64,000 bases of DNA from a virus (lineage: Duplodnaviria; Caudoviricetes): the IMG/VR virus record IMGVR_UViG_3300014208_000024, positions 288,001-352,000 of that record, one strand, 5' to 3'. Within the stretch, counting starts at the first letter, position 1, and every line of letters begins with the position of its first letter. This document shows positions 1 to 64,000 of the stretch, one piece after another. The notes under the pieces were generated by a model. The model searched no databases. It was not told the DNA's origin and was given only the letters and a program-made list of their open reading frames with translations. Position numbers and translations under genes: made by a program.

Positions 1-258
1 AAAGATAATGTTCTTTGGGAAGCAAAGAAAGTCCATTATGTTGGAAATAATGGTGTTGGTAGTATTTGTGGAAGGAATAATCGTTCATGTTTTTTAAAAA
101 TTACAATAGATAAAAACAAAGTTGATTGTGAATTTTGTTTAGAAAAAATGAAAGACTATATGTATTATTGTGAAATTCATGGGTTTATTGATGCTAAAGA
201 TGTAACTAATGACGAGAAATGTGACTACTGTAATTGTGCGTTGGCAAATGAACGCTAA
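1..258 (+). CDS. Cys-rich hypothetical protein, 5'-truncated by the window edge
   Basis: Open frame from base 1 to TAA at 256-258 with CxxC pairs (CEFC, CDYC). Confidence 0.6.
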   Translation, partial: KDNVLWEAKKVHYVGNNGVGSICGRNNRSCFLKITIDKNKVDCEFCLEKMKDYMYYCEIHGFIDAKDVTNDEKCDYCNCALANER

Positions 259-543
259 CTATTATATATCATGAGTAAATTCTAATCTATTAATTTTTAA
301 GTTATTATAACTACAATAATTAAAAAAATATAAAGATTTATAAACAAAACATTATATTTACAACAATGAAAACAAACAAAAAATAATTTAAAGAGTTGGG
401 AAAATTCATTGAAAAGAGAAATGGTACGAAATTTACACTTAAAAAACTTATTAAACAAAGTGAATTTACTTGCACTATTCAAAAAATATACGAAAACTTG
501 AAAGCTCCATTTTTAATTATAAATGATTTAAAACAAAACTAAA

Positions 544-1365
544 ATGAAAAAGTTAGATTATTCAAAAGTAGAAAAGCATATTGTTGAATGGTTAAAGGAA
601 TATGCTAAAAATGCAAAAGTAGAAGGATTTGTTATTGGAATATCTGGCGGAGTTGATTCGGCAGTAACATCTACTTTGGCTGCAAAAACAGGATTGAAAC
701 TATACACAATCCAAATGCCAATTAAGCAGAAATCAGAAGAAGTAAACAGAGCAACTTCTCATGTTTATTGGTTAGTTGAAAACTTCCCAAATGTATTTCC
801 TTTAACTTGTGATTTAACCAATACTTTTAATTCCTTTTTATCTGAAATTGAAAAATCTGAAAACAAAGAAGGACAAAACATGGCCGAAGCAAATACAAGA
901 TCACGCCTGAGAATGGTAACCTTATATTACCACGCTTCAATAAAAAAATGCTTGGTTCTTGGAACTGGAAATAAAGTAGAGGATTTTGGTGTTGGATTTT
1001 ATACAAAATACGGAGATGGTGGAGTAGATTTATCTCCCATTGCAGATCTTATGAAATCAGAAGTTCGTGAACTTGGGCGTCACATGTGCATATTGAAAGA
1101 GCTTTCTGAAGCCATTGCGACTGATGGTTTGTGGGATGATTCCATGACTGATGAAAAACAACTCGGTGCATCTTATGATGATTTAGAATGGGCCATGGAA
1201 TGGATTGCTAATAATCCATTAGGATTTAACTTCTCTACAGATCAATTCGATGCATTACCAAAAAGGCAAGCAAATGCTGTAAGTATATATAAAAAAAGGT
1301 TTTTCGCAAATCAACACAAAATGGAACCAATTCCAGTATGTAATCTAAGTGAATTAAAAAAATAA
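544..1365 (+). CDS. nadE: NH3-dependent NAD+ synthetase
   Basis: GISGGVDS PP-loop, N.RSRLRM, GTGNKVE, FYTKYGDGGVD, PIADLMKSEV motifs. Confidence 0.95.
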   Translation: MKKLDYSKVEKHIVEWLKEYAKNAKVEGFVIGISGGVDSAVTSTLAAKTGLKLYTIQMPIKQKSEEVNRATSHVYWLVENFPNVFPLTCDLTNTFNSFLSEIEKSENKEGQNMAEANTRSRLRMVTLYYHASIKKCLVLGTGNKVEDFGVGFYTKYGDGGVDLSPIADLMKSEVRELGRHMCILKELSEAIATDGLWDDSMTDEKQLGASYDDLEWAMEWIANNPLGFNFSTDQFDALPKRQANAVSIYKKRFFANQHKMEPIPVCNLSELKK

Positions 1366-2055
1366 TTAATTTTTATATTTAAACTTAAATCCCTTGTGAT
1401 GTTTTTGCCTGCCCTTCATAACTCTTATAACAGCACTATCGTCTAAACCCAATTGCTTACACATATATTTAATTCCTAACCATTCATCTATGTAATTTTC
1501 ACATAAATCCATTCTTATGACGCACTTAATAGTTGGCTGATTCTTTCTGTTAATCTCAATAAATTCTTTAGATCGTTTTTTTCCATAAGAATAATTGTCT
1601 TTTCCAAAACGTGGACATTTTACTCTTAATATATCTTTTGTTTTTTCAGAATGGTTTTTTCCATAAAAAGGATTTTTTTCTCCAGTAACTCTATCTGTAT
1701 GAAACTTCCTATATTTTTTATTTTTCCAAAGCTCCCTCACCCATTTAGAAGTATACCCTTCTCCACCATCACTATAATTAACTAAATTAAAGCCCCATGA
1801 AATAAATTGTGAAATCCAAAATTTTTCCCAAAATTTCCACTCAAAAAAATCAACCTCTTCTATTAATTCTATCTTTGGACACTGTTTGTTTTTTAATAAA
1901 GAATTTATCCAATTTTTTTTATGTTTATTTGTACATCTTTTAATATCCCAAACGTGATAATACAATCTCTTTTCTAATGACATTTCTGTTTTTCCAACAT
2001 ATCTAATAAAATCAGTATTCGGGTCTATTAATGTGTATATTTTTACTTTTTTCAT
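1366..2055 (-). CDS. GIY-YIG homing endonuclease with NUMOD3 motif
   Basis: KIYTL...RYVGKT N-terminus, TDGGEG-like linker (SDGGEG), NPFYGKNHSEKTK NUMOD3. Confidence 0.85.
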   Translation of the reverse strand: MKKVKIYTLIDPNTDFIRYVGKTEMSLEKRLYYHVWDIKRCTNKHKKNWINSLLKNKQCPKIELIEEVDFFEWKFWEKFWISQFISWGFNLVNYSDGGEGYTSKWVRELWKNKKYRKFHTDRVTGEKNPFYGKNHSEKTKDILRVKCPRFGKDNYSYGKKRSKEFIEINRKNQPTIKCVIRMDLCENYIDEWLGIKYMCKQLGLDDSAVIRVMKGRQKHHKGFKFKYKN

Positions 2056-2115
2056 AATTATATTTTTTTTATATAAATATGTATAAAAAACTGGCGGAGC
2101 GAAACGTGCAGACTT

Positions 2116-2604
2116 TTATTTCTCCTTTTCCCAAGTTATATATGTTCCTTTATTATCTCCTTCTTCAAAAGGGATTTCTTCAATTATTTTCCAATTTTCT
2201 TTGTCAAAATCAAAGAAGGTATCACCTTCAAAATCTTTATCAATGACAGTTTGGTATATCCTGTTCACTAAATTTTTTCTTAAAAACTGTTTATAAATAC
2301 TGGCCCCGCCAATTACAAAAATTTTACATTCAGGAAAAACAAGTTTTGCAAATTCAAGAGAAGATTCTATATTTGAAAATGGATGAATACCTGGCGTTTT
2401 TAAAACTCCTTTAGATATTACAAAATTATATCTATTTAGCAAAACCTTTCCTATAGATTCGTGAGTTTTTCTTCCCATTATAATAATGGAATTAGCAGTT
2501 ATCTTTTTAAATCTCCTTAAATCACCTGGCAAATTCCATGGCATGTGACCATCTTTGCCTATAACTCCATTTTTAGAATTAGCTACAATTAACCCAACAA
2601 ACAT
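2116..2604 (-). CDS. folA: Dihydrofolate reductase
   Basis: NGVIG..G.MPWNLPGDLRRFK, IMGRKT.ESIG, IGGASIY, GDTFF motifs. Confidence 0.95.
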   Translation of the reverse strand: MFVGLIVANSKNGVIGKDGHMPWNLPGDLRRFKKITANSIIIMGRKTHESIGKVLLNRYNFVISKGVLKTPGIHPFSNIESSLEFAKLVFPECKIFVIGGASIYKQFLRKNLVNRIYQTVIDKDFEGDTFFDFDKENWKIIEEIPFEEGDNKGTYITWEKEK

Positions 2605-3140
2605 TTTTCCTTAAGGTTTTTAACAATTTCTTCATTAACGTTCTCTATGTCTTCTTTTGATGTGTCAAATACTATTCTCGTTGGAGCATAATAATCAATT
2701 ACAGGCTTAGTTCTTTTTTCGTAAGCATTCATAACCTCATTAAAAGACTGATCTGTTTTTTCAACCAATCTCTTTAAAGAAACAACAGATTCAGTGTCCA
2801 AAAAAATTGATATAGGTTTTTTTATTTTTCTTGCAAACAAAAAAGAATCCAAAGCTTTTGCCTGACCTACAGTTTTTGGAAATCCATTAAAAACAATTCC
2901 ATCTTCTTTTAGGTTAATAATAATTTCTTTAATTAACATAGTTAAATATTCATCTGGTTCTTTGGTTCCAGAATTTAAATATTTCTCTAAAATTAAACCA
3001 ATTTTAGTTTTGTTTTTAATTTCTTCATTAACAATATCGTTTACATAACAATATTTATAATTTAAATTTTTTGCCAACAATTTTGAGTGTGCATTTTTGC
3101 CCGAACAAAGAGTTCCTGTTACTACAATAATTTTTTTCAT
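2589..3140 (-). CDS. adk: Adenylate kinase-like nucleotide kinase
   Basis: Degenerate P-loop GTLCSGKN, FNGFPKTVGQA (cf. LDGFPRT..QA), T.PVIDYY. Confidence 0.7.
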   Translation of the reverse strand: MKKIIVVTGTLCSGKNAHSKLLAKNLNYKYCYVNDIVNEEIKNKTKIGLILEKYLNSGTKEPDEYLTMLIKEIIINLKEDGIVFNGFPKTVGQAKALDSFLFARKIKKPISIFLDTESVVSLKRLVEKTDQSFNEVMNAYEKRTKPVIDYYAPTRIVFDTSKEDIENVNEEIVKNLKEKCLLG

Positions 3141-3215
3141 AATTTATTTTTTTTGAAATATAAAAAAAAATGTTTATATTATAAACCTATTTAGTTATTT
3201 TTAATAAAAAGACAA

Positions 3216-4277
3216 ATGAACACTGAAAATGTAAAATTAGATTTTCATGATTTGAGAATTAAACCTGAGAAAACTAGTAGTATAACATCCAGAAGTCAAA
3301 TAGACCCATACTACCATGTGAATAAAAAAGAGTTTTTGCCAATTTTTACAGCCCCTATGGACACTGTAATTAATAATGAAAATGCAAAATTGTTTGAAAA
3401 AAACAAAATTCACACAATTATTCCTAGAGGAGAAAATCCTCCTAGGTGGGGAAGTCAATTTCGATTTAAATCAGTTGGATTAGATGAATTCATTTATCAA
3501 TATATAAATACTGACGAAAATGAAAATCATTTTCAATCTGCATTTACAATATATATTCTTATTGACATTGCAAATGGACATATGGAAAAACTTATTGAGG
3601 CCACTTCAAATGCAAAAAAAATATATGGAGAAAAAATGGTTTTAATGGTTGGAAATGTTGCAAACCCAGAGACATATAAAATATTTGCAGAAGCTGGAAT
3701 AGATATGGTTAGAGTTGGAATAGGAAACGGAAACGCATGTTTAACAACTAAGCAGACTACAATTGGATATCCAATGGCATCATTAATTAAAGAGTGTTGC
3801 GAAATAAAAAAACAAAACGGATATTCAACAAAAATTATAGCAGATGGTGGAATGAAAGATTTTTCAGATGTAATTCTTGCACTTGCACTTGGTGCAGACT
3901 ATGTAATGATCGGATCTCTTTTTAACAAATCTCTTGAATCTTGTGGGGACACCTATTTGTTTGACAAAATAAAAATAAACCAATATTCTAATTTTGCAAA
4001 ATGGCTTTTCAAAAAGAAGTTTAAACTTACAAAAAAATTCAGAGGAATGTCAACCAAAGACGTGCAAAAAAAATGGAATAAAGAAAAAATTAAAACATCT
4101 GAGGGAATTTCAAAAAAACAAAAAGTTGAATATACAATAAGTCAATGGGTAGAAAATTTTGAAGACTATTTAAGATCAACAATGAGTTATTCAAATGCAA
4201 AAAATCTGAATGAATTTATTGGAGAAGTTGAAACTATACAAATTAGCGATAAAGCATACGAAAGATTTAACAAATAA
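3216..4277 (+). CDS. guaC: GMP reductase / IMPDH-family protein
   Basis: APMDTV, IDIANGH, RVGIGNGNACLT catalytic-Cys loop, IADGG, LALGADYVMIG, FRGMS, SEG; no CBS domains. Confidence 0.8.
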   Translation: MNTENVKLDFHDLRIKPEKTSSITSRSQIDPYYHVNKKEFLPIFTAPMDTVINNENAKLFEKNKIHTIIPRGENPPRWGSQFRFKSVGLDEFIYQYINTDENENHFQSAFTIYILIDIANGHMEKLIEATSNAKKIYGEKMVLMVGNVANPETYKIFAEAGIDMVRVGIGNGNACLTTKQTTIGYPMASLIKECCEIKKQNGYSTKIIADGGMKDFSDVILALALGADYVMIGSLFNKSLESCGDTYLFDKIKINQYSNFAKWLFKKKFKLTKKFRGMSTKDVQKKWNKEKIKTSEGISKKQKVEYTISQWVENFEDYLRSTMSYSNAKNLNEFIGEVETIQISDKAYERFNK

Positions 4278-4281
4278 TAAT

Positions 4282-4722
4282 ATGAAAAAAAACAATCCAA
4301 ATGTATTCCTCGGAGGAACATGCAATGATTCCACCTGGAGAGAAAGATTAATTAAAGACCTTAAAGTACCTTACTTTAATCCAGTTGTTAAGGATTGGAA
4401 CGAGGAAGCTCAAAAAAAAGAAATAGAAGAAAGAAAAACAGCAAAGTTTGTTCTTTATGTAATAACACCCCTTATGACTGGAGTTTATTCAATAGCAGAA
4501 GTAATAGATGATTCAAACAAAAGACCAGAAACTACACTGTTTTGTGTTTTAGAAAAAGATAATGATAAAGAATTTGAAAAATTTCAAATAAAATCTCTTA
4601 ATCAAGTTAAGGAAATGGTCAAAAAAAACGGATCAATGGTTTTTGAAAATTTATCAGAAATAGCAAAATTCTTAAACAACCAGGAAGATAAAGATAAAAT
4701 GAAAAAACTTGCTGGTGTATAA
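4282..4722 (+). CDS. Nucleoside 2-deoxyribosyltransferase-like protein
   Basis: VFLGGTCN.STWR...YFNPVVKDW, YSIAEV; start moved to ATG 4282 just after the guaC stop. Confidence 0.75.
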   Translation: MKKNNPNVFLGGTCNDSTWRERLIKDLKVPYFNPVVKDWNEEAQKKEIEERKTAKFVLYVITPLMTGVYSIAEVIDDSNKRPETTLFCVLEKDNDKEFEKFQIKSLNQVKEMVKKNGSMVFENLSEIAKFLNNQEDKDKMKKLAGV

Positions 4723-4761
4723 GTAATATTTTTTATAGATATTTATTGAAAAATAAATGTC

Positions 4762-5397
4762 GTGGAAAATAAACTTAGAAAATTAATCCGAGAAAAAATA
4801 GAATTAGATATTGAAGTTGGAGATGAGCTTCTTGGAGGAAGATTTAAAAACAAAAAAGTTGTTGTTAAAGATATAGGAAAAGACGACAAAAATCAACCAA
4901 CCATCAACGGAAAATCTCTTCTTAAGTTTAGAATAAAAAAACTAATAAAAGAAGAAATAAATAAAATTTTCGAAGTATTAGGTTTTCAATCCGCTGCAGC
5001 ACAACAATTGGCAACAAATATGGCTTTATTTAAGTTACCCAGAAAAGGAATGGATGACTCAATAAATTATTATGACCAAGTTATGTGGGATTTGCATAAA
5101 AAAGATTCTGAAGAAGAAAAAGAAGAAGATTTAGAAAATAATTTTAAATATCCATCTGCAAACAATCAAGATGCACCAGTTTCTACAAACATATTCGAAG
5201 ATGTGACAAATCCAATCGCAGCTCAAAAAAATCTTGATTATGACAGAACAGTGTCTCCAAAAACTGCAAATTTTAGCAAAGAAGCACAAGAAGAATTCGA
5301 TTTGCATAATGACAATATAAATAGAGAATTGAATGGAATTCCTCCTGGAAATAGTAGGAGTGGAGCAGTATCAAATAATAAATCAAAAAATTTTTAG
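4762..5397 (+). CDS. Hypothetical late/virion-associated protein
   Basis: TATTTATT motif upstream, LRKLIRE / KKLIKEEI motifs. Confidence 0.6.
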   Translation: MENKLRKLIREKIELDIEVGDELLGGRFKNKKVVVKDIGKDDKNQPTINGKSLLKFRIKKLIKEEINKIFEVLGFQSAAAQQLATNMALFKLPRKGMDDSINYYDQVMWDLHKKDSEEEKEEDLENNFKYPSANNQDAPVSTNIFEDVTNPIAAQKNLDYDRTVSPKTANFSKEAQEEFDLHNDNINRELNGIPPGNSRSGAVSNNKSKNF

Positions 5398-5451
5398 CAA
5401 ACTATAAGAATTTAAAAAAAAGAAACTATTTATAAAAAAAATATTAAGATT

Positions 5452-5916
5452 ATGAAAGTAACAAATACAGGTGCAAAAGGAAAATGGGTTCACGTTAAAA
5501 TAAACGGATATTCGTATAAAAAATGGGTCGCAGCATATGGCTCTGTAACTTTACCAGAAGTTACAAGCAGAAGCCAGCTTAACCTAAATGCACACGAAGA
5601 ATCAATGATTCACGCAGAAGATCATGGACAAATTTTTCCAAAACCAATACCCCCAGAGTTTTATTATACAATTAATGCAACAAGACTTGGAACAACAGGT
5701 GGAACAACTTCTTTAAGCGCATCATCTGTTTCAGTGGCAAAAGGAATGAGCTTATCATTCTCAGTTTATCCAGAATCCAACTATTATCTTTCAGCTTATA
5801 CAGTTAATGGTATTGCTCAAGGAAGATCTACTCCATCTGCAACAACAGTTTATACACTGTCAAACATTGTGCAAGACGAAAATATTTCTGTTGCATTTGC
5901 AACATTTGGCTCTTAA
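5452..5916 (+). CDS. Putative virion protein with a C-terminal InlB B-repeat-like beta domain
   Basis: YTINAT...G.TS...SVAKG..SFSVYPESNY.LSAYTVNG...YTLSNI..DENISVAF pattern; TATTTATA upstream. Confidence 0.55.
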   Translation: MKVTNTGAKGKWVHVKINGYSYKKWVAAYGSVTLPEVTSRSQLNLNAHEESMIHAEDHGQIFPKPIPPEFYYTINATRLGTTGGTTSLSASSVSVAKGMSLSFSVYPESNYYLSAYTVNGIAQGRSTPSATTVYTLSNIVQDENISVAFATFGS

Positions 5917-5942
5917 TATCAACTATATATCCTTGTTTATCA

Positions 5943-5980
5943 AAAATCCTTCAGAATATCTGGGGGATTTTTTGTTTTTT
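5943..5980 (+). terminator. Intrinsic terminator
   Basis: AAAAATCCTTCAGA-ATA-TCTGGGGGATTTTT hairpin plus T tract. Confidence 0.7.
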
Positions 5981-6014
5981 CACAATTTATTACTATATTT
6001 GTGAAAAATTCATT

Positions 6015-6527
6015 ATGACAATAAAAGAAATTAAAAAGAAAATTGATGAAAGTTCTGTAAACTTATTTAAAAAATCAGACTTATATCAACTATTTGGAAT
6101 AAAAGAAAAAACAAAAGTTTCAATTCCATCTAATATTGACGAACCGTTTAATAATATAAAACCAAAAATTAACCCCGAACTAATCGTAAGTTATAATGGC
6201 CACTCAATAGTTATTAATTCTCGCTTACTTGATTCAAAAAACGCCTGGGGAAACATTGAAAACATTAAAACACTTCATCTTGAGAAACTTAAGGTTTTTG
6301 AAAAAATGGAAAAAACCAACAACAAAAAAGAATTGAAAAAATACGCTGAAAAAATTGAACAAATTGAATTTTCTCTTCAAACAGAGTGGGGATTTCCTTT
6401 AAACAAAAACTTTCATACGTGGTATAATGTTCCAAAATGTACTTGCCCCAAAATGGATAATGAAGACAATAGAGGTACAGATTATAGAATTATTTCAGAA
6501 GACTGTCCAGTACACGGAAAAGAATAA
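6015..6527 (+). CDS. Hypothetical phage protein with C-terminal CxCPxxDN...CPxHG Zn motif
   Basis: ORF behind a TATATTTG host-type promoter at 5994-6001. Confidence 0.65.
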   Translation: MTIKEIKKKIDESSVNLFKKSDLYQLFGIKEKTKVSIPSNIDEPFNNIKPKINPELIVSYNGHSIVINSRLLDSKNAWGNIENIKTLHLEKLKVFEKMEKTNNKKELKKYAEKIEQIEFSLQTEWGFPLNKNFHTWYNVPKCTCPKMDNEDNRGTDYRIISEDCPVHGKE

Positions 6528-6585
6528 AAATTCAACAAACTGTTGATTTTTAATTAGAAATTTTTTATTTTTATAATAAAAAACA

Positions 6586-7128
6586 ATGGGAAATCTTAAA
6601 GAAATAAATAGAATTCTTATATTTAATAGAAAAGTCAGCAAAAAAAATGTCGGCAAACTTATTAAAAAAATATTGAAAATCAATGAGTTTGATGATTTGT
6701 TGGAAGAAAAAACAAAACAAAAAAGAGTCCCAATAAAACTTTATATTGATACAAATGGGGGAAATCTTTACAGCGGATTTTCTCTTTTGTGTATAATGAA
6801 ATCTTCAAAAACCCCAATTCACACATATGTAATGGGATCAGCAATGTCTTGTGGGTTTTTAATATCTATTTGTGGTCATAAAAGATTTTGTCATAAACTA
6901 TCCACATTTATGTGGCATAACATCTCAACTGAAGTAGCAGGAACAGTTTCTAGCATAGACGAAGATTTAACTGAAGTAAAAAGAGTTGGAGTTGAAGCTA
7001 CAAAAATAATCATTGAAAAAACTAAGATAACAAACAAAAGATTAGAATCTTTGTTTAAAGAAAAAAACAATTTGTTTTTTAACTCAACTGAAGCGCTCAA
7101 ACTTGGCATAGTTGACGAAATAATATAA
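6586..7128 (+). CDS. clpP: ClpP-like serine protease subunit
   Basis: YIDTNGG (S/T.GG), AMSCG nucleophile Ser, FMWH His, EALKLGIVDEII C-terminus. Confidence 0.85.
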   Translation: MGNLKEINRILIFNRKVSKKNVGKLIKKILKINEFDDLLEEKTKQKRVPIKLYIDTNGGNLYSGFSLLCIMKSSKTPIHTYVMGSAMSCGFLISICGHKRFCHKLSTFMWHNISTEVAGTVSSIDEDLTEVKRVGVEATKIIIEKTKITNKRLESLFKEKNNLFFNSTEALKLGIVDEII

Positions 7129-7134
7129 GTAATT

Positions 7135-7160
7135 TGTAACTTTTTTTTCATAAAATCGTA
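7135..7160 (+). promoter_or_regulatory. ECF-sigma-type promoter
   Basis: TGTAAC-N16-CGTA. Confidence 0.7.
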
Positions 7161-7259
7161 TAGATTAGTAAACAAAAACTAATTTTTATGGATTTTAACA
7201 ACTTGGGAGACTGATACAAATGGTGGTTTTAAAAATTTACAATTTTCCCCCATATTTAT

Positions 7260-8039
7260 ATGAAAATTATAATTATGGAAAATTATTACGTCTATGTTTA
7301 TTTGAATCAGTTAAAACCAGGTAGCTGGTTTTTTAGAGAACATAAATTTATTTATCAACCTTTTTATGTTGGTAAAGGAAAAAATAAAATAGAAAAATCT
7401 CATTTATATCCTTCAAATCTTAAAAATAAATCTCATAAAAATAATATTATTAAGGAAATAATAAAAAAAATCGGAGAAGAACCTATTCACATAAGACTTT
7501 ATGAAAACATTTCCAACGAAGATGCGGTAAAAATAGAAGCTGAATTTATTAAGTGTTTTGGAAGATTAGATGATAAAACTGGAATATTAACAAACTTGAC
7601 AGATGGAGGAGAGGGAATAAATAATTTTTATGACAAAAACATTTCAAAGCCATGGGCAAGAAAAAAAATATATCAATATACATTAGATGGTGTTTTTGTA
7701 AAAGAATGGGAAAGTATATCAAGCGTTGATATTGGATGGAAACAACCATCAAATATATCTACTGCAATAAAAAAAGGTGGAACATGGGGAAATTCTATTT
7801 GGTCTTATGTAAAAGAGGTGAGTGTAAAGCCTAGAATAAAAAATCAAATGAAAGTTACTTATAAAAACATTGAGCAGATTGACAAAAAAACTGGAAAAGT
7901 ACTAAATGTTTTTGAAAATGCTTTGGATGCTGAAAGAGTATTAAAACTAAGACGTGGAGCAAGAAATAAAATTTATGATTGTTTTAAAGGTGTGTTAAAA
8001 ACAGCATACGGTTATAAATGGAAATTAAAAAAACAATAA
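7260..8039 (+). CDS. GIY-YIG-like homing endonuclease with NUMOD1-like C-terminal repeats
   Basis: YYVYVY...FYVGKG, LTNLTDGGEG, QYTLDG.FVKEW, TAYGYKWK. Confidence 0.8.
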   Translation: MKIIIMENYYVYVYLNQLKPGSWFFREHKFIYQPFYVGKGKNKIEKSHLYPSNLKNKSHKNNIIKEIIKKIGEEPIHIRLYENISNEDAVKIEAEFIKCFGRLDDKTGILTNLTDGGEGINNFYDKNISKPWARKKIYQYTLDGVFVKEWESISSVDIGWKQPSNISTAIKKGGTWGNSIWSYVKEVSVKPRIKNQMKVTYKNIEQIDKKTGKVLNVFENALDAERVLKLRRGARNKIYDCFKGVLKTAYGYKWKLKKQ

Positions 8040-8040
8040 A

Positions 8041-8862
8041 ATGGAAACAAAAAATCTATCAGAATGGTGTAAGTGGCTTGAGAAAAACTTTTCTCCAGAA
8101 ATAATGATTCCCACACTGCCAGTTATTATCAGGCTAGACGGCAATAACTTTCACAACTGGACCAAGGGATTAAATCGTCCATTTGATGAGGGTTTAACAA
8201 ATTTAATGATCGACACAACCAAGTTTTTAGTAAAAGAAACTGGCGCTGTTATTGGATACACACAATCAGATGAAATAACTCTTGTTTTATATTCTTCTGA
8301 TAGAAAAACTCCAATCTATAATGATGGAAAAAAACAAAAAATATTGTCAAAACTTACAGTTAAGTGTGTAAATTATTTTAACACAAGCAGACAAAACTTT
8401 CTCCCAAATCACAATAAAATTGCAGTATTTGATTGCAGAATATATCAAACTCCAACACTGCACGATGCGGCAGTACAGTTATTGTGGAGAGAAAATGATG
8501 CAACAAAAAATAGTATATCATCCCTAGCTCAAAGTTTGTTTTCTCACGATTCTCTACAAAATCTTGACGGAAATCAAATGCAAGATAAAATGATGTTGGA
8601 AAAAAACGTTAATTGGAATGATTTGCAAACAAAATTCAAAAGAGGAACCTATGTTAAAAGAACAAGAACCTCTAAACCGTTTACTGTTCAAGAATTAGAA
8701 TCTCTTCCTAAAAATCACAACGCACGTAAAAATCCAAACCTGGTCATTGAAAGAAATGTTATTTCAGTAATTGAATTACCAATTTTTAACAAAATTACAA
8801 ACAAGGCTGGAGTTGTATTCTTTGATGAAAATCCAATATTAGGTGAAGAAGTTAATTCGTAA
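8041..8862 (+). CDS. thg1: tRNA(His) guanylyltransferase Thg1-like 3'-5' polymerase
   Basis: IRLDGNNFH, GYTQSDEITL, FDCR, WRENDATKNS, KRGTY motifs. Confidence 0.9.
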   Translation: METKNLSEWCKWLEKNFSPEIMIPTLPVIIRLDGNNFHNWTKGLNRPFDEGLTNLMIDTTKFLVKETGAVIGYTQSDEITLVLYSSDRKTPIYNDGKKQKILSKLTVKCVNYFNTSRQNFLPNHNKIAVFDCRIYQTPTLHDAAVQLLWRENDATKNSISSLAQSLFSHDSLQNLDGNQMQDKMMLEKNVNWNDLQTKFKRGTYVKRTRTSKPFTVQELESLPKNHNARKNPNLVIERNVISVIELPIFNKITNKAGVVFFDENPILGEEVNS

Positions 8863-8867
8863 ATCAC

Positions 8868-9965
8868 ATGAAAACTATTTTAGTGGCTATTTCTGGAGGA
8901 ATTTCTGCATACAAAGCTGCAGATGTAATTAGTGGACTTAAACACAATGGATTTGAAGTTCATGTAATTACAACAAAAAACGCATTGGACTTTGTAACCC
9001 CCACTGTTCTCGGAGTAGTATCTGGAGGACACTATGTTACAGATGATAATGTAAATAAAATTGCTCATATTGAAGAAGCTCAAAATTGTGATGCATTCAT
9101 TTGTGTTCCAGCAACAGCAAATATTATTGCGAAATTCGCAATGGGAATTGCTGATGATTTTGTTTCGTCTACTTTTATTGCAATTCCTAATAAAATTCCA
9201 AAAATTATTTGTCCAGCAATGAACACAATAATGTATGAAAACCCCGCTTGTTCTCAAAACCTTAATGTTCTTGAATCTAGAGGATGCTATATTATTGAAC
9301 CTGTTTATGGAGAATTGGCTTGCGGTGTTGTCGGAATAGGAAAACTTCCAAAACCAAGAGATATCGTTAATAAAACAATAGATTTTCTCGATACAAGAAA
9401 GCCATGGCATTGGCCAATTTCTCAAATACCCCAAGGAGTTACTGAAGATTCAAATTCTTTTCTCAGAATAAATATCGAAAGAGAAGTTGAAATACCTGTA
9501 AAATATCATTTCGGAGCTTTTGGTGCAATGAGAAGGTTTGATAGACACAGAGGAGTTGATTTATATGCTCCAGTTGGTACTAAAGTTTCTGCTGTACAAA
9601 AGGGAATTGTAAAAGATATTCGCCCCTGGACAGGAATAAATGCAAATTGTGACTGGTGGAACGATACAGATGCAATTTCTATTGAGGGAGAAGATGGATT
9701 AGTTGTCTATGGAGAAATTAAAGTAAATCCAAAACTTAAAATTGGAAACGAAGTAATGGCTGGAGATTTAATTGGGGAAGTCTTACAAGTTCTTAAAAAA
9801 GACAAAGGTAGACCAACAAGTATGCTTCATTTAGAATTAAGAAAACCTGGATTTTATAAAAACATTGACAAAACATGGAACCAAGATTTGCCAGATGGAT
9901 TACTTGATCCCACTCCATTTTTAATAAGATCAATGAAAAATTATCATCATTTTATAAAAATATAA
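8868..9965 (+). CDS. coaC: Phosphopantothenoylcysteine decarboxylase (CoaC) fused to an M23 peptidase domain
   Basis: N-term GGISAYKA, PATANIIAK, PAMN..MY, LACG..GIG; C-term HRGVDLYAP...HLELR. Confidence 0.85.
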   Translation: MKTILVAISGGISAYKAADVISGLKHNGFEVHVITTKNALDFVTPTVLGVVSGGHYVTDDNVNKIAHIEEAQNCDAFICVPATANIIAKFAMGIADDFVSSTFIAIPNKIPKIICPAMNTIMYENPACSQNLNVLESRGCYIIEPVYGELACGVVGIGKLPKPRDIVNKTIDFLDTRKPWHWPISQIPQGVTEDSNSFLRINIEREVEIPVKYHFGAFGAMRRFDRHRGVDLYAPVGTKVSAVQKGIVKDIRPWTGINANCDWWNDTDAISIEGEDGLVVYGEIKVNPKLKIGNEVMAGDLIGEVLQVLKKDKGRPTSMLHLELRKPGFYKNIDKTWNQDLPDGLLDPTPFLIRSMKNYHHFIKI

Positions 9966-9968
9966 TTT

Positions 9969-10250
9969 ATGGAACTAATCTATGACGGTTCAAAAATAAC
10001 AGAAGAACATAAGAAAAAAAGAGGTTTATTTTTTTTGGAAGAACTTTTTGTTGGAAATTTTAACTCAATCAGAGCCCCACTTTCTTTGCGAAAAAAAATG
10101 GATTCTGATGTATTTGAAAACATTGAATTAGATATGAAATGTTTTTTTGGAGTAAAAGATGAGTCAAAAATTGTGTTTAAAAATTATACACACTTTAGAA
10201 AAATTTTAAAAAGATCTGGAATTAGTTTAAAACAATATTTTAAAGAATAA
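9969..10250 (+). CDS. Hypothetical protein
   Basis: ORF tightly packed in the operon. Confidence 0.6.
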   Translation: MELIYDGSKITEEHKKKRGLFFLEELFVGNFNSIRAPLSLRKKMDSDVFENIELDMKCFFGVKDESKIVFKNYTHFRKILKRSGISLKQYFKE

Positions 10251-10255
10251 AAATT

Positions 10256-10921
10256 ATGAAAGTTTTAATCACAGCAGGTGGAACCCGTGAGCACATTGAT
10301 GAAGTTAGAGTTTTAACAAACATTAGTACTGGTAAACTTGGTGCTCAAATTGCAGACACATTTTCTTATAACAAAGACCTGGATAAGATATATTACATAT
10401 GCAGTAAAGGGTCACAAATTCCAGAGCGTCCAATTTATGATGTTCCAATAGAAATTATATATGCAGATAGTGTTCAGCAAGTTTACGAAACAATGGAAAA
10501 GCTTGTTCCAAAATGTGATGTCGTAATTCACTCCATGGCAATAAGTGACTTTGGATTTAAAACATCAAATATTAAACTAAAAAGTAATGATCCACAGGCT
10601 TTCATAGATTCCCTTAGAGAGCGTATAGTAGTTAATCCGAAGATTATATCGTTCATAAAGAAATGGAACCCTAAAACGAAGCTTGTTGGCTTTAAATTCG
10701 AAGTTGATAAAACACATGATGAATTGATTGAAATTGCGTTTGAATCTTTGTTAAGAAACGAATGTGATTTTGTTGTTGCAAACGACAAAAAAGAAATGAA
10801 AGATAAGAAAGATCACATAGCTTATATTATTGACAAAAACAAAAATGTCATTGAATGCTCTGGAAAACTTGATATATCACTAAAATTAGTAACCAAAGTA
10901 TTAAAAAAAATAAATCTATAA
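10256..10921 (+). CDS. coaB: Phosphopantothenate-cysteine ligase (CoaB)
   Basis: VLITAGGTRE.ID.VR.LTN.STGKLG, HSMAISDF, LVGFKFE, VVAND. Confidence 0.9.
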   Translation: MKVLITAGGTREHIDEVRVLTNISTGKLGAQIADTFSYNKDLDKIYYICSKGSQIPERPIYDVPIEIIYADSVQQVYETMEKLVPKCDVVIHSMAISDFGFKTSNIKLKSNDPQAFIDSLRERIVVNPKIISFIKKWNPKTKLVGFKFEVDKTHDELIEIAFESLLRNECDFVVANDKKEMKDKKDHIAYIIDKNKNVIECSGKLDISLKLVTKVLKKINL

Positions 10922-10923
10922 AA

Positions 10924-11155
10924 ATGAAAACAATAGTAAACAAAAAAGTCTGCAAAGAAATATTTGTAGATCAACTTGAAGGTAAAGAAATTGTTGCATA
11001 TAAATGTAAATCCATTGGGGGAATCAAATTCAAAACCAAGATATATGGAAAAAACTTGGTTTGAGTGTGTTCGTCTGGCATCTGAAAGCAGGGAACTTAA
11101 GATTTTTGACAGCATGGAGGAAATGATAAGCGCAATGTTTAATAAAATTTTTTAA
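10924..11155 (+). pseudogene. Frameshifted small gene
   Basis: ATG 10924 frame stops at 11064; a second overlapping frame (...SKPRYMEKTWFECVRL...FNKIF) ends at TAA 11155, coupled by TAATG to the next gene. Confidence 0.5.
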
Positions 11156-11736
11156 TGCAATTTCTAAAAGGAAAATACAAAGAGGTTTTACAAAAGGAAA
11201 AACATTCTCCATTTGGTTTTAATTCAGATATAGAAGATTATATCATAAGAAACGAGTTTAGAACTAAAGTAAGTTGGCATATCCCTTCTCAATCTCTTAT
11301 AAATGAGATGAAAAGGTTTTCTCCTATTGTTTCCGTTGGAGCTGGTCACGCTTATACTGAATTTTTTGCACAAAAGAAAGGGGTAGATATAATAGCAACA
11401 GATATACGTCCAGACGAAAAAAACTTGTGGTGCAAAGGAAAAAAAACATACATACCAGTTGAAAAAATTACAGATAGGAAAGCTGTGCTTAAATATAAAG
11501 ACAGAAATGTTTTTATGGCATGGCCCCCATATTGTCACCCCATGGCAACACAAGTTGCAAAAGCTATGAGACCAGGAAGGGTTTTAATATATGTTGGAGA
11601 AAGTCATGGTGGGTGTACGGCTGGAGATGATTTTTTTAGTTATGCAAGTAATAATTTAGAAAAATTAGAAACTGAAGTAAAGATCGAAAATTGGTTCGGC
11701 ATATATGATAAAGTTTTTTTATACGTTAAAAAATAA
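11155..11736 (+). CDS. SAM-dependent methyltransferase-like protein
   Basis: IVSVGAGHAY motif-I-like, ATDI, FMAWPPY, YVGE..GGCTAGDDFF. Confidence 0.65.
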   Translation: MQFLKGKYKEVLQKEKHSPFGFNSDIEDYIIRNEFRTKVSWHIPSQSLINEMKRFSPIVSVGAGHAYTEFFAQKKGVDIIATDIRPDEKNLWCKGKKTYIPVEKITDRKAVLKYKDRNVFMAWPPYCHPMATQVAKAMRPGRVLIYVGESHGGCTAGDDFFSYASNNLEKLETEVKIENWFGIYDKVFLYVKK

Positions 11737-11787
11737 TTGTTTTTGTAATAATTTTTTTCTATATTTGCATATTAATAAATTTTTTAT

Positions 11788-12657
11788 ATGTTTAAAGTTT
11801 TAGGAAAAAAAATTCACGATTTTTTATTTGGAACAAAAGATAAAGAAAAAATTGAAACTCCTACCCCGATTTTTTCTGCCAGTACAAACTTGTATAATAT
11901 ATTCCAAACAAAAGAAACTCAACAAACAGAAGAATTAGAATTTCCACAAGATGATCCAGAGTTTATTAAAAAGTGTAGAGCCGACGACGAAAATTGGGGA
12001 ATTATTAATCAAGTAAATACAGAAAAATTTGAAAGAAAATTGAATTTTAACGATCCTCTTTTGATAAAAGTTGTAAATATCGAAGAAAATCAAGATTCAA
12101 AAATATTCATTTCTCCAAAACAACTTTGTCAACATTTTAATTTAAAACCAAAACAGTTTTATGCTTGGGAAAAATCAGAAAACAAATTATATAACAAAAA
12201 ATATAAATTGGAGATCATAAGTTTTCCAATAGATAAAGAAAAATATTCTATTGAAAAAATAAATTACACAAAAATTTCTGACGAAGAGGGAAAATTAGAT
12301 ATCCATATAATTCCAAAAAAAGGAGTTCAATTTATTCAAACAGATTTTAAAGTTACACCAAGCGGAACATTCTTTGATTCTGGAACTCGTCTTGCAATAA
12401 GAATAAAAAACTTACGGAAAAGAAAATTTATAAGTGTTGCTGAGAAATGTCCAGAACTTATTAAAGAGTGGGATGAACTAAATAACGGAGTTTCAATAGA
12501 TAAAGTTCCTCATGCCTTAAAAGAAAAAGCATTTTGGATTTGTCAACACTGTGGTGCACGATACGAAAGACGTATTGATGATAGAACAAGAAATCCAAAA
12601 CCAGGTTGTACAAAATGTATAAGAAGAAAAAATAATAATAAAAATTATGAAATTTAA
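11788..12657 (+). CDS. Hypothetical protein with C-terminal zinc-ribbon (DUF4379-like) domain
   Basis: PELIKEWD..NN...K.FWIC..CG..Y...R......GC..C; TATATTTG promoter at 11760-11767. Confidence 0.7.
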   Translation: MFKVLGKKIHDFLFGTKDKEKIETPTPIFSASTNLYNIFQTKETQQTEELEFPQDDPEFIKKCRADDENWGIINQVNTEKFERKLNFNDPLLIKVVNIEENQDSKIFISPKQLCQHFNLKPKQFYAWEKSENKLYNKKYKLEIISFPIDKEKYSIEKINYTKISDEEGKLDIHIIPKKGVQFIQTDFKVTPSGTFFDSGTRLAIRIKNLRKRKFISVAEKCPELIKEWDELNNGVSIDKVPHALKEKAFWICQHCGARYERRIDDRTRNPKPGCTKCIRRKNNNKNYEI

Positions 12658-13444
12658 AGACGAACTCAGGCAAATTAAAAATATCAAAAAAGCTTATGTC
12701 CAATTATGGAAAGGCGATTTTGCAAACGAAGCAACTTATATTGCTTTTATGGGATGTGAATTTCTTAAGATTCCGACACAAAGATTTCACATAGAGGACA
12801 TGGGTACATTAGAAATTGACAAAGATACTGTGGTTTTTGGAGGAGTTACAGCTGTAAGAACTGGATTGTCAATGATTGGAGCAGAACTTCCAAAACCTCT
12901 TGATATTCCAGAAGAACTTTATCCATATACAAAAAGAAATATAAGATTGGGAACTATAAAATCTTTTATGGAAGAAAAAAATTTCCCACTTTTTGTTAAG
13001 CCAAGACTACCAAAATTGTTTACTGGAGCAGTTGTTTGTAGTGCTGAAGAATTAGAATTGTTCAAATATCTTCATACAGATGATTTGGACATGGAAATTA
13101 TGGCCTCTGATGTTGTTAAATTCGTTTCTGAATATAGAACATTTGTTTTGGAAGGACACCCTTATGATTGTAGAAAATATAGCGGAAATCACAGAATAAC
13201 ACCAGATTTCAATTTTATTGAAGAAACTATAAAAGCATATAAAACTGCGCCAGTGGCTTATGGTATTGACTTTGGAGTAACAGACAAAGGGGAAACTATG
13301 TTAATAGAAGCTAATGATGGTTACTCCCTGGGAACTTATGGCTTTGATTGCTATAATTATGTTAGAATGTGCATACTTCGCTGGAATCAAATTCTAAATA
13401 ATGAACAGTTTTTTAAAGAAGGTGATAAAATAGAAATTATGTAA
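12647..13444 (+). CDS. ATP-grasp domain protein (DUF4343/R2K-like)
   Basis: FVKP..PKLFTG, VSEYRTFV, IDFGV, LIEANDGYSLG. Confidence 0.8.
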   Translation: MKFKDELRQIKNIKKAYVQLWKGDFANEATYIAFMGCEFLKIPTQRFHIEDMGTLEIDKDTVVFGGVTAVRTGLSMIGAELPKPLDIPEELYPYTKRNIRLGTIKSFMEEKNFPLFVKPRLPKLFTGAVVCSAEELELFKYLHTDDLDMEIMASDVVKFVSEYRTFVLEGHPYDCRKYSGNHRITPDFNFIEETIKAYKTAPVAYGIDFGVTDKGETMLIEANDGYSLGTYGFDCYNYVRMCILRWNQILNNEQFFKEGDKIEIM

Positions 13445-13465
13445 CCTTTTTTGTTTTTTTTCGTA
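13440..13465 (+). promoter_or_regulatory. ECF-sigma-type promoter
   Basis: TGTAAC-N16-CGTA. Confidence 0.7.
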
Positions 13466-13492
13466 TAGTGTTAAAATTCAAAAAATATAATT

Positions 13493-13813
13493 ATGGCAAT
13501 TTCGTACATAGATGTAAAAGATGAATATGAGAAAAAAATGAATTCTCCTCTTTCACAACACGAACTTTCAGCTGTTGCTGAAATAGAAAAAATTATAGAC
13601 AATAAAATTCTTAAAAATTTTGATGATGGCGAATTAATGTTTTCCATAAGAGATGTAAATTTTAACACATTTCATCAAAGAAGATCAAAGCTCATGTTTT
13701 CTGAGCTCGAAAGAAGATATAAATCTGTTGGATGGAAAACAAGAATTTATAGTACCGATGATGATGGACCAAATCGCCCCAGCTTCACCTATTGGGTTTT
13801 ATTCGGAAAATAA
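13493..13813 (+). CDS. Hypothetical protein
   Basis: ORF downstream of an ECF-type promoter. Confidence 0.6.
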   Translation: MAISYIDVKDEYEKKMNSPLSQHELSAVAEIEKIIDNKILKNFDDGELMFSIRDVNFNTFHQRRSKLMFSELERRYKSVGWKTRIYSTDDDGPNRPSFTYWVLFGK

Positions 13814-13839
13814 TTATATAAATTTAAATTTTTAATTAT

Positions 13840-14313
13840 ATGAAAAAGATTATTCTTTTTTTAATTTCAACGTTTATTTTCAACTTTTGTTTTCCTCAAA
13901 ATTATATTGGAAAATGTTCCACTGAAATAATTGTGCAAGAAACGTGGTTGTTGAGCAAAGACTCTACTGAATCATGGGAAAAAAAGAATTTAAAAATAGA
14001 TGTTACAAGACTAAGGAAAGAGGGAAAAATGACAATTCACGATCCTGACAATTTTAAAGTAATTACATGCTATTTTCAAAAAGATACGTGCAATTCATTT
14101 ATGATTGTTTATTATAATCTTAATAGACCATATGTGGAGAAAATGTTAAAGAAAAAATATAACTATAACGGACAGGATTCTTGGATATGTTGTTCAGAAA
14201 ATAAACACATAGAATTATGTTTTATGGAAAATCCAGGAGAAATATTCGTTGTAGAAGTTTGTCATTATTTATCGTCAAATCAAATAATAAAAGAAGGAAA
14301 ATCAAAATTATAA
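13840..14313 (+). CDS. Hypothetical exported protein
   Basis: MKKIILFLISTFIFNFC signal-peptide-like N-terminus. Confidence 0.6.
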   Translation: MKKIILFLISTFIFNFCFPQNYIGKCSTEIIVQETWLLSKDSTESWEKKNLKIDVTRLRKEGKMTIHDPDNFKVITCYFQKDTCNSFMIVYYNLNRPYVEKMLKKKYNYNGQDSWICCSENKHIELCFMENPGEIFVVEVCHYLSSNQIIKEGKSKL

Positions 14314-14317
14314 AATT

Positions 14318-15511
14318 ATGCAATCACAACACATTAAACTAAATGAAATCATTTGGGAAATTACTGGAGAATGTCATAACGGATGTTCATATTGTGGATC
14401 AAAAGAAGTTTGTAAATTAAAAACAAGCCCAGAAACTATTTTAAAAATTGCTGAAGCAATTGCTCAATATCCACCAGAGCAAATTGACATAAGTGGCGGA
14501 GATCCAATTCTTATTGAATATTCAGTCCACAAACAGGTTGTCGATATTTTAAAGGAAAAAAAAGTGATTTGCAAAATTATTGTAAGTCCCAACTCTTTAA
14601 TTATTAATAATGAACCAAATGATAATGCATTCATGGTTATGCAATTTTATGATTGGATTGGAATATCTGTAAACAACAAAAAAGAACTCGAAAAATTTCA
14701 ATCATATCAATTATCTTGCGCTGGAATAAATAAGATAAAAAATTATACAGTTATTACAAACTTTAACATTCAAAACCTTTATGACTTTGATTTAATTGAA
14801 GAATTTGTAAAACAAAATGATAAAATATGGACAATACAATTCACTGTATACAACGATCCATCCAATCCATTGGCATTATATCACCCAGACAACGAAGCTG
14901 CTTTCAACACCTTGAAAGAAAAAGTGGAAAAAAGTACAGCGAAAATCATTCTTTCTGATAACATAAGAAACGACATTGGATGTGGAGCTGGAATTAATTC
15001 AATTGGAATCACTTCTGATGGAACAGTTATTCCTTGTCTATCAATGAGAAGCTGGACAAGCCCACTAAAAGAAAAAGGATTGTTTAATATTCTTTCAACG
15101 CCATTAGAAAAAATTTGGATAAATGGATTTAAAGCACAAAGATTTGGATGTTTTAAATGCTGCAAAGATGCATGCAATAACAAATTTTTGACACAGAAAA
15201 GTGATTTTGAAAAAAAGATGTTTGAGCTAGCTACTCCAACAATAGAGAACAAAGAAATGGATTGGAAAAAATTTCTTGAAGATCTTCAAAAACAAACACC
15301 ACCACAGCCACCATTTAGTCCAATGGAACAAACTGTTATGTACGCAGTACAATTTCCCAGACAACAACAAACTCTAATGTATGCAGTTCCATGCGGAAGA
15401 GGAAACGTATATGCTTATGCGGTTTTTATGGATAGAACTGTTTATGATAACTCTATTCCATTAGATTCTTCGACAAATATATCTTCAACCACCGAACCAG
15501 AAATAAAATGA
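14318..15511 (+). CDS. Radical SAM/SPASM-like protein with C-terminal xYAV repeats
   Basis: WEIT..CHNGCSYC (CxxxCxxC), ISGGDP, CGAG...GITSDG.V.PCLS, tail MYAV/MYAV/AYAV. Confidence 0.85.
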   Translation: MQSQHIKLNEIIWEITGECHNGCSYCGSKEVCKLKTSPETILKIAEAIAQYPPEQIDISGGDPILIEYSVHKQVVDILKEKKVICKIIVSPNSLIINNEPNDNAFMVMQFYDWIGISVNNKKELEKFQSYQLSCAGINKIKNYTVITNFNIQNLYDFDLIEEFVKQNDKIWTIQFTVYNDPSNPLALYHPDNEAAFNTLKEKVEKSTAKIILSDNIRNDIGCGAGINSIGITSDGTVIPCLSMRSWTSPLKEKGLFNILSTPLEKIWINGFKAQRFGCFKCCKDACNNKFLTQKSDFEKKMFELATPTIENKEMDWKKFLEDLQKQTPPQPPFSPMEQTVMYAVQFPRQQQTLMYAVPCGRGNVYAYAVFMDRTVYDNSIPLDSSTNISSTTEPEIK

Positions 15512-15801
15512 AAAAAGAAGACATAGAAAAAATACTTCCACTTTTCAAAAAATATTCTGATAGAGATTTTGATTCCGTTTATATAAAAGGACCAAAAAAA
15601 GCAGAATGGTATTTTCATAAAGGCGAAGATTATTTTCAAATTATAATATTCGAAGAAGATAATTCAGTTTATCAATTAGACACAGAGGCAGATACATTTG
15701 GAATAGAACTTGAAACCATAGAGTCTCTACAAATAAGATTTGAATCATTTACTGGGGAAAAATTAGAAAATATCGATCCATCTTGGGACGAAATAGAATA
15801 A
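15508..15801 (+). CDS. Small acidic hypothetical protein
   Basis: ORF overlapping the rSAM stop (ATGA); D/E-rich. Confidence 0.6.
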   Translation: MKKEDIEKILPLFKKYSDRDFDSVYIKGPKKAEWYFHKGEDYFQIIIFEEDNSVYQLDTEADTFGIELETIESLQIRFESFTGEKLENIDPSWDEIE

Positions 15802-15814
15802 AAAAACTAATTAA

Positions 15815-15840
15815 CCTAACTTTTATTTAATTTTCTCGTA
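15815..15840 (+). promoter_or_regulatory. ECF-sigma-type promoter
   Basis: CCTAAC-N16-CGTA. Confidence 0.65.
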
Positions 15841-15867
15841 TAACCCTATACAGAGAATAAAATAAAT

Positions 15868-16164
15868 ATGTATAGTTTTGAAATTACAAGGTTAATGGTG
15901 TTTACAAAAGAAAAATCAAAAATTAATGATTTTTTCATAAAATATAATCATTTCTTTGAGGAAATTTCTTCTATAAATAATTCGTTTTTAATCATTTCAA
16001 TACTTTCAAAACAAGAACTTGAAAGTTTGCTTGAAAAACATTTAAACAACTTTTGTGTATTTCAACTTGAAAAACAAACAATAAACGAATTGCTTGATAA
16101 AATATCAACAAGCGGGGAAGTTACATTAAGTGATAGAAAACAATTGAGTTATTTAACCAGATAA
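15868..16164 (+). CDS. Hypothetical protein
   Basis: ORF downstream of an ECF-type promoter. Confidence 0.55.
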   Translation: MYSFEITRLMVFTKEKSKINDFFIKYNHFFEEISSINNSFLIISILSKQELESLLEKHLNNFCVFQLEKQTINELLDKISTSGEVTLSDRKQLSYLTR

Positions 16165-16814
16165 GATAAAATTTCATCCTGCAGTTTTTCATCCACCTTT
16201 TCCATAAACCCATAAACATCATAACTTACATCTGGGTTGTTTTTTTTGTATATTCTTTCATTTTTCTCATCTACAATCCACTTGGTTCCATTTATAATTA
16301 CTATGTTTTCTTTTGGCTTTTCTACTGCAGCTACACTGGAACGAATTTTTGTTTGCAACCTAACCAAATCTTTTTCAGTTAAATTAAAATCAGATTTCTT
16401 TTCATTAATAATATAATCCTTAATTCTATCTATGGTTAAGTGTATTTGTGTGTTTTTTGGAACGTAATTCATATCACCAAACACAATAGTTTCTAAGTCA
16501 TTTGCCCTTATAACAACCCAAACAAACCTTCCTTCGGAATGTTCAACCTTTCCATCAATAACATTATGATATACATAAACACTTGGACCCTTTAACAAAA
16601 GAACTCCAACGTTATCTTGTCCTGGAAATCTTACTTTTTTTAAGAATTCAATTCCATTACGTACAACATCTTGTAGTTCTTTTTTTTCTTTGGTAAAATT
16701 AGTAAAATCACTTTGTAGTCTGTCAAAAATCCTTTGTTTAAAATGTCCCTTATCATTAGCCTCTAAAAAGTTGCTTACTATTTCTTTTATTATTTTTTTA
16801 ATTTTATCTTTCAT
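16149..16814 (-). CDS. Hypothetical late/virion-associated protein
   Basis: Start reassigned to ATG 16814 (MKDKIKKIIKE); TATTTATA on the minus strand at 16829-16836. Confidence 0.6.
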   Translation of the reverse strand: MKDKIKKIIKEIVSNFLEANDKGHFKQRIFDRLQSDFTNFTKEKKELQDVVRNGIEFLKKVRFPGQDNVGVLLLKGPSVYVYHNVIDGKVEHSEGRFVWVVIRANDLETIVFGDMNYVPKNTQIHLTIDRIKDYIINEKKSDFNLTEKDLVRLQTKIRSSVAAVEKPKENIVIINGTKWIVDEKNERIYKKNNPDVSYDVYGFMEKVDEKLQDEILSYLVK

Positions 16815-16847
16815 AAAATCACTTTTGTTATAAATATTAAAAAAAAT

Positions 16848-16873
16848 AGTAACTTTTATTAAAATTTTTCGTA
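16848..16873 (+). promoter_or_regulatory. ECF-sigma-type promoter
   Basis: AGTAAC-N16-CGTA. Confidence 0.7.
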
Positions 16874-16904
16874 TATAAAAAAAATTTATTAATAATATTT
16901 GAAA

Positions 16905-17516
16905 ATGAATTTTAGAGAACAATATGTAAATGAAACAAAATGTAAAATAGATTTTTGTAATGAATCTTTAATGAAATATATTGAATGGTTGGAAGGTTAC
17001 AAAAAAGAACCGCAAATTCTTTTATGGATAAAAAAAATGTTCGAACACGCAGAAAATAAACAGTGGTACGAAGTTTATTTTTCTTTTGATATTCATGGTA
17101 CAATTTCCGTCCCAGATTATAGAAAAGGAATTAAAAAAGATCCAAGCGAAATTAGTAAAGTTATTTATTATCCATATGCAAAAGAAACCTTACAACTACT
17201 TACTGAAACTCGTCCAGATATTATAAAAATACTATGGACATCTTCTTATCCAGAAGAATTAAAAGTATACAGAAAAACTTTTGAAAAAGACGGAATAATA
17301 TTCAAATATAACAATGAAAATCCAGAAATAGCAGATGCAAAGGGTAGTTTTGGTTTTTATGAAAGAAAATTTTATTTTAATGTACTTTGGGAAGATAAAT
17401 CTGGATTTGACCCAGAAACAGATTGGAAACCAATTTATGAATATTTCAAAAAAACAGATTATAGACCTAATCCAAAATGGTCAATGAAATATAAAGAAGA
17501 CTATCACAAAAGTTAA
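16905..17516 (+). CDS. HAD-like hypothetical protein
   Basis: FSFDIHGTI, ILWTSS, FNVLWEDKSGFDP. Confidence 0.55.
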   Translation: MNFREQYVNETKCKIDFCNESLMKYIEWLEGYKKEPQILLWIKKMFEHAENKQWYEVYFSFDIHGTISVPDYRKGIKKDPSEISKVIYYPYAKETLQLLTETRPDIIKILWTSSYPEELKVYRKTFEKDGIIFKYNNENPEIADAKGSFGFYERKFYFNVLWEDKSGFDPETDWKPIYEYFKKTDYRPNPKWSMKYKEDYHKS

Positions 17517-17560
17517 GTGTTTTAAAAAATTTGTAATATTTATTAATATAAATTAATATT

Positions 17561-17707
17561 ATGAATAAAAAAATTAAAAAAACATTTACATTAGACGAAA
17601 AGATATTTAATGAGTTTTCGATAATTGCCAACAAATTGTCTATCAACAAATCTAAATTTGTTGAAAATAAGATTATAGAATTTATAAAAATTAATAAACA
17701 TGAATAA
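17561..17707 (+). CDS. Small ribbon-helix-helix-like protein
   Basis: 48 aa, K.TFTLDE.IFNEF...A.KLSINKSKFVE..I; overlaps the start of the endonuclease gene. Confidence 0.55.
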   Translation: MNKKIKKTFTLDEKIFNEFSIIANKLSINKSKFVENKIIEFIKINKHE

Positions 17708-18515
17708 AGAATTTTATATTTATGTTTATTTAGATCCAAGAATAATTGGAGAATATAAATATGACAAATATATCTTTAATAATGAACCGTTTTATATAGG
17801 AAAAGGAAGTGGTTTAAGATTTAAAGATCATGTTAAAAAATCTAGGTTAGAGAATAATAAACAAAATTTTCTTAAAAATAGAAAAATAAAATCTATTTTA
17901 AAAGATAATTTGAATCCAATCATAAAAATTATATTTAAATCTACCAATGAAAAGATGGTGCTACTTGAAGAAATTAAAATAATTAAATTAATAGGAAGAA
18001 AAATATTAAATACTGGAACATTAACCAATTTAACTGACGGAGGAGATGGGTGTGAAAATAGATTTATTACTGAAGAGTTTAGAAAAAAACAATCAGACAT
18101 TATGAAAAGTTATTACAAAGCCCATCCACCAACTAAAGAAACAAATGATAAAATAAGCAAAACTTTGCTGAGTAGAAAAATAATTCGCAGCGAAGAAACA
18201 AAAAATAAAATTGGGGTCGCAAATAAAAATAGAAAATTTAGTGATGAATATATAAAAGTTTTAAAAAAAATTAGGAAAGGTCCAAAACTAACACATAGAA
18301 AACATTATAAACTAATATCTCCAGATAATATAATTTTTAATTTTTTAGGGAAAATAGAGTTGACTAAGTTTATTCATGAAAACAATCTTTCTGAAAGAAA
18401 ATTGTTTTCCAACACAAATAAAGGTGCAATTAAACTTAGTGACATCAGAAATGTTACAAATGTTGGGAAAATAAATACTAAAAATTGTGTTGGATGGCAA
18501 TTAATTAAAAAATAA
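17700..18515 (+). CDS. GIY-YIG-like homing endonuclease with NUMOD3-like repeats
   Basis: FYIYVYLDPR...FYIGKG, LTNLTDGGDG, ETK.KI repeats. Confidence 0.8.
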   Translation: MNKEFYIYVYLDPRIIGEYKYDKYIFNNEPFYIGKGSGLRFKDHVKKSRLENNKQNFLKNRKIKSILKDNLNPIIKIIFKSTNEKMVLLEEIKIIKLIGRKILNTGTLTNLTDGGDGCENRFITEEFRKKQSDIMKSYYKAHPPTKETNDKISKTLLSRKIIRSEETKNKIGVANKNRKFSDEYIKVLKKIRKGPKLTHRKHYKLISPDNIIFNFLGKIELTKFIHENNLSERKLFSNTNKGAIKLSDIRNVTNVGKINTKNCVGWQLIKK

Positions 18516-18518
18516 ATA

Positions 18519-18544
18519 CGCAACTTTTTTATTTTTTTCTCGTA
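18519..18544 (+). promoter_or_regulatory. ECF-sigma-type promoter
   Basis: CGCAAC-N16-CGTA. Confidence 0.65.
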
Positions 18545-18561
18545 TATAATGAAAAAATTAT

Positions 18562-18756
18562 ATGAAAAAAACTTGTTTAACAATCTCTCTTTGTTTATGG
18601 ATGATTTTTACATTCATCTTAGCATGCTCTGTTATTGGCTGGGTAGTTTTGTTACCTCAAATTAACTACACAAGCTATCATAAACATCAATCAGAATTAA
18701 GAAGCACCTGGATGAGAATTGGAATTGAATTAAAAGATAAACTTGTACAATCTTAA
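18562..18756 (+). CDS. Small membrane protein
   Basis: Long hydrophobic N-terminal segment. Confidence 0.55.
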   Translation: MKKTCLTISLCLWMIFTFILACSVIGWVVLLPQINYTSYHKHQSELRSTWMRIGIELKDKLVQS

Positions 18757-18757
18757 T

Positions 18758-19102
18758 ATGGTGAAATTTAAAATTCCAACTGGATTAGATAAAGATTCCG
18801 TTATTGGTAAACCAATTCTAGGTGAAAATTTAGATATACTTGGAACTATTATTGGTTATGATCCAATCAACGGGGATGTTTCTGTGGAAACAATTAAAGC
18901 GGCATGTAAAAAAACTTTATTTAAAGAAAATAAGACAATAGGAGTTTCTAGTCGAGCAGTCGATGAAAACAATCCAGAAAAAATAAAAAGAATTATTGAG
19001 GAAATTGATTCTCTTTCAAAAGAATATAAAATGGAAATACTTGGAAAATATTGTCACTATTGCGGTGGAGATGCCCCTTGCCAATGTTGGAATGATGATT
19101 AA
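18758..19102 (+). CDS. Hypothetical protein with C-terminal CxxC...CxC motif
   Basis: Start at ATG 18758 after the upstream stop. Confidence 0.55.
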   Translation: MVKFKIPTGLDKDSVIGKPILGENLDILGTIIGYDPINGDVSVETIKAACKKTLFKENKTIGVSSRAVDENNPEKIKRIIEEIDSLSKEYKMEILGKYCHYCGGDAPCQCWNDD

Positions 19103-19118
19103 AATTAAATCAAAAAAT

Positions 19119-19409
19119 ATGAACGCACAGAAAAAAATTGATCAGCTTAAGAATGAAATAAAACAGCTGGAAGAAACTCAAAGAAGTTGTCGTCACGATT
19201 TCGCAGATCCCATATATGATCCAGAAGAAGTATCTGTACAAGATGATCATGCTGGATACGAAGTGCATGGAGTTGACAGATGGCCCGTTTTGTCCTTTCA
19301 TAAAGAATACAAAAACAGATGGAGCAGAGAGTGTAAAAATTGCGGCCACAAAGAATATACATATAAAAATACTCCTGTTATAAAAGAATACAAACCTGAT
19401 TTTTCTTAA
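19119..19409 (+). CDS. Hypothetical Zn-binding protein
   Basis: C.H...C..CG motifs; start at ATG 19119. Confidence 0.55.
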   Translation: MNAQKKIDQLKNEIKQLEETQRSCRHDFADPIYDPEEVSVQDDHAGYEVHGVDRWPVLSFHKEYKNRWSRECKNCGHKEYTYKNTPVIKEYKPDFS

Positions 19410-19415
19410 ACAAAT

Positions 19416-19973
19416 ATGGAAATTCTTATTGTAGATATAGAAACCACTGGATATCTTGTAAAAACTGATGCTATCATAGAAATCGGTTTAGTACTCGTAA
19501 ATACAGACACCAATGAAATAAAACCTCTGTTTAACCAAGTTGTTAAAGACGATTTATTTAACATAAACAAACATAAAAACGCCTGGATATTTCAAAATTC
19601 AGATTTGACTCCAGAGGAAGTCCAAAACGCAAAACTTCTCAAAGAACATTATGAAGAAATACAAAGCCTATTCGATAAATATCCAGTGACAGCATTTAAC
19701 AAATCATTTGATGTTAGATTTTTAGAAACAAAAGCATTTAAACTAAATCATATTAAATGTCTTATGATGGCCTGTGTGGACTATGTTTACCTTAAAGATA
19801 AAAGAGGAAATAAAAAAAGACCATCCGTACAAGAAGCTTATGATCACTTTTTTCCAGATGAAAAATACATAGAAAAACATAGAGGGGCTGACGATGCCCT
19901 TCATGAGGCAAAAATTCTTCTTAAAATGTGCGAAATTAAATCTCAAAGAAAAAATAACAAAGATGAAAAATAA
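19416..19973 (+). CDS. DEDDh 3'-5' exonuclease (DnaQ-like)
   Basis: VDIETTG, AFN.SFD..FL, HRGADDA. Confidence 0.85.
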   Translation: MEILIVDIETTGYLVKTDAIIEIGLVLVNTDTNEIKPLFNQVVKDDLFNINKHKNAWIFQNSDLTPEEVQNAKLLKEHYEEIQSLFDKYPVTAFNKSFDVRFLETKAFKLNHIKCLMMACVDYVYLKDKRGNKKRPSVQEAYDHFFPDEKYIEKHRGADDALHEAKILLKMCEIKSQRKNNKDEK

Positions 19974-20322
19974 TTATAAAGCCAAACTTTTCTACGAAAG
20001 AAAACAAAAAGAACATAAAGAAAAATTTGGAGTCTACTTTGATACAAATGCAAAACACGGGCAAATTATACAAGAATATCATAATAAAGAATTGAAAATT
20101 TTAACACTCTATGGATTCTTGTATAATAGTTGTATATTCGAAAGTGCCCCAAAAACCATCAGCATCCATTATACAGAAGAAGGCGCCGAAAAAGCTCTTA
20201 AAAAACATAAAAATAAACTCAGAAAAAAATGGAGAGAAATGTTTTCTCCAGAAGAAAGAAAAGAATATCCGTTTGGAAAACATGAATATTGGGGAATTCA
20301 TGAAATAAACATAAAGCCCTAA
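19963..20322 (+). CDS. Hypothetical protein
   Basis: Start at ATG 19963 overlapping the exonuclease end. Confidence 0.55.
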   Translation: MKNNYKAKLFYERKQKEHKEKFGVYFDTNAKHGQIIQEYHNKELKILTLYGFLYNSCIFESAPKTISIHYTEEGAEKALKKHKNKLRKKWREMFSPEERKEYPFGKHEYWGIHEINIKP

Positions 20323-20328
20323 ATGAGC

Positions 20329-20352
20329 CAGAAACCCCGAAAGGGGTTTTTT
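20329..20352 (+). terminator. Intrinsic terminator
   Basis: AAACCCC-GAAA-GGGGTTTTTT. Confidence 0.8.
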
Positions 20353-20383
20353 AATATATTTATATGAAAGTTTTTAACCCAAA

Positions 20384-21085
20384 ATGAATAGTAGAATAAT
20401 ATACGTACTAATAGGCCCACCAGCTATAGGAAAATCTACCTGGATTAATGCACACACAGATCCAGATAATACCATGGTGATTAACAGAGATGATATAGTG
20501 GAAAATGTTGCAAACTCTTATGGGTGGACATATGACGATTTATATGTATATCCACCAAATGACGCAGAAATTGGAAATGTGGATGAAAAATATGGAGAAG
20601 TTATTCCTGCCCCAGAAAATATGTACTGGAGAAAAACAGTGTTCAATAAAGTTACTGATGGTAACAATAGAGTTTCTGAAATCTTAAATCAAAATTTGGA
20701 AAATGCAAAAACAACAAATAAAAACATTATTGTTGATTTAACAAATATGAGAGTTAAAGATAGATTGGCTTCCCTTGAAAAAATTTCTAACCCCAAAGAT
20801 ATTAAAATAGCAGTGGTATTTAATTTTAAAGGAAAAGAAAATATAATAAAAACAGTTTCTAGAAAAAGAGCTGAAACTGCAGCTCGAATGGGGAAATCTA
20901 AAACAATCCCCGATTCAGCAATAGATAGAATGATCGATAAATATGAACCCCCAACTCCACAAGAAGGATTTGATAAAATTATTTACTCTAATACCATTCC
21001 TCAACTTAAAAAATTCGCTGGACTGAAAGAAGTAAGAAGAATTATTAGAAAAACTATAAACGAATTGTTTGACCGTAATTATTGA
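20384..21085 (+). CDS. P-loop kinase (AAA_33/Pnk-kinase-like)
   Basis: LIGPPAIGKST, INRDD, VDLTN...R, P...EGFD; TATTTATA at 20357-20364. Confidence 0.8.
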   Translation: MNSRIIYVLIGPPAIGKSTWINAHTDPDNTMVINRDDIVENVANSYGWTYDDLYVYPPNDAEIGNVDEKYGEVIPAPENMYWRKTVFNKVTDGNNRVSEILNQNLENAKTTNKNIIVDLTNMRVKDRLASLEKISNPKDIKIAVVFNFKGKENIIKTVSRKRAETAARMGKSKTIPDSAIDRMIDKYEPPTPQEGFDKIIYSNTIPQLKKFAGLKEVRRIIRKTINELFDRNY

Positions 21086-21735
21086 GCCCTACCAACAGCC
21101 CTGTCTATTACTCTATGTCCAGAATAATCTGAATGTTTGGACCCAACTCCAGCAGGAACATGACTCAATCCCATACTTTTCTTTAATAACGGAGACATTA
21201 TATGTGCCTTCCACTTATCTGCCAAATCGCTTTTTTCCTCATCGCTTATTTCTCCACCACTAAAATCTTTTAATGAAATTAGTTTATTGTCTTTTCCAAC
21301 CCTAATTACCCAAGATCCATCTATGTGAAATTCACCCCTGGATTCCTCGTTTAATTCATCCACAATGTCTTTTAAAGTAAATCTGTCCTCTGGCATCTTC
21401 CAAAAGGAAATTATTTTATCGTCAACCCATAAACGACCATTATATTTTGTGTCTTCCATTAATTCTTGTTCATAAGCACTCCAATCACCATCTTCAAAGT
21501 TTTCTAAATTTTTCTCTGTAACTTCTTTATCAATAATGTCATTTATAATATCCCAATGACTTTCTTCTTTATAAAGATAACCTTCATTATCTCTTAAGTG
21601 TAACTTATCTTCATAATAAAGAAAAGGTATAGCTCCACTACTCGTCATATCATACTCTCTACCGTCTGGAGCCATAAAATAATCAATCTCAAATAATTTG
21701 CTAATCTCTTCTCTTATAAGCTTTCTTAAATTCAT
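21079..21735 (-). CDS. Hypothetical late/virion-associated protein
   Basis: Start reassigned to ATG 21735 (MNLRKLIREEI); TATTTATA on the minus strand at 21751-21758. Confidence 0.6.
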   Translation of the reverse strand: MNLRKLIREEISKLFEIDYFMAPDGREYDMTSSGAIPFLYYEDKLHLRDNEGYLYKEESHWDIINDIIDKEVTEKNLENFEDGDWSAYEQELMEDTKYNGRLWVDDKIISFWKMPEDRFTLKDIVDELNEESRGEFHIDGSWVIRVGKDNKLISLKDFSGGEISDEEKSDLADKWKAHIMSPLLKKSMGLSHVPAGVGSKHSDYSGHRVIDRAVGRAQ

Positions 21736-21820
21736 ATTGGGTAATTTTAATATAAATATTTGAAAAAATTTGTTTAATAAATTACTTTTACATATCTTTG
21801 CATTATAAAAACATTTATAT

Positions 21821-22006
21821 ATGCAAAAAATAATATCCGTAAAACCATCCAATCAAAAAGATATTGATGCAATGCAAAATTTGCTCGATGATGGTTACAA
21901 AGTTGTATTCGCAACGCCAAACAAAGTAGCAATCACAGGAAGAGGTTCATCAATTAGTTCTGATGAAATTGAAGGTCATATTGTCTATATCCTTGAAAAA
22001 AATTAA
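21821..22006 (+). CDS. Small hypothetical protein
   Basis: TATCTTTG host-type promoter at 21793-21800. Confidence 0.55.
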   Translation: MQKIISVKPSNQKDIDAMQNLLDDGYKVVFATPNKVAITGRGSSISSDEIEGHIVYILEKN

Positions 22007-22011
22007 TAGCT

Positions 22012-22980
22012 ATGGAATTCATTAAAAACATTAATGGAACTTTTATTCTGAAACCAGAATTTAACCTATTAAAAAATCTTTTAGAAGGTAAAGTAGCTTA
22101 CGAAGTTAAACAAAACATACCAAAAGAAACTTTCTCAGAAATAAACGTGAGAATCACCAACATTGATCTTGGTGGTGTAACTTTTTCAATCGTAAACCCA
22201 CAAGTCCTAGAAAAACTCCCAGAAAAAATTACTTCCACCCTAATCGATAACCTTAAAAAAAATATAGAAAAAACAAAGAAAGTAGCCAATAAAGTTATTG
22301 ATGCCTGGGAGAATAACCCAAAGAAGTTTATTAAAAAAGAACAAAGCTGGGGAAAAATAGTATATGAGTATAAAAAACTCCTAACTGATGATGAATATCA
22401 TACAGGTGCCTTTTTCTTTTTTGACAAAATATCTTACCACTTCGAATTATCTTTTGTAACTGGATGCGGTTCTCATACTTATTACAACAAAGATTATTTC
22501 GTTAAAGCTCTCGAAAAAATAGACCAATGGTTCGAAGATACTTGTAAAATAGTTAAAACTGAAAAAATACAAAAAAGAATATTTAAATATTTATCAAAAA
22601 TTGAAATAAGTTTGTCTTTTCCAGAGGTAATTAAATATATCTCAATCCCCAAAGAAGAAATAAAATTAAAAGAAGAAAAAAAACCCCCATTCCCCATTGT
22701 TTTAAATGGAGATGAATTAAATTCTATTCTTTCAGCATTTGATGGTGGAATTATTGATCAAGAATTTATTGATATCATAAAGGAAGAATATGATATAGAC
22801 ATTTCTTCATTGTTAGATTGGGAACTATCATCAACCACCGAAGGATATCACCATAATGATGGAGATTTTTGTGACTATACCGTCACATTCACCTCCCCAA
22901 ATGGTCATTCTTATGAATTATACAATAGCCACTGCTTAGTTACTGGATACACATTTTCTGGAAAATTAATACCTGAATAA
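22012..22980 (+). CDS. Hypothetical protein
   Basis: 322-aa ORF in an operon. Confidence 0.65.
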   Translation: MEFIKNINGTFILKPEFNLLKNLLEGKVAYEVKQNIPKETFSEINVRITNIDLGGVTFSIVNPQVLEKLPEKITSTLIDNLKKNIEKTKKVANKVIDAWENNPKKFIKKEQSWGKIVYEYKKLLTDDEYHTGAFFFFDKISYHFELSFVTGCGSHTYYNKDYFVKALEKIDQWFEDTCKIVKTEKIQKRIFKYLSKIEISLSFPEVIKYISIPKEEIKLKEEKKPPFPIVLNGDELNSILSAFDGGIIDQEFIDIIKEEYDIDISSLLDWELSSTTEGYHHNDGDFCDYTVTFTSPNGHSYELYNSHCLVTGYTFSGKLIPE

Positions 22981-23013
22981 AATATACAAATCTTATAAAA
23001 AACAAAATACTAT

Positions 23014-23430
23014 ATGAACAGAGAAGAAATTAAAAAAGTAGACCTGGATAGATCTGGATTACTATATGGCTTAAGTGGAATAAATTACGATACCATTAAA
23101 AGCTATATGCAACAAATTGATTATGATAGACCAAAATATGCAGAAACAATTCAAGCTATCGCCCCAGCCATTAGAAGAACTTTATGTGAAATATTAGACA
23201 CAAAAGATCAAATGATACCAATAATAAATGACCAAAAATTAAAAATTGATGTGATGGGGTTATTTAGAGTAAATGATTTAATAGACGGATTAGATGGGCT
23301 ATATTCAGTAATCCCATCTATTGCAAATCATTTCAAAGCCACTGATATTGAAGCTGAACTAGTCAGTTTGTTTTGTAGCGACTATGTTAGAACACTTATA
23401 GGAAACAGTAGAAAAATAAATAACAAATAA
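23014..23430 (+). CDS. Hypothetical protein
   Basis: ORF in an operon. Confidence 0.6.
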   Translation: MNREEIKKVDLDRSGLLYGLSGINYDTIKSYMQQIDYDRPKYAETIQAIAPAIRRTLCEILDTKDQMIPIINDQKLKIDVMGLFRVNDLIDGLDGLYSVIPSIANHFKATDIEAELVSLFCSDYVRTLIGNSRKINNK

Positions 23431-23431
23431 T

Positions 23432-23950
23432 ATGGAAGAAATCGATTTTAAACAGTGCTGTGCAATAGAAATTAGAAAAATTTGGATGTTGGCTGGTCCA
23501 ATGGATGTTGTTAGATATGAAAATAAATGTCCAATATGTGATCACTATATCGGATTAACCCAAACTTCTTTCGAAGAAGCTAACGAATTCTTGGAAAAAT
23601 TTAATCTGGAAAAATTGCCAGCAAAATTTGACCCCAGCAAAATTGCAAAAATAAAACCCAACAAAGAACATGTCACCAAACTTATTGACTTTATATTTCA
23701 CGAAGTAATATCTTCTGGAGGTGACGGTGATGCAATCTTGTATACAAGACTTTTTGACCTAAATGAAATTATTGACATCGTAAAAGAATATAATGAAGTT
23801 AATAATATCGGTTGGGAAATTAATGAAGATAAATCAAGAGGTTCCCGCATATTTAGTTGGGGAAAATATCAAGAATGGGTTTCAATAACCGATAGCAAAA
23901 CTGCGTTTGATCAATCCCCAGAATGGATTCAAATTAAAATTATATATTAA
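23432..23950 (+). CDS. Hypothetical protein
   Basis: ORF in an operon, CPIC motif. Confidence 0.6.
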   Translation: MEEIDFKQCCAIEIRKIWMLAGPMDVVRYENKCPICDHYIGLTQTSFEEANEFLEKFNLEKLPAKFDPSKIAKIKPNKEHVTKLIDFIFHEVISSGGDGDAILYTRLFDLNEIIDIVKEYNEVNNIGWEINEDKSRGSRIFSWGKYQEWVSITDSKTAFDQSPEWIQIKIIY

Positions 23951-23951
23951 A

Positions 23952-24197
23952 ATGAAACCCCCACTATTTGACCCATTATTACATAGAGTAAAATGGGAAC
24001 CAGAAATGTCAGACAAAGAAGTTGTCGAATATTACTATAAACACATCCGCCCAAATGATAAGTGGGAAGAAGAAAATGGAAAATTCTATTATTTTGTTGA
24101 AGATTACAATATGTTCTTCGAACATTCTGGATCAGATATTTTTATGTGTATGAGACCAGCAGTTTTTGCTCACATTAAGAAGGTGCAAAATTTATAG
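23952..24197 (+). CDS. Hypothetical protein
   Basis: Start at ATG 23952 after the upstream stop. Confidence 0.5.
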   Translation: MKPPLFDPLLHRVKWEPEMSDKEVVEYYYKHIRPNDKWEEENGKFYYFVEDYNMFFEHSGSDIFMCMRPAVFAHIKKVQNL

Positions 24198-24272
24198 AAA
24201 AATCATTTTTTATTTTGATAATTATAATTTTTTTATTTCTTTTGCAGAACCTAGTTTCATTAAATATAAGTC

Positions 24273-26009
24273 ATGGGAAAAAAACCAAAAAAAATTTTCA
24301 CAAAGGAAGAATGTGCAGAAATTGTAAGTAAATGTAAAACAATTTCAGATTTTAGTATTAATTTTTTTCCAGCCTATTATTGTGCAAAAAAAAACAATTG
24401 GCTTGATGAAATTTGTTCTCATATGAAAATCACATTTACAAAAAAATATTGGACAAAAGAATTATGTCAAAAAGAAGCAGATAAATATTCTACAAGAGGA
24501 GAATTTGTTAATAATAGTAGTGGTGCATATTGTGCCGCTATTAGAAACGGTTGGCTTGATGAAATTTGTTCTCACATGATTAGATTGGTGCCAATAAGAG
24601 GATATTGGCAAATTAAAGAAAATTGTATTAAAGCTGCATTAAGTTGTGAAAATATAAAAGAATTCAGACAAAAATATAAAACTGCAAATAACTCTTTTAT
24701 AAAAAATGGATGGGTAAAAGAATTAAATAATATCTTTCAAAAAGACTATAAAAAAGATTTTAGATTTAAAGAAAATTGTATTGAAGCTGCTTTAAATTGT
24801 AAAACAAGAACTGAATTTAGAGATAAATACAGGGGGGCTTATAAATCTGCAAAAAAAAATGGCTGGTTATATGAAATTTATCAATTATTTCCAATTGTGG
24901 GAAATAAATATAAAAGATTAATATATGCTGTTGAATTCCCAGATAATAATGTATATATAGGATTAACATATAATCTTAAAATAAGAATGATTCAACACAC
25001 ATGTTCAAAAAGGTCTCAAGTATATAAACATATACAAAAAACTCAATTAAAACCTTTTTTTAAAGAGTGTACAGAATTTATGGATATAACAGATGCTACA
25101 ATTTATGAAGGAAAAATATTAAATTCATATATAAAAAATGGTTGGAATATTTTAAATAAAGCAAAGACAGGAGGTTTGGGAGGAAATAATAAAAGAGAGT
25201 ATGAAAAAGAAGATTGTCTTAATATTGCATTAATGTTCCTTTCTAAAGAAGAATTTAATGCAAATTATCCGAAAATATATAGAGCAGCTTATAAGTTTGG
25301 GTGGTTAGATGAAATATGTTCTCATATGGAAATAAAAAGTAAAAAAGAAATATTTTTTATTGAATCATTAAAATATAGTTCCAGAAGAGAACTTCGCTTA
25401 AATAACATAAACCTTTATAATAAAATATTAATAAATAAGTGGATGGATGAGTTTTTTTCTAAAAAACAAATTACAAAAGAAGAATGTCAAAAAATCGCAA
25501 ATCAATATGTTTTATTTGATAAATTTAAAGAAGAGAATTTAAAAATTTTTTATTTTTTAAAGAAAAATGGATGGACAAAAGAAGTTACAAAAAAATTAAA
25601 AAAAATAAGAGTAAATTGGAATATAAAAGAAAAATGTCACCAAGAAGCTCTTAAATATAAAACCAGATTTGAATTTGGTAGAAAATCTTCACAAGCATAT
25701 AAAGCTTCATATAAAAATGGTTGGCTTGATGAAATATGTTCTCACATGATAGAAATTAGAAAACCAAAAAAATATTGGAATAAAGAAACTTGTTTAAAAG
25801 CAGCTTTAGAATGTCATAATTCAAAAGATTTTTGCAAAAAATATCCCCGTGCATACAGAATAGCTTGTGAGAATAAATGGATGAAAGAAATAAAAGAAAA
25901 TTGGAAACTATTAAAAAACAATTCTAATATTGTTAATGAATTTATACCAGTGTTTTCACAAACAGAAAACTCAAAACAACTGGTTCTAAATTTTGACCAA
26001 AAAAATTAG
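24273..26009 (+). CDS. Repeat-rich putative endonuclease with a central GIY-YIG module
   Basis: Many KE.C...A......F......AY......GWL.EI repeats flanking LIYAVEF...VYIGLT...R..QH. Confidence 0.7.
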   Translation: MGKKPKKIFTKEECAEIVSKCKTISDFSINFFPAYYCAKKNNWLDEICSHMKITFTKKYWTKELCQKEADKYSTRGEFVNNSSGAYCAAIRNGWLDEICSHMIRLVPIRGYWQIKENCIKAALSCENIKEFRQKYKTANNSFIKNGWVKELNNIFQKDYKKDFRFKENCIEAALNCKTRTEFRDKYRGAYKSAKKNGWLYEIYQLFPIVGNKYKRLIYAVEFPDNNVYIGLTYNLKIRMIQHTCSKRSQVYKHIQKTQLKPFFKECTEFMDITDATIYEGKILNSYIKNGWNILNKAKTGGLGGNNKREYEKEDCLNIALMFLSKEEFNANYPKIYRAAYKFGWLDEICSHMEIKSKKEIFFIESLKYSSRRELRLNNINLYNKILINKWMDEFFSKKQITKEECQKIANQYVLFDKFKEENLKIFYFLKKNGWTKEVTKKLKKIRVNWNIKEKCHQEALKYKTRFEFGRKSSQAYKASYKNGWLDEICSHMIEIRKPKKYWNKETCLKAALECHNSKDFCKKYPRAYRIACENKWMKEIKENWKLLKNNSNIVNEFIPVFSQTENSKQLVLNFDQKN

Positions 26010-26176
26010 AAAAAAATTTTTTGACAGAACTAATTATAAAAACCAATATGTTTTTTTCCGCTGTCCAAAAAGGTGCAAATTTTAACCAAAAATTTTGGGA
26101 AAAAATTTTTTTAAGGTCTTAACTTTAAAAAAACAAAAAGATTTTCAAGCTATGCCTTTAATTAAACAGAATTTAA

Positions 26177-28528
26177 ATGTGCCAAAGTTGTGATAAAAAT
26201 TCAACTGTAAAAAAAAGAACAGTTATAGTTACAGATGAAAATGTGTTTTCAAAAAACTTTCCAGAACTACTAATAGAATGGGATTGGGATAAAAACAACG
26301 CATTAGAAATTTTTCCAGATAAAATAACAAAATCAAATTCAAAAAAAGTTTGGTGGATCTGTAAAGATTGTGGATACGAATGGAATACAATCATATCAAC
26401 TAGAACAAAATATAAATCTGGATGTCCAAAATGTAATATAGGACTTTTTAATAAATATGGAGATAACTATATATCCATTAATTATCCACATCTGCTTAAA
26501 GAATGGGATTATGAAAAAAACAACCCATTAACCCCAGATAAATATAAAGCATTTACAAATCATGTTGTTTGGTGGATTTGTCCAGACTGTGGCCATAGCT
26601 ATCAAGAATATATTTATAAAAGAACAAAATTTAATCTTGGGTGTAAAATATGTAGAAAAAAAGAAAAAATTCTAAGGTCAAGAATTGTAAAATGTGTTAA
26701 TTGTGGAAATGATTTTGATTATAAATTAGATTTTGGATGGAATGATTCAAAAAAAAATCATGACAAATGCAAAAAATGCCATGAAAAATTAATAAAACAA
26801 AGAATTGAAAATGTAAAAACTAAAAAAGAATTATTAAAGAAAACAAGAAATAAAACAAAAGAAATAAAAAAATTAAAAAACTCTAATCCAGAATTATTTA
26901 AAAGTCTTCATCCAACAAAAAATGTTGGAGTAGATTTTGAAAACATTCTTCATAACTCTGAAAAAAAATATTATTGGATTTGTACAAATTGTAAAAGAGA
27001 AATGTTTGAAAGTGTTTCTACAATGGTAAAAAAAGTTGTTTGTAGAAAATGTGTTTCCAAAAGAGCATCTGGAATAGAAAGAAAATTTTATTTCTTTATA
27101 GAAAGCGTTTTGGGGGAAAATAATGTTGAAAACACTTATAATTTTACAACCATAGATAATAAAAAAATAGAGATAGACATATATATTCATCCTCTAAAAT
27201 TGGGAATTGAATATGATGGAGCTTACTTTCATAATAACAAACATGAAGCTGATATAAAAAAAACAAAAATATTGAACTCTCATGGAATTGACGTTATCAG
27301 AATTAGAGAAATCGGATTAAGTAAAATAAGAGAAGAAGATATAATATACAATTATAAGAAAAATAAATTTTCTAAAGCTCTTGTAGAATTGTTTTGGTAT
27401 ATTCAAAGAAAATATAAACTTACAATAGAACAAGGAGATATCTTGAAAAATTTTTTAAAACAAGATTTAAACAACTATGTTCTTCCAAAAGAATATCTTG
27501 TTTACCCACTTAAAAAAAACTCTCTCATGCAAAAAAATCCACATTTATCAAAATTGTGGCACTATGAAAAAAATCATCCATTAAAACCAGAAATGGTTTC
27601 TTTTAATTACTCAAAAAAATTGTGGTTTCATTGTAAAAACTGCGCAGAGCCAGTCAATGCTTTAATATACGATTTGTTAAATGGACTCCATTGGGGATTA
27701 TGTAAAGAATGTTCAAATATAAAAAGAAAAACAAAATCTATTGTTAAAAATATTATTGACTTTAGACCTGAATTAATTAATTGGTTTATTAAAGAAAAAA
27801 ATAGAGATTATAAAACATATGGAAAGTCTTCTGATGAAAAATTATGGTGGAGATGTCCAGAGTGTGGAGAAGAATTTTTAGAAGAAGCAAGAGTAATGGT
27901 AAACAAAAAAATAAAAAATTTATGTCCTAATCGCAAGAATCACAAAGATTGGATAGACACTGAAGAATTCTATAAAAGAACTAAAAAAAAATATAGTGAA
28001 AAAAATAAGACAATAACCAGTAGAAACAAAAAGTTGGATATCAAATATCCACAAGTATTATGTCAATGGGACTGGGATAAAAATATAACTACCCCAGATA
28101 AAGTTCAAAAATATGATGACATTTTAATTTGGTGGAAATGCTCAAAATGTGGACACTCCTGGCAAGAAACACCATTCAACAGAATTTCATATCATGAAAA
28201 TTGCCCTAAATGTAATCCTAAATATAATGAAAAAAGTGTCTATGGATATAAATTTTGTACACTTAAAAAAACATCCCTACTTGCAAAATCCCCTAAAATT
28301 GCAAAAGATTGGGATATTGAAAAAAATCATAATGTAGACGCAAGCCATGTTTCTAATATTTATTCAGATAAAGTATTTTGGAAATGTCACAAGTGTGGTC
28401 ATTCATGGGAAGAATCTGTTTACAACAGAACTAGAAAAGATAGAGTCACAAGTTGTAATTGTCCTGGGTGTGAACATAGAGCAAAACCTGTAGATAATTT
28501 AAAAAAAAATAAAGGTGCCAAATTTTGA
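26177..28528 (+). CDS. Multi zinc-ribbon (DUF4379-like) protein with central PD-(D/E)xK endonuclease domain
   Basis: Repeated PEL..EWD.EKN...VWW.C..CG.W units; EIDIYI...GIEYDG.YFH nuclease motif. Confidence 0.8.
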   Translation: MCQSCDKNSTVKKRTVIVTDENVFSKNFPELLIEWDWDKNNALEIFPDKITKSNSKKVWWICKDCGYEWNTIISTRTKYKSGCPKCNIGLFNKYGDNYISINYPHLLKEWDYEKNNPLTPDKYKAFTNHVVWWICPDCGHSYQEYIYKRTKFNLGCKICRKKEKILRSRIVKCVNCGNDFDYKLDFGWNDSKKNHDKCKKCHEKLIKQRIENVKTKKELLKKTRNKTKEIKKLKNSNPELFKSLHPTKNVGVDFENILHNSEKKYYWICTNCKREMFESVSTMVKKVVCRKCVSKRASGIERKFYFFIESVLGENNVENTYNFTTIDNKKIEIDIYIHPLKLGIEYDGAYFHNNKHEADIKKTKILNSHGIDVIRIREIGLSKIREEDIIYNYKKNKFSKALVELFWYIQRKYKLTIEQGDILKNFLKQDLNNYVLPKEYLVYPLKKNSLMQKNPHLSKLWHYEKNHPLKPEMVSFNYSKKLWFHCKNCAEPVNALIYDLLNGLHWGLCKECSNIKRKTKSIVKNIIDFRPELINWFIKEKNRDYKTYGKSSDEKLWWRCPECGEEFLEEARVMVNKKIKNLCPNRKNHKDWIDTEEFYKRTKKKYSEKNKTITSRNKKLDIKYPQVLCQWDWDKNITTPDKVQKYDDILIWWKCSKCGHSWQETPFNRISYHENCPKCNPKYNEKSVYGYKFCTLKKTSLLAKSPKIAKDWDIEKNHNVDASHVSNIYSDKVFWKCHKCGHSWEESVYNRTRKDRVTSCNCPGCEHRAKPVDNLKKNKGAKF

Positions 28529-28559
28529 CCAAAAAATTGGGGAAAAAAATTTTTTTAGA

Positions 28560-28770
28560 CTCACTTTTAAATAAAATGTCCCTAAAAAAGGTGTTTTTCA
28601 GTGGTTTTAAATCGCTGGTTGGGGTGGCAAAAAAAATGTATGCGGTCTGGGACGGGGTATATTTAAGGGGTCTAAACTACCCTTATTATCGTGCCGAAGG
28701 GGTCTAATTAGTGGGTCTATTTAAGGGGTCTAATCTATATAGGGGGTTTAAATTAACCCCCTTATTCTTT
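28560..28770. repeat. G-rich non-coding repeat patch
   Basis: AAGGGGTCTAA x3 (two as TTTAAGGGGTCTAA) and related GGGGT words in an otherwise AT-rich genome. Confidence 0.55.
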
Positions 28771-28777
28771 AGCCACC

Positions 28778-28951
28778 TTACAGGCTTTTGTACTCATTCA
28801 TTAACCTGTCATACTCAGGTTCGTCAATACCTTTTAATTCGTTGAGGAATTTTGCGGTGAACTTTGCTTTTTCAGCTTTTGATTCCTGTCCGCTTTTGAT
28901 CTTTTTAATTCTCTCTTTGATGTAGCGTGAGATTTCGATTGAGCCTGCCAT
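28778..28951 (-). CDS. Small hypothetical protein (only minus-strand gene with a class-1 promoter)
   Basis: Start ATG 28951 behind an inverted class-1 promoter at 28981-29010. Confidence 0.6.
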   Translation of the reverse strand: MAGSIEISRYIKERIKKIKSGQESKAEKAKFTAKFLNELKGIDEPEYDRLMNEYKSL

Positions 28952-29065
28952 AACTTTTGGTTTTAATTGGTTTATGGATCTATAAAGCAAATAAAAATAA
29001 AAAGTGGGAACGTACCACTTTATTAAATAATTTGCTTTATATACTCAACCAATAACTTTAACACT

Positions 29066-29506
29066 ATGGATAATTACGAAAAATCAAACAGTATTGAGGC
29101 TTTGCCCAATGTAAAATTTTCAAGTACAAAAACTCTTTTTTCTTATATGAGGGAAAAAGGCGTGGTAACTCAAGACGACTTGCAAAGAGTAGCAGACGCT
29201 ATATGCAATGATTTAAAAGTATCAAAGGTAAATATTATCTTTGGGGGCGTACAAAACAATACAAGGGTAAATGGCAAACTCAAATCAAAAACTCTCGGTA
29301 CTTATAACACAGGGTCAACAAACATAAGAATTTTTCAATTTACTGCTGTAAAAAAACAGGCGGTTGCCACGAAAACAACCTTTGACACCTTGCTTCACGA
29401 ATTAATGCACCATTTCGACTATAAGATATTAAATTTACAACAGTCAATTCATTCGGGGGGCTTTTACAAAAGAATAGGAAATTTAAAAACTGCTTTGTTA
29501 AGTTAA
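29066..29506 (+). CDS. SprT-like Zn metalloprotease-domain protein
   Basis: TLLHELMHH (HExxH), H...FY.R. Confidence 0.7.
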   Translation: MDNYEKSNSIEALPNVKFSSTKTLFSYMREKGVVTQDDLQRVADAICNDLKVSKVNIIFGGVQNNTRVNGKLKSKTLGTYNTGSTNIRIFQFTAVKKQAVATKTTFDTLLHELMHHFDYKILNLQQSIHSGGFYKRIGNLKTALLS

Positions 29507-29650
29507 GGGAAAGGGGGCAACCCCTTTTTTTATTTTCTTTTTTTTAATTTCTGTTTTGTAGTAAACCAATAGACAAAAATACAAAAAGGTCAATTCCCAC
29601 TTTTTCAGAAAATTTGCTTTATATACTCACCAACCAACCAAACCAAAAAT

Positions 29651-29956
29651 ATGAAAACAATCGTAACGCCTTTCGAGCAGGCACAGGAAGCTGTCCGCAA
29701 TGGAAAACTGACAACCCCAACAGTTGTTGCAGAGGGAAAACAAATCGATTATTTCGGTTATCAGATCAGTGTTCACAGGTTTAATCTGAGAATAATGGCA
29801 GGGGATATGAAATTCAGGGGCGTCAAATTAAGAGATTTAAAGAATTATTACGGTCTGACAGGTCGCAGTGCAAGTGAATGCCTTGCACAGTTTGAAAATG
29901 TAGTAGCGGACTATCGCAGGCGGTTCAATCTACTGCAATCAGTAAACAAAAATTAA
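29651..29956 (+). CDS. Hypothetical early protein
   Basis: Own class-1 promoter and terminator. Confidence 0.65.
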   Translation: MKTIVTPFEQAQEAVRNGKLTTPTVVAEGKQIDYFGYQISVHRFNLRIMAGDMKFRGVKLRDLKNYYGLTGRSASECLAQFENVVADYRRRFNLLQSVNKN

Positions 29957-30188
29957 AAGGTGTGAAAGCCGAAAAAAGGGGGTGTGAAAGCCCTCTTTTA
30001 TTTTTTTTTTAATTTTTTAAATTTCGGTATTGTCGTAAACCAACAAGCCAAACATCCAAAAATGGCAATTCCCACTTTTCCAGAAAATTTGCTTTATATA
30101 GTCACGTTCTTTCGGTAGTTAAAAAAAGCGATCACAGGGAAACAAAAAATTCCCACTTTTTCAGAAAATTCGCTTTATATACTCACAA

Positions 30189-30199
30189 GCTCTTTGACA
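30189..30199 (+). promoter_or_regulatory. boxA-like antitermination sequence
   Basis: GCTCTTTGACA, cf. rrn boxA TGCTCTTTAACA, in the leader of the 30249 gene. Confidence 0.45.
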
Positions 30200-30248
30200 T
30201 ACTGAAATCAGAAAAAATAAAGTTACCAAACCATAAAAAACAAAAATT

Positions 30249-30806
30249 ATGAAAGCTACTACATTATTACAGTTAATCGAAAGTTTCGATTTTTCAGGTG
30301 TGTCCTTTATTTCGATAAAAGGATATTGTTCAGACGAAAGTGAAAACAGCGAAATCGCTGATGTTGTTGTGAATGTTGGTGCGTCTTATGGAAATATGAA
30401 AGATGCCGATTTGATTACCCTTCAGGGTGCAGATGTTTCAAAACTTGCTTCAGACAATTTTGGTTTTGCAATTCTTGAACAGGCTGTAAAAGAAAAAATT
30501 CAGTCAATTATTGCACCAAACGAAAACCGTTCAAACGGTCAAAAAGATGCCTACATCAACCTTAACCCCAAAGGTACTCTGAAATATTGCAAATCTACGG
30601 GCAGTGTTTTGATACAGGGTACGGTTGTTCGTAAAACTGTGATTAAAGAGGGTATTTTCAAAACAACAAATTCACGCCCTTTAACCCTTGCAAAAAAACA
30701 TATTGACAAGGTTCTTGATCTGAAAGTCGCAAAAATGCGATATTACAAAATTGCAAATATCACACGAAATGTAAAAGTTTCAGGTGATTGTATCGAAATC
30801 GAATAA
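30249..30806 (+). CDS. Hypothetical early protein
   Basis: Own class-1 promoter and terminator (30826-30856). Confidence 0.7.
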   Translation: MKATTLLQLIESFDFSGVSFISIKGYCSDESENSEIADVVVNVGASYGNMKDADLITLQGADVSKLASDNFGFAILEQAVKEKIQSIIAPNENRSNGQKDAYINLNPKGTLKYCKSTGSVLIQGTVVRKTVIKEGIFKTTNSRPLTLAKKHIDKVLDLKVAKMRYYKIANITRNVKVSGDCIEIE

Positions 30807-31146
30807 CGAAAGAAAACGATCAGGGAGAGGGGGGCAGGTTGCCCCTCTTTTTTTTTCTTTTTTTTTAAAAACCTTTCCCTGATATGGTGGTTTACGAGCA
30901 AACCGAAATTTAAAAAAAAGTTTTTAAAAACTTTCCCTGACATAAACTTTCCCTTGCGTTTCCCTGTATATAGAAAACGTTCCCTTTAAAACGGTTTTTA
31001 GGCTATTTTACAGGCTTTTTTTTATTACTGAATGATATTTGATATGTTTCCCCGATCAAAACGCTTTAAAATGCTTTAAAATGTTTCCCCAAAAACGTTC
31101 CCTCTTTTTCAATTTATTTGCTTTATATATTTTAAATAATTTAATT

Positions 31147-31800
31147 ATGAAATTAGATTTTTCAGGTCGCATAAATACTGATTATACAAAGGTTTCCCTT
31201 ACTCGCTCTTTTAAATATAAGGGCGGTTTTATTTCACCTAAGAGATTAAAAAACGGCAATGAAAAATTACATCATTGTTTTGTTTTCGATTTACCTGCTG
31301 TATTAAGTTGTCCTAATTGTAAAGGTTGCAAAGATAGTTGCTACGCTTTACAGGCACAAATGCAATATCCCGATGTAAGAGTTTTCAGGCATACAAATTT
31401 ACATCTTGCTGTTTTTAATATAAGCAAGTTAAAAGAGTTAATTTGTTCACAATTGCAGACATCACGAACAAACATTGTTCGCATACATGGTAGCGGTGAT
31501 TTTTTCAGTCAACAGTATGTGGATATGTGGCTCGAAATAATTAAAATGTTTCCTGATAAAAAGTTTTACGCTTATACAAAAGCTGAGAAATTATTTACCT
31601 TTAAAAAATTATCAAACTTTAACCTTATTACATCGTTTATAGGGGGCAAATTGAATTACGGTGACATTGATTATTGCAACAGTTTAAAAGATCGTTATAA
31701 CGCTTTTATTTGCCCTTGCGGAATTGATAAAACTGTTAAATGTGGAATTGATTGTAATTATTGTATAACGAATAAAAAGGTTTGTTTTTTGAAACATTAA
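31147..31800 (+). CDS. Gp88-family Fe-S/radical-SAM-like phage protein
   Basis: FDLPA..SCP.C..C..SCYA, VRIHGSGDFFS..Y, FYAYTK; start ATG 31147. Confidence 0.7.
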   Translation: MKLDFSGRINTDYTKVSLTRSFKYKGGFISPKRLKNGNEKLHHCFVFDLPAVLSCPNCKGCKDSCYALQAQMQYPDVRVFRHTNLHLAVFNISKLKELICSQLQTSRTNIVRIHGSGDFFSQQYVDMWLEIIKMFPDKKFYAYTKAEKLFTFKKLSNFNLITSFIGGKLNYGDIDYCNSLKDRYNAFICPCGIDKTVKCGIDCNYCITNKKVCFLKH

Positions 31801-32080
31801 ACCTTTCTCACTTTCCCAGAAAATTTGCTTTATATATCCATGAGAAAATAAATAAACAAACCAAAAAGGAATTTAAAATGCGAAAGTAAGTTTGTCTTTT
31901 CCTCTTAGTAATATTAAAATAGTAACTCGCACTCACAAGGTGCGGGAAAAACGTTTTTTATTTTGTTTTTTTAAATTTCTGTTTTGTCGTAAACCAATTA
32001 CAAAAAACTCCATAACTCTTTTTCCCTCTTTTTCATTTTATTTGCTTTATATATTCACAAACCAATTAAAACCAAAAGCT

Positions 32081-32317
32081 ATGAGTTTAACAATTCACAT
32101 ACAGGCAAAGTCCAAAAAAGAGATCAATGAAAAATTGGCTCAGGGTAAAAAAGTTTACGGAGAAAGTTATTCATTATTTGGCGGTGGTGGTACGTATGAA
32201 TTGAACAAAGATTTGCCCACAGGTACGGTAATTAAAATCTTTGAGAAATATGTATCGGGCAACCCGTTTGTAAAATCTTATGGTACGTGGGCTGCGAGTA
32301 AAAACAAGGTGATATAA
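32081..32317 (+). CDS. Hypothetical early protein
   Basis: Start ATG 32081 after promoter and leader. Confidence 0.65.
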   Translation: MSLTIHIQAKSKKEINEKLAQGKKVYGESYSLFGGGGTYELNKDLPTGTVIKIFEKYVSGNPFVKSYGTWAASKNKVI

Positions 32318-32379
32318 AAATTCCCACTTTCCCAGAAAATTTGCTTTATATCTTTATAAACCAATTAAAACTGACAATC

Positions 32380-32664
32380 ATGAAAAGATCAATAGGTTTC
32401 AAAAGGAGTGAGGAAAGAGAAATTGAAGTTTCAAACAATTCTTTACCTGCCACAAATGAAGATCGTCCCAGTGAAATTTCCGTACCAATGAGTTCTGCTC
32501 AGGTTGATCTACTTGAAACGATTCAAAACCTGTCTGAAATAATTGTGGACAAAAGTTTTGCAAAGTTTGCAGAAAACCAAAGAGTTTTATTTATTAAACA
32601 GCTTATCAATGCAGTTTCATTAAATTCTGAACTGACAACAAAAACAGCTATGCTGATGGTTTAA
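32380..32664 (+). CDS. Hypothetical early protein
   Basis: Start ATG 32380 after promoter and leader. Confidence 0.6.
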   Translation: MKRSIGFKRSEEREIEVSNNSLPATNEDRPSEISVPMSSAQVDLLETIQNLSEIIVDKSFAKFAENQRVLFIKQLINAVSLNSELTTKTAMLMV

Positions 32665-32734
32665 TCCCACTTTTTGAAATAATTTGCTTTATACAGACAT
32701 AAGAAATTGCCCGAAACAAATAATACTACAAATC

Positions 32735-32818
32735 ATGAATAGAATAAGAGAACCCGATGTAAGTAAAAAAATTTATTTAGAATTTATAAAACAATCCGTT
32801 GATCAAAAACTTTCGTAA
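32735..32818 (+). CDS. 27-aa small ORF
   Basis: ATG after class-1 promoter 32664; very short. Confidence 0.35.
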   Translation: MNRIREPDVSKKIYLEFIKQSVDQKLS

Positions 32819-33158
32819 AAAAGCAAAAAGGTATGCCGAGAATAAGATGCCCGAATAGGATAAAAACCCACTGAAAATTAACAAGAGTATTAACCCTAAA
32901 TGAAAAATAGTATGATAAGAGCCTCTCCGAAATAAGCACATCTAATAATCTATAATATATAATAATCCGATTAAAACCCCTACCCGTTTATATTTGGGCG
33001 GGGGTTTCTTTTTTTTATTTCTTTTTTTTAAATTTCTGTTTTGTCGTAAACCCTCCCTTTGAAACTTTCCCCAACCTTTCCCTGTTTTCCCCAGAGTTTT
33101 CCCACTTTTTCTTTTTATTTGCTTTATATACTTGTCAAACCAATTAAAACCAAAGATC

Positions 33159-33350
33159 ATGTCAAAAACAAAAAAATTCCACAAGCCGTCAAAAAGTGAA
33201 GTTGACGAAATGTATCTGAAAGCAAACCGCAAAGGTAGCAGACAGGCAGAACTTGAAAACGCCACAGGTTTTACCTCAAATCACAAAGCACACAAAAGTA
33301 AAAAAGATTACAACAGAAAACCAAAGCACAAAGGAAGTTGGGATTGTTAA
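33159..33350 (+). CDS. Small basic protein, ArfA/BrfA-like C-terminus
   Basis: ANRKGSR.AE...HKSKKDYNRKPKHKG. Confidence 0.6.
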   Translation: MSKTKKFHKPSKSEVDEMYLKANRKGSRQAELENATGFTSNHKAHKSKKDYNRKPKHKGSWDC

Positions 33351-33405
33351 TCCCACTTTTATTTTTTATTTGCTTTATATAATCACAAACCAAAAACAAA
33401 AACCA

Positions 33406-33738
33406 ATGAAAAGCATATTTGTAAAATTCGGGAACATGAGAGGTGAAGCGCAAGATTTTACCCTGTATCCGTACAATGGTGGTGATACGATTGTAATTCA
33501 ATCAGACAAAAGAATTGCACAGATCAATCTGAAAACAGGTGAAACGATACTGAGCAAACAGGTTCAGGGCGGGGCTTATTTCATGCACTTAAACGCATTT
33601 TTAGGGGCAACAGTTTGCCAATTTCCAAAAGATGAACTGATAAAAATTCAGGAATATTTGTGGAACAATGCAGGTGAAAAAATTCATGGAGGTATTTTGA
33701 TCACAGAAGACAAACCACTATTTTCAGTAAAATTATAA
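33406..33738 (+). CDS. Hypothetical early protein
   Basis: Start ATG 33406. Confidence 0.65.
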   Translation: MKSIFVKFGNMRGEAQDFTLYPYNGGDTIVIQSDKRIAQINLKTGETILSKQVQGGAYFMHLNAFLGATVCQFPKDELIKIQEYLWNNAGEKIHGGILITEDKPLFSVKL

Positions 33739-33807
33739 AAGAGGGGGCTTTCCCTCTTTTCCAGATAATTTGCTTTATATATTTACAAACCAATTAAAAC
33801 CAAAAAG

Positions 33808-34164
33808 ATGAAAAAATCATTAGCATTATTAGCAAAAGGGTTTGAAAGCTCATGTTCAACCACACCCGAATTTGCCCAGTTTTTTCGCACCTTTAAAAGC
33901 GAATTTACAAAAGAACTTCAAAGCATTGGGGCAACCAAAATCGAAATGAACAGGGGTCATTTTTACCTGTCAGGTTTTTTTACAAAAGGTGAAAAGATTT
34001 TCTATTTTTCTCTTTCCGATGTAAGAGGTTCAGACTTTGTTTTGGGCAGTGGTGGTGATCTTGATCTACTTTACAGAACTGCAAAACACTACAAAGATTG
34101 GTCAGGGGGTACAAATTGTTATGTAATAATCGAGGCGGGAATGGCTCAAAAAATGAGGTTATAA
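33808..34164 (+). CDS. Hypothetical early protein
   Basis: Own promoter; GHFY.SGF...YFS.SDVR...LYRTA..KD..GG.N pattern. Confidence 0.65.
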   Translation: MKKSLALLAKGFESSCSTTPEFAQFFRTFKSEFTKELQSIGATKIEMNRGHFYLSGFFTKGEKIFYFSLSDVRGSDFVLGSGGDLDLLYRTAKHYKDWSGGTNCYVIIEAGMAQKMRL

Positions 34165-34232
34165 AAAAGAGGGAACTTTCCCTCTTTTCTTTTTTATTTG
34201 CTTTATATATTTATAAACCAAAACTAATTTTT

Positions 34233-34457
34233 ATGAAAACAAATATTTTAAAATACAGTTTATACCTCATTTTTGTTTTAGCTTTAATTTCTAAAGTTGA
34301 CGGTTGGGGTGCAATTCTTTCAGCAGTAAAAGAGTTTTCGTCTTTTGTTTTATTTATGGCAGTTATCATCGCCTTTGTTGTTTTGCTTTATATAATGTTC
34401 AACAAATCAAAATCTCTCAAACGTTTTGTTGACGACAAAGATAATGAACTGAAATGA
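34233..34457 (+). CDS. Small two-TM membrane protein
   Basis: Two hydrophobic segments; start ATG 34233. Confidence 0.6.
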   Translation: MKTNILKYSLYLIFVLALISKVDGWGAILSAVKEFSSFVLFMAVIIAFVVLLYIMFNKSKSLKRFVDDKDNELK

Positions 34458-34521
34458 TCGTTTCCCACTTTTCAAAGAAATTTGCTTTATATAATCACAA
34501 ACCAATTAAAAACCAAAAATC

Positions 34522-34866
34522 ATGAAAAAAGCAAACATAGTATTTAATGACCAGAGAATACCATCGGAATATCTGAACACAATTCTCGTTGAAAATGTTA
34601 AAGATCTCATAAGCGCCCACAATTTTGTATTTGGATCTACATTCAGCGATTTTGCAAAAAAAGCATTAACAGGACTTAAAAAAACAAGCGATATAACATT
34701 CAGGATTGAAAGTTTAATAAGGAATGAAAATCTTGCCCCTCAAACAAAAATCTGCTTTATAAATCAATTAAAAGCTGTCCTTTCGGGTAATTTTATCAGA
34801 ATGAATAATGCAGGGGGTTACTTTGATTTTGACCCTAACAAAGCAACAATAACGAAATTAAAATAG
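34522..34866 (+). CDS. Hypothetical early protein
   Basis: Own promoter and terminator (34901-34930). Confidence 0.65.
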   Translation: MKKANIVFNDQRIPSEYLNTILVENVKDLISAHNFVFGSTFSDFAKKALTGLKKTSDITFRIESLIRNENLAPQTKICFINQLKAVLSGNFIRMNNAGGYFDFDPNKATITKLK

Positions 34867-35055
34867 GTTTTTTCATAGTTTAATTGTTTAAATTGGTTTG
34901 AAGGGGGGCTGGTTACCTCCCTTTTTTTTATTTTCTTTTTTTAAATTTCGGTTTGGTCGTAAACCATACCTTTTTGATTTTTCACCTGTGACTTCCCATG
35001 TTCCACTTTCTCAAATAATTTGCTTTATATACTCATAGCAAAAAACCATAAACAA

Positions 35056-35292
35056 ATGAAAACAATAGATAAAATTATAACCAAAGTAGATTGCAAATTC
35101 GGAGCGCCAATGGGAAGATATAATATAGGCAACAAGCCAACAAACAAAAGAGTTTTTGATTGTGCAGTCCCAATGAGTTGTGACGGTGCTTATGATAAAG
35201 GTGGGGCATATTTTGGGATTGGAAAACAATTAAGAGTTGAGTACACAAAAGATTTATCTTATGTGAAATTTTACAGGAGGGGAGAAAAATAA
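35056..35292 (+). CDS. Hypothetical early protein
   Basis: GAPMGR...YDKGGAYFG; start ATG 35056. Confidence 0.65.
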   Translation: MKTIDKIITKVDCKFGAPMGRYNIGNKPTNKRVFDCAVPMSCDGAYDKGGAYFGIGKQLRVEYTKDLSYVKFYRRGEK

Positions 35293-35347
35293 TTCCCACT
35301 TTTCAAAGAAATTTGCTTTATATACTCATAACCAAAAACCAAAACCA

Positions 35348-35539
35348 ATGACAAAAGAAAAAACTTATACAGGTGCTTATAAAGTAGTTCAAATTTTCAG
35401 AGTTTCTAAAAGGCGTAAAACTTTAAAGCGTGGTTTAACAAAAGAAGAAGCAATGAGGGTTGTTAACAGATACCCCAACAGTTCTCGGAGTATGGTTGTA
35501 TTTATGAAGCAATTTAGTGCTGATAAATATTTTGTTTAA
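35348..35539 (+). CDS. Small basic early protein
   Basis: Own promoter. Confidence 0.6.
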   Translation: MTKEKTYTGAYKVVQIFRVSKRRKTLKRGLTKEEAMRVVNRYPNSSRSMVVFMKQFSADKYFV

Positions 35540-35564
35540 CGGTTGTATAATAAAAAACAATTAA

Positions 35565-35951
35565 ATGAGATTCATTCTAAGACCATTTTGCATATTGATA
35601 GTAAAGTTTTTACAAAGAAGGTATAAACAAATAACTATTAAAAACAGGCACAATCAGACAAATCAGGTTTTATCAAAATTAAAACTGATACAATCAATTT
35701 TATATTATTTTAAAAGTCAATTTCATGCTTGGGGTTATTTTCACCCCGATTGTGGATGGAGCGAAAAAGATGAATTTAAGTTTAGGAAACTGTTTCCTAC
35801 AAAAGATTTTGAAGAGCTTGATTTAGTTGTTTTGCACAATCCTAATGCGATAACTTATTATCAGAATAGGATATATGACCTAACAAACGGAAAGAGCGTT
35901 AAATCCAGCGATATTGAGAAACAGTTAAGAAAGTGGAATGATTGGAATTAA
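35565..35951 (+). CDS. Hypothetical protein
   Basis: ORF. Confidence 0.5.
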   Translation: MRFILRPFCILIVKFLQRRYKQITIKNRHNQTNQVLSKLKLIQSILYYFKSQFHAWGYFHPDCGWSEKDEFKFRKLFPTKDFEELDLVVLHNPNAITYYQNRIYDLTNGKSVKSSDIEKQLRKWNDWN

Positions 35952-36003
35952 TCCCACTTTCTACAATAATTTGCTTTATATCCACAACCAAAACCTTAAA
36001 ATT

Positions 36004-36225
36004 ATGACTGAATTACAATTTATTCTTTTAGAAATTATTATTTTAATAATTATTTATCTTGGGTGTTTCTGTTTAATTTTTAAGTCAATGGTTTTTAATA
36101 CAGCAGAAGAAGAAATTAAAAACATGAAAATAAGCAATATAGTTGCTTTGATAGTAGTTTCAATCTGTGTTATTTGTATTTACATAAATTATCCGACATT
36201 CCCAATTTCCCACTTTCCCCAATAA
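36004..36225 (+). CDS. Small two-TM membrane protein
   Basis: Hydrophobic segments; start ATG 36004. Confidence 0.55.
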   Translation: MTELQFILLEIIILIIIYLGCFCLIFKSMVFNTAEEEIKNMKISNIVALIVVSICVICIYINYPTFPISHFPQ

Positions 36226-36261
36226 TTTGCTTTATATATTCATAACCAAAAATCAAAAGTC

Positions 36262-36480
36262 ATGATAGAATATCGCAAAAGATACAGTGAATCAACCACA
36301 CGTTCAACTTCACCCATAACAAAAAAGGGTCAGGCAATAACTGTTCGCAAAGGAAAAAAGAAATTTAAAGTTATAATCACGCACCCGAATTATGCTGGAA
36401 GCAATATAACTGAGGGGGATGCAAACGGAAAACATTATGTATGTTGGTTCAATTATGGTTCATGGTCTGTATCTAATTAA
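36262..36480 (+). CDS. Hypothetical early protein
   Basis: Own promoter. Confidence 0.6.
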   Translation: MIEYRKRYSESTTRSTSPITKKGQAITVRKGKKKFKVIITHPNYAGSNITEGDANGKHYVCWFNYGSWSVSN

Positions 36481-36534
36481 TTCCCACTTTTTATTTTAAT
36501 TTGCTTTATATATCCATAACCAAAAATAAAAGCC

Positions 36535-36771
36535 ATGCAATTAACTAAAGAAGAAAAAACAAATATATTCTGGTCGTTGCTTAAAGAATATCCCGAATTT
36601 GAAAGGAGCCGTAAACAAATGCCTTTAATTTTTAAAGGAGAAGAAAAAATATCAAAAATGATTAAAATCATTAATGATGGAGAAAAAAAAGCTTATGATT
36701 TGATCAAAAAGTTTGCTGATGAAATTGGAGAAAATATACCCGAATACAAGAATCCAAATTTGAGGGGGTAA
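36535..36771 (+). CDS. Hypothetical early protein
   Basis: Own promoter; leader identical to that of 36832. Confidence 0.6.
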   Translation: MQLTKEEKTNIFWSLLKEYPEFERSRKQMPLIFKGEEKISKMIKIINDGEKKAYDLIKKFADEIGENIPEYKNPNLRG

Positions 36772-36831
36772 TAATATTCCCACTTTCCCAGGAAATTTGC
36801 TTTATATATCCATAACCAAAAAATAAAAGCC

Positions 36832-37257
36832 ATGCCAAAATTTGAATTAAGATCAAACCAGTACATTCCTTATCGTGGAAAAAGATTACAAAGTGGGATG
36901 CCTGCCAGTGCTACATACTTTTATTTCGTAAATGAAAACGGAAAAGTTGTGGACTTACAAACATTAAAACCATATAAGGGAAAACAAATGAATCGTTATG
37001 CAATGCACGATAAAAAAGAGGCAAATTCTTTTCTTAAATTGATTAATAAAACTACAACTCACAAAGTTGAAAAGCCAAAGGGTACTTTTTATTCTGATTA
37101 TACCATAAAAGGTGATTGCTGTTATGCAATATTTGAAAACTGTGATGGAAGGGTTAATACAAAATTAGTTTGCAAAACAAAAAAAACGAATGACGATTGG
37201 AAAACTTTTAATATAAAGGAAACAAAAAGGAATTTATTTATAAATCTGGGAGAATAA
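36832..37257 (+). CDS. Hypothetical early protein
   Basis: Own promoter. Confidence 0.65.
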   Translation: MPKFELRSNQYIPYRGKRLQSGMPASATYFYFVNENGKVVDLQTLKPYKGKQMNRYAMHDKKEANSFLKLINKTTTHKVEKPKGTFYSDYTIKGDCCYAIFENCDGRVNTKLVCKTKKTNDDWKTFNIKETKRNLFINLGE

Positions 37258-37310
37258 ACTCTCCCACTTTTCTTTTTTATTTGCTTTATATATTCACAAA
37301 CCGCAAAGCT

Positions 37311-37688
37311 ATGTATAAAGTTTACAGATATGAAAGCCCTTATGATCAAACGGGGGTTTTTAATTGTAGCCTTTCAAAATTTCCTGATAAATACAAAGTT
37401 TCAAAATTGTGTGATAAAATTCATGGAGATCATATCGGAAATAAAGATCACCCCACTTTACAAACTGACGGGTTAGATTTTGCACTTGAAATGACTGGGT
37501 TTTTATGTGCTTGTAATAGCATAAAAGAATTATTGAATTGGTTTGATAAATACAATAAAAAACTTATTAAAAGCGGTTTTGTAATTGCTGAATATATTGT
37601 AATTGCAAAGTTTGACGGCAAATCTGGATTGCAATGTGTTTTCAATGAAAAGGCAATAATTGAAAGAAATGTTATTTCCACTTTTTAA
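37311..37688 (+). CDS. Hypothetical early protein
   Basis: Start ATG 37311. Confidence 0.65.
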   Translation: MYKVYRYESPYDQTGVFNCSLSKFPDKYKVSKLCDKIHGDHIGNKDHPTLQTDGLDFALEMTGFLCACNSIKELLNWFDKYNKKLIKSGFVIAEYIVIAKFDGKSGLQCVFNEKAIIERNVISTF

Positions 37689-37731
37689 TAAAATTTGCTT
37701 TATATACTTATAACTTTAAAACCTTTCCCCA

Positions 37732-38001
37732 ATGAAAAAAACAATGTATTTAACGGTCAATGTTTCTGAAGGAAACGCTGAACATATTGGAACGATGAAA
37801 ATTACATCGGCAGGTCAAATTGAAGGTAAATTAAAAGAAATGTTAGATTCACATTTTGATGCCAATGTTGAAGTTAAAAACGATACACCGTTTCAATTAG
37901 AAGATTTTCTCTACGGCAGAACCGTTGAGCTTAAAGTGAAAGTTGATTCTGAAATAGACAGCATTGAAGAAATTATTATTCAGGAAACATGGTTATATTA
38001 A
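37732..38001 (+). CDS. Small acidic early protein
   Basis: Own promoter; D/E-rich C-half. Confidence 0.65.
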   Translation: MKKTMYLTVNVSEGNAEHIGTMKITSAGQIEGKLKEMLDSHFDANVEVKNDTPFQLEDFLYGRTVELKVKVDSEIDSIEEIIIQETWLY

Positions 38002-38057
38002 ACTCCCACTTTCCCCAATAATTTGCTTTATATACTTATAAAACCAAAACTTTCCCA

Positions 38058-38213
38058 ATGGAAGAATTGAAAAAGAAAGTAATTGCAAAGTTAATTACAT
38101 ACGGCAACAATGCAGAAGAAGTGAAAATTATGGTTGCAAAACACTTTGAATATGCTGCAAGTAATTATAAGACAGTGAAGACAATTTGTGAATGTATCAG
38201 AACAATATATTAA
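38058..38213 (+). CDS. 51-aa early protein (not in ORF track)
   Basis: ATG right after promoter 38003; MEELKKKVIAKLITYGNN... Confidence 0.6.
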   Translation: MEELKKKVIAKLITYGNNAEEVKIMVAKHFEYAASNYKTVKTICECIRTIY

Positions 38214-38232
38214 AACCTTAGAGCTTAACAAA

Positions 38233-38391
38233 ATGAATATAGAGAAAAGAAAAAAAAGCAATGCAGCTCACAAAGTTTTATCGCTAATGGATAAAGATTT
38301 TTCTTATGAAAAAGCTTTGAGAAAAGTTTTAAAATCAGATAAAAGATTAAACAAAGTAAAGCTTGAAAAAGAACTGGACTTTTATATTTAA
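38233..38391 (+). CDS. Small basic protein
   Basis: Start ATG 38233. Confidence 0.5.
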   Translation: MNIEKRKKSNAAHKVLSLMDKDFSYEKALRKVLKSDKRLNKVKLEKELDFYI

Positions 38392-38449
38392 AACTCCCAC
38401 TTTTATTTTTTATTTGCTTTATATATCCATAACCAAAAACCACAACAAA

Positions 38450-38659
38450 ATGAAAAAATTAAGAGTATTTGAATTTTCCCTTGATGTTGACTATGGAGGT
38501 GGTATAATGTTAATCGCTGCCAAAGATACAGATCGTGCAATAGAATTGTGTCCAGTGCTTAGTCGTTTTCATGGTACTTGGGTATATTCAGGTGAACATA
38601 CAGAATTGTCCTATAAAGGAAAAGAGGGTGAAATTTTGAGTTTTACAAGAGTGGATTGA
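38450..38659 (+). CDS. Hypothetical early protein
   Basis: Start ATG 38450; leader identical to that of 38717. Confidence 0.6.
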   Translation: MKKLRVFEFSLDVDYGGGIMLIAAKDTDRAIELCPVLSRFHGTWVYSGEHTELSYKGKEGEILSFTRVD

Positions 38660-38716
38660 ATTTCCACTTTTCCCAATAATTTGCTTTATATATCCATAAC
38701 CAAAAACCACAACAAA

Positions 38717-39028
38717 ATGAAAAAAGATACTTACAAAACAGATGTGATTTTCAGAGTTCTCACTATTGGTGATATAACAGAAGTCACAGCATTGTTTCCT
38801 CATGATGTTGAAACGCCTGAAGGTCATATAAGCTGTTATGCTCACGTTGGTCAGCATGGGTCAGCAGATTACAGATATTGCGTATCAAAAAGCCGTCTTG
38901 CCACAAAAGAAGAATACAGGGATCTCAAAAACGAACTTGAAAACGCTGTGGGATATAACCTGAATATTGTTCAAAAACAGAACAGAACAAAATATCTGAA
39001 AAGTTATTACGAAACAAGAAAAAGATAA
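38717..39028 (+). CDS. Hypothetical early protein
   Basis: VIFR...ALFP...SCYAHVGQH; start ATG 38717. Confidence 0.65.
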   Translation: MKKDTYKTDVIFRVLTIGDITEVTALFPHDVETPEGHISCYAHVGQHGSADYRYCVSKSRLATKEEYRDLKNELENAVGYNLNIVQKQNRTKYLKSYYETRKR

Positions 39029-39127
39029 TCTGGGTTCATATTGGTTTGGTTTGATCGGGGAGGAGTGGTTTCCTCCCCTCTTTTTTAAATAATTTGCTTT
39101 ATATATTCATAACCAAAAATTAAACAA

Positions 39128-39583
39128 ATGGGACACGATATATCCGCTTTTAAAATAGAATCAAAAAACGATGACAATATTGGTTTTCGTGAAGGAGAAG
39201 AAATTTCTTATGCTTGTTTTTCCGCTGGGAACATTGTGGGTCAATATCTTTTTTATGAAAGCCTAAATGCCCAAAAATTTAACGCTGGGTGCAGTGGTGG
39301 TGGTGGTCGGGATGTTTATACTATTGACCAAATAAAAACCGCCAAATCAAAGCTAAACTACATTTCCTCAGATGATAATGTGAGTGCAGAAATTAAAAGG
39401 TATTCATTTGATGAAAAACACAATATTTTTAAAAATCTTATTGATAGGCTTAATGGCAACCCCGAAAGTGCTTTATTAAAAGGAGATGCTGAAAGAATTA
39501 AACATGAAATTAAAAAGATCAATCAGTTTTATGATAATATTTTAAACAGCGGAGAGGAAACAATTATGATAGGGTTTTATTGA
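39128..39583 (+). CDS. Hypothetical early protein
   Basis: Own promoter; terminator 39571-39600. Confidence 0.65.
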   Translation: MGHDISAFKIESKNDDNIGFREGEEISYACFSAGNIVGQYLFYESLNAQKFNAGCSGGGGRDVYTIDQIKTAKSKLNYISSDDNVSAEIKRYSFDEKHNIFKNLIDRLNGNPESALLKGDAERIKHEIKKINQFYDNILNSGEETIMIGFY

Positions 39584-39694
39584 AAACCCTTTTTTATTTT
39601 CTTTTTTTAAATTTCTGTTTTGTCGTAAACCCATATACAAAATTCCCCCACAAGACAACTTCCCACTTTTTCAAATAATTTGCTTTATATACTC

Positions 39695-39882
39695 ACGAAG
39701 CGAAAGGAAAAACAGGGTTTCAGGTTTTTGTTACTTAGAGTTTTTGTGCAGTCAGCTTCAAAGGGTTAAATTCCCTTGCAAAACTCACTTGAAAGTTAAA
39801 ACCTCCTGATCTGGTTAAACCCCAGATAACTTCGATGGTGTGAAAACCGAAAAAAAGAGGGGTGAAATCCTCTTTTTTTATT
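39695..39882 (+). ncRNA. Candidate structured small RNA (~140 nt plus terminator)
   Basis: Promoter-to-terminator unit with no ORF; nested helices CGAAG/CTTCG, AGGTTTT/AAAACCT, GAGTTTT/AAAACTC, AAGGG/CCCTT, TCTGG/CCAGA. Confidence 0.6.
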
Positions 39883-39936
39883 TCCCACTTTTTCAAATAA
39901 TTTGCTTTATATACTCACAAACCAACAATTAAAACA

Positions 39937-40194
39937 ATGGCAACAAAAAAATTAAGAATTTCAACGATAATGGGTGATTACAATTTAGGATTGTTTCAAA
40001 ACAAAATTGAATTTAAAGAACCTTTAAGCTCTTTTGAAAAAGATGAATTAAAAGCAAGTGTTTTGCACAGGGAATTTAAAACAATTGAAGAACATGATGC
40101 CTATTTGACTGCTTTAAAAGATGCAAGTGAATATCTTAACATAAGAGTTTTGACAGCAGAAGAAGTGAAAAAAATTAACAGAATGAGAATATGA
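39937..40194 (+). CDS. Hypothetical early protein
   Basis: Own promoter. Confidence 0.6.
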   Translation: MATKKLRISTIMGDYNLGLFQNKIEFKEPLSSFEKDELKASVLHREFKTIEEHDAYLTALKDASEYLNIRVLTAEEVKKINRMRI

Positions 40195-40373
40195 AAGAAA
40201 TTAATTTAACCATTGAAGGAACTTTCACAACTCAGGAGGAACTTGAAAAGTATCTAAATGCAGTTTTGGAAAGCGTGAAATTGGCAAACAGCCTTAAACT
40301 CCCTTTTCACAATTTCTGTGGACACGATAATGACAGAAAAAATGAAATTTTCGCAACCGCAAAACACAAATAA
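40191..40373 (+). CDS. Small hypothetical protein
   Basis: ATGA overlap with the upstream gene. Confidence 0.55.
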   Translation: MKEINLTIEGTFTTQEELEKYLNAVLESVKLANSLKLPFHNFCGHDNDRKNEIFATAKHK

Positions 40374-40374
40374 T

Positions 40375-40644
40375 ATGGCAAATTTTAAACCACAAGTCAC
40401 AATTATAACAAGTGAAACCCGTAGGGAATATGCAAACAGTTTTGGCACAAAAAACCCCTATAAAACAATTTCTTACCCCACCTATAAAGATCTTTTAAAA
40501 AACATTAAAAGGCACTTAGAGGAAAACCTTGAAGATACTGTATCCGTATCCCGATCAAAGCGGGGCGAATGGGGTGAATGGTTTGAAATATGGAAATTAA
40601 ATTGGCTCAATAAACCTGAAATTATAAAACAGGGCTGGATGTAA
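40375..40644 (+). CDS. Hypothetical protein
   Basis: Start ATG 40375. Confidence 0.6.
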   Translation: MANFKPQVTIITSETRREYANSFGTKNPYKTISYPTYKDLLKNIKRHLEENLEDTVSVSRSKRGEWGEWFEIWKLNWLNKPEIIKQGWM

Positions 40645-40704
40645 TTCTCCCTCTTTTCCAAATAATTTGCTTTATATACTCATAACCAATTAATTTTACA
40701 CAAT

Positions 40705-40932
40705 ATGAAAATAACATTTGAACCATCAGAAGAACAAAGTGGATCGTGGATATTCCATTACGGAAATGTTGAGCAAAACGGCAAAGAGTTTGAATTTAGC
40801 CTACTTGAAATGAAAGATGGAAATTCTGATTCAAAGGCATTTGAATTAACATGGTGCGAAGAAACACCAGACAATGCAATAGAAATTGAAAAAAAGGTTA
40901 TTAGGGAATTTGAAGTATTACAAATTGCTTAA
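40705..40932 (+). CDS. Small acidic early protein
   Basis: Own promoter; E/D-rich. Confidence 0.65.
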   Translation: MKITFEPSEEQSGSWIFHYGNVEQNGKEFEFSLLEMKDGNSDSKAFELTWCEETPDNAIEIEKKVIREFEVLQIA

Positions 40933-40990
40933 CTCTCCCCTCTTTTCCAAATAATTTGCTTTATATACTCATAACCAAAACCACAACAAA

Positions 40991-41314
40991 ATGGAAAGAA
41001 GAAAACTACCAGAAATTCCAAGCGAATTTATCGAACCATATTTGACAAAATTCATGGGAAATATAATAGAATTTGCGTCAACTGCTTGCACAGAAGAAGA
41101 ACTAAAAGAAAGAAATGGTGTGGGTTGGACTATTGCTGAATTAAAACAATGGATTAAAGGTGTTGAAATGTTTGTTTCTTGGACTTGTGGTATTCATGCC
41201 AGACTTGCAATGTCAAATGAATTTTACAACAGATGGAAATATATGCCTGATGATGAAATTAAAAGAATTTGCAAAAAGGTTATGGATAAAATTTATAGTG
41301 ATCCCACTTTTTAA
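40991..41314 (+). CDS. Hypothetical early protein
   Basis: Own promoter. Confidence 0.6.
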   Translation: MERRKLPEIPSEFIEPYLTKFMGNIIEFASTACTEEELKERNGVGWTIAELKQWIKGVEMFVSWTCGIHARLAMSNEFYNRWKYMPDDEIKRICKKVMDKIYSDPTF

Positions 41315-41359
41315 AATAATTTGCTTTATATACTCATAACCAATTAAACAAAAAAAATT

Positions 41360-41677
41360 ATGCCAAAGAAAAAACTTTCTCCAGCTGATGAAAAATTCAT
41401 CGCAAAATTTCTCAATGCTGATGGCAAACTGAATTTTGATGCTGCTAAAATCTTTCGTGAGAATCGTTTTACTGGTGAGAAATTTGAAGTTGATCCTATT
41501 TGTGCCAAAGCAATTGATTTCGTCTTTGCAGTTGAAAGAGCAATGCAATTTGGGGATGCAGCACTCAAAAGAGTTCACCCCGATCTTAAAATGAGCAATG
41601 CAGTCATGAATTTTGACAGAGCCAGGATGCTCGTTTGCAAACTCGATACAAAAGTTTATATGGGAATTTTGGACTAA
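41360..41677 (+). CDS. Hypothetical early protein
   Basis: Own promoter. Confidence 0.65.
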   Translation: MPKKKLSPADEKFIAKFLNADGKLNFDAAKIFRENRFTGEKFEVDPICAKAIDFVFAVERAMQFGDAALKRVHPDLKMSNAVMNFDRARMLVCKLDTKVYMGILD

Positions 41678-41750
41678 ATGAAAAGGGGGAACTTTCCCTC
41701 TTTTTTGTTTTATTTGCTTTATATACTCACTAACCAAAAAAAATAAAAAA

Positions 41751-42252
41751 ATGCACAATCTTCACTTTGTAATTACAACAGCAGACAGCCCCGAAGATGC
41801 CTGTAATAATGTGGAAACATTGATTTCCGATTTCGGGAATGAAAACAACTGGCGTACTGTTTGTGGGTGCGTTTCAGAAAAAAAATGAGGTTTACAATGC
41901 AAGTGATGGCCGCTATGAACCAAAAAACACCGAATACACAACCATTGCAAAGATTAATAAATGTGTAAGAGGTTGGATGAAAGAATGTTTTTATGGTGAT
42001 ACTGCAAAGAAAAAACTTGCAGAAGCAAAGGGAAAAATTAACTTAAACAAATGGACAAGTTCTGAATTGTTCTCCCTTAAAAGCCTTGCAACTCATCTTG
42101 ACCAAACTATTGCTTTCAGGAAAAAGAAATTTAATGTTCTTGAAAATGAATTTTTCGCTTGGAGTTTTGATGAATATGGAGTTACACAAGACAATAACTC
42201 AAATGATGATGAAGGTCAAAAATATGTCGTGTTTATTGATATGCATAGTTAA
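41751..42252 (+). pseudogene. Early gene frameshifted at an A8 run (41878-41885)
   Basis: ATG 41751 follows the promoter; removing one A joins MHNLHF...CGCVSE to KNEVYNASDG...IDMHS. Confidence 0.65.
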
Positions 42253-42345
42253 AACATTGAAAATCAGAGTATTAATAGTTAAAAAGGGATTTTCCCTCTT
42301 TTTCTTTTTATTTGCTTTATATACTTGTAACAAAAAACAATCATT

Positions 42346-42642
42346 ATGAAAGCTACTTGCAAAACCAGTTTTTTAGCCCTTAAAGGAATTATTGACATTG
42401 GGGATGTTGTTGAAATTGAATCTATACTTTCAACAGAAGATAAAGTTTTGAATACGAAAATAATAGTTACAAGGGATGAAAACGAACGTATAATATCTTC
42501 AGTTGTTGTCAGTGATGTTGTAAGTCCCAAAGGTAGCTTTGAAGGTTACAGAATAAAATCAAAAAACGGGAATACATATTCAGATAAAGAAATTTTAGGA
42601 ATGATCGAATATAAACCACTGTCTGAAATTTTTGAAAAATAA
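42346..42642 (+). CDS. Hypothetical early protein
   Basis: Own promoter. Confidence 0.6.
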   Translation: MKATCKTSFLALKGIIDIGDVVEIESILSTEDKVLNTKIIVTRDENERIISSVVVSDVVSPKGSFEGYRIKSKNGNTYSDKEILGMIEYKPLSEIFEK

Positions 42643-42698
42643 TTCTCCCACTTTTCAAAATAATTTGCTTTATATAATCACTAACCAAAACAATAATC

Positions 42699-42992
42699 AT
42701 GGAAACAAAAACGAAATCGGGATTTAGTGTAATCCAAATGGTAGAAATACCTGAAACCTTTTTGAGAAAAGGAGTTTTAAAAGAATTATCTGGGCGTGAA
42801 ATTTACACTGATACAGATGATGAACTGAATGAACAAATTTTCGCTGGTAATGTGTTTGAAACAATAGCCTGTGACCAAGCTGAAATACCCGAAAATTCAC
42901 CCCTCAAATTAAGCGCTGAAGACTTAAAACAAGTCGATGAACTTGCAGAAGAATTGGGAGAATATGAACTTATCAGAATAAACAAAATATAA
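42699..42992 (+). CDS. Small highly acidic early protein
   Basis: Own promoter and terminator; D/E-rich. Confidence 0.65.
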   Translation: METKTKSGFSVIQMVEIPETFLRKGVLKELSGREIYTDTDDELNEQIFAGNVFETIACDQAEIPENSPLKLSAEDLKQVDELAEELGEYELIRINKI

Positions 42993-43161
42993 TTTTTGGT
43001 TTGGTGAAGCAAGTGAAGGGAGGAAAGTGGTTCCTCCTTTTTTATTTTCTTTTTTTTAAATTTCTGTTTTGTCGTAAACCTCCCTATGTAAACTTTCCCT
43101 GGCAGGATTCCCACTTTCCAAAATAATTTGCTTTATATAGTTATAACCAAAAAATAAAGAA

Positions 43162-43698
43162 ATGAAAAAAACATCATTAACTGAAAAACAGAAAAAGATA
43201 GTTTCTGATCTGATCGCTGAATTTGAGGGCATAAACGCTCAGAAAAAATGCGACCACAATGACCTGTTTGCTTATATTGATAACACACTCAATGAGCGCA
43301 AAAGAATACAGGAAGAAATTATCCAGCATAACAAATTAATGTGTGCAAAACACCTTGAATACCTTGCTTCTATTGTTGGTGATGTTCGTAAAATGTGCGA
43401 AAGATATAATGTTTCGGTTGATTTTTCAAAAAGTATTTCGGGGACTATGAGAATAAGCTTTTATTTTTACAAAAGCAAAGATATGTTTGAAAAGTACGGA
43501 GAAAAAAGAGTGGGGTTTGATTGTTCACAACATGTTGATGTACTTATTGAAAACAGTAGAATTGAAGATGTAATGAAATACGGAGAAATTGTCGAATTAA
43601 GATGGAAAAAATCAAATTATGGATATGACATTGTAAAAAGAGAAGATTTCCCCAAATTTCTTGCCGACAAAATCATCGAAGTAAACAAAACTTTTTAA
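43162..43698 (+). CDS. Hypothetical early protein
   Basis: Own promoter. Confidence 0.65.
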   Translation: MKKTSLTEKQKKIVSDLIAEFEGINAQKKCDHNDLFAYIDNTLNERKRIQEEIIQHNKLMCAKHLEYLASIVGDVRKMCERYNVSVDFSKSISGTMRISFYFYKSKDMFEKYGEKRVGFDCSQHVDVLIENSRIEDVMKYGEIVELRWKKSNYGYDIVKREDFPKFLADKIIEVNKTF

Positions 43699-43768
43699 AA
43701 GAAAAGTGGGAACTCTCCCACTTTTTTATTATATTTGCTTTATATAGTCATAACCAATAATTAAGACA

Positions 43769-44719
43769 ATGGCAAAAAGAAATAATTTTTTCAATAAAAG
43801 AAAAAATAACTATTACGATTTTGGAGATAACATTTGGGGTCAAATATTATCCACAAGTGGAATAAATGGTTTTATGCACGATATGTTTGTAGACATGAGC
43901 AGACGTGAACACCAAGAAAAACTGAAAAAAGCTGGAATCGTATTAAACGAAGAACATAATCTCTTTGGAGTGCCAAGCAAAAATATTCCATTTAAGTATA
44001 TTAAAATTGATTTCATTCATGACAAATTTTATGTTTGTTATGTTAAAATGGATTATGTTAAAATGGATATTGACGATGATTTTCAAATGGTTACTGTTTG
44101 TAAAGAAGATGGAACAGAAATGTTTACAGTTGAAGAAAAGAGTTTTGATTACCTGCACTTTGAAGATTTTTTTCTTGTAAAAGAAAGAAAAGAAAAAAAC
44201 TATATGCTTCATGGTCTTTGTGGCACAATTAAAACAAAACACGTTTTCAGACCAATGTTTCATTCTAAATTTGATAAAGATTCTGATTTCTGTATTCTGG
44301 GGAATAATGATTTCTCTGGTGAATGTGTTATAAACAAAAAAGGTGAAGTTGTTTTTGAAAAGAAAGATTACAATAGCCTTTATCTTCATGGAAACATTTT
44401 AAGCACAGGAAGTAAAAATTATAACCTGTTTACGGGGGAATTAATTTGTGATAAAAGTTATCACAGTTCCCTCGATATAAAAGAATTTATGTTTATTCAG
44501 GTTGATGTTAATCAGGTTTATAAGATCAACAAAAAAACCTGTGAATTTGAAGTCTTTGGAGAACCAAAACAAGCCCCTAAGTTAAACGATATTAAAATTT
44601 GTGAACACTCAGACACCACAGTTGCAGAAGTTCTCCCCAAACTCATTAAACAGGGCAGAAATGATATTTGTCAATGTGGTTCAGGTAAGAAGTTTAAAAA
44701 CTGTTGCATGAAAAAGTAA
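43769..44719 (+). CDS. Hypothetical protein with C-terminal SEC-C motif
   Basis: KQGRNDICQCGSGKKFKNCC. Confidence 0.75.
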   Translation: MAKRNNFFNKRKNNYYDFGDNIWGQILSTSGINGFMHDMFVDMSRREHQEKLKKAGIVLNEEHNLFGVPSKNIPFKYIKIDFIHDKFYVCYVKMDYVKMDIDDDFQMVTVCKEDGTEMFTVEEKSFDYLHFEDFFLVKERKEKNYMLHGLCGTIKTKHVFRPMFHSKFDKDSDFCILGNNDFSGECVINKKGEVVFEKKDYNSLYLHGNILSTGSKNYNLFTGELICDKSYHSSLDIKEFMFIQVDVNQVYKINKKTCEFEVFGEPKQAPKLNDIKICEHSDTTVAEVLPKLIKQGRNDICQCGSGKKFKNCCMKK

Positions 44720-44756
44720 CTCTCCCTCTTTTTAAAATAATTTGCTTTATATCTAC

Positions 44757-45203
44757 ATGGAAGAAAAAAAAGAAATAGGCATTAGGGCTCCTCTCCCCGA
44801 AATTGATCCCTTAAAAGATGTTACTATTATTGGCGCTGGTCATGTTGGCGTTGGAAAATCTTCTCTCATACAAGTTGAGGCAGCAATAAGAATGATGGCA
44901 GAAGGAAAAAAGGTAATTGTTATCACAGGTGATACAACTCCAAACATTGATCTTTCAAAAATTGATTTGGATAGCATTTCAATTCCTGTTTTAAAAAAGA
45001 TAAGTGAATTTCCAAGTCCAGTAATTTACGACCATGATACTCCAAACAAATTGGAAATGTTAAGGAATTTAAAACTTTCTCCTGAGCAAATTGATTACTT
45101 CCAAAATTCACCACCACAAAGATTGGAAGGGGAAAAACAAGAAGATTATAAAACTCGTAGAATGTTAAATAAATTAATTATAAAATATAGGGGGCAATTC
45201 TAA
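44757..45203 (+). CDS. Hypothetical protein with a nucleotide-binding-like loop
   Basis: IIGAGHVGVGKSS; start ATG 44757. Confidence 0.55.
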   Translation: MEEKKEIGIRAPLPEIDPLKDVTIIGAGHVGVGKSSLIQVEAAIRMMAEGKKVIVITGDTTPNIDLSKIDLDSISIPVLKKISEFPSPVIYDHDTPNKLEMLRNLKLSPEQIDYFQNSPPQRLEGEKQEDYKTRRMLNKLIIKYRGQF

Positions 45204-45346
45204 TGATTCTATTAAATAACAGTCAAAGTTTATTGCAACTTCCTGTGGAATATGCTTATTTTGTAGGTATTTTAATCGTTTTATTTTTAATTGGATTGCC
45301 TATAAGAATTTGGCTTTACAGAAGAAAGACAGGAAAAAATCAATAG
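45203..45346 (+). CDS. 47-aa single-TM protein (not in ORF track)
   Basis: TAATG coupling; FVGILIVLFLIGLPIRIWL followed by a basic tail. Confidence 0.55.
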   Translation: MILLNNSQSLLQLPVEYAYFVGILIVLFLIGLPIRIWLYRRKTGKNQ

Positions 45347-45384
45347 TTCTTCCACTTTTTTAAAAAATTTGCTTTATATAGTTG

Positions 45385-45775
45385 TAACAAAAAAAACGGG
45401 TTATCCGTATAAAATATTGGGAAAGGGTCGCTAAGGTTCCACCCCAAAACTGCGAAAGCGGTTCCGCAATGCCCAAAGCTTGCTTTATGGGAACCACCGA
45501 CAGCCCGTCCCAAAGGTTCATTGAGAATATAAAAAAATCTCCTATAACAGCCGAGTACGGTTGGTTGGAAAATGGAGATTCTGTCCGTACAACAGTTTTG
45601 GGATAAATGCTCATAATTAATAATCCCGCCGACATTTGAATGATCGGTTATGCCCCGTATGAAGCCGAGACCCTTAAGTGGCTCTGGCAATGACTGGGGC
45701 GCTAATAATCCTGAATAAAGAGCAATCCCGATGAACCGAAGGGGGGTAGGCAGTTCGCCTGTTCCCTCTTTTTTT
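45385..45775 (+). ncRNA. Candidate large structured ncRNA (~350 nt plus terminator)
   Basis: GC-richer, lacks a credible ORF, sits between a class-1 promoter and a terminator, many complementary segments including a GAAA tetraloop and long-range or pseudoknot pairings. Confidence 0.7.
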
Positions 45776-45830
45776 ATTCCCACTTTTATAAATAATTTGC
45801 TTTATATACTCATAACCAAAAATTAAGGTC

Positions 45831-46031
45831 ATGGAAACAAAAAGTTTAGACAAAAAAAAGAAATCAATAAAAGTAAAAGAAATGTATAAATTTCTTGGGA
45901 AGTTAATTAAAGAAGGAAAAGGCGACTATAAAATGAAAATTGACTTAAATGAATATTATGTAAGTTTAAAACGAATTTCAGTAATTGATGAATCAACTGT
46001 TTGTGAAAACAAAACTATAAATGTTTCATAA
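45831..46031 (+). CDS. Small hypothetical early protein
   Basis: Own promoter. Confidence 0.6.
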   Translation: METKSLDKKKKSIKVKEMYKFLGKLIKEGKGDYKMKIDLNEYYVSLKRISVIDESTVCENKTINVS

Positions 46032-46105
46032 TTCCCACTTTTGTAAATAATTTGCTTTATATACTTGAAAGAAATTTTTATTAACTAACACTAAATCAAT
46101 TAATT

Positions 46106-46578
46106 ATGGGCTTCACGCACTACTTCTACAGAAAAGAAAAGTTAGATCAGAAAACATTTGATCTCTTTGTTAAAGATGTAAAAGCAATCTTCGCTGATAC
46201 CAAAAGGCAAAAAAGAATTGCAATAGTTAACGGCTGGGGTGAAATGGGAACTCAACCAATAGCAAACTCAGAAGAAATTTGTTTCAATGGAGTTCAAAAC
46301 ACAAAAACAAATGTTGACAACAGCCATGAAACAATGTACATTTCACGTGTTGCAAACAAGAGCATTTTTACACCTGATTCCCCCTCGCTTTCGGGTTTTG
46401 CAAAACAGCAAGGAAGCCTTATGACAGGGTTGTAACAGCGGTTCTTATAGCATTTAAACATCATTTTCCTCATGCACAAATTCATTCTGACGGTGATATT
46501 GAAGATTTTGAGCTTGGCCGCAAAACTTGTACAAAACTCTTTGGTTACGGTTTTGGCTTTGAACTTGACAAAGATTAA
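46106..46578 (+). pseudogene. Early gene frameshifted at a C5 run (46380-46384)
   Basis: Adding one C joins ...TPDS to PLAFGFCKTARKPYD.VVTAVLIAFKHHF...SDGD...DKD*. Confidence 0.7.
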
Positions 46579-46775
46579 AAAGATTGGGTTCACCGTTATC
46601 CCCCCCTGGAAAACGGTTTGGTTATGATGGCTCGGAGTGGTTAACCGAGCCTTTTTTATTTTCTTTTTTTAAATTTCGGTTTGGTCGTAAACCCCATATC
46701 CACAATTCTGGTCCAGACAATTCCCACTTTTTCATTTAATTTGCTTTATATAGTCACAAACAAAAAATAATTTAT

Positions 46776-46925
46776 ATGAAAAACTTTGATGTAAAAATTA
46801 CAGGTTCAGGCACAAAAAGCGAGATCGTTGAATCTTTAAAAGCTATTATTGAAACAATAGAGAGTTCAGAATCAGAAAGAGAAATTGAAGCTGAAGATGA
46901 AACTCTTGTGGCAGAAATAAATTAA
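46776..46925 (+). CDS. 49-aa acidic early protein (not in ORF track)
   Basis: ATG after promoter 46721; E-rich tail. Confidence 0.6.
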   Translation: MKNFDVKITGSGTKSEIVESLKAIIETIESSESEREIEAEDETLVAEIN

Positions 46926-46980
46926 TTCCACTTTTTCATTTAATTTGCTTTATATAGTCATAACCAAAATACTTATCTAA

Positions 46981-47301
46981 ATGAACGAAACAGAAAAAAA
47001 TATAAAGAAATTTGCCCAAATGATCGAAAATGAAATTGGAATTAAAGTTTTTCAATCATTTGAAAGTCGATACGGAGGATGGTGCAATTTTTACTTTAAC
47101 GAATTATACTCAGACGATATGATAAAGTTGGGTAATTTTATTAATAAACATTTCTCAACCCCTGGGGCATTTACAGAACGTTGTTTGAGATTGGTTGTAA
47201 GTCCTGAAAATCGTTTAAGTCTTGTTGTTATTGCACAAAGATTAAATGATTTTATGAAAAATGGCAAAATAACAGATATTCGATGTTATCCCACTTCTTA
47301 A
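46981..47301 (+). CDS. Hypothetical early protein
   Basis: Own promoter. Confidence 0.6.
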   Translation: MNETEKNIKKFAQMIENEIGIKVFQSFESRYGGWCNFYFNELYSDDMIKLGNFINKHFSTPGAFTERCLRLVVSPENRLSLVVIAQRLNDFMKNGKITDIRCYPTS

Positions 47302-47345
47302 AATAATTTGCTTTATATAGTCATAACCAATAAAAAAATAAAGTC

Positions 47346-47798
47346 ATGGGCGGATTTACTTCTATAAAATTAAAAGATTGTTCGAGAGGAAACATTGTCA
47401 GACAGAATACAATTCTGGACATTTACAAAGTACCCAAAAAATATCGTTTCTCCTGCTTGGAAAATGAACAGGCAATTGAATACGAATACTTCAAAAGGGG
47501 CATGGGTTCTTTTCCTGAAAGACAATTCCCCAAAAACAAAATCAATTCTCTGGAAGATTTCAAAAAATTCTGGACACCTGAAGCTCTTGGAGAAGTGTTT
47601 GTGCCTCCCTCTGGCACTCTGCAATTTGATTGTTATTTCGGCAGAACTTCAAAAAAAGCAATGCGTAAAATGGGAAGATACATAGCTGAAAACATAAGGG
47701 AATTTAAAGAGTTTGAAGGTTCATTCTCAACCTTTATGGAAAGAGGAATGACAGCTATTGAACGTAAAATTGTTGATGAAAGCGGAATTTCATATTAA
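47346..47798 (+). CDS. Hypothetical early protein
   Basis: Own promoter. Confidence 0.65.
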   Translation: MGGFTSIKLKDCSRGNIVRQNTILDIYKVPKKYRFSCLENEQAIEYEYFKRGMGSFPERQFPKNKINSLEDFKKFWTPEALGEVFVPPSGTLQFDCYFGRTSKKAMRKMGRYIAENIREFKEFEGSFSTFMERGMTAIERKIVDESGISY

Positions 47799-47912
47799 AT
47801 AAAAGGGGGGTTCTCTCCCTCTTTTTCTTTTTATTTGCTTTATATAGTTATAAATAGTAAAAAATTTCATGTATTACGAAATAATTTATAAACCACTAAA
47901 AAACAAATAGTT

Positions 47913-48815
47913 ATGTCGTATGAAATCGTATATTTAAAGCAGTTCATCAAAGCTGAAAAAGATAACAAAACTGTTTTCTTTCCAATGATTTACGGAGGTT
48001 CAAATAACTGTATTCAGTTTGACCGCTCAAGTAGGGGCAGACGTGAAAGAAGCTGGTTTTTAATGACACACATACTGGAAGGAAAACGTTTCGGTACGAT
48101 GGAAGAAATGTTAAAAAGGGCAGATCAGGAAAGAGAAGGTGTAATTAAAAGAAACAAAGAAAGCAATGAACATTACAGGGCTGAAGGAAATGAAAGCTGG
48201 TGTTCAGAATACTCTGATAAAAGTTTTGGCTGGTTTACATCATTGGCAATTGGCGGAAGTACCTCAAACACTTCCTTTGGAAAATACAAAGGTTTGTTTT
48301 CTATTGGTTGCAAAAAAGCCCTGACGGTTGAAGAATTAAAAGAATTTCGTGTTAATGTAAGAATTCATTCTTATGTATATGACGACAAAAAAAGAGAAGC
48401 ATTTGAAGCACTGGGGAAAAAAGATATAAATTTCATACCCCAAACTTCCGCTGAACTACTCGAAAAATTAGATGAGTTTGATGAATACCTGAAAGATACT
48501 CCTTATGTTTTTATGTATGTTACAATTGATGCAAATGAATCTACAATGAAACGTATTCTCAGGGAAAAATTTCCCACAAAAAAACACGTACCTGAATACA
48601 AAGAGGTTGATAAATATTTTGTGATGCACATTGTTAATTACGGATATTTTTATGATTCTAAAAGATATGGGTTTCGTTACACTCCCTATCAAAATTCAGG
48701 AAAAAGATTTGCTTCCCAAAAAGCTGCTGAAAGATTTCAAAAAAGATTTGCACAAAAACATTCTTATACAACTGTAATTGAAACAGTAAACGAAAAAGCA
48801 AAGGTGAAAGTATAA
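47913..48815 (+). CDS. Hypothetical early protein
   Basis: 300-aa ORF with own promoter. Confidence 0.7.
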   Translation: MSYEIVYLKQFIKAEKDNKTVFFPMIYGGSNNCIQFDRSSRGRRERSWFLMTHILEGKRFGTMEEMLKRADQEREGVIKRNKESNEHYRAEGNESWCSEYSDKSFGWFTSLAIGGSTSNTSFGKYKGLFSIGCKKALTVEELKEFRVNVRIHSYVYDDKKREAFEALGKKDINFIPQTSAELLEKLDEFDEYLKDTPYVFMYVTIDANESTMKRILREKFPTKKHVPEYKEVDKYFVMHIVNYGYFYDSKRYGFRYTPYQNSGKRFASQKAAERFQKRFAQKHSYTTVIETVNEKAKVKV

Positions 48816-48874
48816 CGATCTCTCCCTCTTTTTTAAATAATTTGCTTTATATAATCAAATCAAAAACAAACATT

Positions 48875-49276
48875 ATGAAACTCACTTTAATAAAAGATTT
48901 AAAAGCACCCCGTTGGGCGCACGTTGTAACTACAATTAAAAAAGGAACAGAGGTAGAATGTTCAATACAGAAAAATGGTGATGTTTTTGTGGAACATCAA
49001 ACACTCAAAGGTATCAGCATCATTGTTGAAAAAGAAAAAAGATCAAAATACTTTCTTGAAAACCCAAAATCTCCCCAAAAGAAAGTTGTGAAGAAAACTT
49101 ACAAACTTTGGATTACAATTGAAGAACACACAGAGTTTTCCGATGGTTCTGATAAGTACAGGGATATGAAAGAAGAAGATACAAGATCGCTGGGAACATT
49201 TTCAACAGTGGAACTGGCAAATGAACACATGAATTTTATGGGGGATAATCACCAAAGTGATGGAGATGTTGAATAA
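48875..49276 (+). CDS. Hypothetical early protein
   Basis: Start ATG 48875. Confidence 0.6.
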   Translation: MKLTLIKDLKAPRWAHVVTTIKKGTEVECSIQKNGDVFVEHQTLKGISIIVEKEKRSKYFLENPKSPQKKVVKKTYKLWITIEEHTEFSDGSDKYRDMKEEDTRSLGTFSTVELANEHMNFMGDNHQSDGDVE

Positions 49277-49375
49277 AAATTTCTCCCACTTTTCAAAATA
49301 ATTTGCTTTATATAGCCAACATATTAGCCAATATCAAAAGAAATTAAACAAAATAGATAATATATTATCCAAAAT

Positions 49376-49804
49376 ATGAAAACAATTTTAATTCTCTCAA
49401 TTTTACTTCTCTCCCTGAATATCTTTTCACAAACTGTTTCTTATAAAGATATAACAGTAATTTCCCATTGTGACACTCTTAATGAGAAATGGCTCGACTG
49501 CAGTTCAACAGTTTTTTATAAAGGAACAAAAACAAACAATTCAAATCTATTCAATAAAGATTCAATTGTTTTACTCGAAAGATTGAATGAACAAATTAAA
49601 AAAGAATTCATTTCTAATTTGGAAGATTTCCCCGACTGCCTTAATGGAGTTTCTCTCCCTAATAGTTTCCCCCTAAATGAAATGAATGTTTTTATAGAAA
49701 AACCTGATATGATATTTGATATAAAGTTTGCGCAAATGGATTGTTCAAAAGCAAATATTCGTATTCGTATTCCTTTAAATGAAATTGATTTGTATCTGAG
49801 ATAA
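49376..49804 (+). CDS. Exported protein with signal peptide
   Basis: MKTILILSILLLSLNIFS-Q typical Bacteroidota signal peptide. Confidence 0.65.
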   Translation: MKTILILSILLLSLNIFSQTVSYKDITVISHCDTLNEKWLDCSSTVFYKGTKTNNSNLFNKDSIVLLERLNEQIKKEFISNLEDFPDCLNGVSLPNSFPLNEMNVFIEKPDMIFDIKFAQMDCSKANIRIRIPLNEIDLYLR

Positions 49805-49850
49805 TCCCACTTTTTCAAATAATTTGCTTTATATATAAAACAAAAAGATA

Positions 49851-50105
49851 ATGAAAAAACAGATTATTGATGAATGGCACTTTTTACCTGAACTCCCAGA
49901 AGAGTGTGAAGAAGTTCTTATTGCAATTAAATATGAGAAAATTCCTATACAAGCTTATTTGATGGGAGGCAAATGGAAAATGTCTTTTGAATTAAAAAGC
50001 TGGTTACAGGATAAAGAATCTGTTAATCCATTATTAGAATGTGAAGAGTTTGTATATGCTTGGAAAAAACTTCCTTCTGTTCCTGATGTTCCAGATCCAT
50101 TTTGA
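49851..50105 (+). CDS. Hypothetical early protein (DUF551-like pattern)
   Basis: W....ELPE....VL...V.AW..LP. Confidence 0.55.
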   Translation: MKKQIIDEWHFLPELPEECEEVLIAIKYEKIPIQAYLMGGKWKMSFELKSWLQDKESVNPLLECEEFVYAWKKLPSVPDVPDPF

Positions 50106-50180
50106 AAATAAATTTAAAACTTAATTATTTGTTAACCTTATGTTAACGTAGTTATCTTTTATTTAAGTATTTATAGGCAA

Positions 50181-50387
50181 ATGAAAACAAAAATTATATT
50201 ATTATCTTTTATTTTATTTTACTCATGCAGTTCAACTGTTCATGTTTATAATTCTAAAAAACCATATTCTTTAGCAAAAGATATTAATTCAGAAATCATT
50301 TCAGAATTTTACAAAAAAGACACAAACGGAATTTCAAAAAAGATTTATCTATTAGACCAAAAAAATAACCATACGCCCCACAATTAA
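50181..50387 (+). CDS. Small putative lipoprotein
   Basis: MKTKIILLSFILFYS-C lipobox-like. Confidence 0.5.
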   Translation: MKTKIILLSFILFYSCSSTVHVYNSKKPYSLAKDINSEIISEFYKKDTNGISKKIYLLDQKNNHTPHN

Positions 50388-50471
50388 TTGGTCATTGTGG
50401 CAAACGGTGAGTTATTCTTTTTTGGAAATTCTAAATTAATTTAAAAATATTTAAAAATTTATTTGCTTTTT

Positions 50472-50497
50472 TGTAACCTTTTTTATATCTTTGCGTA
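50472..50497 (+). promoter_or_regulatory. Overlapping ECF-type and host TAnnTTTG promoter upstream of the tRNA cluster
   Basis: TGTAAC-N16-CGTA containing TATCTTTG at 50486-50493. Confidence 0.65.
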
Positions 50498-50624
50498 TAG
50501 ATGATTGGAAACAGTGGCAATCAAAAAGGGTTACTTCGTAAAATTCATAATTTTTATCTAAAGCACCCTCTGAATCTTACCCTGTTTTTTGATTTTAAAA
50601 ATTTTTGACTATTTAATAATATAT

Positions 50625-50697
50625 TGCAAGGTAGAGCAGTAGTTAGCTTGCGGCGCTCATAACGCCGAGGTCGTCGGTGCAAATCCGACCTTTGCAA
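50625..50697 (+). tRNA. tRNA-Met(CAT), fMet-like; CCA not encoded
   Basis: Cloverleaf TGCAAGG/CTTTGCA, GAGC/GCTT, CGGCG-CTCATAA-CGCCG, GTCGG-TGCAAAT-CCGAC. Confidence 0.9.
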
Positions 50698-50845
50698 CAA
50701 AGAAAAAATAAAAATGAAAGTTAATTTTAACATAGAGGAAAGCGAGGAACGTTTACTGAAAAGTATCCCTGCTAAAACTATGTAAAAGTACTGAAAAAGT
50801 AATTTGAAAAGAGGGATGCGAAAGTTTCCCTCTTTTTTTATTTAT

Positions 50846-50917
50846 GCCCTGTTCGTATAGAAGTCAGTACAACGGTTTTTCAAGCCGTAAAGGAGATAGC
50901 ATAATTCTCACAGGGTA
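50846..50917 (+). tRNA. tRNA-Glu(TTC) with non-canonical T-arm
   Basis: GCCCTGT/ACAGGGT, ACGGT-TTTTCAA-GCCGT, GAGAT-AGCATAA-TTCTC. Confidence 0.75.
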
Positions 50918-50924
50918 CAAAAAC

Positions 50925-50996
50925 GCTCGGTTCTTCTAACAGTAAGGATACCGCTCTTTCACAGCGGAGATACGATAGCATAATTCGTACCGAGTT
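50925..50996 (+). tRNA. tRNA-Glu(TTC) with non-canonical T-arm
   Basis: GCTCGGT/ACCGAGT, CCGCT-CTTTCAC-AGCGG, ACGAT-AGCATAA-TTCGT. Confidence 0.8.
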
Positions 50997-51006
50997 CAAG
51001 TGTTTG

Positions 51007-52131
51007 TTATTTTACAACTAATAACTTATAACGTAAACCATTATAAGTCGAAGAACAACTTAAAGAACAAAATTTACTTTTTGTTTCTTTTCCACATTGC
51101 AAACAATTATTCATCTTTTTTTGCTTACCTGAAAAATTTCTTAAATTAGCTGCTCTCCCCGAACATTCCCTACTACAATAATCGTTTTTTGCAGGCTTAC
51201 CACAAACTTTACATATATTTTTCTTTTCATTATATGGATTTCCTTCGTATAGTTTTACAAAATCACTTCCGTAAGTTTCTTTTACATATTTAAAAATCTC
51301 CCCCAGGTCTTTTTTAAACAACACTCTAAGTTTATGCGGAAAACTCTTAAATTTAGCATCATCATTTTTTCTTTTAAATCCTTTTATTTCGTAGTAAATT
51401 TCTTCTTTAATAAAATCAGGGTAATACTTATGAGTTTCCCCTTCGTAAAAATAATCAAACCCCTCAGTATTTCTTTTAAATTCAATTTTATGATCAATAT
51501 TGTAAATTATCCAAGCAAGCTCATAGCTGCTTCCACAATAAAATCCTTTATACCATCCGCTCTTACTGCGTCCAGATCCTTCTCTAATTCCTCCTCCACC
51601 ACATTTTCTAAACTCTGCATTTTTATCATTATTATAGCATTCTTTAGAACAATATATTTTTTTAGTTTTACAAGGTAAAACTTTAAATTCCTTTTTACAT
51701 ATAGGACATTCTTTTTTTATTAATTCCCTCTCTGAAATTTTTCGTCTTACCTTAAAGTTTTTTATTCTTGACTCTTTTGCTTTTTCAGAATTTTTAATAG
51801 ATTTACTAATATTTTCTTTTGTTTCTTTTGTTTGTTTTCTGCTATGTGCACAAAAAGAAGAACAAAACTTTTTTTCATCTTTCCCAGAAACTGTTTCAAA
51901 TTCTTTATTACATTTGGGGCATGTTTTTTTAATTACTTTATTTTTTAATTTTTCACTGGCACATATAACAGAGCAATAATTTCCATTAGCAAGGTATTTC
52001 GGACTTAAAATAGTAGACTTAATATAATGTTTAGTTTTATAAAAAGTTTTACCACACTCTAAACATTCAATTGGTAACAAGTCATTAGACTTAGCTAAAT
52101 TTAGTTCTTCATCTGTAAATAGTTGTTTCAT
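51007..52131 (-). CDS. Zn-finger-repeat endonuclease (TnsA-N/PD-(D/E)xK-like)
   Basis: C..C.K.F...K.CS..C repeats; SSYEL...YYPDF...YEIKG; TATTTATA upstream on the minus strand. Confidence 0.75.
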   Translation of the reverse strand: MKQLFTDEELNLAKSNDLLPIECLECGKTFYKTKHYIKSTILSPKYLANGNYCSVICASEKLKNKVIKKTCPKCNKEFETVSGKDEKKFCSSFCAHSRKQTKETKENISKSIKNSEKAKESRIKNFKVRRKISERELIKKECPICKKEFKVLPCKTKKIYCSKECYNNDKNAEFRKCGGGGIREGSGRSKSGWYKGFYCGSSYELAWIIYNIDHKIEFKRNTEGFDYFYEGETHKYYPDFIKEEIYYEIKGFKRKNDDAKFKSFPHKLRVLFKKDLGEIFKYVKETYGSDFVKLYEGNPYNEKKNICKVCGKPAKNDYCSRECSGRAANLRNFSGKQKKMNNCLQCGKETKSKFCSLSCSSTYNGLRYKLLVVK

Positions 52132-52268
52132 AATTTTGTTTTTCTATAAATAGTTAGAAAAAATAAAATCAATCAAAAAATATAAGTTCGATTTTCTAAC
52201 CAATTACACTCCCTCCACTTTTTCAAAAAATTCGCTTTATATACTCACAAACAAAAAAAATAAATTTT

Positions 52269-52613
52269 ATGGCAAAAGTATTTAACGCACCTGCGGAACT
52301 TAAAGTTCCTGATCTCAATTGGAAAGACATCCCACAGTATCATAAAGACTGTGATAAGTATTTTGAAGATTTGAAAAAACTTCTGATCGAAAAGTACAAA
52401 CGCACTGGCGCAAACGTTGGGGAAATAATTAAATTCCCTGTTGCTGATGGTTATGCTTTATATATGGTTGCAGGAATGAAACCTGTTGAATTGATACATA
52501 TTGAGATCGGTGATGCTTGGCACTTTCAGTATGCCAATCGTCTTACGGCAAAAGATGTTCAGCAAAAAATTGATCAGGAAAAGGCTCTTGCGAAATTGTT
52601 CTCCAAAAAGTAA
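52269..52613 (+). CDS. Hypothetical early protein
   Basis: Own promoter; GEIIKFPVADGYA.YMV. Confidence 0.65.
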   Translation: MAKVFNAPAELKVPDLNWKDIPQYHKDCDKYFEDLKKLLIEKYKRTGANVGEIIKFPVADGYALYMVAGMKPVELIHIEIGDAWHFQYANRLTAKDVQQKIDQEKALAKLFSKK

Positions 52614-52621
52614 TTTAAAAA

Positions 52622-52701
52622 GGGTGATTAACATTAATGCAAGAACAGTATTCTTGAAATAGAAGTAACGCTGCGTGTGGGTTCGATTCCCACATCACCC
52701 A
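52622..52701 (+). ncRNA. tRNA-like element or degenerate tRNA
   Basis: Perfect acceptor stem GGGTGAT/ATCACCC and T-arm GTGGG-TTCGATT-CCCAC; D-arm and anticodon loop non-canonical. Confidence 0.55.
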
Positions 52702-52749
52702 CTTTTCCAAATAATTCGCTTTATATAGTCATAATCAAAAATAAACATC

Positions 52750-53271
52750 ATGAAAATAGAACTTAAGAATGTGAAAATTAGCGAAAGCTTAAGTGAAGAA
52801 ACTACAGCTTTTACAGCCGACATATTTGTGAATGGGAAAAAAGCGGGATATGCAAGAAACGACGGCAGAGGAGGGTGCACTGAATATCACTCATTTCCTG
52901 AAACAAGAGAATTGTTTGATAAAGCTGAAAAATTTGCTTTGACACTTCCAAAAAAGGTTGAGGAATTTAACGGGAAAATATACGAGTTCAATTCAAATTT
53001 AGAACTTATTATTGATAACATAATTGAGAACGTTCTCAAAGAAAAAGACAAAAAGAAACTTGAAAAAGCTTGTCTTAAAGGAATATTTAAAGGAAATACA
53101 TTTGATTATTCAGGCGTTTCTTACAAACTTCCCCTGAAAGATATTGTTAGAATTCATAAAGAAAAAGGTGTTGCACATCTTCAGGGGGCTTACAACAAAA
53201 TGAAGTCTGAACTTAAACAAGGAGAAAAAATACTAAATACGAACTTAGAAGAATTGGGGATTATACTTTAA
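52750..53271 (+). CDS. Hypothetical early protein
   Basis: SEET.AFTA.I...G...G.A.NDG.GG; own promoter. Confidence 0.7.
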   Translation: MKIELKNVKISESLSEETTAFTADIFVNGKKAGYARNDGRGGCTEYHSFPETRELFDKAEKFALTLPKKVEEFNGKIYEFNSNLELIIDNIIENVLKEKDKKKLEKACLKGIFKGNTFDYSGVSYKLPLKDIVRIHKEKGVAHLQGAYNKMKSELKQGEKILNTNLEELGIIL

Positions 53272-53300
53272 TCCCCCGTTCTTCTTTAAAGTTATTTTAT

Positions 53301-53609
53301 ATGGCACAGCATTATGAATTAAAACGGCACATCGAGCCTAAGATCTTTAAAAGCGTAGATCGGGTTGCTGAATATTATGTAAGAGCATCAAAGTATATCA
53401 CACGCTATTTAAATGATTATACAGAGGAGGTTGTATATAAGAAGAAGACAACCAAACTCCCCGACGAATATAAGATCTTTGCAGAGGATCACCTCGTTTT
53501 AAAAGTTGGGAAATATGATCTTCAAGAAACCAAGGATCTCTTTGGATTATATCTCGAATGTCATATCGATGAAAAAGGGAAAGTACTTTCTATCTATATT
53601 GTAATGTAA
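53301..53609 (+). CDS. Hypothetical protein
   Basis: ORF. Confidence 0.55.
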   Translation: MAQHYELKRHIEPKIFKSVDRVAEYYVRASKYITRYLNDYTEEVVYKKKTTKLPDEYKIFAEDHLVLKVGKYDLQETKDLFGLYLECHIDEKGKVLSIYIVM

Positions 53610-53669
53610 AAACTCTCCCCCACTTTTTCAAAAAATTTGCTTTATATAGCCATAACGAAAAACTTCATC

Positions 53670-53870
53670 ATGGAATATGTAATAAAACTTTTAAGATATG
53701 ATTTGGAATGCCTATGCGAAGATTTATCTTCATCTGAGATAAAATTAAATATTTCAGTAAAAAACAAAATTGAAGATAATATAAAATTTTATTCTGAAGA
53801 AATAAAAATACTTTCAACAAACATTGAGCAGGTGAAAAAAGCTATTAAAATTTTAACTGACAAAAAATAA
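53670..53870 (+). CDS. Small coiled-coil protein
   Basis: Start ATG 53670. Confidence 0.55.
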   Translation: MEYVIKLLRYDLECLCEDLSSSEIKLNISVKNKIEDNIKFYSEEIKILSTNIEQVKKAIKILTDKK

Positions 53871-53927
53871 CAAATCCCACTTTTTCAAATAATTTGCTTT
53901 ATATAGTCATAACAAACAAAAAATCAA

Positions 53928-54113
53928 ATGGAAAAAGAACTTGGAATTGGCGTTGTAACAGATAAAGGGACTGTCATGGATATTGATGTAAGTTATAAGC
54001 CTAAAATTAAAGGCCAAACAATTTATTATGTTACAAAAACTCCTGAAAAATATGCAAAAGGAGTAAATTGTGGAATATGGAAGTTGAAAGAAGAACTTGT
54101 TTTACTTCAATAA
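53928..54113 (+). CDS. Small hypothetical early protein
   Basis: Own promoter. Confidence 0.55.
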   Translation: MEKELGIGVVTDKGTVMDIDVSYKPKIKGQTIYYVTKTPEKYAKGVNCGIWKLKEELVLLQ

Positions 54114-54207
54114 TAAATCCCACTTTTTCAGAAAATTCGCTTTATATACTTGTTAATGTAAAAAAAAATAAATAACTTTGCTAATTATTAACTAAATTTT
54201 TTTAAAA

Positions 54208-55020
54208 ATGGGATACAATAGTGAGTTCAAAGGGGGCTTCCTCCTTAACAAAGCATTGGACGATGTAACGTTCAATTTCTTAAATAAATTGGCCAACACT
54301 CGCAGAATGGCCAGAAAAGTAGATGCCAAATATGGTGTCCAAGGTGAATTTTATGTTGACGGCACAGGAGATTCTGGCCAAGGACGTGAACCAAATGTTA
54401 TTGATTTTAACGTAGCTCCAAGAACACAGCCAGGTTTATGGTGCCAGTGGGTTCCTACAGAAGATCGCAGAGGCATTGAGTGGGACGGTGGAGAAAAATT
54501 TTATGCCTATATTCAGTGGATTGAATATATTATTTCCAAAGTTCTTGCCCCCAGAGGATATGTTCTCAACGGTAATGTAAAATGGAGAGGTGAAGATTTT
54601 GATGACACTGGTGTTATTGAAATCCATGACAACATGGTTCAGGGAAAACGTTTGATTGTGGATTATTCAATCAACAAACTTTTGGGGGCTGTTGGCGCTT
54701 CTACTGGTGTAAAAAATTCCACTCCATCTGTTTCTACCAATAACAAACGCAAAGCTGGTGTAAGACCTGATGGAACAAAAACAAAACATCAGATTTACAA
54801 AGAGAAGCAAGAAGCTGCAAAAAAACTTCTTGAAGATCAGATTGCAAAATTAGAAGCTGATCTGAAAGCTGCAGATGAGGAGCTGAAAAAGAAAAAAGTA
54901 GCAATTACAAAGAAGCTGACCGTAAATGATGTTGTTCTGGATCAGATCAGGAAAAAAGCTGAATTTGGAAGTACACTGGAAGATTTCAAAAAAACACTGA
55001 GGAATTTACTGGAAGATTAA
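54208..55020 (+). CDS. Phage protein with PGLWCQW...WDGGEKFY domain and coiled-coil tail
   Basis: Own promoter; long ORF. Confidence 0.7.
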   Translation: MGYNSEFKGGFLLNKALDDVTFNFLNKLANTRRMARKVDAKYGVQGEFYVDGTGDSGQGREPNVIDFNVAPRTQPGLWCQWVPTEDRRGIEWDGGEKFYAYIQWIEYIISKVLAPRGYVLNGNVKWRGEDFDDTGVIEIHDNMVQGKRLIVDYSINKLLGAVGASTGVKNSTPSVSTNNKRKAGVRPDGTKTKHQIYKEKQEAAKKLLEDQIAKLEADLKAADEELKKKKVAITKKLTVNDVVLDQIRKKAEFGSTLEDFKKTLRNLLED

Positions 55021-55081
55021 ATTCCCACTTTTTTAAATAATTTGCTTTATATAGTTGTTAGATAAATTAAAACTTAAGAAA

Positions 55082-55708
55082 ATGAAAGACGTAAAAGAGA
55101 TGAGTAAGAGTGCAATAGCCGATTTGGAATTGGTTAACGCCATCAAAAGTGAAGACAAAAGAAAATCAGAAAAGGCTTTTTCTCTGCTGTTTAAAAAATA
55201 CCATGATACTATGCTGTTTCACTTCAGGGGATTGGTAAAAGATGAAGAAGATGCAAAAGAAATTGTTCTCGAAGCTTTTGTAAAAGTAAGTTCAAACATT
55301 GAAAAATTCAATCAGGATTCCGCTGTGTTCAGCACATGGTTATTCAGACTTACACAGAATCTTTTCATCGATAAACTGAGAAAGAAAAAAGATGATGTTG
55401 TTTCTCTTAGCGACATGGCTACATATGACGAAGATAGCCATACTTTCGAGTTCGACTTTGAAGATTGTGATGGAACTCCTGAATCTAAAATACTGGATTC
55501 AGAAAAAGAAAGAAGAGTAAATGAAGTTCTTTCAAAAATGGAAAATCAGGAACTTGCCGAAATGATAAAAATGAGATATTTCCAAGGTCTGTCATACGAA
55601 GAAATCTCTAATGTTACGGGTAAACCTTTGGGAACTATAAAAGCTTTTATCTTCAGAGCAAAACAATTTCTGAAAAAAGACCTTAAAAGAGCTAAATTAA
55701 ATTTTTAA
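55082..55708 (+). CDS. ECF-family RNA polymerase sigma factor
   Basis: AF..LF.KY, DA.EIV.EAF.K, FSTWLFRL..NLFID.LRK (region 2), RYFQGLSYEEIS...G.PLGTIK..IFRA (region 4). Confidence 0.92.
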   Translation: MKDVKEMSKSAIADLELVNAIKSEDKRKSEKAFSLLFKKYHDTMLFHFRGLVKDEEDAKEIVLEAFVKVSSNIEKFNQDSAVFSTWLFRLTQNLFIDKLRKKKDDVVSLSDMATYDEDSHTFEFDFEDCDGTPESKILDSEKERRVNEVLSKMENQELAEMIKMRYFQGLSYEEISNVTGKPLGTIKAFIFRAKQFLKKDLKRAKLNF

Positions 55709-55776
55709 AATTCTACTTGATAATTTTTAAAGAAATCCTTATATTTACTTATAAGGATTTTTTTTTATTTATTATT

Positions 55777-56283
55777 ATGGTACCACAACAAGCAGGCCGT
55801 CCCCTCACTCCAGCAGAAAAGAAACAATATCTTTTGGCCAAATACACAAAGAGAGACTACAATGTAGGTGATTTAGAAAGTTGTAAAAAATATGCAGTAT
55901 ATTTTTGTCCAAATTTGGAACTTGTAAAAGAATGGAAATTATTACATGTATGTGGGAATCTGAATGAAGCAAAACAACAGATTTTTTGGAGAAAACAATA
56001 CATGAGTACAAAGGATGGGGATTTAATTATAGATAATTGTGAAGATTTTAAGACATGGAGAGATGAAACAAAAAATGTTGACTCTAACGGGAATGCTTAT
56101 GAGCCAGGAGAAGAATTAATGAAAATTGATTATAATGCTCCAGGAAATATGATTCAGGTAATAGCAAGTTCGACTCCAGCTCAACAAAATTCTAATGGAT
56201 TCAAAGGATTTGGGTTTTATACAGGAATTGAGATTGGAAATTATCAAGGTTTTTATAAAATTGAGGAAATTTACGAAGTATAG
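55777..56283 (+). CDS. Hypothetical protein
   Basis: Start ATG 55777, downstream of the sigma gene. Confidence 0.6.
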   Translation: MVPQQAGRPLTPAEKKQYLLAKYTKRDYNVGDLESCKKYAVYFCPNLELVKEWKLLHVCGNLNEAKQQIFWRKQYMSTKDGDLIIDNCEDFKTWRDETKNVDSNGNAYEPGEELMKIDYNAPGNMIQVIASSTPAQQNSNGFKGFGFYTGIEIGNYQGFYKIEEIYEV

Positions 56284-56340
56284 TAAAATAAACTCCCACT
56301 TTTTCAAATAATTTGCTTTATATAGTCAAAAGTTATTAAT

Positions 56341-56802
56341 ATGAAAAAAATTATTGAAGCTACGTATCATTTATTGTTCTTTAAAACTTATACCCACTTT
56401 TCAAGGTGGTTTGAAATTAGTAGCGGCATACTTGTTTGGTTAAATATTGCATTATTAGTTTGTATAATGAGTGGATGTGTAAAAGAAGGCCCCAGTGGAT
56501 ATGCAGAAATTTCAAGTGTTGAAGAACAGGAAAAATATGAAGTCAGTCATGATTCAACTTGGTCCAATGCTGATTCTATTGAATATGGTTTACTTCCAGT
56601 TTGGTATAAAGTAAAAAATACTGGCTTCGGAGAAATACATAAATATTCCATAACATTCGCTGTACTTCTTACAAATGGAAACTATATATACACTGAATCT
56701 TTTGGTACTGGAGTTAGAGATTATTCAACATCTTTAATATACATAGAAACCAACGGGCAAGAAGCGCAAGATGTTTTAATAACCAATCTTCAAGTTGAAT
56801 AA
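56341..56802 (+). CDS. Putative membrane protein or lipoprotein
   Basis: Hydrophobic stretch ending in SGC. Confidence 0.55.
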   Translation: MKKIIEATYHLLFFKTYTHFSRWFEISSGILVWLNIALLVCIMSGCVKEGPSGYAEISSVEEQEKYEVSHDSTWSNADSIEYGLLPVWYKVKNTGFGEIHKYSITFAVLLTNGNYIYTESFGTGVRDYSTSLIYIETNGQEAQDVLITNLQVE

Positions 56803-56862
56803 TTTGTTTTATCAACAAAATAATTACTTGGTTTTAACTTTTTTGTACTATTTATAAATAAA

Positions 56863-57801
56863 ATGGATACAAAAGAATTTATAGAAAAATCGAAAAAAAT
56901 TCATGGGGATAAATATGATTATTCAAAAAGCATATATGTAAAGTCAAAGATAAAATTGACAATCATTTGTCCAATTCATGGAGAATTTTTTATGGCACCA
57001 CAATCGCATTTGTATGGAAAAAACGGATGTCAAAAATGTGCAAAAATAAAAGGTCTACAAAATTTAATTAATAATTCAAATAAAAAAAGAATAACATTTG
57101 AATCATTTTTAGAAAGAGCAAAAAATATTCATAACAACAAATATGAATATGAAAAAATTGAAATTAAAAATTTTTATCAAAAAGTTCGAATTAAATGCCC
57201 TGTTCATGGATGGTTTATTCAATCTGTAGCTGATCATTTAAGAAAGCATGGATGTATTGAATGTCACAGACCAAATAGAGGAAGCTCTCAACGATTGCTG
57301 TTAGGAGAATTTATAGAAAAAGCAAATAATATTCATAATAATATATATGATTATTCAAAGGTAGTTTACACTAATAATCATACAAAAATAATAATAGGGT
57401 GTAAAACCCATGGAGATTTTCAACAAACACCTGCATCTCATTTAAAATCTAATGGATGTCCAATTTGCAAAAGTTCTAAAGGAGAAATAAAAATAAAAGA
57501 ATTTTTAGAAAAAAGAAACATTTTGTTTAAACAACAAAAAACATTTTCTGGATGTAAAAATAAACAACTTTTGCAATTTGATTTTTATCTTCCTGATTTA
57601 AATTCTTGTATTGAATATGATGGAATGCAACATTTTAAAGCAATAGAATATTTTGGAGGGGAAAAAGGTTTAATTGAAACTAAAAAGCGTGATATTATAA
57701 AAAATGAATATTGTAAACAAAACAATATTTCTTTATTAAGAATAAAGTACAATGAAAAAATAGAAAATAAAATTACTTCTTTTTTAAAAACTTTTTTTTA
57801 A
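56863..57801 (+). CDS. Zn-finger (CPxHG) repeat PD-(D/E)xK endonuclease
   Basis: KYDYSK...ICP.HGEF repeats; FDFYLP....IEYDG.QHF; TATTTATA upstream. Confidence 0.8.
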   Translation: MDTKEFIEKSKKIHGDKYDYSKSIYVKSKIKLTIICPIHGEFFMAPQSHLYGKNGCQKCAKIKGLQNLINNSNKKRITFESFLERAKNIHNNKYEYEKIEIKNFYQKVRIKCPVHGWFIQSVADHLRKHGCIECHRPNRGSSQRLLLGEFIEKANNIHNNIYDYSKVVYTNNHTKIIIGCKTHGDFQQTPASHLKSNGCPICKSSKGEIKIKEFLEKRNILFKQQKTFSGCKNKQLLQFDFYLPDLNSCIEYDGMQHFKAIEYFGGEKGLIETKKRDIIKNEYCKQNNISLLRIKYNEKIENKITSFLKTFF

Positions 57802-57918
57802 ATTTCGGTTTGCTCGTAAACCCCACAGTAAATCCACAAATCCAAAACTCCCACTTTTTCAAATAATTTGCTTTATATACTCACATAAACTAAATATTAA
57901 CAATTTAAATTTAAAAAA

Positions 57919-58758
57919 ATGGTACGTGAATTAAGTGAAAAAATAGGCTGGGAAATTGAAAGTAAAAATATTTTCTCAGGAGATCAAATAGGTCTCGAAA
58001 AAATTTTAGGGTACAAAGCTGTTACTCGTAATGATAACGGAGGAGTTCTCTCAGTTATGAAAAAATCTTATTCCCCCATGACCAACACAGAGTTTTTAGA
58101 AGTGGTTTCAAAAATTCAAGAAATATCTGGATTTAAACTTGCAGGGTTTAATGAATTCAGACAAGGGAGGAAAGTTTTGGGGTTCCTTGAAAATGATAAA
58201 GAGGATTTATATATTGGAGGACATAAAATAAAAGATTATTTTTTAGTTGGAAACAGCTTTGATGGATCTACATCTTTCTTCCAAGGTACATCGACAATTC
58301 TAATCCGCTGTCAAAATCAGTTCAGCCAAATTAATGTAATGAACAAAATCCGCCATACGAAAAGTATAGGAAGAAAACTTGAAGAATTTTATTCCTACTT
58401 AGATTTTTATTTCAACAAAAGAAATGAATTATATAAAACTTTCGAGCAACTTGGAAATATTACCCTCACAGAAAATTTACGTGAAAATCTTATTAAAGCT
58501 GCCCTTGGAGTTAAAGAAGTTACTGACAAAGAAATATCAGCTCGTAAACAAAATCAAATCGACCTGCTGAGATCAACAATACTCGCAGAAACTTTGGAAC
58601 TGGGCGAAAATATGTGGGGGGCATTTAATGGAGTTACAAAATATACAACCCACGAAATCGAAACAAAAAACCCCATCTTCGGAAATGTCTTCGGAAATCA
58701 GGCCGATATCAATAACAGAGCAATGGAATTTGCAACCAAAGAACTGGTAATGTCATAA
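57919..58758 (+). CDS. DUF932/DUF945-family protein
   Basis: R.D...L.V....Y.P..N.E, NSFDGS, IRCQNQ, .RHT, T.WG.FN.VT.Y..H. Confidence 0.75.
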   Translation: MVRELSEKIGWEIESKNIFSGDQIGLEKILGYKAVTRNDNGGVLSVMKKSYSPMTNTEFLEVVSKIQEISGFKLAGFNEFRQGRKVLGFLENDKEDLYIGGHKIKDYFLVGNSFDGSTSFFQGTSTILIRCQNQFSQINVMNKIRHTKSIGRKLEEFYSYLDFYFNKRNELYKTFEQLGNITLTENLRENLIKAALGVKEVTDKEISARKQNQIDLLRSTILAETLELGENMWGAFNGVTKYTTHEIETKNPIFGNVFGNQADINNRAMEFATKELVMS

Positions 58759-58821
58759 AGAAACTGGGGGAGGAAACTCTCCCCCACATTTTTTAAATGT
58801 TTAACTTAATAATTTATAATC

Positions 58822-59250
58822 ATGCATAAATCATTTGTAATTTTACTTTCGATTTTATTTAGCTTTATTATATTTGTAGACATAGGAACTATTGCATCTA
58901 TCGCATATAGAGATAATCAAAGAATCAATCAAGAAATAACTGTAAACAAAGACAGTTTCGAAGATCAATATCCCAGACTTGGACCATTTATTACCATTGA
59001 AGATTTTATACATGTAGATAGTATTTATAAAGCAGAAATGGACAGGATAAATAAATTAAAAAACAAACCTTTTAAAATGATTACAAAATGTAAATTTATT
59101 CCCGAAGTTGAATTTGTTGATTATGGAACATTCAAAGAAATAGATAGTCTTAAATGTATTCGACAAAAAGAAATGGAAAATCTTATCAAGCAAGAGAAAG
59201 AACAAGAAAAAGAACTTGATCTATTAAATAATAAACCCTGTAATAATTAA
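58822..59250 (+). CDS. Membrane-anchored hypothetical protein
   Basis: N-terminal TM segment. Confidence 0.55.
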   Translation: MHKSFVILLSILFSFIIFVDIGTIASIAYRDNQRINQEITVNKDSFEDQYPRLGPFITIEDFIHVDSIYKAEMDRINKLKNKPFKMITKCKFIPEVEFVDYGTFKEIDSLKCIRQKEMENLIKQEKEQEKELDLLNNKPCNN

Positions 59251-59332
59251 AAAGCCAAAGGGGGAGGAAACTCTCCCCATTTTTTTCTCTTTTTTTTTGC
59301 ATATTTAATGGAAATTCAAAACACCATTATCT

Positions 59333-59569
59333 ATGAAACCAAAAGAAACATTTAAGGAAATGCTCACTCTTTGCTATGAAGAAGATTTCCCAGAATTACA
59401 CAAAGAATTAATTTCACTTGAAAGTGAAACAAAAAAGATCAGAGACTCGTATAAGTATGAAAAAGCAATGGAGGAAATATTTAATCTTATACCCCTATTT
59501 TCTGAAGACTTTCCCCAGGAAATAATGTTGCAACTGGAAAAACTATATGAAGATTGTATAGAAGAATAA
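59333..59569 (+). CDS. Small acidic helical protein
   Basis: ORF after terminator 59268-59290. Confidence 0.55.
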   Translation: MKPKETFKEMLTLCYEEDFPELHKELISLESETKKIRDSYKYEKAMEEIFNLIPLFSEDFPQEIMLQLEKLYEDCIEE

Positions 59570-59584
59570 CTTAATTTAAATAAA

Positions 59585-60187
59585 ATGAAAAAAATCTCTG
59601 GAGACGTTATCGCTCACCTCCTGTTTGGAGTGGCTGCAATTGGTTTATTAATCGGTGGAGCTATTATGCTAATAGCATCTTTCTTTACAGCTCTCCCTAT
59701 ATTTAATGCTTTTATCGTATTAACACTGGGAGCTATCCTATATGTGGGAGTTAGACTTTATTTTGTATTCGGCGATGTACTGGAATCTATAACTAAATTA
59801 ATAGAAATTTCTTCCTCTCCCCAGATAAATAAGAACGGTAGAATATATAAAAATGGATTGTTAACAAAACAAATGGGATTTGGAGACCTGCCAACTCATG
59901 ATCTATCAAAAATTCCACATCCTGCACCAGGATTAATTGATGAAATTCTTATTGATGAAAATACAACCCCAGAGGAAATTGAAAATATTAAAAAGAAATA
60001 TCCTGGGTTCTCTCATGCAATTGATGAAATACTGGAAAAGGTTGGGGGGATTTCACGTACATCTACTTTACCCCTATCTTCTCTCTCTTCTTTTAAATTA
60101 GAAAAACTTCTTCAGGAAGCTATTGATAAAAATGATTTTGAAAGAGCTGCTGAAATAAGAGACGAAATTAATAGAAGGAATAAGTAA
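59585..60187 (+). CDS. Two-TM membrane protein with C-terminal UVR (UvrB/C) coiled-coil motif
   Basis: LEKLLQEAIDKNDFERAAEIRDEI. Confidence 0.7.
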   Translation: MKKISGDVIAHLLFGVAAIGLLIGGAIMLIASFFTALPIFNAFIVLTLGAILYVGVRLYFVFGDVLESITKLIEISSSPQINKNGRIYKNGLLTKQMGFGDLPTHDLSKIPHPAPGLIDEILIDENTTPEEIENIKKKYPGFSHAIDEILEKVGGISRTSTLPLSSLSSFKLEKLLQEAIDKNDFERAAEIRDEINRRNK

Positions 60188-60208
60188 CCTTTTAAAAATT
60201 AATCCGTA
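60183..60208 (+). promoter_or_regulatory. ECF-sigma-type promoter
   Basis: AGTAAC-N16-CGTA. Confidence 0.6.
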
Positions 60209-60354
60209 TAAGATAGTAAGAGTAATTTATATAACAAGTTGTATCTACTAATCGCATGATTAAAACCCCACACCCAAAATTTGCTGGGGTTTTTTTATTC
60301 CCACTTTTTAAAATAATTTGCTTTATATAGTTATTGTTAAAAAAAACTAAAGCT

Positions 60355-60525
60355 ATGTTTGAAAAACTAATCTGGAAACTGTTTAAAATGAACAGGAATG
60401 ATTTCAATAAGGCAGATAAGAAAATTGAAAAGATACTGCTTGAAGTTTATGAAAAAGGTAAAAAGGATGGCAAAAAAGAAATGTCAAAATTAATGTCGAT
60501 ATTAGTTAAAAAAACAATATTATGA
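60355..60525 (+). CDS. Small hypothetical early protein
   Basis: Start ATG 60355. Confidence 0.55.
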   Translation: MFEKLIWKLFKMNRNDFNKADKKIEKILLEVYEKGKKDGKKEMSKLMSILVKKTIL

Positions 60526-60911
60526 AATTAGAAATTAAGCAATACAAATATGAAAAAATAGAGGTGTCATCAAAAGAAATTGAATTGCCAACTGAAACCT
60601 CTTACTTTTTTCAAACTGGAATAAGACGTTCAATAAAAATAACTCCACGTTTTACAACTTGGAATAAAAAACACTATAATAAAGAAGAAGAGTTATATGA
60701 ACTTATAGTTGTTTGTTTATACCAAAATTTTGAATGTAAAGCAGAAAAGTTCAGCTTAAGAGTTAATGAATTAGAAAATATTTATTATTCTGAAAAAGAC
60801 GAAAATAAAGAATTTGTAACTGCATTGATTGATGGTTGTTTTAATAAAAGAACTAAAGAACAATTTGATGCTGATTTTAAACACATATTTTCAGAAATGC
60901 AGTGTCTTTAA
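60522..60911 (+). CDS. Hypothetical protein
   Basis: ATGA overlap. Confidence 0.6.
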   Translation: MKLEIKQYKYEKIEVSSKEIELPTETSYFFQTGIRRSIKITPRFTTWNKKHYNKEEELYELIVVCLYQNFECKAEKFSLRVNELENIYYSEKDENKEFVTALIDGCFNKRTKEQFDADFKHIFSEMQCL

Positions 60912-60912
60912 A

Positions 60913-61443
60913 ATGAAAAAATTTCTCCTGTTCATATTCAATTTATTCAATAAGAAATCTCTGGAGCCCCCAAAACCAGAACTCATCGTCATTAGCAAAA
61001 AATCAAATAGCGGAAGTACAATACAAAACCATTTTGTCTATACAGCTGCAAACCCCAGTATTAAATCTCTGGCCGCTTCTGTGCTTCTTAAAAATGATCT
61101 TATGTTTCAAGATGTAGACTACCTGGAAGATGAACTTCATAAATGGCTCGAATTTCGTGAAAGATATCTATATAAACAACTGATATTAAAAAAAGGTCTG
61201 ATATGTACCTATTGTGGAAAACCCCACCTGGAAATCGGAGGTAGAACCCCCAAAGATATTATCGCTAATAACAAAAACCCAAACCTGGCAACTATAGACC
61301 ATATTACAGCGCTCGCTAATGGGGGATCAAAGTATGATGAAGATAATCTATGCGTTAGCTGTAAAAAATGCAACAGAAACAAAGGAACAACCCCAGTGGA
61401 AGAATTTAAAAGAAAATTAAATTTTAAAAATTTTAATCAATAG
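60913..61443 (+). CDS. HNH endonuclease
   Basis: CTYCG...ATIDHI.AL.NGG.....NL.VSC..CN..KG. Confidence 0.85.
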   Translation: MKKFLLFIFNLFNKKSLEPPKPELIVISKKSNSGSTIQNHFVYTAANPSIKSLAASVLLKNDLMFQDVDYLEDELHKWLEFRERYLYKQLILKKGLICTYCGKPHLEIGGRTPKDIIANNKNPNLATIDHITALANGGSKYDEDNLCVSCKKCNRNKGTTPVEEFKRKLNFKNFNQ

Positions 61444-61444
61444 T

Positions 61445-61470
61445 TGTAACCTTTTTTAATTTTTCTCGTA
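61445..61470 (+). promoter_or_regulatory. ECF-sigma-type promoter
   Basis: TGTAAC-N16-CGTA. Confidence 0.7.
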
Positions 61471-61477
61471 TTAATAG

Positions 61478-61590
61478 GTAACTTGGATAACTTGGACGCC
61501 CGTCCTTAAACTATTCAAGTCTTTGTATTCTTTGTCTGTTTTATTTTTTAGAAACCCCTGAGCTTGTCCCTCTGGGGTTTCAGTTTTTTA
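61478..61590 (+). ncRNA. Candidate small RNA
   Basis: ACTTGGATA/TATTCAAGT stem enclosing GGAC-GCCC-GTCC; terminator GAAACCCC...GGGGTTTC-T6. Confidence 0.45.
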
Positions 61591-61746
61591 AAAACTTTTT
61601 TTTAAATTTCGGTTCCGTCGTAAACCCCCACAAACAATCTCTTTTTCTATTTTTTATTTTTCTTTTTTTAAATTTCGGTTTGCTCGTAAACCCCCATAGT
61701 AAAACCCCCAATCTAAAATTCCCACTTTTTTAAAAAATTTGCTTTA

Positions 61747-61772
61747 TATAACTTTTGCCTTTTTTCTGCGTA
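61747..61772 (+). promoter_or_regulatory. ECF-type promoter overlapping the last class-1 promoter
   Basis: TATAAC-N16-CGTA. Confidence 0.6.
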
Positions 61773-61781
61773 TAAACCATT

Positions 61782-62057
61782 ATGGAAATATCAGTAACAA
61801 TTGAATCTATAAAACCAATTACCCTGGACCAGCTGTCCAGAGAAAAAACATACGTGGTTTTTAACTCAACATCATTCTATATTCACTCTGGGGATGATCT
61901 AAAGTGTCTGACAAACCAGGATGACATTAACATGACAACATCTCAGCTCTTTGATAATATAGGCCCCGCAGGATCGCATTACGTAGCTGAATGTGAATCT
62001 ATGGACGCTGCACTGGATTACTTTAATTCAGGTCACTGGAGATCATATAGTGAATAA
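61782..62057 (+). CDS. Hypothetical protein
   Basis: Tandem class-1 and ECF promoters upstream. Confidence 0.6.
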   Translation: MEISVTIESIKPITLDQLSREKTYVVFNSTSFYIHSGDDLKCLTNQDDINMTTSQLFDNIGPAGSHYVAECESMDAALDYFNSGHWRSYSE

Positions 62058-62059
62058 TT

Positions 62060-63300
62060 ATAACTAAGTTTTGTTACAGAGCCCTTGGGGATTATCCCAG
62101 CTTATTTTCATATCTGTTTTAAAAACTTTTTTTTTAATTTCTTTTTTGTCGTATACGCAGTTTTCCAAAAACTAAATAAAAAATAGAATTAGAATAGAAC
62201 TACATCTTCTCTACCAATGTGCGTCACTTCAGATTTTTTATTCCTGGGCCCAATTTTTTCTCAGGGACCTGTAACATTCTCAATAAAATCACGTACCAAT
62301 TAGTACAAGGGGGAAACCCCACAATTTTTAGATGACAACATTTAAAAACTAACGAATAAGAAAGGAGTATACTATGAAAAGGTAATTTGAAAATAATCTG
62401 ATAGACTTTTGGGAATGAAACAATATAGTTGTCTCTCCCCAGAAGAAAACAATAAAGTTATTATTGTTATCAGGATTACTATTTTTTGATCGCTAATTTT
62501 TGGGGATTATTTCCCCCTAGGATAACTACACCTCTTCCTTAAAAAAATGAAGTGAGTTCTCCCCACAAAATAACTATGCCCAAAAATATTTAAAATTTGT
62601 AAATTTATTTAAGGTTTACATAGGGGGATTTCTATAACCAAAAACTCTGGGGGCTTACTCTCATCCAAAACCCCCCACTATTTATTGTAAATTTATAATT
62701 TCACTTATTCTTTTGTTCCACGTGGAACAACTATATCCCCCTCAGTCATTTTAAAAATATTTAAAAGGTCCCTTATTTTTTTAAAAATCAAAGGTGAGTA
62801 TTTGGGGGCACTGAGTGTGAGTCAGTTGCGTCCCACCCCAGACCCCAAAAAGTATTTTTCACAACAACAATTTTTTCTTCTAACTTTACATTTAACCATT
62901 TATCTAAAAACCAGTTAGTTACTTATTTAAAAGTGCAAATAAGTGGGATAAAGTGGTAAATCTCCCCAGATTTCCCCCATAGTTTTTCCCTCAATCTTTC
63001 CCCAGAAATTCCCCATTAATAATTTGGGTAATTCTCCCTTAATATTCTGTAACAATATTATGTTATAAATGTTACATTTCTCCCCAGGAAATTCTGCAGG
63101 TAATTTAAGTAATTTCTGTCGCATATTTAGCATATATATGTGACAAGCAACATGCAACATCTCCCTGATAATTAATTAGAAGTGGGGGTTAAAATAGCGG
63201 AGGGGGGTCGGCGGATTAAAGAGGTAATTCTCCCCATAATATTAAGAAGTTAAAATTGGTACTTCTCCCCATGGTTTTTATCTATCTTTGTTTTTTGAAA
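62060..63300. other. Long non-coding, origin-like region
   Basis: ~1.2 kb without a credible gene; ~9 TCTCCC(C)-type words and C/G runs. Confidence 0.45.
62714..62729. promoter_or_regulatory. parS: parS-type palindrome (ParB-binding site)
   Basis: TGTTCCACGTGGAACA within the perfect 18-bp palindrome 62713-62730. Confidence 0.75.
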
Positions 63301-63340
63301 TAATTTTGTTTATATTTATTTTATATAAAACAAAAATAGA

Positions 63341-64000
63341 ATGAGATCGATCACAGAAGAAAGGTTAGCACGACAATTAATAAGGGAAGAAATAAAGAGG
63401 TGTATTATATATGAGGGATTAATTTTTTCTTATTCTCCAGCTTTTATATTTACTAGTTTAAAGGGCATGGGTTATAGTGATATTTTTTACAATAAGCACA
63501 GGAAGGTATTTAGTATAAATTTCGCTTTGGGTTCTGATAATGAATCAAGGTATAGGGATCTGGATCATTTTTTAGACAATGTTTGTGGATGGTTTCATGG
63601 TTCGAGTATTTCTAACAAAAATGTTTTACCAAACAAAACAAGTTTCATTGATATAATATCTGGGAATGTTTTTCTTCAGTATGAAGCGAAGTTTAATATA
63701 AGAGTTGAAAAATTACCAGGGAAGATATATCATTTAACCACGGAGGAAAAGTTAAAAAAGATATTAAAAGTTGGGTTGACTCCAAAGAGTTCTATTTTGT
63801 TATTAAATTACAGAGACAGGATATATTTTTCTTTGAATTATGATTCATTAATAAATTTTTCCAAACAAAAATCTTCCATTACGAATAAAAATGATTTTAT
63901 TATTTTAGAGGTAGAAACTTCTAAAATAAATCATGGGACAAGGTTTTTTGAAGATCCAAATTTTTTGAATGGGGTTTACACTTTAGAGAATATTCCCCCA
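63341..64000 (+). CDS. ART-fold (Tpt1/KptA-like) hypothetical protein, 3'-truncated by the window edge
   Basis: Open frame to the end; RQLIREEIK leader; IYHLT...ILKVGLTP...RIYFS...ILEV...FFEDP...GVYT.ENIPP. Confidence 0.55.
   Translation, partial: MRSITEERLARQLIREEIKRCIIYEGLIFSYSPAFIFTSLKGMGYSDIFYNKHRKVFSINFALGSDNESRYRDLDHFLDNVCGWFHGSSISNKNVLPNKTSFIDIISGNVFLQYEAKFNIRVEKLPGKIYHLTTEEKLKKILKVGLTPKSSILLLNYRDRIYFSLNYDSLINFSKQKSSITNKNDFIILEVETSKINHGTRFFEDPNFLNGVYTLENIPP

Follow-up and report, generated by a model that had tools for sequence, protein, structure and literature searches.

Does a phage enzyme carry its own substrate? The window examined here, a stretch of 64,000 nucleotides (positions 288001 to 352000 of IMGVR_UViG_3300014208_000024), contains a gene whose product combines a radical SAM enzyme with a long C-terminal tail bearing repeated Tyr-Ala-Val sites, and the question is what that tail is for. 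A reading made from the sequence alone had proposed that the enzyme is splicease-like and that the tail holds tandem core-like repeats, making it a possible self-modifying system. The window is phage DNA, with genes for homing endonucleases, an endolysin-like domain and auxiliary metabolic functions, and the phage originates from groundwater metagenomes. Below, the enzyme is described, then the family to which it belongs and the cellular enzymes closest to it, and finally the uses to which the tail might be put.

The enzyme and its tail

The reading frame in question is the sole long ORF at the locus (Table 1). Its product, P0001, has the cluster motif, the SAM motif and the partial TIM-barrel fold by which the radical SAM superfamily is recognized. 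The three cysteines of the cluster motif, C19-x3-C23-x2-C26, lie within IIWEITGECHNGCSYCGS, and in the SAM motif G60-G61-D62-P63 the two glycines are invariant, and the Asp and Pro nearly so, among the 115 aligned homologues. The Pfam radical SAM model PF04055 covers residues 14-118 with 27.0 bits, just below its cut-off of 29.5, and a match to it is precomputed for most homologues. The protein begins directly at the first β-strand of the barrel (residue 10), with no N-terminal RRE/PqqD-like or other peptide-recognition domain. Further on, the SPASM model PF13186 is matched over residues 222-283, a segment that contains CGAGINSIGITSDGTVIPCLS, with 27.5 bits against a cut-off of 21.5. The canonical SPASM domain has a seven-Cys pattern serving two auxiliary clusters, whereas only five auxiliary cysteines (222, 240, 281, 282 and 286, the last three forming a compressed CC-x3-C) are kept in the 115-member alignment; on this sequence evidence the SPASM domain of the phage family is non-canonical. 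The CxxxCxxC core and the short SPASM-like part named in the sequence-only reading were thus both borne out. The SPASM domain is followed by the Pro/Gln-rich linker QKQTPPQPPFSPMEQ.

Table 1. Features of the P0001 gene, in window coordinates
Feature	Position	Strand	Details and basis
Radical SAM/SPASM gene with fused repeat tail (P0001)	14318..15511	+	397 aa, stop codon included; ORF list, translation
Radical SAM core, residues about 10-212	14345..14953	+	PF04055, AlphaFold2, Foldseek
CxxxCxxC cluster motif C19, C23, C26, then G27-S28	14372..14395	+	Invariant in 115 aligned homologues
Abridged SPASM/twitch-like auxiliary-cluster domain, residues 222-286	14981..15175	+	PF13186, Cys alignment
Linker, residues 287-338, helix plus Q/P-rich stretch	15176..15331	+	AlphaFold2 pLDDT 70-80
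Short amphipathic linker helix, residues 316-326 (predicted)	15263..15295	+	AlphaFold2 prediction
Site 1, T-V-M-Y342-A-V	15332..15349	+	Sequence; Y342 column near-invariant in alignment
Site 2, T-L-M-Y355-A-V	15371..15388	+	Sequence; 13 residues from site 1
Site 3, V-Y365-A-Y367-A-V, overlapping double Tyr-Ala	15407..15424	+	Sequence
Ser/Thr/acidic C-terminal end, residues 370-397	15425..15508	+	Translation; sequence unconserved; pLDDT <50

The AlphaFold2 model of P0001, built with 115 homologues, has a mean pLDDT of 84, with residues 1-300 mostly above 90 and residues 333-397 below 50. The disorder that had been assigned to the tail is therefore seen in the model too, and the three Tyr-Ala-Val repeats (Y342, Y355 and Y367) sit in it as described, fused in cis to a virus-encoded enzyme. 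The helix predicted within the linker is conserved in close homologues. When the model was compared with the PDB using Foldseek, the best matches, at probability 1.00, were CteB, PqqE (second) and SuiB, with viperin, anSME (also at 1.00), SkfB and MoaA close behind. As far as a predicted fold can tell, the best solved-structure matches of P0001 are peptide-modifying SPASM enzymes. A sequence-profile search of solved structures was uninformative, returning only lysine 2,3-aminomutase (E 6e-5) over the cluster-binding stretch, and PHROGs offered no meaningful family for P0001.

Structure prediction says little about where the tail goes. A complex prediction comprising the body (residues 1-300), SAM, two 4Fe-4S clusters and the tail (residues 328-397) scored 0.00, a value obtained without controls that counts neither for nor against. 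In the model of a short member of the family, P0073, pLDDT is 46-49 in the linker and climbs to 66-68 across the 12 C-terminal residues, a stretch that contains MMYGVRF; this may be taken as a hint, at most, of a defined tail position.

A viral family with conserved tail sites

A word-indexed search yielded 224 homologues at E<=1e-3, all of them metagenomic and 270-450 aa long, and an exhaustive profile search of 1.84 billion representatives yielded 254 clusters (at 50% identity) at E<=1e-30. Essentially all full-length members have the fusion of enzyme and tail. Of 83 additional representatives with a locatable Cys motif, 81 have one site or more, and the most distant copy in IMG/VR (L103), only 29% identical, retains four. 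Judged from these sequences, a modifying domain and candidate core sites are kept on one chain family-wide, which is the fused architecture that the locus suggested. A naturally split arrangement, with the enzyme and a YG peptide on separate genes, was not found within the phage family. Two candidates for departures from the fused form were considered and rejected. In P0095, which resembles a split version, an IS605/TnpB insertion cuts the gene and leaves the tail fragment downstream, and the apparently tail-less P0021 is a single nonsense variant, with TAA where a sister contig has GAA.

The gene was found at 17 loci in IMG/VR, 11 of them on contigs of 80-290 kb, and further homologues lie on contigs of 100-370 kb. 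A tblastn search of 50,697 GenBank phage records detected no family member; the gene is carried by uncultured large phages, and no isolate phage has it. Scanning of 185,579 genomes of cellular species gave three loci only. The first, a copy with 44% identity, lies on a contig that was binned with a Paceibacterota MAG, and this copy falls inside the phage clade in the tree; another is a 1.9-kb fragment in an archaeal MAG. Both are probably binned phage DNA. The third was rejected as a family member, being an unrelated Fibrobacteres enzyme with 20% identity. The phage radical SAM/SPASM tail family is essentially viral.

Searching for a substrate elsewhere in the phage gave nothing. Across 23 loci there was no conserved neighboring gene, so that the gene travels alone, and the genes near P0001 in its own phage are metabolic (NAD, CoA and nucleotide functions). 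A motif scan of the 372-kb genome found no candidate substrates in trans, and a 157-aa signal-peptide protein encoded upstream of P0001 has no YG or YA site. In the 372,283-bp genome no ORF other than P0001 has at least two matches to [VMLIAY]Y[GA]V, the background being 0.006 per 100 aa. Since the motif is unique in the genome and no neighbor is conserved, there is no sign of a separate precursor, helper or protease.

The tail sites can be described statistically by taking, in 111 homologues, the sequence after the conserved CCKDxC motif. These tails contain 344 Y[GA] sites, as against 64 +/- 7 (maximum 90) when the same tails were shuffled 500 times with composition preserved, and the density of Y[GA] is 3.0 per 100 aa in the tails versus 0.13 in the enzyme bodies. 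The repeats exceed chance. A tail holds from none to 7 sites, spaced mostly 10-13 residues apart; the median distance is 43.5 residues from the last Cys motif to the first site and 32 residues from the last site to the C-terminus, and both the linker sequences and the number of sites vary freely across the family. The site itself can be given as a logo: in the 111 tails, V, T or I at -3 and V, M, L or A at -1 precede a Tyr that is present in 100% of sites, followed by G (54%) or A (46%) and then V (79%) at +2, with Pro-rich flanks on both sides. The pattern [VTI]x[VMLAI]Y[GA]V was matched 211 times, and with F, W or H in place of Tyr it was matched 0 times. It had been suggested that homologues be inspected for xY(A/G)V repeats in the tail, and nearly all of them have kept these, so that the condition named as refuting the idea, a lack of repeats in homologues, decisively does not hold. 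The Ala after Tyr, which had seemed a special feature of this protein, loses that standing, as G and A interchange throughout the family; both kinds of site are mixed within one tail in 67 of 110 proteins, and 13 tails, that of P0001 among them, have Y-A only. A minor feature of the tails is the C-terminal end DDLPF, seen in at least four homologues, which resembles the partner-binding tip of bacterial SSB.

Curated families and cellular relatives

P0001 matches NCBIfam models only faintly: the scores range from 12 to 26 bits, where the cut-offs are 180-855. Models for viperin and MoaA also appear in this weak set. TIGR04103 gives 25.9 bits (cut-off 725) and TIGR04133 ('rSAM_w_lipo') 24 bits (cut-off 425). 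TIGR03913, the NCBIfam model for a GDL motif peptide-associated rSAM/SPASM maturase, to which the enzyme had been likened, gives 19.6 bits (cut-off 591.75), and only over the N-terminal 80 residues or so (residues 10-91), which does not sustain a TIGR03913-like assignment. By these sequence models, the phage family belongs to no curated family. Across the family the relationship is more consistent: TIGR04133 matches 115 of 115 members, with the best E-value of any NCBIfam model (1.3e-16), and TIGR04103 weakly matches 108 of 115 (best E 6.7e-10). Triceptide maturase models were absent from the 25 NCBIfam families most matched by members. TIGR04103 (nif11-class peptide rSAM maturase 3) is, we assume, the PlpX-type splicease family, IPR026482. 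PlpX has been placed in IPR026482 (PMC11002830).

Profile-profile comparison ranks the possible relatives. With hhalign, the phage family scored 158.7 (E 8.5e-22) against a KYG-associated group of cellular enzymes and 117.4 (E 5.4e-16) against TIGR04133, versus 66-68 (E about 1e-8) against the heme-pathway groups AhbD/NirJ2 and AhbC/NirJ1. Among the few groups compared, in which authenticated PlpX and RhaX were not represented, the nearest profiles are those of the two YG-associated cellular groups. The positions conserved in the phage family and in both of these groups but not in the heme enzymes include E14, G27, S28, N90, W171, A224 and R244. The likeness to spliceases that had been noticed in the WE.T...C...C..CGS start and the C.AG segment fits the same division and is partly borne out; it stands as a likeness to the YG-associated cellular radical SAM groups, and it does not extend to AhbD/NirJ-type enzymes, in which these features are absent. 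Phylogeny, which had been proposed as a further check, gave a partial answer. In a maximum-likelihood tree the phage family forms its own long-branch clade, nested in no cellular group; because of the long branch no cellular sister group is resolved, and we relied on the profile scores instead.

The cellular relatives are informative for the company that they keep. TIGR04133 enzymes scoring over the cut-off were present in 61 of 151 Fibrobacteres genomes, and at 20 of the 35 loci that were read the gene next to the enzyme specifies a secreted protein or lipoprotein in which V-P-L-Y-G-V-P sites are clustered, for example PLYGVYCPP, AKYGAPTP and PEYGVITPWYGV. The logo of these partner sites has V at -3, P or A at -2 and L at -1, followed by Y-G-V/A/I-P-P; there are 58 YG as against 15 YA sites, and the +2 position is more variable than in the phages. 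One of the partners, which has a T9SS sorting domain, scores over the cut-off of TIGR04134. The KYG-associated enzymes, which score highest with TIGR04103 (229-232 bits) and with TIGR03913 (201-212 bits), are encoded directly downstream of proteins with 14-21 LKYGYPCG repeats. At 20 loci of heme-pathway and other SPASM enzymes in the same genomes, where the control groups scanned were AhbD/NirJ2 and AhbC/NirJ1, there was no YG-rich neighbor within the flanks that were read. The YG repeats are thus found on a separate gene in bacteria and on the same chain in phages, and this supports the tail as the substrate.

TIGR04133 and TIGR04134 ('radical SAM with lipoprotein') form an uncharacterised NCBIfam pair, and the V-P-L-Y-G-V/A/I-P-P sites of the partner are very like the phage logo. 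The two systems differ in that the cellular enzyme has its partner on another chain, a secreted protein or lipoprotein with Y-G and few Y-A sites, whereas the phage family is a separate clade and lacks an adjacent partner gene. If the phage tail is the substrate, a single rule, that the enzymes of this clade go with Y-G sites, would link the phage family, the TIGR04133/TIGR04134 pair and the KYGYPCG-repeat proteins.

The tail as candidate substrate

Taken together with the gene-fusion argument, the invariant Tyr, the absence of both a partner gene and a recognition domain, and the restriction of the motif to this protein make it the best reading that the tail of P0001 is the enzyme's own substrate, modified in cis or on a sister molecule, and we regard this as somewhat more probable than all other uses of the tail together. 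The missing N-terminal recognition domain would be expected if the substrate is tethered. Several points count against this reading. Every curated cut-off is failed by a wide margin and the family stands apart as a clade on a long branch; the AlphaFold2 models do not place the tail, with pLDDT below 50 in P0001 and the modest values over the last 12 residues of P0073; and a cis substrate would allow only 1-7 turnovers per enzyme, which is unusual. A precedent for the architecture is provided by the borosins, fungal or bacterial systems in which an OphMA-like N-methyltransferase has its core peptide fused C-terminally and uses no leader. The order of N-terminal enzyme, linker and C-terminal core is the same, and the borosin core is modified iteratively, on its own chain or that of the dimer partner. 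The borosins differ in their chemistry (SAM methyl transfer), in having an unrelated fold, in being non-viral and in that their core is one peptide, as opposed to the spaced repeats of the phage tail.

If the tail is the substrate, the chemistry that we favor, though we hold it only tentatively, is the tyramine excision of the spliceases. The [4Fe-4S] cluster held by C19, C23 and C26 would bind SAM and generate the 5'-deoxyadenosyl radical; the P-x-x-(V/T/I)-x-(V/M/L)-Y-(G/A)-V sites would be modified in turn, by a chemistry that needs the tyrosine; and a tyramine equivalent would be excised from each. Splicing is a SAM-dependent loss of C8H9NO (135.06 Da) per site that leaves an α-ketoamide, and the product would then be a phage protein whose flexible arm bears as many as three electrophilic ketoamide groups. 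Spliceases act on X-Y-G, where the native X is Met or Leu, and their products are protease inhibitors (PMC9811515, PMC11626197). They also work on tags placed in whole proteins, and become more efficient and leader-independent when an activating helix is fused C-terminally (PMC11414181); by analogy, the predicted helix at residues 316-326 of the phage linker is a possible natural counterpart of that fused helix.

The known spliceases (PlpX/PlpY/PlpA, PcpX, RhaX, RcsX and RasX) are like the phage family in being radical SAM/SPASM enzymes directed at a hydrophobic-Tyr-small target, in having several sites per substrate, and in the WE.T...CxxxCxxCGS signature, which is common to the phage family and to TIGR04103/TIGR03913-like enzymes. 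They are cellular, whereas the phage family is viral, and the phage enzyme and its sites form one polypeptide with no leader, Y protein or separate precursor. At the level of the site, the hydrophobic -1 residue (V/M/L) matches the X of the spliceases and speaks for splicing. The residues after Tyr are harder to reconcile with it. In nearly half of the phage sites (46%, and all of those in P0001, which has Y-A sites only) Ala takes the position of the Gly that every characterised splice site has, and we found no evidence that spliceases tolerate Ala at that position. The conserved Val at +2 is likewise not a known requirement of spliceases, and would fit an i/i+2 cross-link.

This brings in the main rival to splicing, in which the tail is still the substrate and the product is a three-residue cyclophane, joining a ring carbon of Tyr to the Cβ of Val at i+2. 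The Tyr might also be changed in some other way, such as a different cross-link, epimerisation or hydroxylation, the result being a stiffened, protease-resistant arm. The site has the aromatic-X-X form that cyclophane formation uses, with an invariant Tyr, a small and interchangeable G or A at +1 and Val in 79% at +2, and the SPASM enzymes YxdB and YhhB link C3 of Tyr to the Cβ at i+2, acting on tandem-repeat precursors (PMC11002830). The mixing of G and A within one tail (67 of 110) is also easier to understand if X2 is a spectator than if it is the Gly of a splice site. A cyclophane therefore accounts better than splicing for both the conserved Val and the interchange of G and A. The enzymes themselves tell otherwise. 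Triceptide enzymes (XncB, YxdB, YhhB and HaaB) share the repeated aromatic-X-X motifs and the many modifications per precursor (PMC11002830), but they depend on leaders and act on separate precursors, and the leaderless phage enzyme showed no HMM or profile relation to them, there being no triceptide maturase among the 25 NCBIfam families most matched. Its nearest profiles are instead those of groups paired with Y-G proteins; in these cellular partners it is the Y-G that is fixed (58 YG versus 15 YA) and the +2 residue that varies, and the V/M/L at -1 matches the native X of the spliceases. We therefore consider a cyclophane or another non-splicing change of Tyr unlikely, if a serious competitor.

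A further explanation is that the tail is not a substrate at all but a disordered docking arm, which would bind a host or phage partner, the protein itself or a compartment, with the enzyme acting on a small molecule, a nucleic acid or another protein. The structural matches to viperin and MoaA are only slightly worse than those to the peptide maturases, and both also appear among the weak NCBIfam matches; the tail is unplaced in the AlphaFold2 models; the neighboring genes in the phage are metabolic; and the DDLPF ends, found in at least four homologues, mean that some tails may carry docking motifs. On the other side, docking motifs rarely bar every Tyr-to-Phe change, as the tail sites do (211 matches versus 0), and the motif occurs on no other protein in the genome. 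A docking role peculiar to phages would leave unexplained why the Y-G motif is found on proteins beside the nearest cellular enzymes, and the enzyme has no substrate-recognition domain. This explanation is, in our view, improbable.

Two others can be set aside more briefly. The tail could be a sacrificial feedstock: the useful product would be an equivalent of tyramine or of 4-hydroxyphenyl-acetaldehyde released from Tyr, or else a cofactor made out of the motif, and what is left of the protein would be waste. PQQ and mycofactocin are made from Tyr-containing peptides (PqqA and MftA), PqqE is the second-best structural match, and several sites per chain would raise the yield, but a stoichiometric yield is tiny, no accessory processing genes are conserved nearby, and conservation around the motif extends over about nine residues, which exceeds what a feedstock would require, so that we give this explanation hardly any weight. 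Likeness to the glycyl radical site of pyruvate formate-lyase (RVxG-Y-A-V) was considered and rejected, because glycyl-radical activases lack SPASM domains and no phage site has Gly before Tyr.

On the sequence evidence the phage family is a new, phage-specific candidate for a fused-substrate variant of YG-motif radical SAM/SPASM systems. YG-associated rSAM/SPASM enzymes were surveyed in 189 genera by Scott et al. (2022), as summarised in PMC10849128. A full-text literature search on spliceases, spliceotides and phage radical SAM or RiPP systems found no viral or fused form, although that survey may cover fused or TIGR04133-type systems. The design is kept in hundreds of uncultured phage lineages, where the enzyme probably alters the chemistry of its own tail. 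Should the tail indeed be the substrate, this would be the simplest peptide-modifying radical SAM system so far, with one gene, no leader and no helper, and it would extend backbone β-amino-acid or ketoamide chemistry, or Tyr cross-linking, beyond bacterial natural products to viral proteins. Were the splicing reading also true, the product would be the first viral spliceotide and the enzyme the first radical SAM enzyme fused to its own core.

The question is then raised of what a phage would gain from a self-armed reactive protein. A tail armed with ketoamides could plausibly, if speculatively, serve as a protease-trapping or otherwise reactive effector. The fullest version of this idea, a leaderless one-gene phage system that splices both Y-G and Y-A sites and uses the ketoamide warheads to trap host proteases (for example those of quality control or defence) covalently during infection, seems to us a long shot. 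For practical use, a tail that is a substrate would make an attractive portable protein-modification tag, directly testable in E. coli, and under the splicing reading it would be a natural minimal splice tag that accepts Ala.

Genes flanking the radical SAM gene

The second gene upstream of the radical SAM gene in the window encodes an R2K-clade ATP-grasp protein, a member of a group of predicted peptide or protein ligases, and its position adjoining the radical SAM gene was not conserved in the other loci. Between the two lies an ORF of 157 aa with eight further Cys residues beyond its N-terminal segment. This ORF contains no YG or YA site and matched no Pfam family, and no homologue of it was found beside other members of the radical SAM family. 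About 4 kb upstream of the radical SAM gene are a CoaC-like/M23 fusion and a CoaB/DFP gene. The same pair recurs upstream of the radical SAM homologue on the 291-kb contig that encodes family member P0004 (L001:1999-4056). This shared placement is synteny of related phages, not a general linkage to the radical SAM gene. Several GIY-YIG/HNH homing endonuclease genes are interspersed with the auxiliary genes of the window.

Features of the window and of the comparison loci
Feature	Position	Strand	Remarks
IMPDH/GMP-reductase-like, nucleoside 2-deoxyribosyltransferase-like, Thg1-like tRNA-His guanylyltransferase and RNase T-like exonuclease genes	window 3216-4722, 8041-8862, 19416-19973		auxiliary genes
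CoaC-like flavoprotein fused to M23 peptidase domain, and separate CoaB/DFP gene	window 8868-10921	+	
R2K-clade ATP-grasp protein	window 12647-13444	+	PF18299, 135 bits; phrog_7313
157-aa ORF	window 13840-14313	+	signal or lipoprotein-like N-terminal segment
IS605-type element (TnpB/Cas12f-like and Y1 transposase)	L005:3886-5605		inserted in 3' part of radical SAM homologue
(L/M)KYGYPCG tandem-repeat proteins	L038:2602-3540; L039:2604-3806	-	14 and 21 repeats

Interrupted and variant members of the phage family

Two copies of the phage gene appear truncated. At L005, the IS605-type element splits the enzyme body from the YG tail, which resumes at 6124-6519. At L006, from one groundwater assembly, a TAA codon (3808-3810) ends the enzyme ahead of the conserved CCKD motif. 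The sister viral contig L088 reads GAA at the same positions. The TAA is not a case of recoding; it reflects either a nonsense mutation or a mistake in the assembly.

Several family members (P0008, P0024, P0026, P0028 and P0122) end in (E/D)DDLPF, a sequence that resembles the C-terminal tip with which bacterial SSB binds its partners. Unlike these homologues, the window's enzyme ends in TTEPEIK. The 575-aa family representative P0129 carries a 175-residue N-terminal extension ahead of the radical SAM core.

Cellular enzymes and their repeat-bearing partners

Directly downstream of the (L/M)KYGYPCG-repeat genes at two cellular loci are radical SAM/SPASM enzymes of 486-495 aa, for which the top models were TIGR04103 and TIGR03913, both below cut-off. 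The repeat proteins look like multi-site precursors of the spliceotide type.

Secreted proteins or lipoproteins with clustered xYG(V/A/I)P sites pair with TIGR04133 radical SAM enzymes at L049, at L058-L061 and at 15 Fibrobacter-type loci (L020-L036). The L049 partner passes the cut-off of the lipoprotein model TIGR04134 and also has a T9SS sorting domain. The TIGR04133 enzyme and its xYG(V/A/I)P partner form a widespread pair.

Follow-up and report, generated by a model that had tools for sequence, protein, structure and literature searches.

A probable dedicated two-box promoter class and its apparently shuffled small-gene cassettes in a huge T4-like phage of Bacteroidota

The window analysed here is a 64,000-nt stretch (positions 288,001 to 352,000) of the virus record IMGVR_UViG_3300014208_000024. 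It possesses 57 co-oriented copies and one divergent copy of the element CCC(A/T)CTTT-N9-TTTGCTTTATATA, named class-1. The phage is uncultured, and the same 30-base putative promoter lies in front of almost all of its roughly 55 small genes without known function in this region. The copies are positioned as follows.

29014..61750, + strand: array of 57 class-1 copies, 30 nt each from box to TATATA
+ strand, box starts of class-1 copies 1-15: 29014, 29596, 30071, 30152, 31100, 31807, 32024, 32323, 32666, 33101, 33352, 33752, 34180, 34464, 35002
+ strand, box starts of class-1 copies 16-30: 35295, 35953, 36209, 36483, 36779, 37263, 37677, 38005, 38396, 38663, 39076, 39662, 39884, 40649, 40938
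+ strand, box starts of class-1 copies 31-45: 41303, 41696, 42294, 42647, 43110, 43717, 44724, 45351, 45779, 46034, 46723, 46927, 47290, 47817, 48824
+ strand, box starts of class-1 copies 46-57: 49285, 49806, 52214, 52698, 53619, 53876, 54119, 55024, 56295, 57850, 60300, 61721
28979..29008, - strand: divergent class-1 copy that borders the array on its left side, with a leftward ORF behind it and the ATG 27 nt downstream

The core TTTGCTTTATATA, with at most one mismatch, gave 63 matches in the window, where 0.54 were expected and shuffling produced at most 3. Of these 63 matches, 59 are on the + strand. Two of these 59 (34382 and 52452) are core-only matches which have no box and lie within ORFs, and they were left out of the copy count. 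In all 57 boxed copies the box CCC(A/T)CTTT begins exactly 17 nt 5' of TTTG and the spacer is a constant 9 nt, not the 7-8 nt of the original prediction; its count of about 58 near-identical and nearly all co-oriented copies agrees with the 57 + strand copies and the single divergent one. The conserved block is about 40 nt long, and its 30-nt core has 14 invariant positions and an information content of about 43 bits. It contains two boxes, CCC(A/T)CTTT and CTTTATATA, with 13 nt between them. The divergent copy has its box at 29008 and its core at 28979-28991, with one core mismatch (TTTGCTTTATAGA) and the correct box distance. As this minus-strand copy is followed by a leftward ORF, the array opens with a divergent pair. 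The density at 29-50 kb is about one copy per 440 bp, inside the predicted range of 400-450 bp, and the copies are sparser at 52-62 kb. Across the 372,283-bp record, 59 of 63 plus-strand matches were located at 310-360 kb and none before 70 kb. This whole-record scan, a check suggested along with the prediction, confined the class-1 copies to one cluster at 317-350 kb of the record, which itself is without about 82 kb present in another assembly. The near-identity of some neighbouring leaders was also borne out: at 38413 and 38680 the two leaders agree completely through ATGAAAAAA, and the pair at 36500 and 36796 shows a single base difference.

The class-1 copies occupy the gaps between small ORFs. 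The distance from TATATA to the ATG is 21-28 nt in 43 of the 57 copies, the preceding stop codon lies 1-18 nt 5' of the box in about 30 units, and at 29008 the element changes strand together with its gene. Co-oriented terminator-like hairpins were observed 42 times against 11.3 expected, and in 13 of the 57 copies the promoter box itself forms one arm of such a hairpin. The fused form is a minority feature in this genome; in two related phages it was found in 8 of 48 copies (G001) and 13 of 23 copies (L053). An example of the fusion and two units of the array without a convincing ORF are given below.

43700..43727, + strand: terminator-like hairpin whose 3' arm is the box of class-1 promoter P43717
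39662..39883, + strand: class-1 unit without an ORF, which stops just 5' of the next promoter; no ATG ORF of at least 25 aa begins within 110 nt
45351..45775, + strand: class-1 unit with no convincing ORF and a strong terminator-like hairpin (45741-45767) at its end

Neither ORF-less unit gave a match in Rfam. The position, the orientation, the two boxes and the terminators in front support, on anatomical grounds, the identification of the repeat as a promoter. Among the 20 larger products of the array, 18 had no informative Pfam or PHROG match. The class-1 genes show a GC3 of 0.26, compared to 0.17-0.19 elsewhere, and for 43 of 54 first ORFs (about 80%) the syntenic 54 kb of G001 yielded no homologue.

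Both related phages retain the core CCCTCTTT-N13-CTTTAT(A/G)T(A/G). G001, which was found through its sigma gene, contains about 50 copies of CCCTCTTT-N13-CTTTATATA, and L053 contains 26 class-1 copies on a contig of 12.5 kb. The leader differs from phage to phage, unlike the boxes. A search for RNA runs containing the sequence of this phage returned none. Megablast against the phage collection gave no match, and a scan of IMG/VR with the full motif of this phage returned just two single matches. A metagenome motif scan returned chiefly the relative's own contig. In bacterial genomes, all the matches listed (at least 120 stretches) were single except in one MAG, whose several matches turned out to be an unrelated 74-nt tandem unit. 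On the evidence of these scans, the class-1 promoter is taken to be specific to one phage clade.

A strain contig, L054, is 99.9% identical to the window and is without nine consecutive cassettes. The block and the two promoters at its borders are as follows.

36258..39124, + strand: block of 2,867 bp with nine promoter-gene cassettes, missing in L054
36209..36257, + strand: left recombination partner, P36209 and the start of its leader; box and spacer kept in L054
39076..39124, + strand: right recombination partner, P39076 and its leader; the leader and the 151-aa gene behind it kept in L054

Positions 1-2340 of L054 correspond to window positions 33918-36257 and positions 2304-3573 to 39088-40357, each with 99.9% identity. 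The 37-nt overlap of the two segments is the core and leader common to P36209 and P39076, including an exact run of 33 nt. The breakpoint comparison between relatives, which the original prediction had put forward as a check on cassette gain and loss, yielded one nine-cassette indel with its junction inside the 33-nt run of two promoters; the evidence is a single junction on a single short-read metagenome contig. The L054 assembly crosses about 25 other copies collinearly, and the sample of L054 also has the 'missing' block on a separate contig. An assembly artefact at this junction is unlikely. No record was found of the 72-aa product encoded in the deleted block. Exact identity of at least 30 nt was found in 34 promoter pairs, and neighbouring class-1 copies have 20-44 nt of exact identity in common. 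Logan contigs from two groundwater runs break at the repeats over 29-49 kb, and the sides of the listed joints are only 20-56 nt long. It appears that gene cassettes are gained and lost through recombination between promoter copies.

Sigma-A promoters of Bacteroidota are composed of a -33 TTG and a -7 TAnnTTTG about 19 nt apart, while ECF sigma promoters have a -35 AAC and a -10 CGT separated by 16-17 nt. A pattern scan identified about 33 clean intergenic host-type promoters (TTG-N18-20-TAnnTTTG) elsewhere in the same genome, and 36 intergenic TG(T/A)AAC-N16-CGTATA sites form a separate promoter class which satisfies the ECF rule. E. coli-type TTGACA/TATAAT sites were not enriched (80 found, 81 expected). 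The claim that the class-1 motif follows neither the TTGACA/TATAAT nor the Bacteroidota rule proved right, in a genome which has host-type promoters elsewhere. Two features of the array region are related to these classes.

54150..54180, + strand: host-type promoter TTG-N20-TAACTTTG, found by pattern scan, between class-1 P54119 and a 270-aa gene
55082..55708, + strand: gene of a 208-aa ECF sigma factor (Pfam Sigma70_r2 and r4_2), predicted to be driven by class-1 P55024

The possibility that class-1 copies are ordinary early promoters, an unusually strong non-consensus variant read by the host sigma-A holoenzyme or by the RpoD-like sigma which the phage encodes, is unlikely. TATATA or TATAnT would make a fair -10 hexamer, the box is at -35 with 17-nt spacing, and PeSLs, the comparable cassettes in T4-type phages, are promoters of host type (PMC2839356). 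However, a position-by-position logo of the class-1 element revealed neither a TAnnTTTG nor a -33 TTG in register. The position matching -7 is A or G instead of T, the only TTTG of the element is not conserved in G001 and L053, and the genome has its 33 canonical promoters elsewhere. Regions 2.4 and 4.2 of the RpoD-like sigma, a 279-aa protein 86% identical between this phage and G001, are the same as in RpoD of Bacteroidota bacteria, so this sigma should read the canonical promoter type. It is still more doubtful that class-1 is the regulon of the 208-aa ECF sigma, with a nested host-type promoter priming the sigma gene, which would then activate itself and the other 56 copies. ECF sigmas are usually autoregulated, and this sigma gene lies behind a class-1 copy here and in G001, where the orthologue has 62% identity. 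The sigma gene and the 270-aa gene preceding it form a two-gene unit with a host-type promoter conserved just 5' of it, and the same nesting was observed in G001 (site 41426). The arrangement CCCWC-N16-CTTTA also offers an ECF-like 16-nt spacing, but this fits the rule in one register only and both sequence elements differ, class-1 having neither AAC nor CGT. The best NCBIfam matches of the sigma are SigW and RpoE, and the 36 TG(T/A)AAC-N16-CGTATA sites suit it far better; from these motifs, it probably fits that class rather than class-1.

A reading in which the repeat is a processing site, translation enhancer, operator or other RNA-level or protein-binding signal within long transcripts started elsewhere is highly improbable. 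The constant distance to the start codons would also suit a translational signal, but two boxes placed two helical turns apart, with a spacer constant in length but free in sequence, are a signature of protein-DNA recognition. No covarying structure was found in the repeat, the leader changes between phages while the boxes stay constant, and the terminator hairpins right before many copies, together with the ORF-less units, mean that re-initiation is needed. Two other promoter identities were rejected. The T4 middle promoter has an (a/t)3TGCTTtA box centred at -30 and a -10 hexamer 11-13 nt downstream, and T4 encodes MotA and AsiA for it; in class-1, TTTGCTTTA is present but adjoins TATA, the TG is lost in the relatives, and searches of the record gave no MotCF match above the cut-off and no AsiA match. 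A promoter of a T7-type or multisubunit phage RNA polymerase was dismissed, as no cognate polymerase gene was found in the record. PF00940, PF00562 and PF00623 had no match there, a result which applies to a record with about 82 kb of the genome absent and to enzymes not so divergent as to escape these profiles.

Among the candidate reading factors, a 189-aa protein with a weak Sigma70_r4_2 match was rejected as a sigma, since it is actually an HTH-HNH endonuclease. The remaining candidate is an 881-aa giant late protein, whose isolated domain returned sigma-2 folds in structural searches; the fold search with the whole protein was uninformative, and hhalign of its family against RpoD-like sigmas gave nothing. 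Its 622-aa neighbour carries at both ends a short tag of proteins thought to be head-loaded. A virion-borne factor of this kind, the 881-aa protein with an ECF-like sigma-2 domain and perhaps the 622-aa protein, might read class-1 at the start of infection, a tentative idea which we regard as conceivable though not likely. Neither protein was found in G001, whose contig stops 283 nt beyond the sigma gene. In the phage P0007, the corresponding place within the 10 kb downstream of the sigma gene is taken by a 504-aa gene, and these 10 kb contain no 881-aa gene, which slightly weakens the idea of an injected sigma. If true, it would be an 'injected sigma factor' redirecting the host core polymerase before any phage gene is expressed.

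The best explanation, which we consider probable, is a dedicated two-box promoter class of a clade of huge T4-like Bacteroidota phages, whose cassettes are shuffled by homologous recombination. Each copy, together with a leader of about 25 nt that is rich in A and C and has no Shine-Dalgarno sequence, would drive a single small gene, in some cases two or three genes, or else a non-coding RNA. In about one quarter of the copies the C-rich box would also be part of a terminator hairpin. On this view the 33 kb are made up of consecutive self-contained promoter(-terminator)-leader-gene cassettes. Homologous recombination between neighbouring copies would delete, insert and swap cassettes, so that genes would be replaced quickly and the promoter would be retained and homogenised. 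Transcription presumably depends on host core RNA polymerase with a specificity factor supplied by the phage, not on host sigma-A alone. As the ECF sigma gene itself is a class-1 gene, class-1 would act ahead of the ECF-sigma regulon. Of the predicted phage-specific early promoter, the phage-specific promoter part is upheld by the promoter anatomy, the non-host motif and its retention in at least two related phages; the early timing is what we infer, and a role of the copies as an RNA polymerase sink is a conjecture of that prediction. As the motif is not of host type, class-1 promoters may need a phage factor and may be delayed-early.

The array also supplies about 55 genes as candidates for host takeover or anti-defence. 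Once found, the class-1 reader could provide a compact orthogonal pair of promoter and factor for Bacteroidota, where genetic tools are few, and could reveal a new mode of host transcription takeover by a phage with no polymerase found in its record.

Sigma cascades are known in large virulent phages without an RNA polymerase, with gp28 followed by gp33/34 in SPO1 and AsiA/MotA followed by gp55/gp33 in T4. The present genome resembles them in having several promoter classes, each with its own consensus, sigma genes under the preceding class and a presumed reuse of the host core polymerase; it differs in that its most-copied class has no ascribed sigma and in that no MotA or AsiA homologue was found. 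The SigW-type ECF promoters of B. subtilis, TGAAAC-N16-CGTATA, are matched by the TG(T/A)AAC-N16-CGTATA class of this phage, while class-1 may have the same 16-nt spacing with CCCWC replacing AAC and CTTTAT replacing CGTATA. Early promoters read by virion-delivered polymerases, as in N4, phiKZ, AR9 and crAss-like phages (PMC7598289), are similarly very highly conserved, phage-specific and unrelated to the host consensus. Their genomes encode the polymerase, whereas none was found here and at most a protein with a sigma-like domain could be delivered.

The closest known system is the PeSLs (promoter-early stem-loops) of the T4-type phages RB49, phi1, PST and nt-1 (Arbiol et al. 2010, PMC2839356; Comeau et al. 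2014, PMC4122927). Like class-1, PeSLs are repeated composite cassettes, about 50 per genome, situated in hyperplastic regions directly 5' of ORFans. PeSLs have stem-loops whose position with respect to the boxes varies, which may also hold for class-1, although only about one quarter of its copies have the stem-loop. Indels between close relatives arise by recombination among PeSL copies and apparently among class-1 copies too, the case here being a single metagenome contig. PeSL promoters follow the host sigma-70 consensus while class-1 matches no host consensus. Class-1 copies, unlike PeSLs, are all in one co-oriented array of 33 kb, are far more conserved (43 bits) and belong to a phage of another host phylum, Bacteroidota, with no Shine-Dalgarno sequences. 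The promoter and terminator activity and the mini-circles of PeSLs are experimental, whereas class-1 is a promoter predicted from sequence. As PeSL-type cassettes are already published, the shuffling concept is not new, and the class-1 array is a new variant of them. It extends promoter-cassette shuffling from T4 relatives of coliphage and vibriophage type to huge environmental phages of another phylum, and indicates that such shuffling does not depend on host-type promoters.

The 13-mer TTTGCTTTATATA, allowing one mismatch or fewer, has 63 matches in the window where 0.54 would be expected, and 59 of these matches lie on the plus strand. In 57 plus-strand copies a CCC(A/T)CTTT box starts exactly 17 nt 5' of TTTG, with no exception, and the element, termed class-1 here, is thus a rigid 30-mer, CCC(A/T)CTTT-N9-TTTGCTTTATATA. 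This confirms the repeated element of the original prediction and its number of about 58 nearly all co-oriented copies, 57 being on the plus strand and one divergent. The N7-8 spacer given there was an estimate by eye and is replaced by N9, fixed in 57 of 57. With the remaining copy on the minus strand, the array begins with a divergent pair.

Box at 29008, minus strand, 58th class-1 copy, driving a leftward ORF

Two core-only matches (34382-34394 and 52452-52464) were rejected as family members, as they are located within ORFs and lack the upstream box. Position by position, 14 positions of the class-1 logo are invariant, and conservation extends from 19 nt before TTTG to about 9 nt past TATATA (tTCCCaCTTTt..aaatAATTTGCTTTATATAnTCAyAA). 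The information content of the 30-nt core is about 43 bits, around three times the 14-17 bits required for 57 sites in the phage-plus-host genome. The 310-360 kb interval holds 59 of the 63 plus-strand matches of the whole 372,283-bp record. A longer assembly of the phage (ENA contig k141_11612, L058; 455,767 bp), which also contains the window, extends about 82 kb ahead of the first base of the record, so the record on which this count rests is probably incomplete despite its completeness estimate of 100%.

The first ATG is situated 21-28 nt after TATATA in 43 of the 57 copies. Leaders are rich in A/C (e.g. AACCAAAAACC) and possess no Shine-Dalgarno sequence, as is usual for Bacteroidota. In some 30 units just 1-18 nt separate the preceding stop codon from the next box, so that element and leader make up the entire intergenic space there. 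A single ORF of 45-180 aa follows most copies; two or three ORFs follow a few, and several copies lack a credible ORF.

30071-30151, class-1 unit without credible ORF
31807-32023, class-1 unit without credible ORF
39662-39883, class-1 unit without credible ORF, terminator-like hairpin at its end
45351-45775, class-1 unit without credible ORF, terminator-like hairpin at its end

The two terminator-closed units matched no Rfam family; the ORF-less units are candidate small RNAs. Terminator-like hairpins, nearly all co-oriented, number 42 in 29-49 kb against 11.3 ± 4.0 expected, and 13 of the 57 copies contribute their C-rich box to such a hairpin as its 3' arm. Sites of the E. coli type (TTGACA/TATAAT) are no more frequent than chance predicts (80, with 81 expected). 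Among 20 larger class-1 products, which are almost all orphans, the sole finds besides an ECF sigma were one SEC-C motif and one DUF932 domain; precomputed matches in the array add one T4 Y00F-like and one GP88-like protein. No paralogues were found among the genes within the array, so identical neighbouring leaders point to copying of promoter and leader and not to gene duplication. GC3 is 0.26 in class-1 genes, 0.165 in late-type, 0.19 in host-type and 0.21 in ECF-type genes; the high class-1 value is compatible with genes that were acquired recently, or that are expressed while the phage's own tRNAs are still lacking.

Relatives keep the promoter and replace the cargo. The related phage G001 (IMGVR_UViG_3300029288_000057; 290,886 bp), reached through its sigma gene (86% identical sigma), has about 50 copies, co-oriented and located at 41-84 kb, with the consensus CCCTCTTT-N13-CTTTATATA. 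Its TTTG is variable, which leaves the box and CTTTAT, a fixed distance apart, as the essential parts. In the 12.5-kb contig LFRM01247229.1, 26 copies of CCCTCTTT-N13-CTTTAT(A/G)T(A/G) recur every 400-450 bp, and in ten of these copies a hairpin occupies the stretch from box to box. Just 11 of the window's 54 first ORFs find a homologue anywhere in the 54 kb of G001 that are syntenic, and the opposite comparison gives just 7 of 46, which argues that cargo turns over behind a conserved promoter; the shared homologues are mostly collinear. When 185,579 bacterial and archaeal genomes were scanned, the matches listed (at least 120 stretches) were all single except in one MAG, giving no sign of a common cellular promoter. 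The multiple matches of that MAG belong to an unrelated tandem repeat.

Evidence for recombination between copies comes from a 3,573-bp contig of the independent JGI sample 3300037810, found by exact-protein look-up. Its positions 1-2340 equal window 33918-36257 (99.87% identity) and 2304-3573 equal 39088-40357 (99.92%). The 37-nt overlap is core and leader common to P36209 and P39076 (copies named by box start), whose longest common exact run is 33 nt; the junction passes from the box and spacer of P36209 to the leader and gene of P39076. The contig thus represents a strain variant without 2,867 bp, or nine cassettes, and in this single case the indel breakpoint falls inside a shared run, as was predicted for relatives. 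Other contigs of the sample are collinear with the window over about 25 more copies, so collapse of these repeats is not a general fault of the assembler. Another contig of the sample carries the missing block with 100% identity, and its presence and absence would fit a polymorphic population, comparable to the deletions and mini-circles of the PeSL cassettes of T4-type phages, with a small chance of misassembly. Across the array, 34 pairs of copies share at least 30 nt of exact identity, the maximum run being 44 nt. Sequence and comparative evidence lend good support to the proposal, amended in its spacer, that the repeats are promoters mediating cassette shuffling.

The record, a huge T4-like phage of 28.7% GC with 46 tRNA genes, possesses at least three promoter classes besides class-1. 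Clean intergenic sites of the Bacteroidota type (TTG-N18-20-TAnnTTTG, host-type) number about 33. Genome-wide, another 36 intergenic sites read TG(T/A)AAC-N16-CGTATA, and many of them are joined to a TAnnTTTG box.

7138, 13443, 15818, 16851, 18522, 50475, 60186, 61448 and 61750, TG(T/A)AAC-N16-CGTATA sites in the window

At 61721-61772 an AAC-N16-CGTA site (TATATAAC...CGTA) directly overlaps the last class-1 copy, giving one gene two stacked promoter types. A -35-less motif, TTT-N4-(A/C)TATTTATA followed by an A-run, stands 10-25 nt before the start codons of 142 genes and is likely a late class.

No T7-type polymerase, beta or beta-prime homologue, MotA or AsiA was found in the 372,283-bp record, which does encode several sigma factors. 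A 279-aa RpoD-like sigma (record positions 98736-99575, minus strand; L003:982-1821) is encoded in an operon behind a host-type promoter, shares 57-60% identity with bacterial 290-aa RpoD proteins and is kept in many huge-phage contigs at 78-90% identity. In regions 2.4 (FISYAVWWIRQSI) and 4.2 (LTNERVRQIK.FALKKLR) it does not differ from bacterial Bacteroidota RpoD, so it should read host-type promoters and not class-1. It may replace host sigma-A, and both are unlikely readers of class-1. The 208-aa ECF sigma, encoded inside the array directly behind P55024 and closest to the SigW and RpoE families, fits another class: TGWAAC-N16-CGTATA equals the SigW-type consensus and is therefore its probable regulon. 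As its gene is itself a class-1 gene, class-1 would act before that regulon. A further host-type promoter is nested just 3' of P54119 (54119-54207), in front of the 270-aa gene that precedes the ECF sigma; this arrangement is kept in G001, and the nested promoter may prime expression of the sigma.

The sole further sigma-like ORF encodes a giant protein behind a late-type promoter.

Record positions 91231-93876, 881-aa sigma-like protein, late-type promoter
Record positions 91231-95749 (L188, L189), adjacent late-type giant pair of 881 and 622 aa

Sigma70_r2 was matched in 15 of 16 members of the 881-aa family, and the best solved-structure match of its profile is an ECF sigma, aligned across the FGAW..ARN..D motif. 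A model of residues 215-445 (pLDDT 85) retrieved the sigma-2 domains of WhiG, SigE, SigC and SigB by Foldseek, with probability 0.93-1.0 and weak E-values of 0.01-0.3. The 622-aa neighbour bears a short basic IRKxIRKxLLE-like tag at each terminus, a tag found on at least eight other proteins, and neither family extends beyond this phage clade. These features hint that a virion-delivered sigma-like factor may read class-1. Counting against it, one related phage has no 881-aa gene in the 10 kb that follow the sigma gene. The G001 contig ends at the place relevant for this gene and speaks neither for nor against it. An unrecognised activator working with sigma-A is equally possible.

The nearest published system is that of the promoter-early stem-loop cassettes (PeSLs) of T4-type phages. 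In RB49 and phi1, about 50 PeSLs per genome occupy hyperplastic regions, in front of ORFans; a PeSL joins a sigma-70 consensus promoter to a stem-loop whose position varies, and the cassettes mediate the formation of indels and mini-circles (PMC2839356; PMC4122927). Group 2 jumbo phages carry no polymerases but have minimal and RpoD-like sigmas (PMC7824862). The class-1 array resembles PeSLs in layout, type of cargo and recombination; stem-loops at variable positions occur in it as well, in a minority of the copies. It differs in that its promoter is not host-type, its conservation is far higher, all copies stand together in one array, and the phage that carries it is a huge one of Bacteroidota.

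What the first reader, a model, noticed from the sequence alone, without database searches (positions are those of the whole stretch)
29545..61692. Unknown 23-bp element placed 25-28 nt upstream of a subset of early promoters
Seen: 12 copies of T-tract-AAATTTC(G/T)GTTT(T/G)G(T/C)CGTAAACC, most directly after a terminator U-tract. In 10 of 12 copies the next (T/C)TCCC word starts after a gap of 25-28 nt (26, 27, 26, 25, 27, 28, 27, 27, 25, 26). In 8 of these it is the promoter box itself; at 33030 and 34943 it is a partial TTCCC word just ahead of the full promoter. The element has a mini inverted repeat GGTTT-N6-AAACC. One copy (30889) is inverted with no promoter. Inference: a binding site for a phage activator, insulator or nucleoid protein, or a site-specific recombination core delimiting multi-gene modules.
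Basis: partly seen in the sequence, partly recalled or inferred. Interest (0 to 1): 0.7.

Follow-up and report, generated by a model that had tools for sequence, protein, structure and literature searches.

The report
Terminator-linked boundary box in phage early region
A 372-kb uncultured groundwater phage and several relatives carry a conserved, one-way ~31-base DNA box (a run of T's plus TTTCTGTT..CGTAAAC) just behind transcription stops and ahead of the next promoter in their early gene block; it is most likely the docking site of an unidentified protein that separates or controls early transcription units.

Summary
The window holds 12 copies within 3 mismatches (0 expected by chance). A diverged 13th copy lies at 62135-62157. 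There are none elsewhere in the 372-kb genome. All lie in a 33-kb block with 57 copies of a 35-bp promoter. In 8 copies the promoter box starts 25-28 nt after the element. The true unit is longer than 23 bp: an invariant run of 7-9 T, 3 nt, then TTTCTGTT-N4-CGTA(A/T)AC. The proposed mini inverted repeat is not conserved. I found 14 more copies in five related phage lineages, some at orthologous junctions. There the distance to the next promoter varies from about 30 to 90 nt, and that promoter is often of a second, ECF-sigma type. The link to the T-run holds in all 27 copies, and 26 point along local transcription. One 91%-complete relative keeps the promoters but has no element. I found no recombinase, phage RNA polymerase or recognisable DNA-binding early protein, and no RNA data. 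Best reading (about 0.35): a polar protein-binding site that backs up terminators and shields the next promoter. A classical operator or activator site comes close behind. This is a new variant of known repeated phage regulatory cassettes (T4 PeSL, SPbeta SPBRE).

The parts
29523..29567 (+). Copy 1: T-tract plus 23-bp element (29545-29567). GC hairpin 29506-29531 upstream; class-1 promoter 29594-29625 downstream, gap 26 nt.
29997..30041 (+). Copy 2: element 30019-30041. Hairpin 29974-29999; promoter 30069-30100, gap 27 nt.
30889..30933 (-). Copy 3, inverted: element 30889-30911 with its T-tract at 30912-30933. No promoter behind it. It lies just after the + strand terminator 30822-30854.
31951..31995 (+). 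Copy 4: element 31973-31995. Hairpin 31926-31946, which ends an ORF-less cassette; promoter 32022-32053, gap 26 nt. The orthologous junction in relative G006 has the hairpin and promoter but no element.
33008..33052 (+). Copy 5: element 33030-33052. Hairpin 32975-33006; promoter 33099-33130, gap 46 nt filled with TTTCCC words. Positional homologue upstream of the same small gene in G007.
34921..34965 (+). Copy 6: element 34943-34965. Hairpin 34900-34924; promoter 35000-35031, gap 34 nt.
39587..39631 (+). Copy 7: element 39609-39631. Hairpin 39571-39590; promoter 39660-39691, gap 28 nt, driving an ORF-less cassette.
43036..43080 (+). Copy 8: element 43058-43080. Hairpin 43015-43041; promoter 43108-43139, gap 27 nt.
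46649..46693 (+). Copy 9: element 46671-46693. Hairpin 46629-46651; promoter 46721-46752, gap 27 nt.
57778..57822 (+). Copy 10: element 57800-57822, no GC hairpin. The stop codon of nuclease-like ORF 56863-57801 lies inside it. Promoter 57848-57879, gap 25 nt, then the DUF932 gene. Orthologous copies lie upstream of the DUF932 gene in L130, L149 and L151; L150 has a copy about 1.3 kb upstream, with two small genes between.
61582..61626 (+). Copy 11: element 61604-61626 behind the conserved hairpin 61551-61581. It is followed by copy 12 rather than by a promoter (tandem, 66-bp period). Single orthologous copies in L132 and L135/L149; none in G006.
61648..61692 (+). Copy 12: element 61670-61692. 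Class-1 promoter 61719-61750, gap 26 nt, overlapped by an ECF-type promoter (AAC at 61750, CGTA at 61769).
62113..62157 (+). Hairpin 62085-62100 lies upstream; no promoter follows. Positional homologues at L132 13884 and L149 13235.

Best explanation
The element is a DNA-level docking site for one sequence-specific protein, phage or host, not yet identified. Its conserved unit is a run of 7-9 T, 3 nt, then the non-palindromic core TTTCTGTT-N4-CGTA(A/T)AC, pointing the same way as early transcription.

Proposed mechanism, inferred and not shown: the bound protein is a polar roadblock. RNA polymerase that reads through the preceding hairpin, or arrives where there is no hairpin, is stopped with its active site about 15 bp upstream of the core. 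That position lies inside the T-tract a few bases past the hairpin, where the RNA-DNA hybrid is weakest, so the transcript is released. The element thereby tightens the ends of early transcription units and shields the next promoter from read-in.

In this phage the next promoter is packed as close as the bound protein allows, which would give the narrow 25-28 nt gap. A direct effect on that promoter is possible as well.
For: SHOWN
- There are 13 copies, only in the 33-kb early block and all intergenic. Twelve are co-oriented with the 57 rightward promoters.
- 27 copies from six phage lineages align without gaps. The T-run, CGTA and AC are invariant and TTTC.GTT is nearly so. Sigma identity to this phage is 60-67% and DUF932 identity 63-73%. 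The adjoining spacers are almost unconserved: 0.37 identity against 0.32 expected from composition.
- The core has no dyad and no supported hairpin.
- The T-run is part of the unit. It is present in 27 of 27 copies, including 10 with no GC hairpin upstream.
- Where a hairpin exists, in 17 of 27 copies, its stem ends 16-31 nt before the core, mostly 19-26 nt. A polymerase stalled about 15 bp before the site would then sit about 4-11 nt past the stem.
- Distance to the next promoter and the promoter class both vary among relatives. The element is therefore tied to the terminator side.
- A copy closes the block in three phages.
- The 10 element-linked promoters never use the alternative compact layout, in which the terminator's 3' arm is the promoter box (0 of 10 against 15 of 47).

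PRECEDENT
- RNA polymerase I terminators consist of a hairpin, a T-rich stretch and an oriented Reb1/TTF-I site, with the polymerase stopped 15 bp upstream of the site (PMC12366685).
Against: - No protein is identified. Pfam and PHROGs find no DNA-binding domain in the roughly 75 early-block products scanned.
- No transcript ends could be mapped.
- The narrow 25-28 nt register in 8 copies, matched by 27-29 nt in G007, fits promoter contact at least as well as 'closest packing'.
- The inverted copy at 30889 has no evident leftward transcription to block.
- Relative G006 keeps terminators and promoters at orthologous junctions without the element, so it is dispensable there.
- Hairpin-to-core distances are broad, and the stem ends are ambiguous because A-T pairs can extend them.
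- Dedicated DNA-bound roadblock terminators have not been described for bacterial RNA polymerase, to my knowledge.
Confidence: 0.35

Rival explanations
1. It is a classical dispersed operator. One phage regulator, repressor or activator, binds the element centred roughly 75 bp upstream of the start site. It switches a subset of early units on or off together. SPbeta MrpR at its SPBRE sites and phi29 p4 upstream of its promoters are examples.
For: - The register is tight in this phage and in G007: element start to promoter core is 65-68 nt in 8 of 10 copies, and 66 and 68 nt in G007.
- The outlier at 86 nt is about two helical turns further out.
- The element marks only 10 of 57 promoters, as expected for a regulon subset.
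- Precedent: SPBRE was predicted in silico as a repeat in intergenic promoter regions and later shown to be the MrpR operator (PMC10516654).
Against: - In relatives the same element lies 30, 40 and about 90 nt from a class-1 promoter, or 32-49 nt before an ECF-type promoter. Three copies in the window have no promoter behind them.
- The invariant neighbour is the T-run, not the promoter.
- No regulator gene was found.
Confidence: 0.25
2. It is a protein-free signal read by the transcribing enzyme itself: a sequence-specific pause or termination signal, or a weak promoter-like site. The reason is that its 3' half resembles the -10 region of the phage's ECF-type promoters, and its core TTCTGTT resembles the T7 class II terminator ATCTGTT.
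For: - TCGTATA is the most enriched 7-mer upstream of genes outside the block, and it is present in the relatives' copies.
- The T7 class II core is ATCTGTT followed by T's (bioRxiv 10.1101/2021.01.11.426313).
- 18 of the 27 copies read TTCTGTT.
Against: - The -35 AAC of the ECF-type promoters is replaced by T in 27 of 27 copies.
- Both phage sigma genes are present in G006, which lacks the element.
- Seven of the window's copies read TTCGGTT, which breaks the class II core. The T-run is upstream, not downstream.
- No single-subunit or multisubunit phage RNA polymerase was detectable. The T7-type search had no positive control.
Confidence: 0.13
3. Its main role is evolutionary. As the conserved edge of terminator-promoter cassettes, it serves as a homology patch for recombination that shuffles, inserts and deletes early gene modules. 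T4-type PeSL elements work this way.
For: - The block is hyperplastic: about three quarters of its ORFs have no homologue in G006.
- Compared with G007, a 2.1-kb segment (30.9-33.0 kb) present only here is bounded by copies 30889(-) and 33030.
- Compared with G006, an extra unit of T-tract, element, promoter and a 78-aa gene sits at 31951-32317.
- The element and the DUF932 gene are present or absent together.
- There is a tandem duplication at 61604/61670. T-tract and core variants are mixed between copies, which suggests gene conversion.
- The PeSL mechanism is described in PMC2839356 and PMC4122927.
Against: - The 57 promoters offer far more homology than 13 elements, and breakpoints also fall at plain promoters.
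- Homology-driven exchange does not explain why exactly this sequence, with its T-run, is kept across lineages whose other intergenic DNA has diverged.
- It also does not explain why copies stay at the same junctions.
- No recombinase was found.
Confidence: 0.1
4. It is a site for a DNA transaction other than transcription: strand-specific nicking as in T5, polar replication-fork arrest as at Tus-Ter sites, or control of stepwise genome entry.
For: - The element is non-palindromic, about 23-31 bp long and oriented, and 12 of 13 copies lie on one strand.
- HNH, GIY-YIG and DUF4379/DUF723 nuclease-like genes lie in and beside the block.
Against: - The copies are confined to intergenic junctions of the early block and tied to terminators and promoters. 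None of these processes requires that.
- Nuclease genes adjoin only 2-3 copies.
Confidence: 0.05

Closest known systems
PeSL (promoter-early stem-loop) cassettes of T4-type phages (Arbiol et al. 2010, PMC2839356; Comeau et al. 2014, PMC4122927)
   Same: Repeated intergenic composites of a stem-loop terminator, an A/T-rich stretch and a strong early promoter. They are concentrated in a hyperplastic region of small orphan genes, and gene content differs between relatives at such junctions.
   Different: The promoter here does not fit the sigma-70 consensus. Only a subset of junctions carries an extra, separately conserved and oriented 20-bp core fused to a T-run. That core is kept across lineages even where the promoter class or spacing changes. 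Mini-circles or recombination were not tested.
SPBRE, the SPbeta repeated element bound by the master repressor MrpR/YopR (PMC10516654)
   Same: A short conserved element repeated about ten times in intergenic promoter regions of a large phage. It was first seen only in silico and later proved to be the operator of one phage protein.
   Different: SPbeta is a temperate Bacillus phage whose binder has a tyrosine-recombinase fold. Here no such gene is detectable, the phage shows no lysogeny genes in my searches, the element is asymmetric, and it is locked to a T-run rather than to the promoter.
RNA polymerase I terminators and promoter-proximal terminator T0 (Reb1/Nsi1/TTF-I sites; PMC12366685)
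   Same: The order of parts is the same: RNA hairpin, T-rich stretch, oriented non-palindromic protein site, placed before the next promoter. The geometry is also compatible, with a stall about 15 bp before the site falling in the T-tract.
   Different: That system is eukaryotic with a Myb-type roadblock protein. Here the protein, the stall and the release are all hypothetical, and 10 of 27 copies lack a GC hairpin.
T7 RNA polymerase class II terminator (ATCTGTT followed by T's; 10.1101/2021.01.11.426313)
   Same: A hairpin-independent, oriented signal containing TCTGTT next to T-rich sequence.
   Different: The T-run here is upstream of the core. Seven local copies read TTCGGTT. No single-subunit polymerase gene was found. 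A second conserved half, CGTA(A/T)AC, has no counterpart.

Membership tests
PeSL-type composite terminator-promoter cassette | Intergenic unit joining a stem-loop terminator to a strong, repeated early promoter | tested here: met
   57 promoter copies. 15 have a fused hairpin. 9 element-bearing junctions have a separate GC hairpin, and 8 of those lead to a class-1 promoter.
PeSL-type composite terminator-promoter cassette | Located in a hyperplastic region of orphan genes that differs between close relatives | tested here: met
   About three quarters of early-block ORFs have no homologue in G006. Gene order and content also differ from G007.
PeSL-type composite terminator-promoter cassette | Sigma-70-type -35/-10 promoter | tested here: not met
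   The class-1 promoter (TCCCAC box, then AATTTGCTTTATATA) is not picked up as TTGACA-17-TATAAT. Consensus-like sites are no more frequent than in shuffles.
PeSL-type composite terminator-promoter cassette | Indels and replacements between relatives bounded by the cassettes | tested here: inconclusive
   Some boundaries coincide with elements (30889/33030 against G007; 31951-32317 against G006; the DUF932 unit). Others fall at plain promoters. There are too few relatives for statistics.
Dispersed phage operator (SPBRE/MrpR type) | Short conserved element repeated in intergenic promoter regions of one phage | tested here: met
   13 copies, all intergenic, none elsewhere in 372 kb.
Dispersed phage operator (SPBRE/MrpR type) | Cognate phage-encoded DNA-binding regulator | tested here: inconclusive
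   No DNA-binding domain in the early-block products scanned and no tyrosine-recombinase fold gene. Most products are orphans, so absence is not shown.
Dispersed phage operator (SPBRE/MrpR type) | Demonstrated binding and regulation | not testable with these tools
   The phage is uncultured and no RNA run is listed.
Polar roadblock terminator (Pol I Reb1/TTF-I type) | Oriented, non-palindromic protein site | tested here: met
   No dyad. The proposed inverted repeat is not supported. 26 of 27 copies are co-oriented with flanking genes.
Polar roadblock terminator (Pol I Reb1/TTF-I type) | T-rich stretch directly upstream of the site | tested here: met
   A T-run of 7-9 ends 3 nt before the core in 27 of 27 copies, in an ungapped alignment.
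Polar roadblock terminator (Pol I Reb1/TTF-I type) | RNA hairpin upstream of the T-rich stretch | tested here: inconclusive
   A GC hairpin is present in 17 of 27 copies, 16-31 nt before the core. Ten copies have none.
Polar roadblock terminator (Pol I Reb1/TTF-I type) | Roadblock protein and transcript 3' ends about 15 bp before the site | not testable with these tools
   No RNA data and no candidate protein.
ECF-sigma promoter of this phage (tGTAAC-N16-CGTAtA) | -10 CGTA | tested here: met
   CGTA is present in 26 of 27 copies (AGTA at 29545); G, T and A are invariant.
ECF-sigma promoter of this phage (tGTAAC-N16-CGTAtA) | -35 AAC 16 nt upstream of CGTA | tested here: not met
   That position is TTT, part of the T-run, in all copies.
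T7 class II terminator | ATCTGTT core followed by a T-run, read by a single-subunit RNA polymerase | tested here: not met
   The core is TTCTGTT or TTCGGTT and the T-run is upstream. There is no PF00940 match, although that search had no positive control.
Site-specific recombination core | Recombinase encoded, and inverted-repeat arms around a core | tested here: not met
   No resolvase or phage-integrase match, with controls positive. The inverted repeat is not conserved.

The most novel reading that the evidence does not exclude
A clade of huge phages uses dedicated, DNA-bound polar roadblock terminators: hairpin, T-tract and an oriented protein site placed before the next promoter. This would be a bacterial-virus counterpart of the Reb1/TTF-I terminators of eukaryotic RNA polymerase I, insulating dozens of tightly packed early transcription units.
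Probability: 0.25. Interest if true: 0.7.

Novelty: new variant of a known kind. Interest (0 to 1): 0.45.

Why it matters
Early regions of large phages pack dozens of strong promoters into a few tens of kilobases, and how neighbouring units are kept apart is largely unknown.

This element is a clean, conserved and oriented candidate for a unit boundary or common operator in an uncultured group of 100-500-kb phages. A natural negative control exists: a related genome with the same promoters but no element.

If a bound protein helps termination, it would add a factor-assisted, DNA-site-dependent mode to bacterial transcription termination. It would also offer a compact insulator part. If it is an ordinary operator, it defines a regulon of about ten early units and a handle for finding the regulator.

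Tried and rejected
- RNA evidence: no RNA holder is listed for the stretch.
- Laying Logan contigs of two groundwater DNA runs: the contigs break at the repeated promoters and elements, and the joints are repeat artefacts. There were no informative variants.
- Exact-pattern scans of viral contigs for the element or promoter found nothing beyond G007.
- The metagenome scan gave 21 chance hits and one true relative.
- The bacterial-genome scan gave 5 single chance hits and no host clue.
- BLAST against deposited phages found no near relative.
- Relatives with 63-77% capsid identity, including a complete 519-kb genome, have neither the promoter nor the element.
- The regular expression was off by one position, so its negatives are void. 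The scan was redone.
- Phyletic profiling for a binder: only the DUF932 gene tracked the element. It is absent from the element-bearing L132/G007 fragments, and three of the positive contigs had been found through that very gene. It is a lead only, and the literature gives DUF932 no function.
- Domain scans of about 75 early products and 14 large ORFs found no DNA-binding regulator and no RNA polymerase.
- I compared the element by eye with the IHF, Fis, CRP, DnaA-box, sigma-54 and Bacteroidota -33/-7 consensus sequences recalled from memory. None fitted, and none is claimed.
- Hairpin or RNA-structure reading of the element: rejected.

Full report
WHAT THE WINDOW IS

The window is bases 288001-352000 of a 372,283-bp virus record, about 30% G+C and rated complete. 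Sequencing runs that hold it are groundwater metagenomes. The genome encodes a tail sheath, baseplate wedge, capsid, portal, terminase and DNA polymerase. It has two sigma-70-family sigma factors. I detected no RNA polymerase subunit or T7-type polymerase. Leaders upstream of start codons are A/C-rich and lack a Shine-Dalgarno sequence. The host is unknown.

THE SETTING OF THE ELEMENT

Between window 28.98 and 61.75 kb lie 57 rightward copies of a 35-bp promoter: a TCCCAC or TCCCTC box followed by T's, then AATTTGCTTTATATA. There is about one copy per small ORF. Outside this block the motif is essentially absent from the genome. I call it class 1.

One of the sigma genes, ECF-like, lies in the block at 55082-55708. 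About three quarters of the block's ORFs have no homologue in the nearest complete relative. This is therefore a hyperplastic, probably early region. 'Early' is an inference.

CHECK OF THE OBSERVATION

- All 12 copies are at the stated places with 0-2 mismatches, and none was found in 100 shuffles.
- The whole genome holds only these 12, plus a diverged 13th copy at 62135-62157 at the right edge of the block.
- In 8 copies the promoter box begins 25-28 nt after the element. Two others have gaps of 34 and 46 nt.
- Three copies have no class-1 promoter behind them. These are the inverted copy at 30889, copy 61604 (followed by copy 61670), and the copy at 62135.
- Nine of the 12 copies follow a GC hairpin.

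THE REAL UNIT

Aligning the cassettes shows that the T-tract before the element is conserved as sequence. Pairwise identity is 0.82 for the T-tract, 0.90 for the element, 0.89 for the promoter and 0.37 for the spacer, against 0.32 expected from composition. The spacer is A/C-rich with 8% G.

The proposed GGTTT-N6-AAACC repeat is barely stable and shows no support across copies. Positions 8 and 13 co-vary as T,T or G,G. That pattern is not a base pair and probably reflects two copy subfamilies.

RELATIVES

A metagenome pattern scan gave one true relative. A conserved early protein then led to two viral contigs.

- G007 is a 102-kb fragment. It has two copies with the same layout: hairpin, T-tract, element, 27-29 nt, class-1 promoter.
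- G006 is 290,886 bp and 91% complete. It has about 40 class-1 promoters in a collinear block. It has no element under a loose scan or an nhmmer profile, where the best hit scored 7 bits.
- At two orthologous junctions G006 has the hairpin and the promoter but lacks the T-tract, element and spacer.
- Contigs found through the sigma factor and through the DUF932 gene (L130, L132, L135/L149, L150, L151) carry 12 further copies.

The 27 copies align without gaps. The consensus is a T-run of 7-9, 3 nt, then TTTCTGTT-N4-CGTA(A/T)AC. Three positions are shared across lineages: upstream of the DUF932 gene, behind a conserved hairpin after the HNH gene, and at the end of the block. The element is therefore old, stable and under selection.

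WHAT VARIES AND WHAT DOES NOT

In the relatives the next promoter is 30, 40 or about 90 nt away. It is often an ECF-type promoter, 32-49 nt from the core, sometimes with a palindromic operator in between. The fixed 25-28 nt register is therefore a feature of this phage and G007, not of the family.

What never varies is the T-run three bases upstream and the orientation along local transcription. Ten copies have no GC hairpin, so the T-run belongs to the element and not merely to a terminator. In the window, element-linked promoters never use the alternative compact layout, in which the terminator's 3' arm is itself the promoter box (0 of 10 against 15 of 47).

MECHANISM

An asymmetric primary sequence is conserved without structure. 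It lies in non-transcribed or read-through DNA, is restricted to early intergenic junctions, and is oriented. Together these point to a protein-binding site acting on transcription.

Because the constant partner is the T-run on the upstream side, I favour a polar roadblock that assists termination and shields the next promoter. With the polymerase stalled about 15 bp before the site, its active site falls in the T-tract, mostly 4-11 nt past the hairpin stem. This is the same order of parts as in RNA polymerase I terminators (PMC12366685). It is inference, and I give it about 0.35.

The main rival, at about 0.25, is an ordinary shared operator or activator site, as SPBRE is for MrpR in SPbeta (PMC10516654). 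That reading explains the tight register here but not the relatives.

Other readings rank lower:
- A polymerase- or sigma-read signal is weakened by the missing -35, by the TTCGGTT variants, and by G006 having both sigma genes.
- A purely recombinational, PeSL-like role (PMC2839356, PMC4122927) is plausible as a side effect. It does not explain sequence-specific conservation at fixed junctions.
- No recombinase is detectable.

LIMITS

There are no expression data and no host. Most relatives are fragments. The binder is unknown: the early proteins are orphans. The DUF932 correlation is biased by how the contigs were found.

VERDICT

The element is real and conserved, and it is wider than described. 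It is best filed as a new variant of repeated phage regulatory cassettes, and it gives one testable mechanistic prediction.

Noticed in passing
window 29001-29021, 33335-33359, 33738-33759, 34166-34187, 41682-41703, 43703-43724, 47801-47823 and others: In 15 of 57 class-1 promoters the TCCC(A/T)C promoter box is also the 3' arm of a GC hairpin followed by T's. One sequence therefore serves as both the terminator of the upstream unit and the upstream box of the next promoter.
   Followed up: partly
genome-wide; in the window at 7138, 13443, 15818, 16851, 18522, 50475, 61448 and 61750: A second promoter class, tGTAAC-N16-CGTAtA, occurs about 38 times genome-wide. It is probably read by the ECF-like sigma encoded at 55082-55708. 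One copy overlaps class-1 promoter 61736.
   Followed up: partly
window 31822-31946; 39677 to about 39890; 61448-61581: There are three ORF-less promoter-to-terminator cassettes, likely small RNAs. The hairpin of the first is conserved in G006. The hairpin of the third is conserved in L132, L135 and G006.
   Followed up: no
L149 9860-9925; L130 11300-11365; L150 8715-8735; L132 5690-5720; L130 3422-3445: Palindromes sit around or before promoters in relatives: AATGAATTCATT flanking the ECF-type promoter of the DUF932 gene, and TTTCGCAATTCGCGAAA between the element and a class-1 promoter. They look like separate operators.
   Followed up: no
window 28979-28993 (-): A reverse-strand copy of the class-1 promoter core lies back to back with the first rightward promoter (29029), at the left edge of the early block.
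   Followed up: no
window 56863-57801: A nuclease-like ORF (DUF723, DUF4379, DUF2726 hits) runs through the T-tract and ends with its stop codon inside element copy 57800. An HNH endonuclease gene (60832-61443) precedes the tandem copies 61604/61670.
   Followed up: partly
window 30860-30990, 33053-33100, 43081-43110: Repeated TTTCCC words, partial copies of the promoter box, cluster in three of the element-adjacent spacers.
   Followed up: no
genome 91231-93876 (L014:6232-8877): An 881-aa ORF has weak Sigma70_r2 and Rsd/AlgQ-like matches. It is a possible third sigma-related or anti-sigma-like protein.
   Followed up: no
genome-wide, outside the early block: The motif (A/C)TATTTATA is enriched 4-6 fold within 120 nt upstream of about 110 genes. 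It is a possible third (late) promoter class.
   Followed up: no
genome 162062-165375 (L012:6063-9376): A homing-endonuclease gene sits directly beside the major capsid gene. The portal ORF also carries an HNH-like insert.
   Followed up: no

Follow-up and report, generated by a model that had tools for sequence, protein, structure and literature searches.

Do the sequences that separate stop codon and terminator in several early transcription units of this phage act as anti-leaders, pairing with the 5' leader of the early mRNAs and restraining their translation? The question is raised by gene 34522-34866, where the entire 3'UTR resembles the reverse complement of the gene's own leader. The window, a stretch of 64,000 nucleotides, belongs to the 372-kb genome of an uncultured phage and holds its complete early block; features lie on the plus strand unless stated otherwise. 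A preliminary description had listed four such tracts and proposed either a 5'-3' fold-back or sRNAs derived from the 3'UTRs. The coordinates of all four tracts were confirmed, and the tracts are a real, non-random feature. As judged from sequence and modelled folds, the tails probably pair with and mask the starts of early messages; to the full reading, in which the four tracts are RNA-level anti-leaders acting as a brake on the early genes, we assign a probability of about 0.45.

Early promoters and leaders

The early promoter is present in 58 copies, all on the plus strand within 29031-61738, and several of these modules are fused to the preceding hairpin, giving repeated terminator/early-promoter junctions between small genes. 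The motif AACCA, said in the preliminary description to recur in most early leaders, was found in 31 of 49 of them at a fixed distance from the promoter core, compared with 1% of non-early genes. AACCA leaders are thus specific to the early class. Upstream of gene 34522-34866, one of the 58 promoter modules (34463-34493) comprises the upstream element CCCACTTTT and then the core TTTGCTTTATATA. The leader and start that follow (34497-34531) read ACAAACCAATTAAAAACCAAAAATC-ATG-AAAAAAG, and we infer that the 5' end of this leader is the conserved CA.

The genome is devoid of Shine-Dalgarno (SD) sequences, SD-like motifs being found at 1.8% of long ORFs versus a background of 5.5%. Since SD sequences are not used, masking of a leader should block translation.

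The tract downstream of gene 34522-34866

The first anti-leader (site 1, 34867-34900) fills the 3'UTR from stop codon to terminator. Read as its reverse complement, it agrees in a single register with the leader and start of the same gene (34498-34531) at 25 of 34 positions; only one of the nine mismatches is a G-U wobble. Across the minus strand of the entire 372 kb, this match to its own leader shares first place. Nine exact copies of the 10-mer CAAACCAATT are present in the genome, including four in the local leader subfamily. The predicted duplex has an energy of -24.5 kcal/mol, compared with -15.3 +/- 2.3 for shuffled sequences. An intrinsic terminator follows (34901-34932), with the hairpin loop CTGGTTA and a U-run.

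For this mRNA, a 5'-3' fold-back is predicted as the ground state: the 3'UTR captures leader nucleotides 3-35 with the AUG at a probability of about 0.9-1, and leader and start are thus the predicted counterpart of site 1. The same fold-back is also predicted in the 1148-nt transcript from promoter 33769. The sole lead to a short stable RNA made by processing or from an internal promoter is a core-like sequence with two mismatches at 34751-34763, which may be due to chance.

Four tracts next to four terminators

Site 2 (39035-39053, TTCATATTGGTTTGGTTTG) includes the complement of AUG and surpasses dinucleotide shuffles with a z-score of -2.4. Its terminator (39057-39086) has the loop GTGGTT, and the U-run enters the next promoter module. 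Site 3 (42993-43006, TTTTTGGTTTGGTG; z -2.7) is followed by a terminator containing AGTGGTT (43015-43047). Site 4 (46615-46627, GGTTTGGTTATGA; z -3.5) precedes a terminator with the loop AGTGGTTAA (46629-46657). The tract of site 4 overlaps the final codons of a possible 51-aa ORF (46472-46627); this doubtful ORF would have a hydrophobic N-terminus. At sites 3 and 4 the complementarity covers only the 5'-terminal 8-12 nt of the leader.

The early block contains 21 intrinsic terminators. TTGGTT lies upstream of four of them, which are those of sites 1-4, and exactly the same four, with no other, carry TGGTT in the hairpin, as the preliminary description had noted for the hairpins behind the tracts. 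By counting within 34-nt windows before the terminators, five occurrences of TTGGTT were obtained in 4 of 21 windows where 0.26 was expected (Poisson 9e-6; binomial by window 1e-4), and the coincidence of tract and hairpin motif on the same four of 21 terminators corresponds to 1 in 5985. Because A-rich sequence swamped a simple Hamming comparison of the leaders with the minus strand, the assessment was based on duplex energies and motif counts. Paired with the early leaders, each of the four tracts surpassed dinucleotide shuffles (z -2.4 to -3.8, p <= 0.01). None of 13 other terminators tested exceeded shuffles by z-score, one of them reaching a nominal p of 0.04. Mean duplex energies over the 49 leaders ranged from -10 to -12.5 kcal/mol for the four tracts and from -3 to -7 kcal/mol for the other terminators. 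In a scan for leader complementarity over 4138 windows (33 kb) of the block, site 1 ranked first and site 2 took ranks 2-3; site 4 ranked 13 and site 3 ranked 20, and G/T-rich coding windows scored about as high as these last two. A preference for leaders of the same transcription block was clear for site 1 only and was not significant for the four sites together (combined p of about 0.2 from ranks).

These results bear on another explanation, namely that G/T-rich tracts beside U-rich terminators pair with A-rich leaders by chance. Many U-rich segments do so, and five control transcription units, which are promoter-terminator combinations at three terminators, reach predicted pairing sums of 6-9. 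Nevertheless, chance appears very improbable in view of the shuffle tests, the block-wide ranks and the enrichment of TTGGTT, together with its restriction to terminators with TGGTT loops.

Origin of the modules

When the four modules are aligned, GGTTTG and TGGTT are invariant and the stems vary: those of sites 1-3 are alike (GGGRGG type), and that of site 4 is unrelated. The modules may be paralogous, and therefore they should not be counted as four independent events. No further anti-leader/terminator module was found in the 372 kb.

Three of the modules are joined to a repeat, the F2 element, which consists of a T-rich tract and a 23-bp box. It follows site 1 at 34925-34965 (box AAATTTCGGTTTGGTCGTAAACC), where it contains another GGTTTGGT, and site 3 at 43039-43080 as the variant CTGTTTTGTCG; the copy after site 4 (46652-46693) again contains GGTTTGGT. 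Twelve near-identical copies of this 42-nt element, one of them inverted, are present in the block, and F2 is clearly a spreading repeat. A role of F2 as promoter for the phage's ECF sigma factor was considered and rejected; the pattern GAAAC-N15-17-CGTA occurs once in the window (59426), outside F2.

It is therefore necessary to weigh whether the four sites are merely copies of one terminator module, or scars of inverted leaders, in which complementarity was inherited and has no regulatory effect. The common stems of sites 1-3, the spreading of the neighboring F2 and the resemblance of sites 1 and 2 to an inverted 'leader plus ATG' would all fit such an origin. So would the organization of the early block as an array of PeSL-type cassettes, which in T4-like phages are a known substrate of recombination (PMC2839356, PMC4122927). 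Inverted modules do occur: at 28991-28979 the minus strand carries an early promoter whose leader matches; with one mismatch, it is the sole close copy of the core on that strand, exact or near-exact copies being absent from the minus strand of the 372-kb genome. The transcription unit that it would drive, from 28951 leftwards, ends without a clear anti-leader or terminator. On the other hand, a relic of a minus-strand early cassette would have had to drop the promoter core, the most conserved part, four times and yet retain the leader. Moreover, the tracts always lie exactly between stop codon and terminator stem, and site 4, in spite of its unrelated stem, still combines a GGTTTGGT tract with a TGGTT loop. 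The genome is also compact: most other terminators adjoin the stop codon, and spacers of at least 20 nt, where present, are largely anti-leader. On balance, an origin as copied and functionless modules is rather unlikely, though it deserves serious consideration. The related possibility, raised in the preliminary description, that the tracts are decayed starts of former minus-strand genes became less likely, given that AACCA is early-specific and that no near-exact core was detected on the minus strand. Minus-strand mini-ORFs were likewise rejected as genes; those at sites 1 and 2 have only 13 and 10 codons, and sites 3 and 4 have none.

Alternatively, GGTTTGG and TGGTT could be recognized by a protein on DNA or RNA, with no pairing between RNAs; for example, an early-class repressor might also bind AACCAAA past the promoters, or a factor acting in termination or as a roadblock might be involved. 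To a binder of double-stranded DNA, leader and anti-leader would be one site in opposite orientations. In addition, five of the eight plus-strand copies of GGTTTGGT in the genome lie in terminator modules, including F2 boxes downstream of the U-run, with 0.5 expected in the block. However, most F2 copies carry TGTTTTG in its place, and no candidate protein was identified. The complementarity of site 1, which spans 34 nt with the AUG and the A-run, far exceeds a short protein site. Recognition by a protein is thus quite improbable.

Relatives were sought without success. Megablast against phages, a scan of viral contigs for the promoter and F2 patterns and for three early proteins, and a search of genome contigs revealed none. 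The promoter pattern in metagenome contigs gave 71 single hits, which were unrelated; L053, which was inspected, was clearly so. A protein search with the product of gene 34522-34866 returned only itself, and an identical protein was reported on a second contig, of 455,767 bp. For the DUF932 protein, tblastn detected distant actinophage homologues only, and folding at its gene revealed no notable fold-back. T-box elements and other known RNA families were rejected as candidates, as Rfam gave only tRNAs in the window.

Predicted pairing in cis and in trans

The predicted course of events would be as follows. Early mRNAs would start at the conserved CA just past the promoter core, and with this start their 5' ends would read A(U/C)AACCAA. 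Transcripts stopping at the four block-closing terminators would carry near their end the unpaired tract (U)UGGUUUG(GU), and behind it a hairpin with a UGGUU loop and a U-tail. As the phage/host system uses no SD sequence, initiation should require that the A-rich leader be open, and pairing of this leader would presumably lower translation of the early class. It may also form double-stranded RNA as a target for cleavage.

By the cis route, tail and leader of one transcript would form a 5'-3' panhandle, which at sites 1 and 2 would also cover the AUG. The fold-back proposed in the preliminary description was predicted at these two sites: at site 2, the tract pairs with the leader of its own transcript (promoter 38680), AUG included, with a probability of 0.8-0.99. 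The prediction is weaker at the other two. For site 4, pairing is expected with nt 1-9 of the transcript initiated at promoter 45796 (probability about 0.9), but the predicted pairing sums of sites 3 and 4 are about 9 (9.2 for site 3), and cis pairing there is no better than at some control terminators. Furthermore, translation begins on the nascent transcript, when its 3' end has yet to be made, and a cis lock could therefore limit only later rounds.

By the trans route, the tail would be freed, presumably by processing, as a stable fragment and would then pair with an early leader. The suggestion of sRNAs derived from the 3'UTR gained some ground in that the candidate seed lies directly upstream of an intrinsic terminator and is complementary to multiple leaders. 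In folds of the isolated 3'UTRs the tract is unpaired in three of four; the minimum-energy fold of site 4 buries it in an alternative structure. A stronger version, in which the four block-end tails constitute a phage sRNA family whose UUGGUUUG seed and UGGUU loop silence the translation of some 30-50 early mRNAs via their common 5' end, is unlikely.

Pairing might also be real and have the opposite effect. Formed beside the terminator hairpin, a 5'-3' panhandle would conceal the 5' end from RNases that depend on it and stabilize the message, as known for the hbs mRNA of B. subtilis, where an interaction between 5'- and 3'-UTR shields the 5' end (PMC5737220). It would be consistent with such a function that at sites 1, 3 and 4 complementarity extends to the presumed 5' terminus, a position that depends on the inferred transcription start site. 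At sites 1 and 2, however, the duplex covers the AUG, which without SD sequences should inhibit initiation, and we give little credence to a stabilizing role.

If masking by anti-leaders holds true, the virus would limit the expression of an entire gene class in time via four terminators, without a dedicated regulator gene. If the tracts are instead copied junk, cassette recombination can yield convincing pseudo-regulatory complementarity.

Comparison with known systems

The 3'UTR-derived sRNAs of enterobacteria, such as CpxQ, DapZ and SdhX, carry an unpaired seed immediately before the intrinsic terminator hairpin and its U-tail. The phage tails resemble them in this architecture and in a seed complementary to multiple leaders. 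Their putative targets differ, being early mRNAs of the phage itself instead of a host regulon. Early shut-off in T4 is protein-based and depends on RegA and RegB; a phage sRNA family would be an RNA counterpart of it in a host whose translation starts do not rely on SD pairing.

In hok-type mRNAs, a 5'-3' fold-back (fbi/tac) holds the full-length mRNA translationally inert (PMC9841398), and similar long-range pairing of the two ends is predicted at site 1. The likeness to type I toxins drawn in the preliminary description nevertheless found no support. Proteins of 114, 103 and 97 aa, with no family match, are encoded upstream of sites 1-3 and are too long for the small (under about 60 aa) hydrophobic toxins of this type; reading of the site 1 product revealed no long hydrophobic stretch. 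No gene for an antisense antitoxin RNA is evident, as the block has no minus-strand early core and sigma-70-type sites are no more frequent than in shuffles. There is also no sign of a 3' processing switch.

The array of small early genes with repeated terminator/promoter junctions resembles the PeSL cassettes of T4-type phages, in which such junctions can be points of recombination (PMC2839356, PMC4122927). The promoter sequence differs.

Closest in principle is the icaR mRNA of Staphylococcus aureus, in which an anti-SD motif of the 3'UTR pairs with the SD of the same mRNA (PMC3868564). Sites 1 and 2 likewise place in the 3'UTR a stretch complementary to the initiation region of their own mRNA, AUG included; once paired, it is predicted to prevent initiation and might also yield a double-stranded RNA substrate. 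The differences lie in the target, which is the SD of a single gene in icaR and an A-rich leader plus AUG common to about 50 genes in the phage, and in the position of the tract, which adjoins the terminator at four block ends; the phage pairing is predicted from sequence. The phage tails are a probable new variant of icaR-type 5'-3' pairing. If so, phages would join the short list of bacterial-type mRNAs controlled by contact between their 5' and 3' UTRs.

Early promoters, leaders and block layout

The window covers bases 288001-352000 of a genome represented by a single contig of 372,283 bp. Searching with the pattern TT[TC]GCTTTATA[TC][ACT], whose core is TTTGCTTTATATA, gave 58 matches in the genome, all on the plus strand and all within 29031-61738 of the window. 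Aligned, these early promoter copies form a long module, tCCCACTTTT-N8-TTTGCTTTATATA-nt-CA-(T/C)AACCAAAA, and in most of them an ATG lies 21-28 nt downstream of the core. The conserved CA after the core is taken as the putative transcription start because of its spacing to the TATATA element. The pentamer AACCA, described preliminarily as repeated in most early leaders (from the inferred 5' end to the start codon), was counted in 31 of 49 early leaders and in only 1% of the regions upstream of non-early genes, and is therefore regarded as a mark of the early class. True 3'UTRs are rare in the early block, most genes leading directly into the next promoter module. At several junctions (34165-34188, 41680-41705, 43700-43727, 47801-47825 and others), the terminator 3' arm and T-run double as the promoter upstream element TCCC(A/T)CTTTT, and there terminator and next promoter read as one fused unit.

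The left edge of the block is marked by its sole minus-strand early-type promoter (28979-28991, one mismatch in the core), which diverges from the first plus-strand promoter and controls a 57-aa ORF running leftwards from 28951. Downstream of this ORF, at about 28660-28740 in minus-strand reading, two copies of TTAGACCCCTTAAATA and a partial copy, TTAGACCCCTT, resemble iterons or an array of binding sites. Promoter-to-terminator cassettes with no credible ORF (31824-31965, 39679-39890, 45368-45775 and 30088-30168) may encode early non-coding RNAs. One of these, transcribed from the promoter at 39679, is complementary to leaders at 39712-39741 (rank 21 among the 4138 windows scanned) and could act in trans as an anti-leader.

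Across the whole genome, SD-like motifs precede 1.8% of long ORFs vs. 5.5% in the background, ORF upstream regions are A-rich (about 65% A at positions -13 to -10) and TAA is the dominant stop codon, which together point to a host with SD-independent initiation, e.g., Bacteroidota. Few SD motifs combined with A-rich upstream regions are characteristic of Bacteroidota-type translation initiation.

Anti-leader tracts and their terminators

All four tracts complementary to the early leader that had been proposed from the sequence were located, at 34867-34900 (site 1), 39035-39053 (site 2), 42993-43006 (site 3) and 46615-46627 (site 4). As first described, site 1 matches the leader and start of its own gene, its reverse complement agreeing at 25/34 positions in a single register; a 10-nt block, CAAACCAATT, and a 9-nt block, ATGAAAAAA, are exact and equally spaced in leader and tract. 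For that leader, this is the joint best match on the whole minus strand of the genome. A promoter-core-like sequence, TCTGCTTTATAAA, lies within the coding region some 115 nt before site 1 (34751-34763) and could give rise to a short tail RNA. Within ORF 34233-34457 there is a further core (34382-34394), exact but lacking the upstream element; both sequences may be due to chance.

Among the 21 intrinsic terminators listed in the early block, each scored over the 34 nt before the hairpin, TTGGTT is found upstream of four, exactly sites 1-4. TGGTT in the hairpin, which had been stated for these four, is likewise found at the same four and at no other. Upstream occurrences of TTGGTT over the 21 terminators number 5 vs. 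0.26 expected (Poisson 9e-6). The mean duplex energy with early leaders is -10 to -12.5 kcal/mol for sites 1-4 vs. -3 to -7 kcal/mol for 13 other terminators. In a block-wide scan of 4138 windows, sites 1 and 2 come out on top (ranks 1-3, some 5 sd away from the mean); site 4 is rank 13 and site 3 rank 20. Chance complementarity is a lesser rival; at each of the four sites, the tract pairs better than dinucleotide shuffles of itself (z -2.4 to -3.8). Anti-leader complementarity is thus confirmed at the sequence level and exceeds a composition effect, sites 1 and 2 being strong and sites 3 and 4 short seeds. The complementarity is specific to the early-class leader, starts at the inferred 5' end or close to it, lies in the few nt between stop codon and terminator stem and is coupled to the matching loop. 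The combination of TTGGTT tract, [GC]TGGTT hairpin and terminator is found at sites 1-4 only, in 372 kb. A search for relatives of the early block among phage, viral, metagenome and genome contigs found none.

In the four aligned modules, GGTTTG (extended to GGTTTGGT in three) and the loop TGGTT are invariant; the stems differ (GGGGGG/CCTCCC, GGGGAGGA/TCCTCCCC, GGGAGGAA/TTCCTCC and GGCTCGG/CCGAGCC). A lesser alternative is that the tract is bound by a protein, as DNA or as RNA. Three of the four modules are followed by a second repeat, F2, made up of a T-rich run and the 23-bp box AAATTTC(G/T)GTTT(G/T)GTCGTAAACC, also given as AAATTTCKGTTTKGTCGTAAACC. Of its 12 copies in the early block, 11 end at 29567, 30041, 31995, 33052, 34965, 39631, 43080, 46693, 57822, 61626 and 61692, and one, at 30889-30915, is inverted; the next promoter core, the first after a terminator, mostly follows at 45-48 nt, and in two cases at 54 and 66 nt. 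F2 does not fit the ECF-sigma promoter pattern of the phage. The 8-mer GGTTTGGT recurs in the F2 copies that follow sites 1 and 4, and 5/8 of its plus-strand genome copies lie within site/F2 modules.

In the main rival reading, which we consider unlikely, the module would be a terminator variant that was copied, or a recombination scar, in an array resembling PeSL, the promoter-terminator cassettes of T4-type phages (PMC2839356, PMC4122927). In its favour, the block does contain inverted pieces: the F2 copy at 30889-30915 and the early promoter on the minus strand (28991-28979). Against it, such a relic would have had to shed the promoter core four times yet retain the leader, and site 4 keeps both motifs on a stem that bears no relation to the other three.

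Between 33 and 47 kb, the main runs of protein genes served by several promoters end at sites 1-4. The proteins encoded upstream (114, 103 and 97 aa, plus a doubtful 51-aa ORF) have no Pfam or PHROG match. The possible 51-aa ORF (46472-46627) has a hydrophobic N-terminal half, lacks its own promoter and overlaps site 4; further leader-complementary tracts lie inside it (46536-46565), and the stretch may rather be a long non-coding 3'UTR.

Predicted leader-tail pairing

RNA-RNA pairing of tract and leader is the best single explanation, to which we assign a probability of roughly 45%. Pairing might form a panhandle in cis, act in trans through a released tail, or both; where initiation requires an open A-rich leader, it would be expected to repress. 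A lesser alternative is that 5'-3' contact stabilizes the mRNA, as in hbs mRNA (PMC5737220).

The proposed 5'-3' fold-back is predicted, at thermodynamic equilibrium, for sites 1 and 2, while sites 3 and 4 stay within the range of control terminators. In the full-length site 1 mRNA (about 436 nt), leader nt 3-35, including the AUG, pair with the 3'UTR at probability 0.9-1, and the 1148-nt transcript from the promoter at 33769 shows the same predicted pairing. At site 2, the predicted fold of the transcript from the promoter at 38680 has about 14 nt of the leader paired, the AUG among them; the tracts of sites 3 and 4 are predicted to pair with the first 9-10 nt of one same-block transcript. 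Only site 1 (pairing sum 22) and site 2 (13-15) exceed every control terminator (mostly 0-3, five at 6-9).

The best partner of site 1 is the local leader subfamily CAAACCAATTAAAACC, that of sites 2 and 3 a distant leader (promoter 29613), and site 4 matches the commonest early 5' end, CATAACCAAA. Combined ranks of the best own-block leaders give p ~0.2; the tracts thus complement early leaders as a class rather than those of their own block.

Comparison with known systems

A limited literature search found no published description of a class-wide anti-leader in a phage. In a giant Pseudomonas phage transcriptome, sRNAs have been reported, and the roles of phage sRNAs were called mostly unexplored (PMC11512511). 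The likeness to type I toxin mRNAs suggested in the preliminary description is not supported, since of two defining features of hok-type systems (model in PMC9841398), a small hydrophobic toxin and an antisense RNA gene, neither is evident. 3'UTR-derived sRNAs have the same architecture as sites 1-4, and among described mechanisms the icaR 5'-3' UTR interaction (PMC3868564) comes closest.
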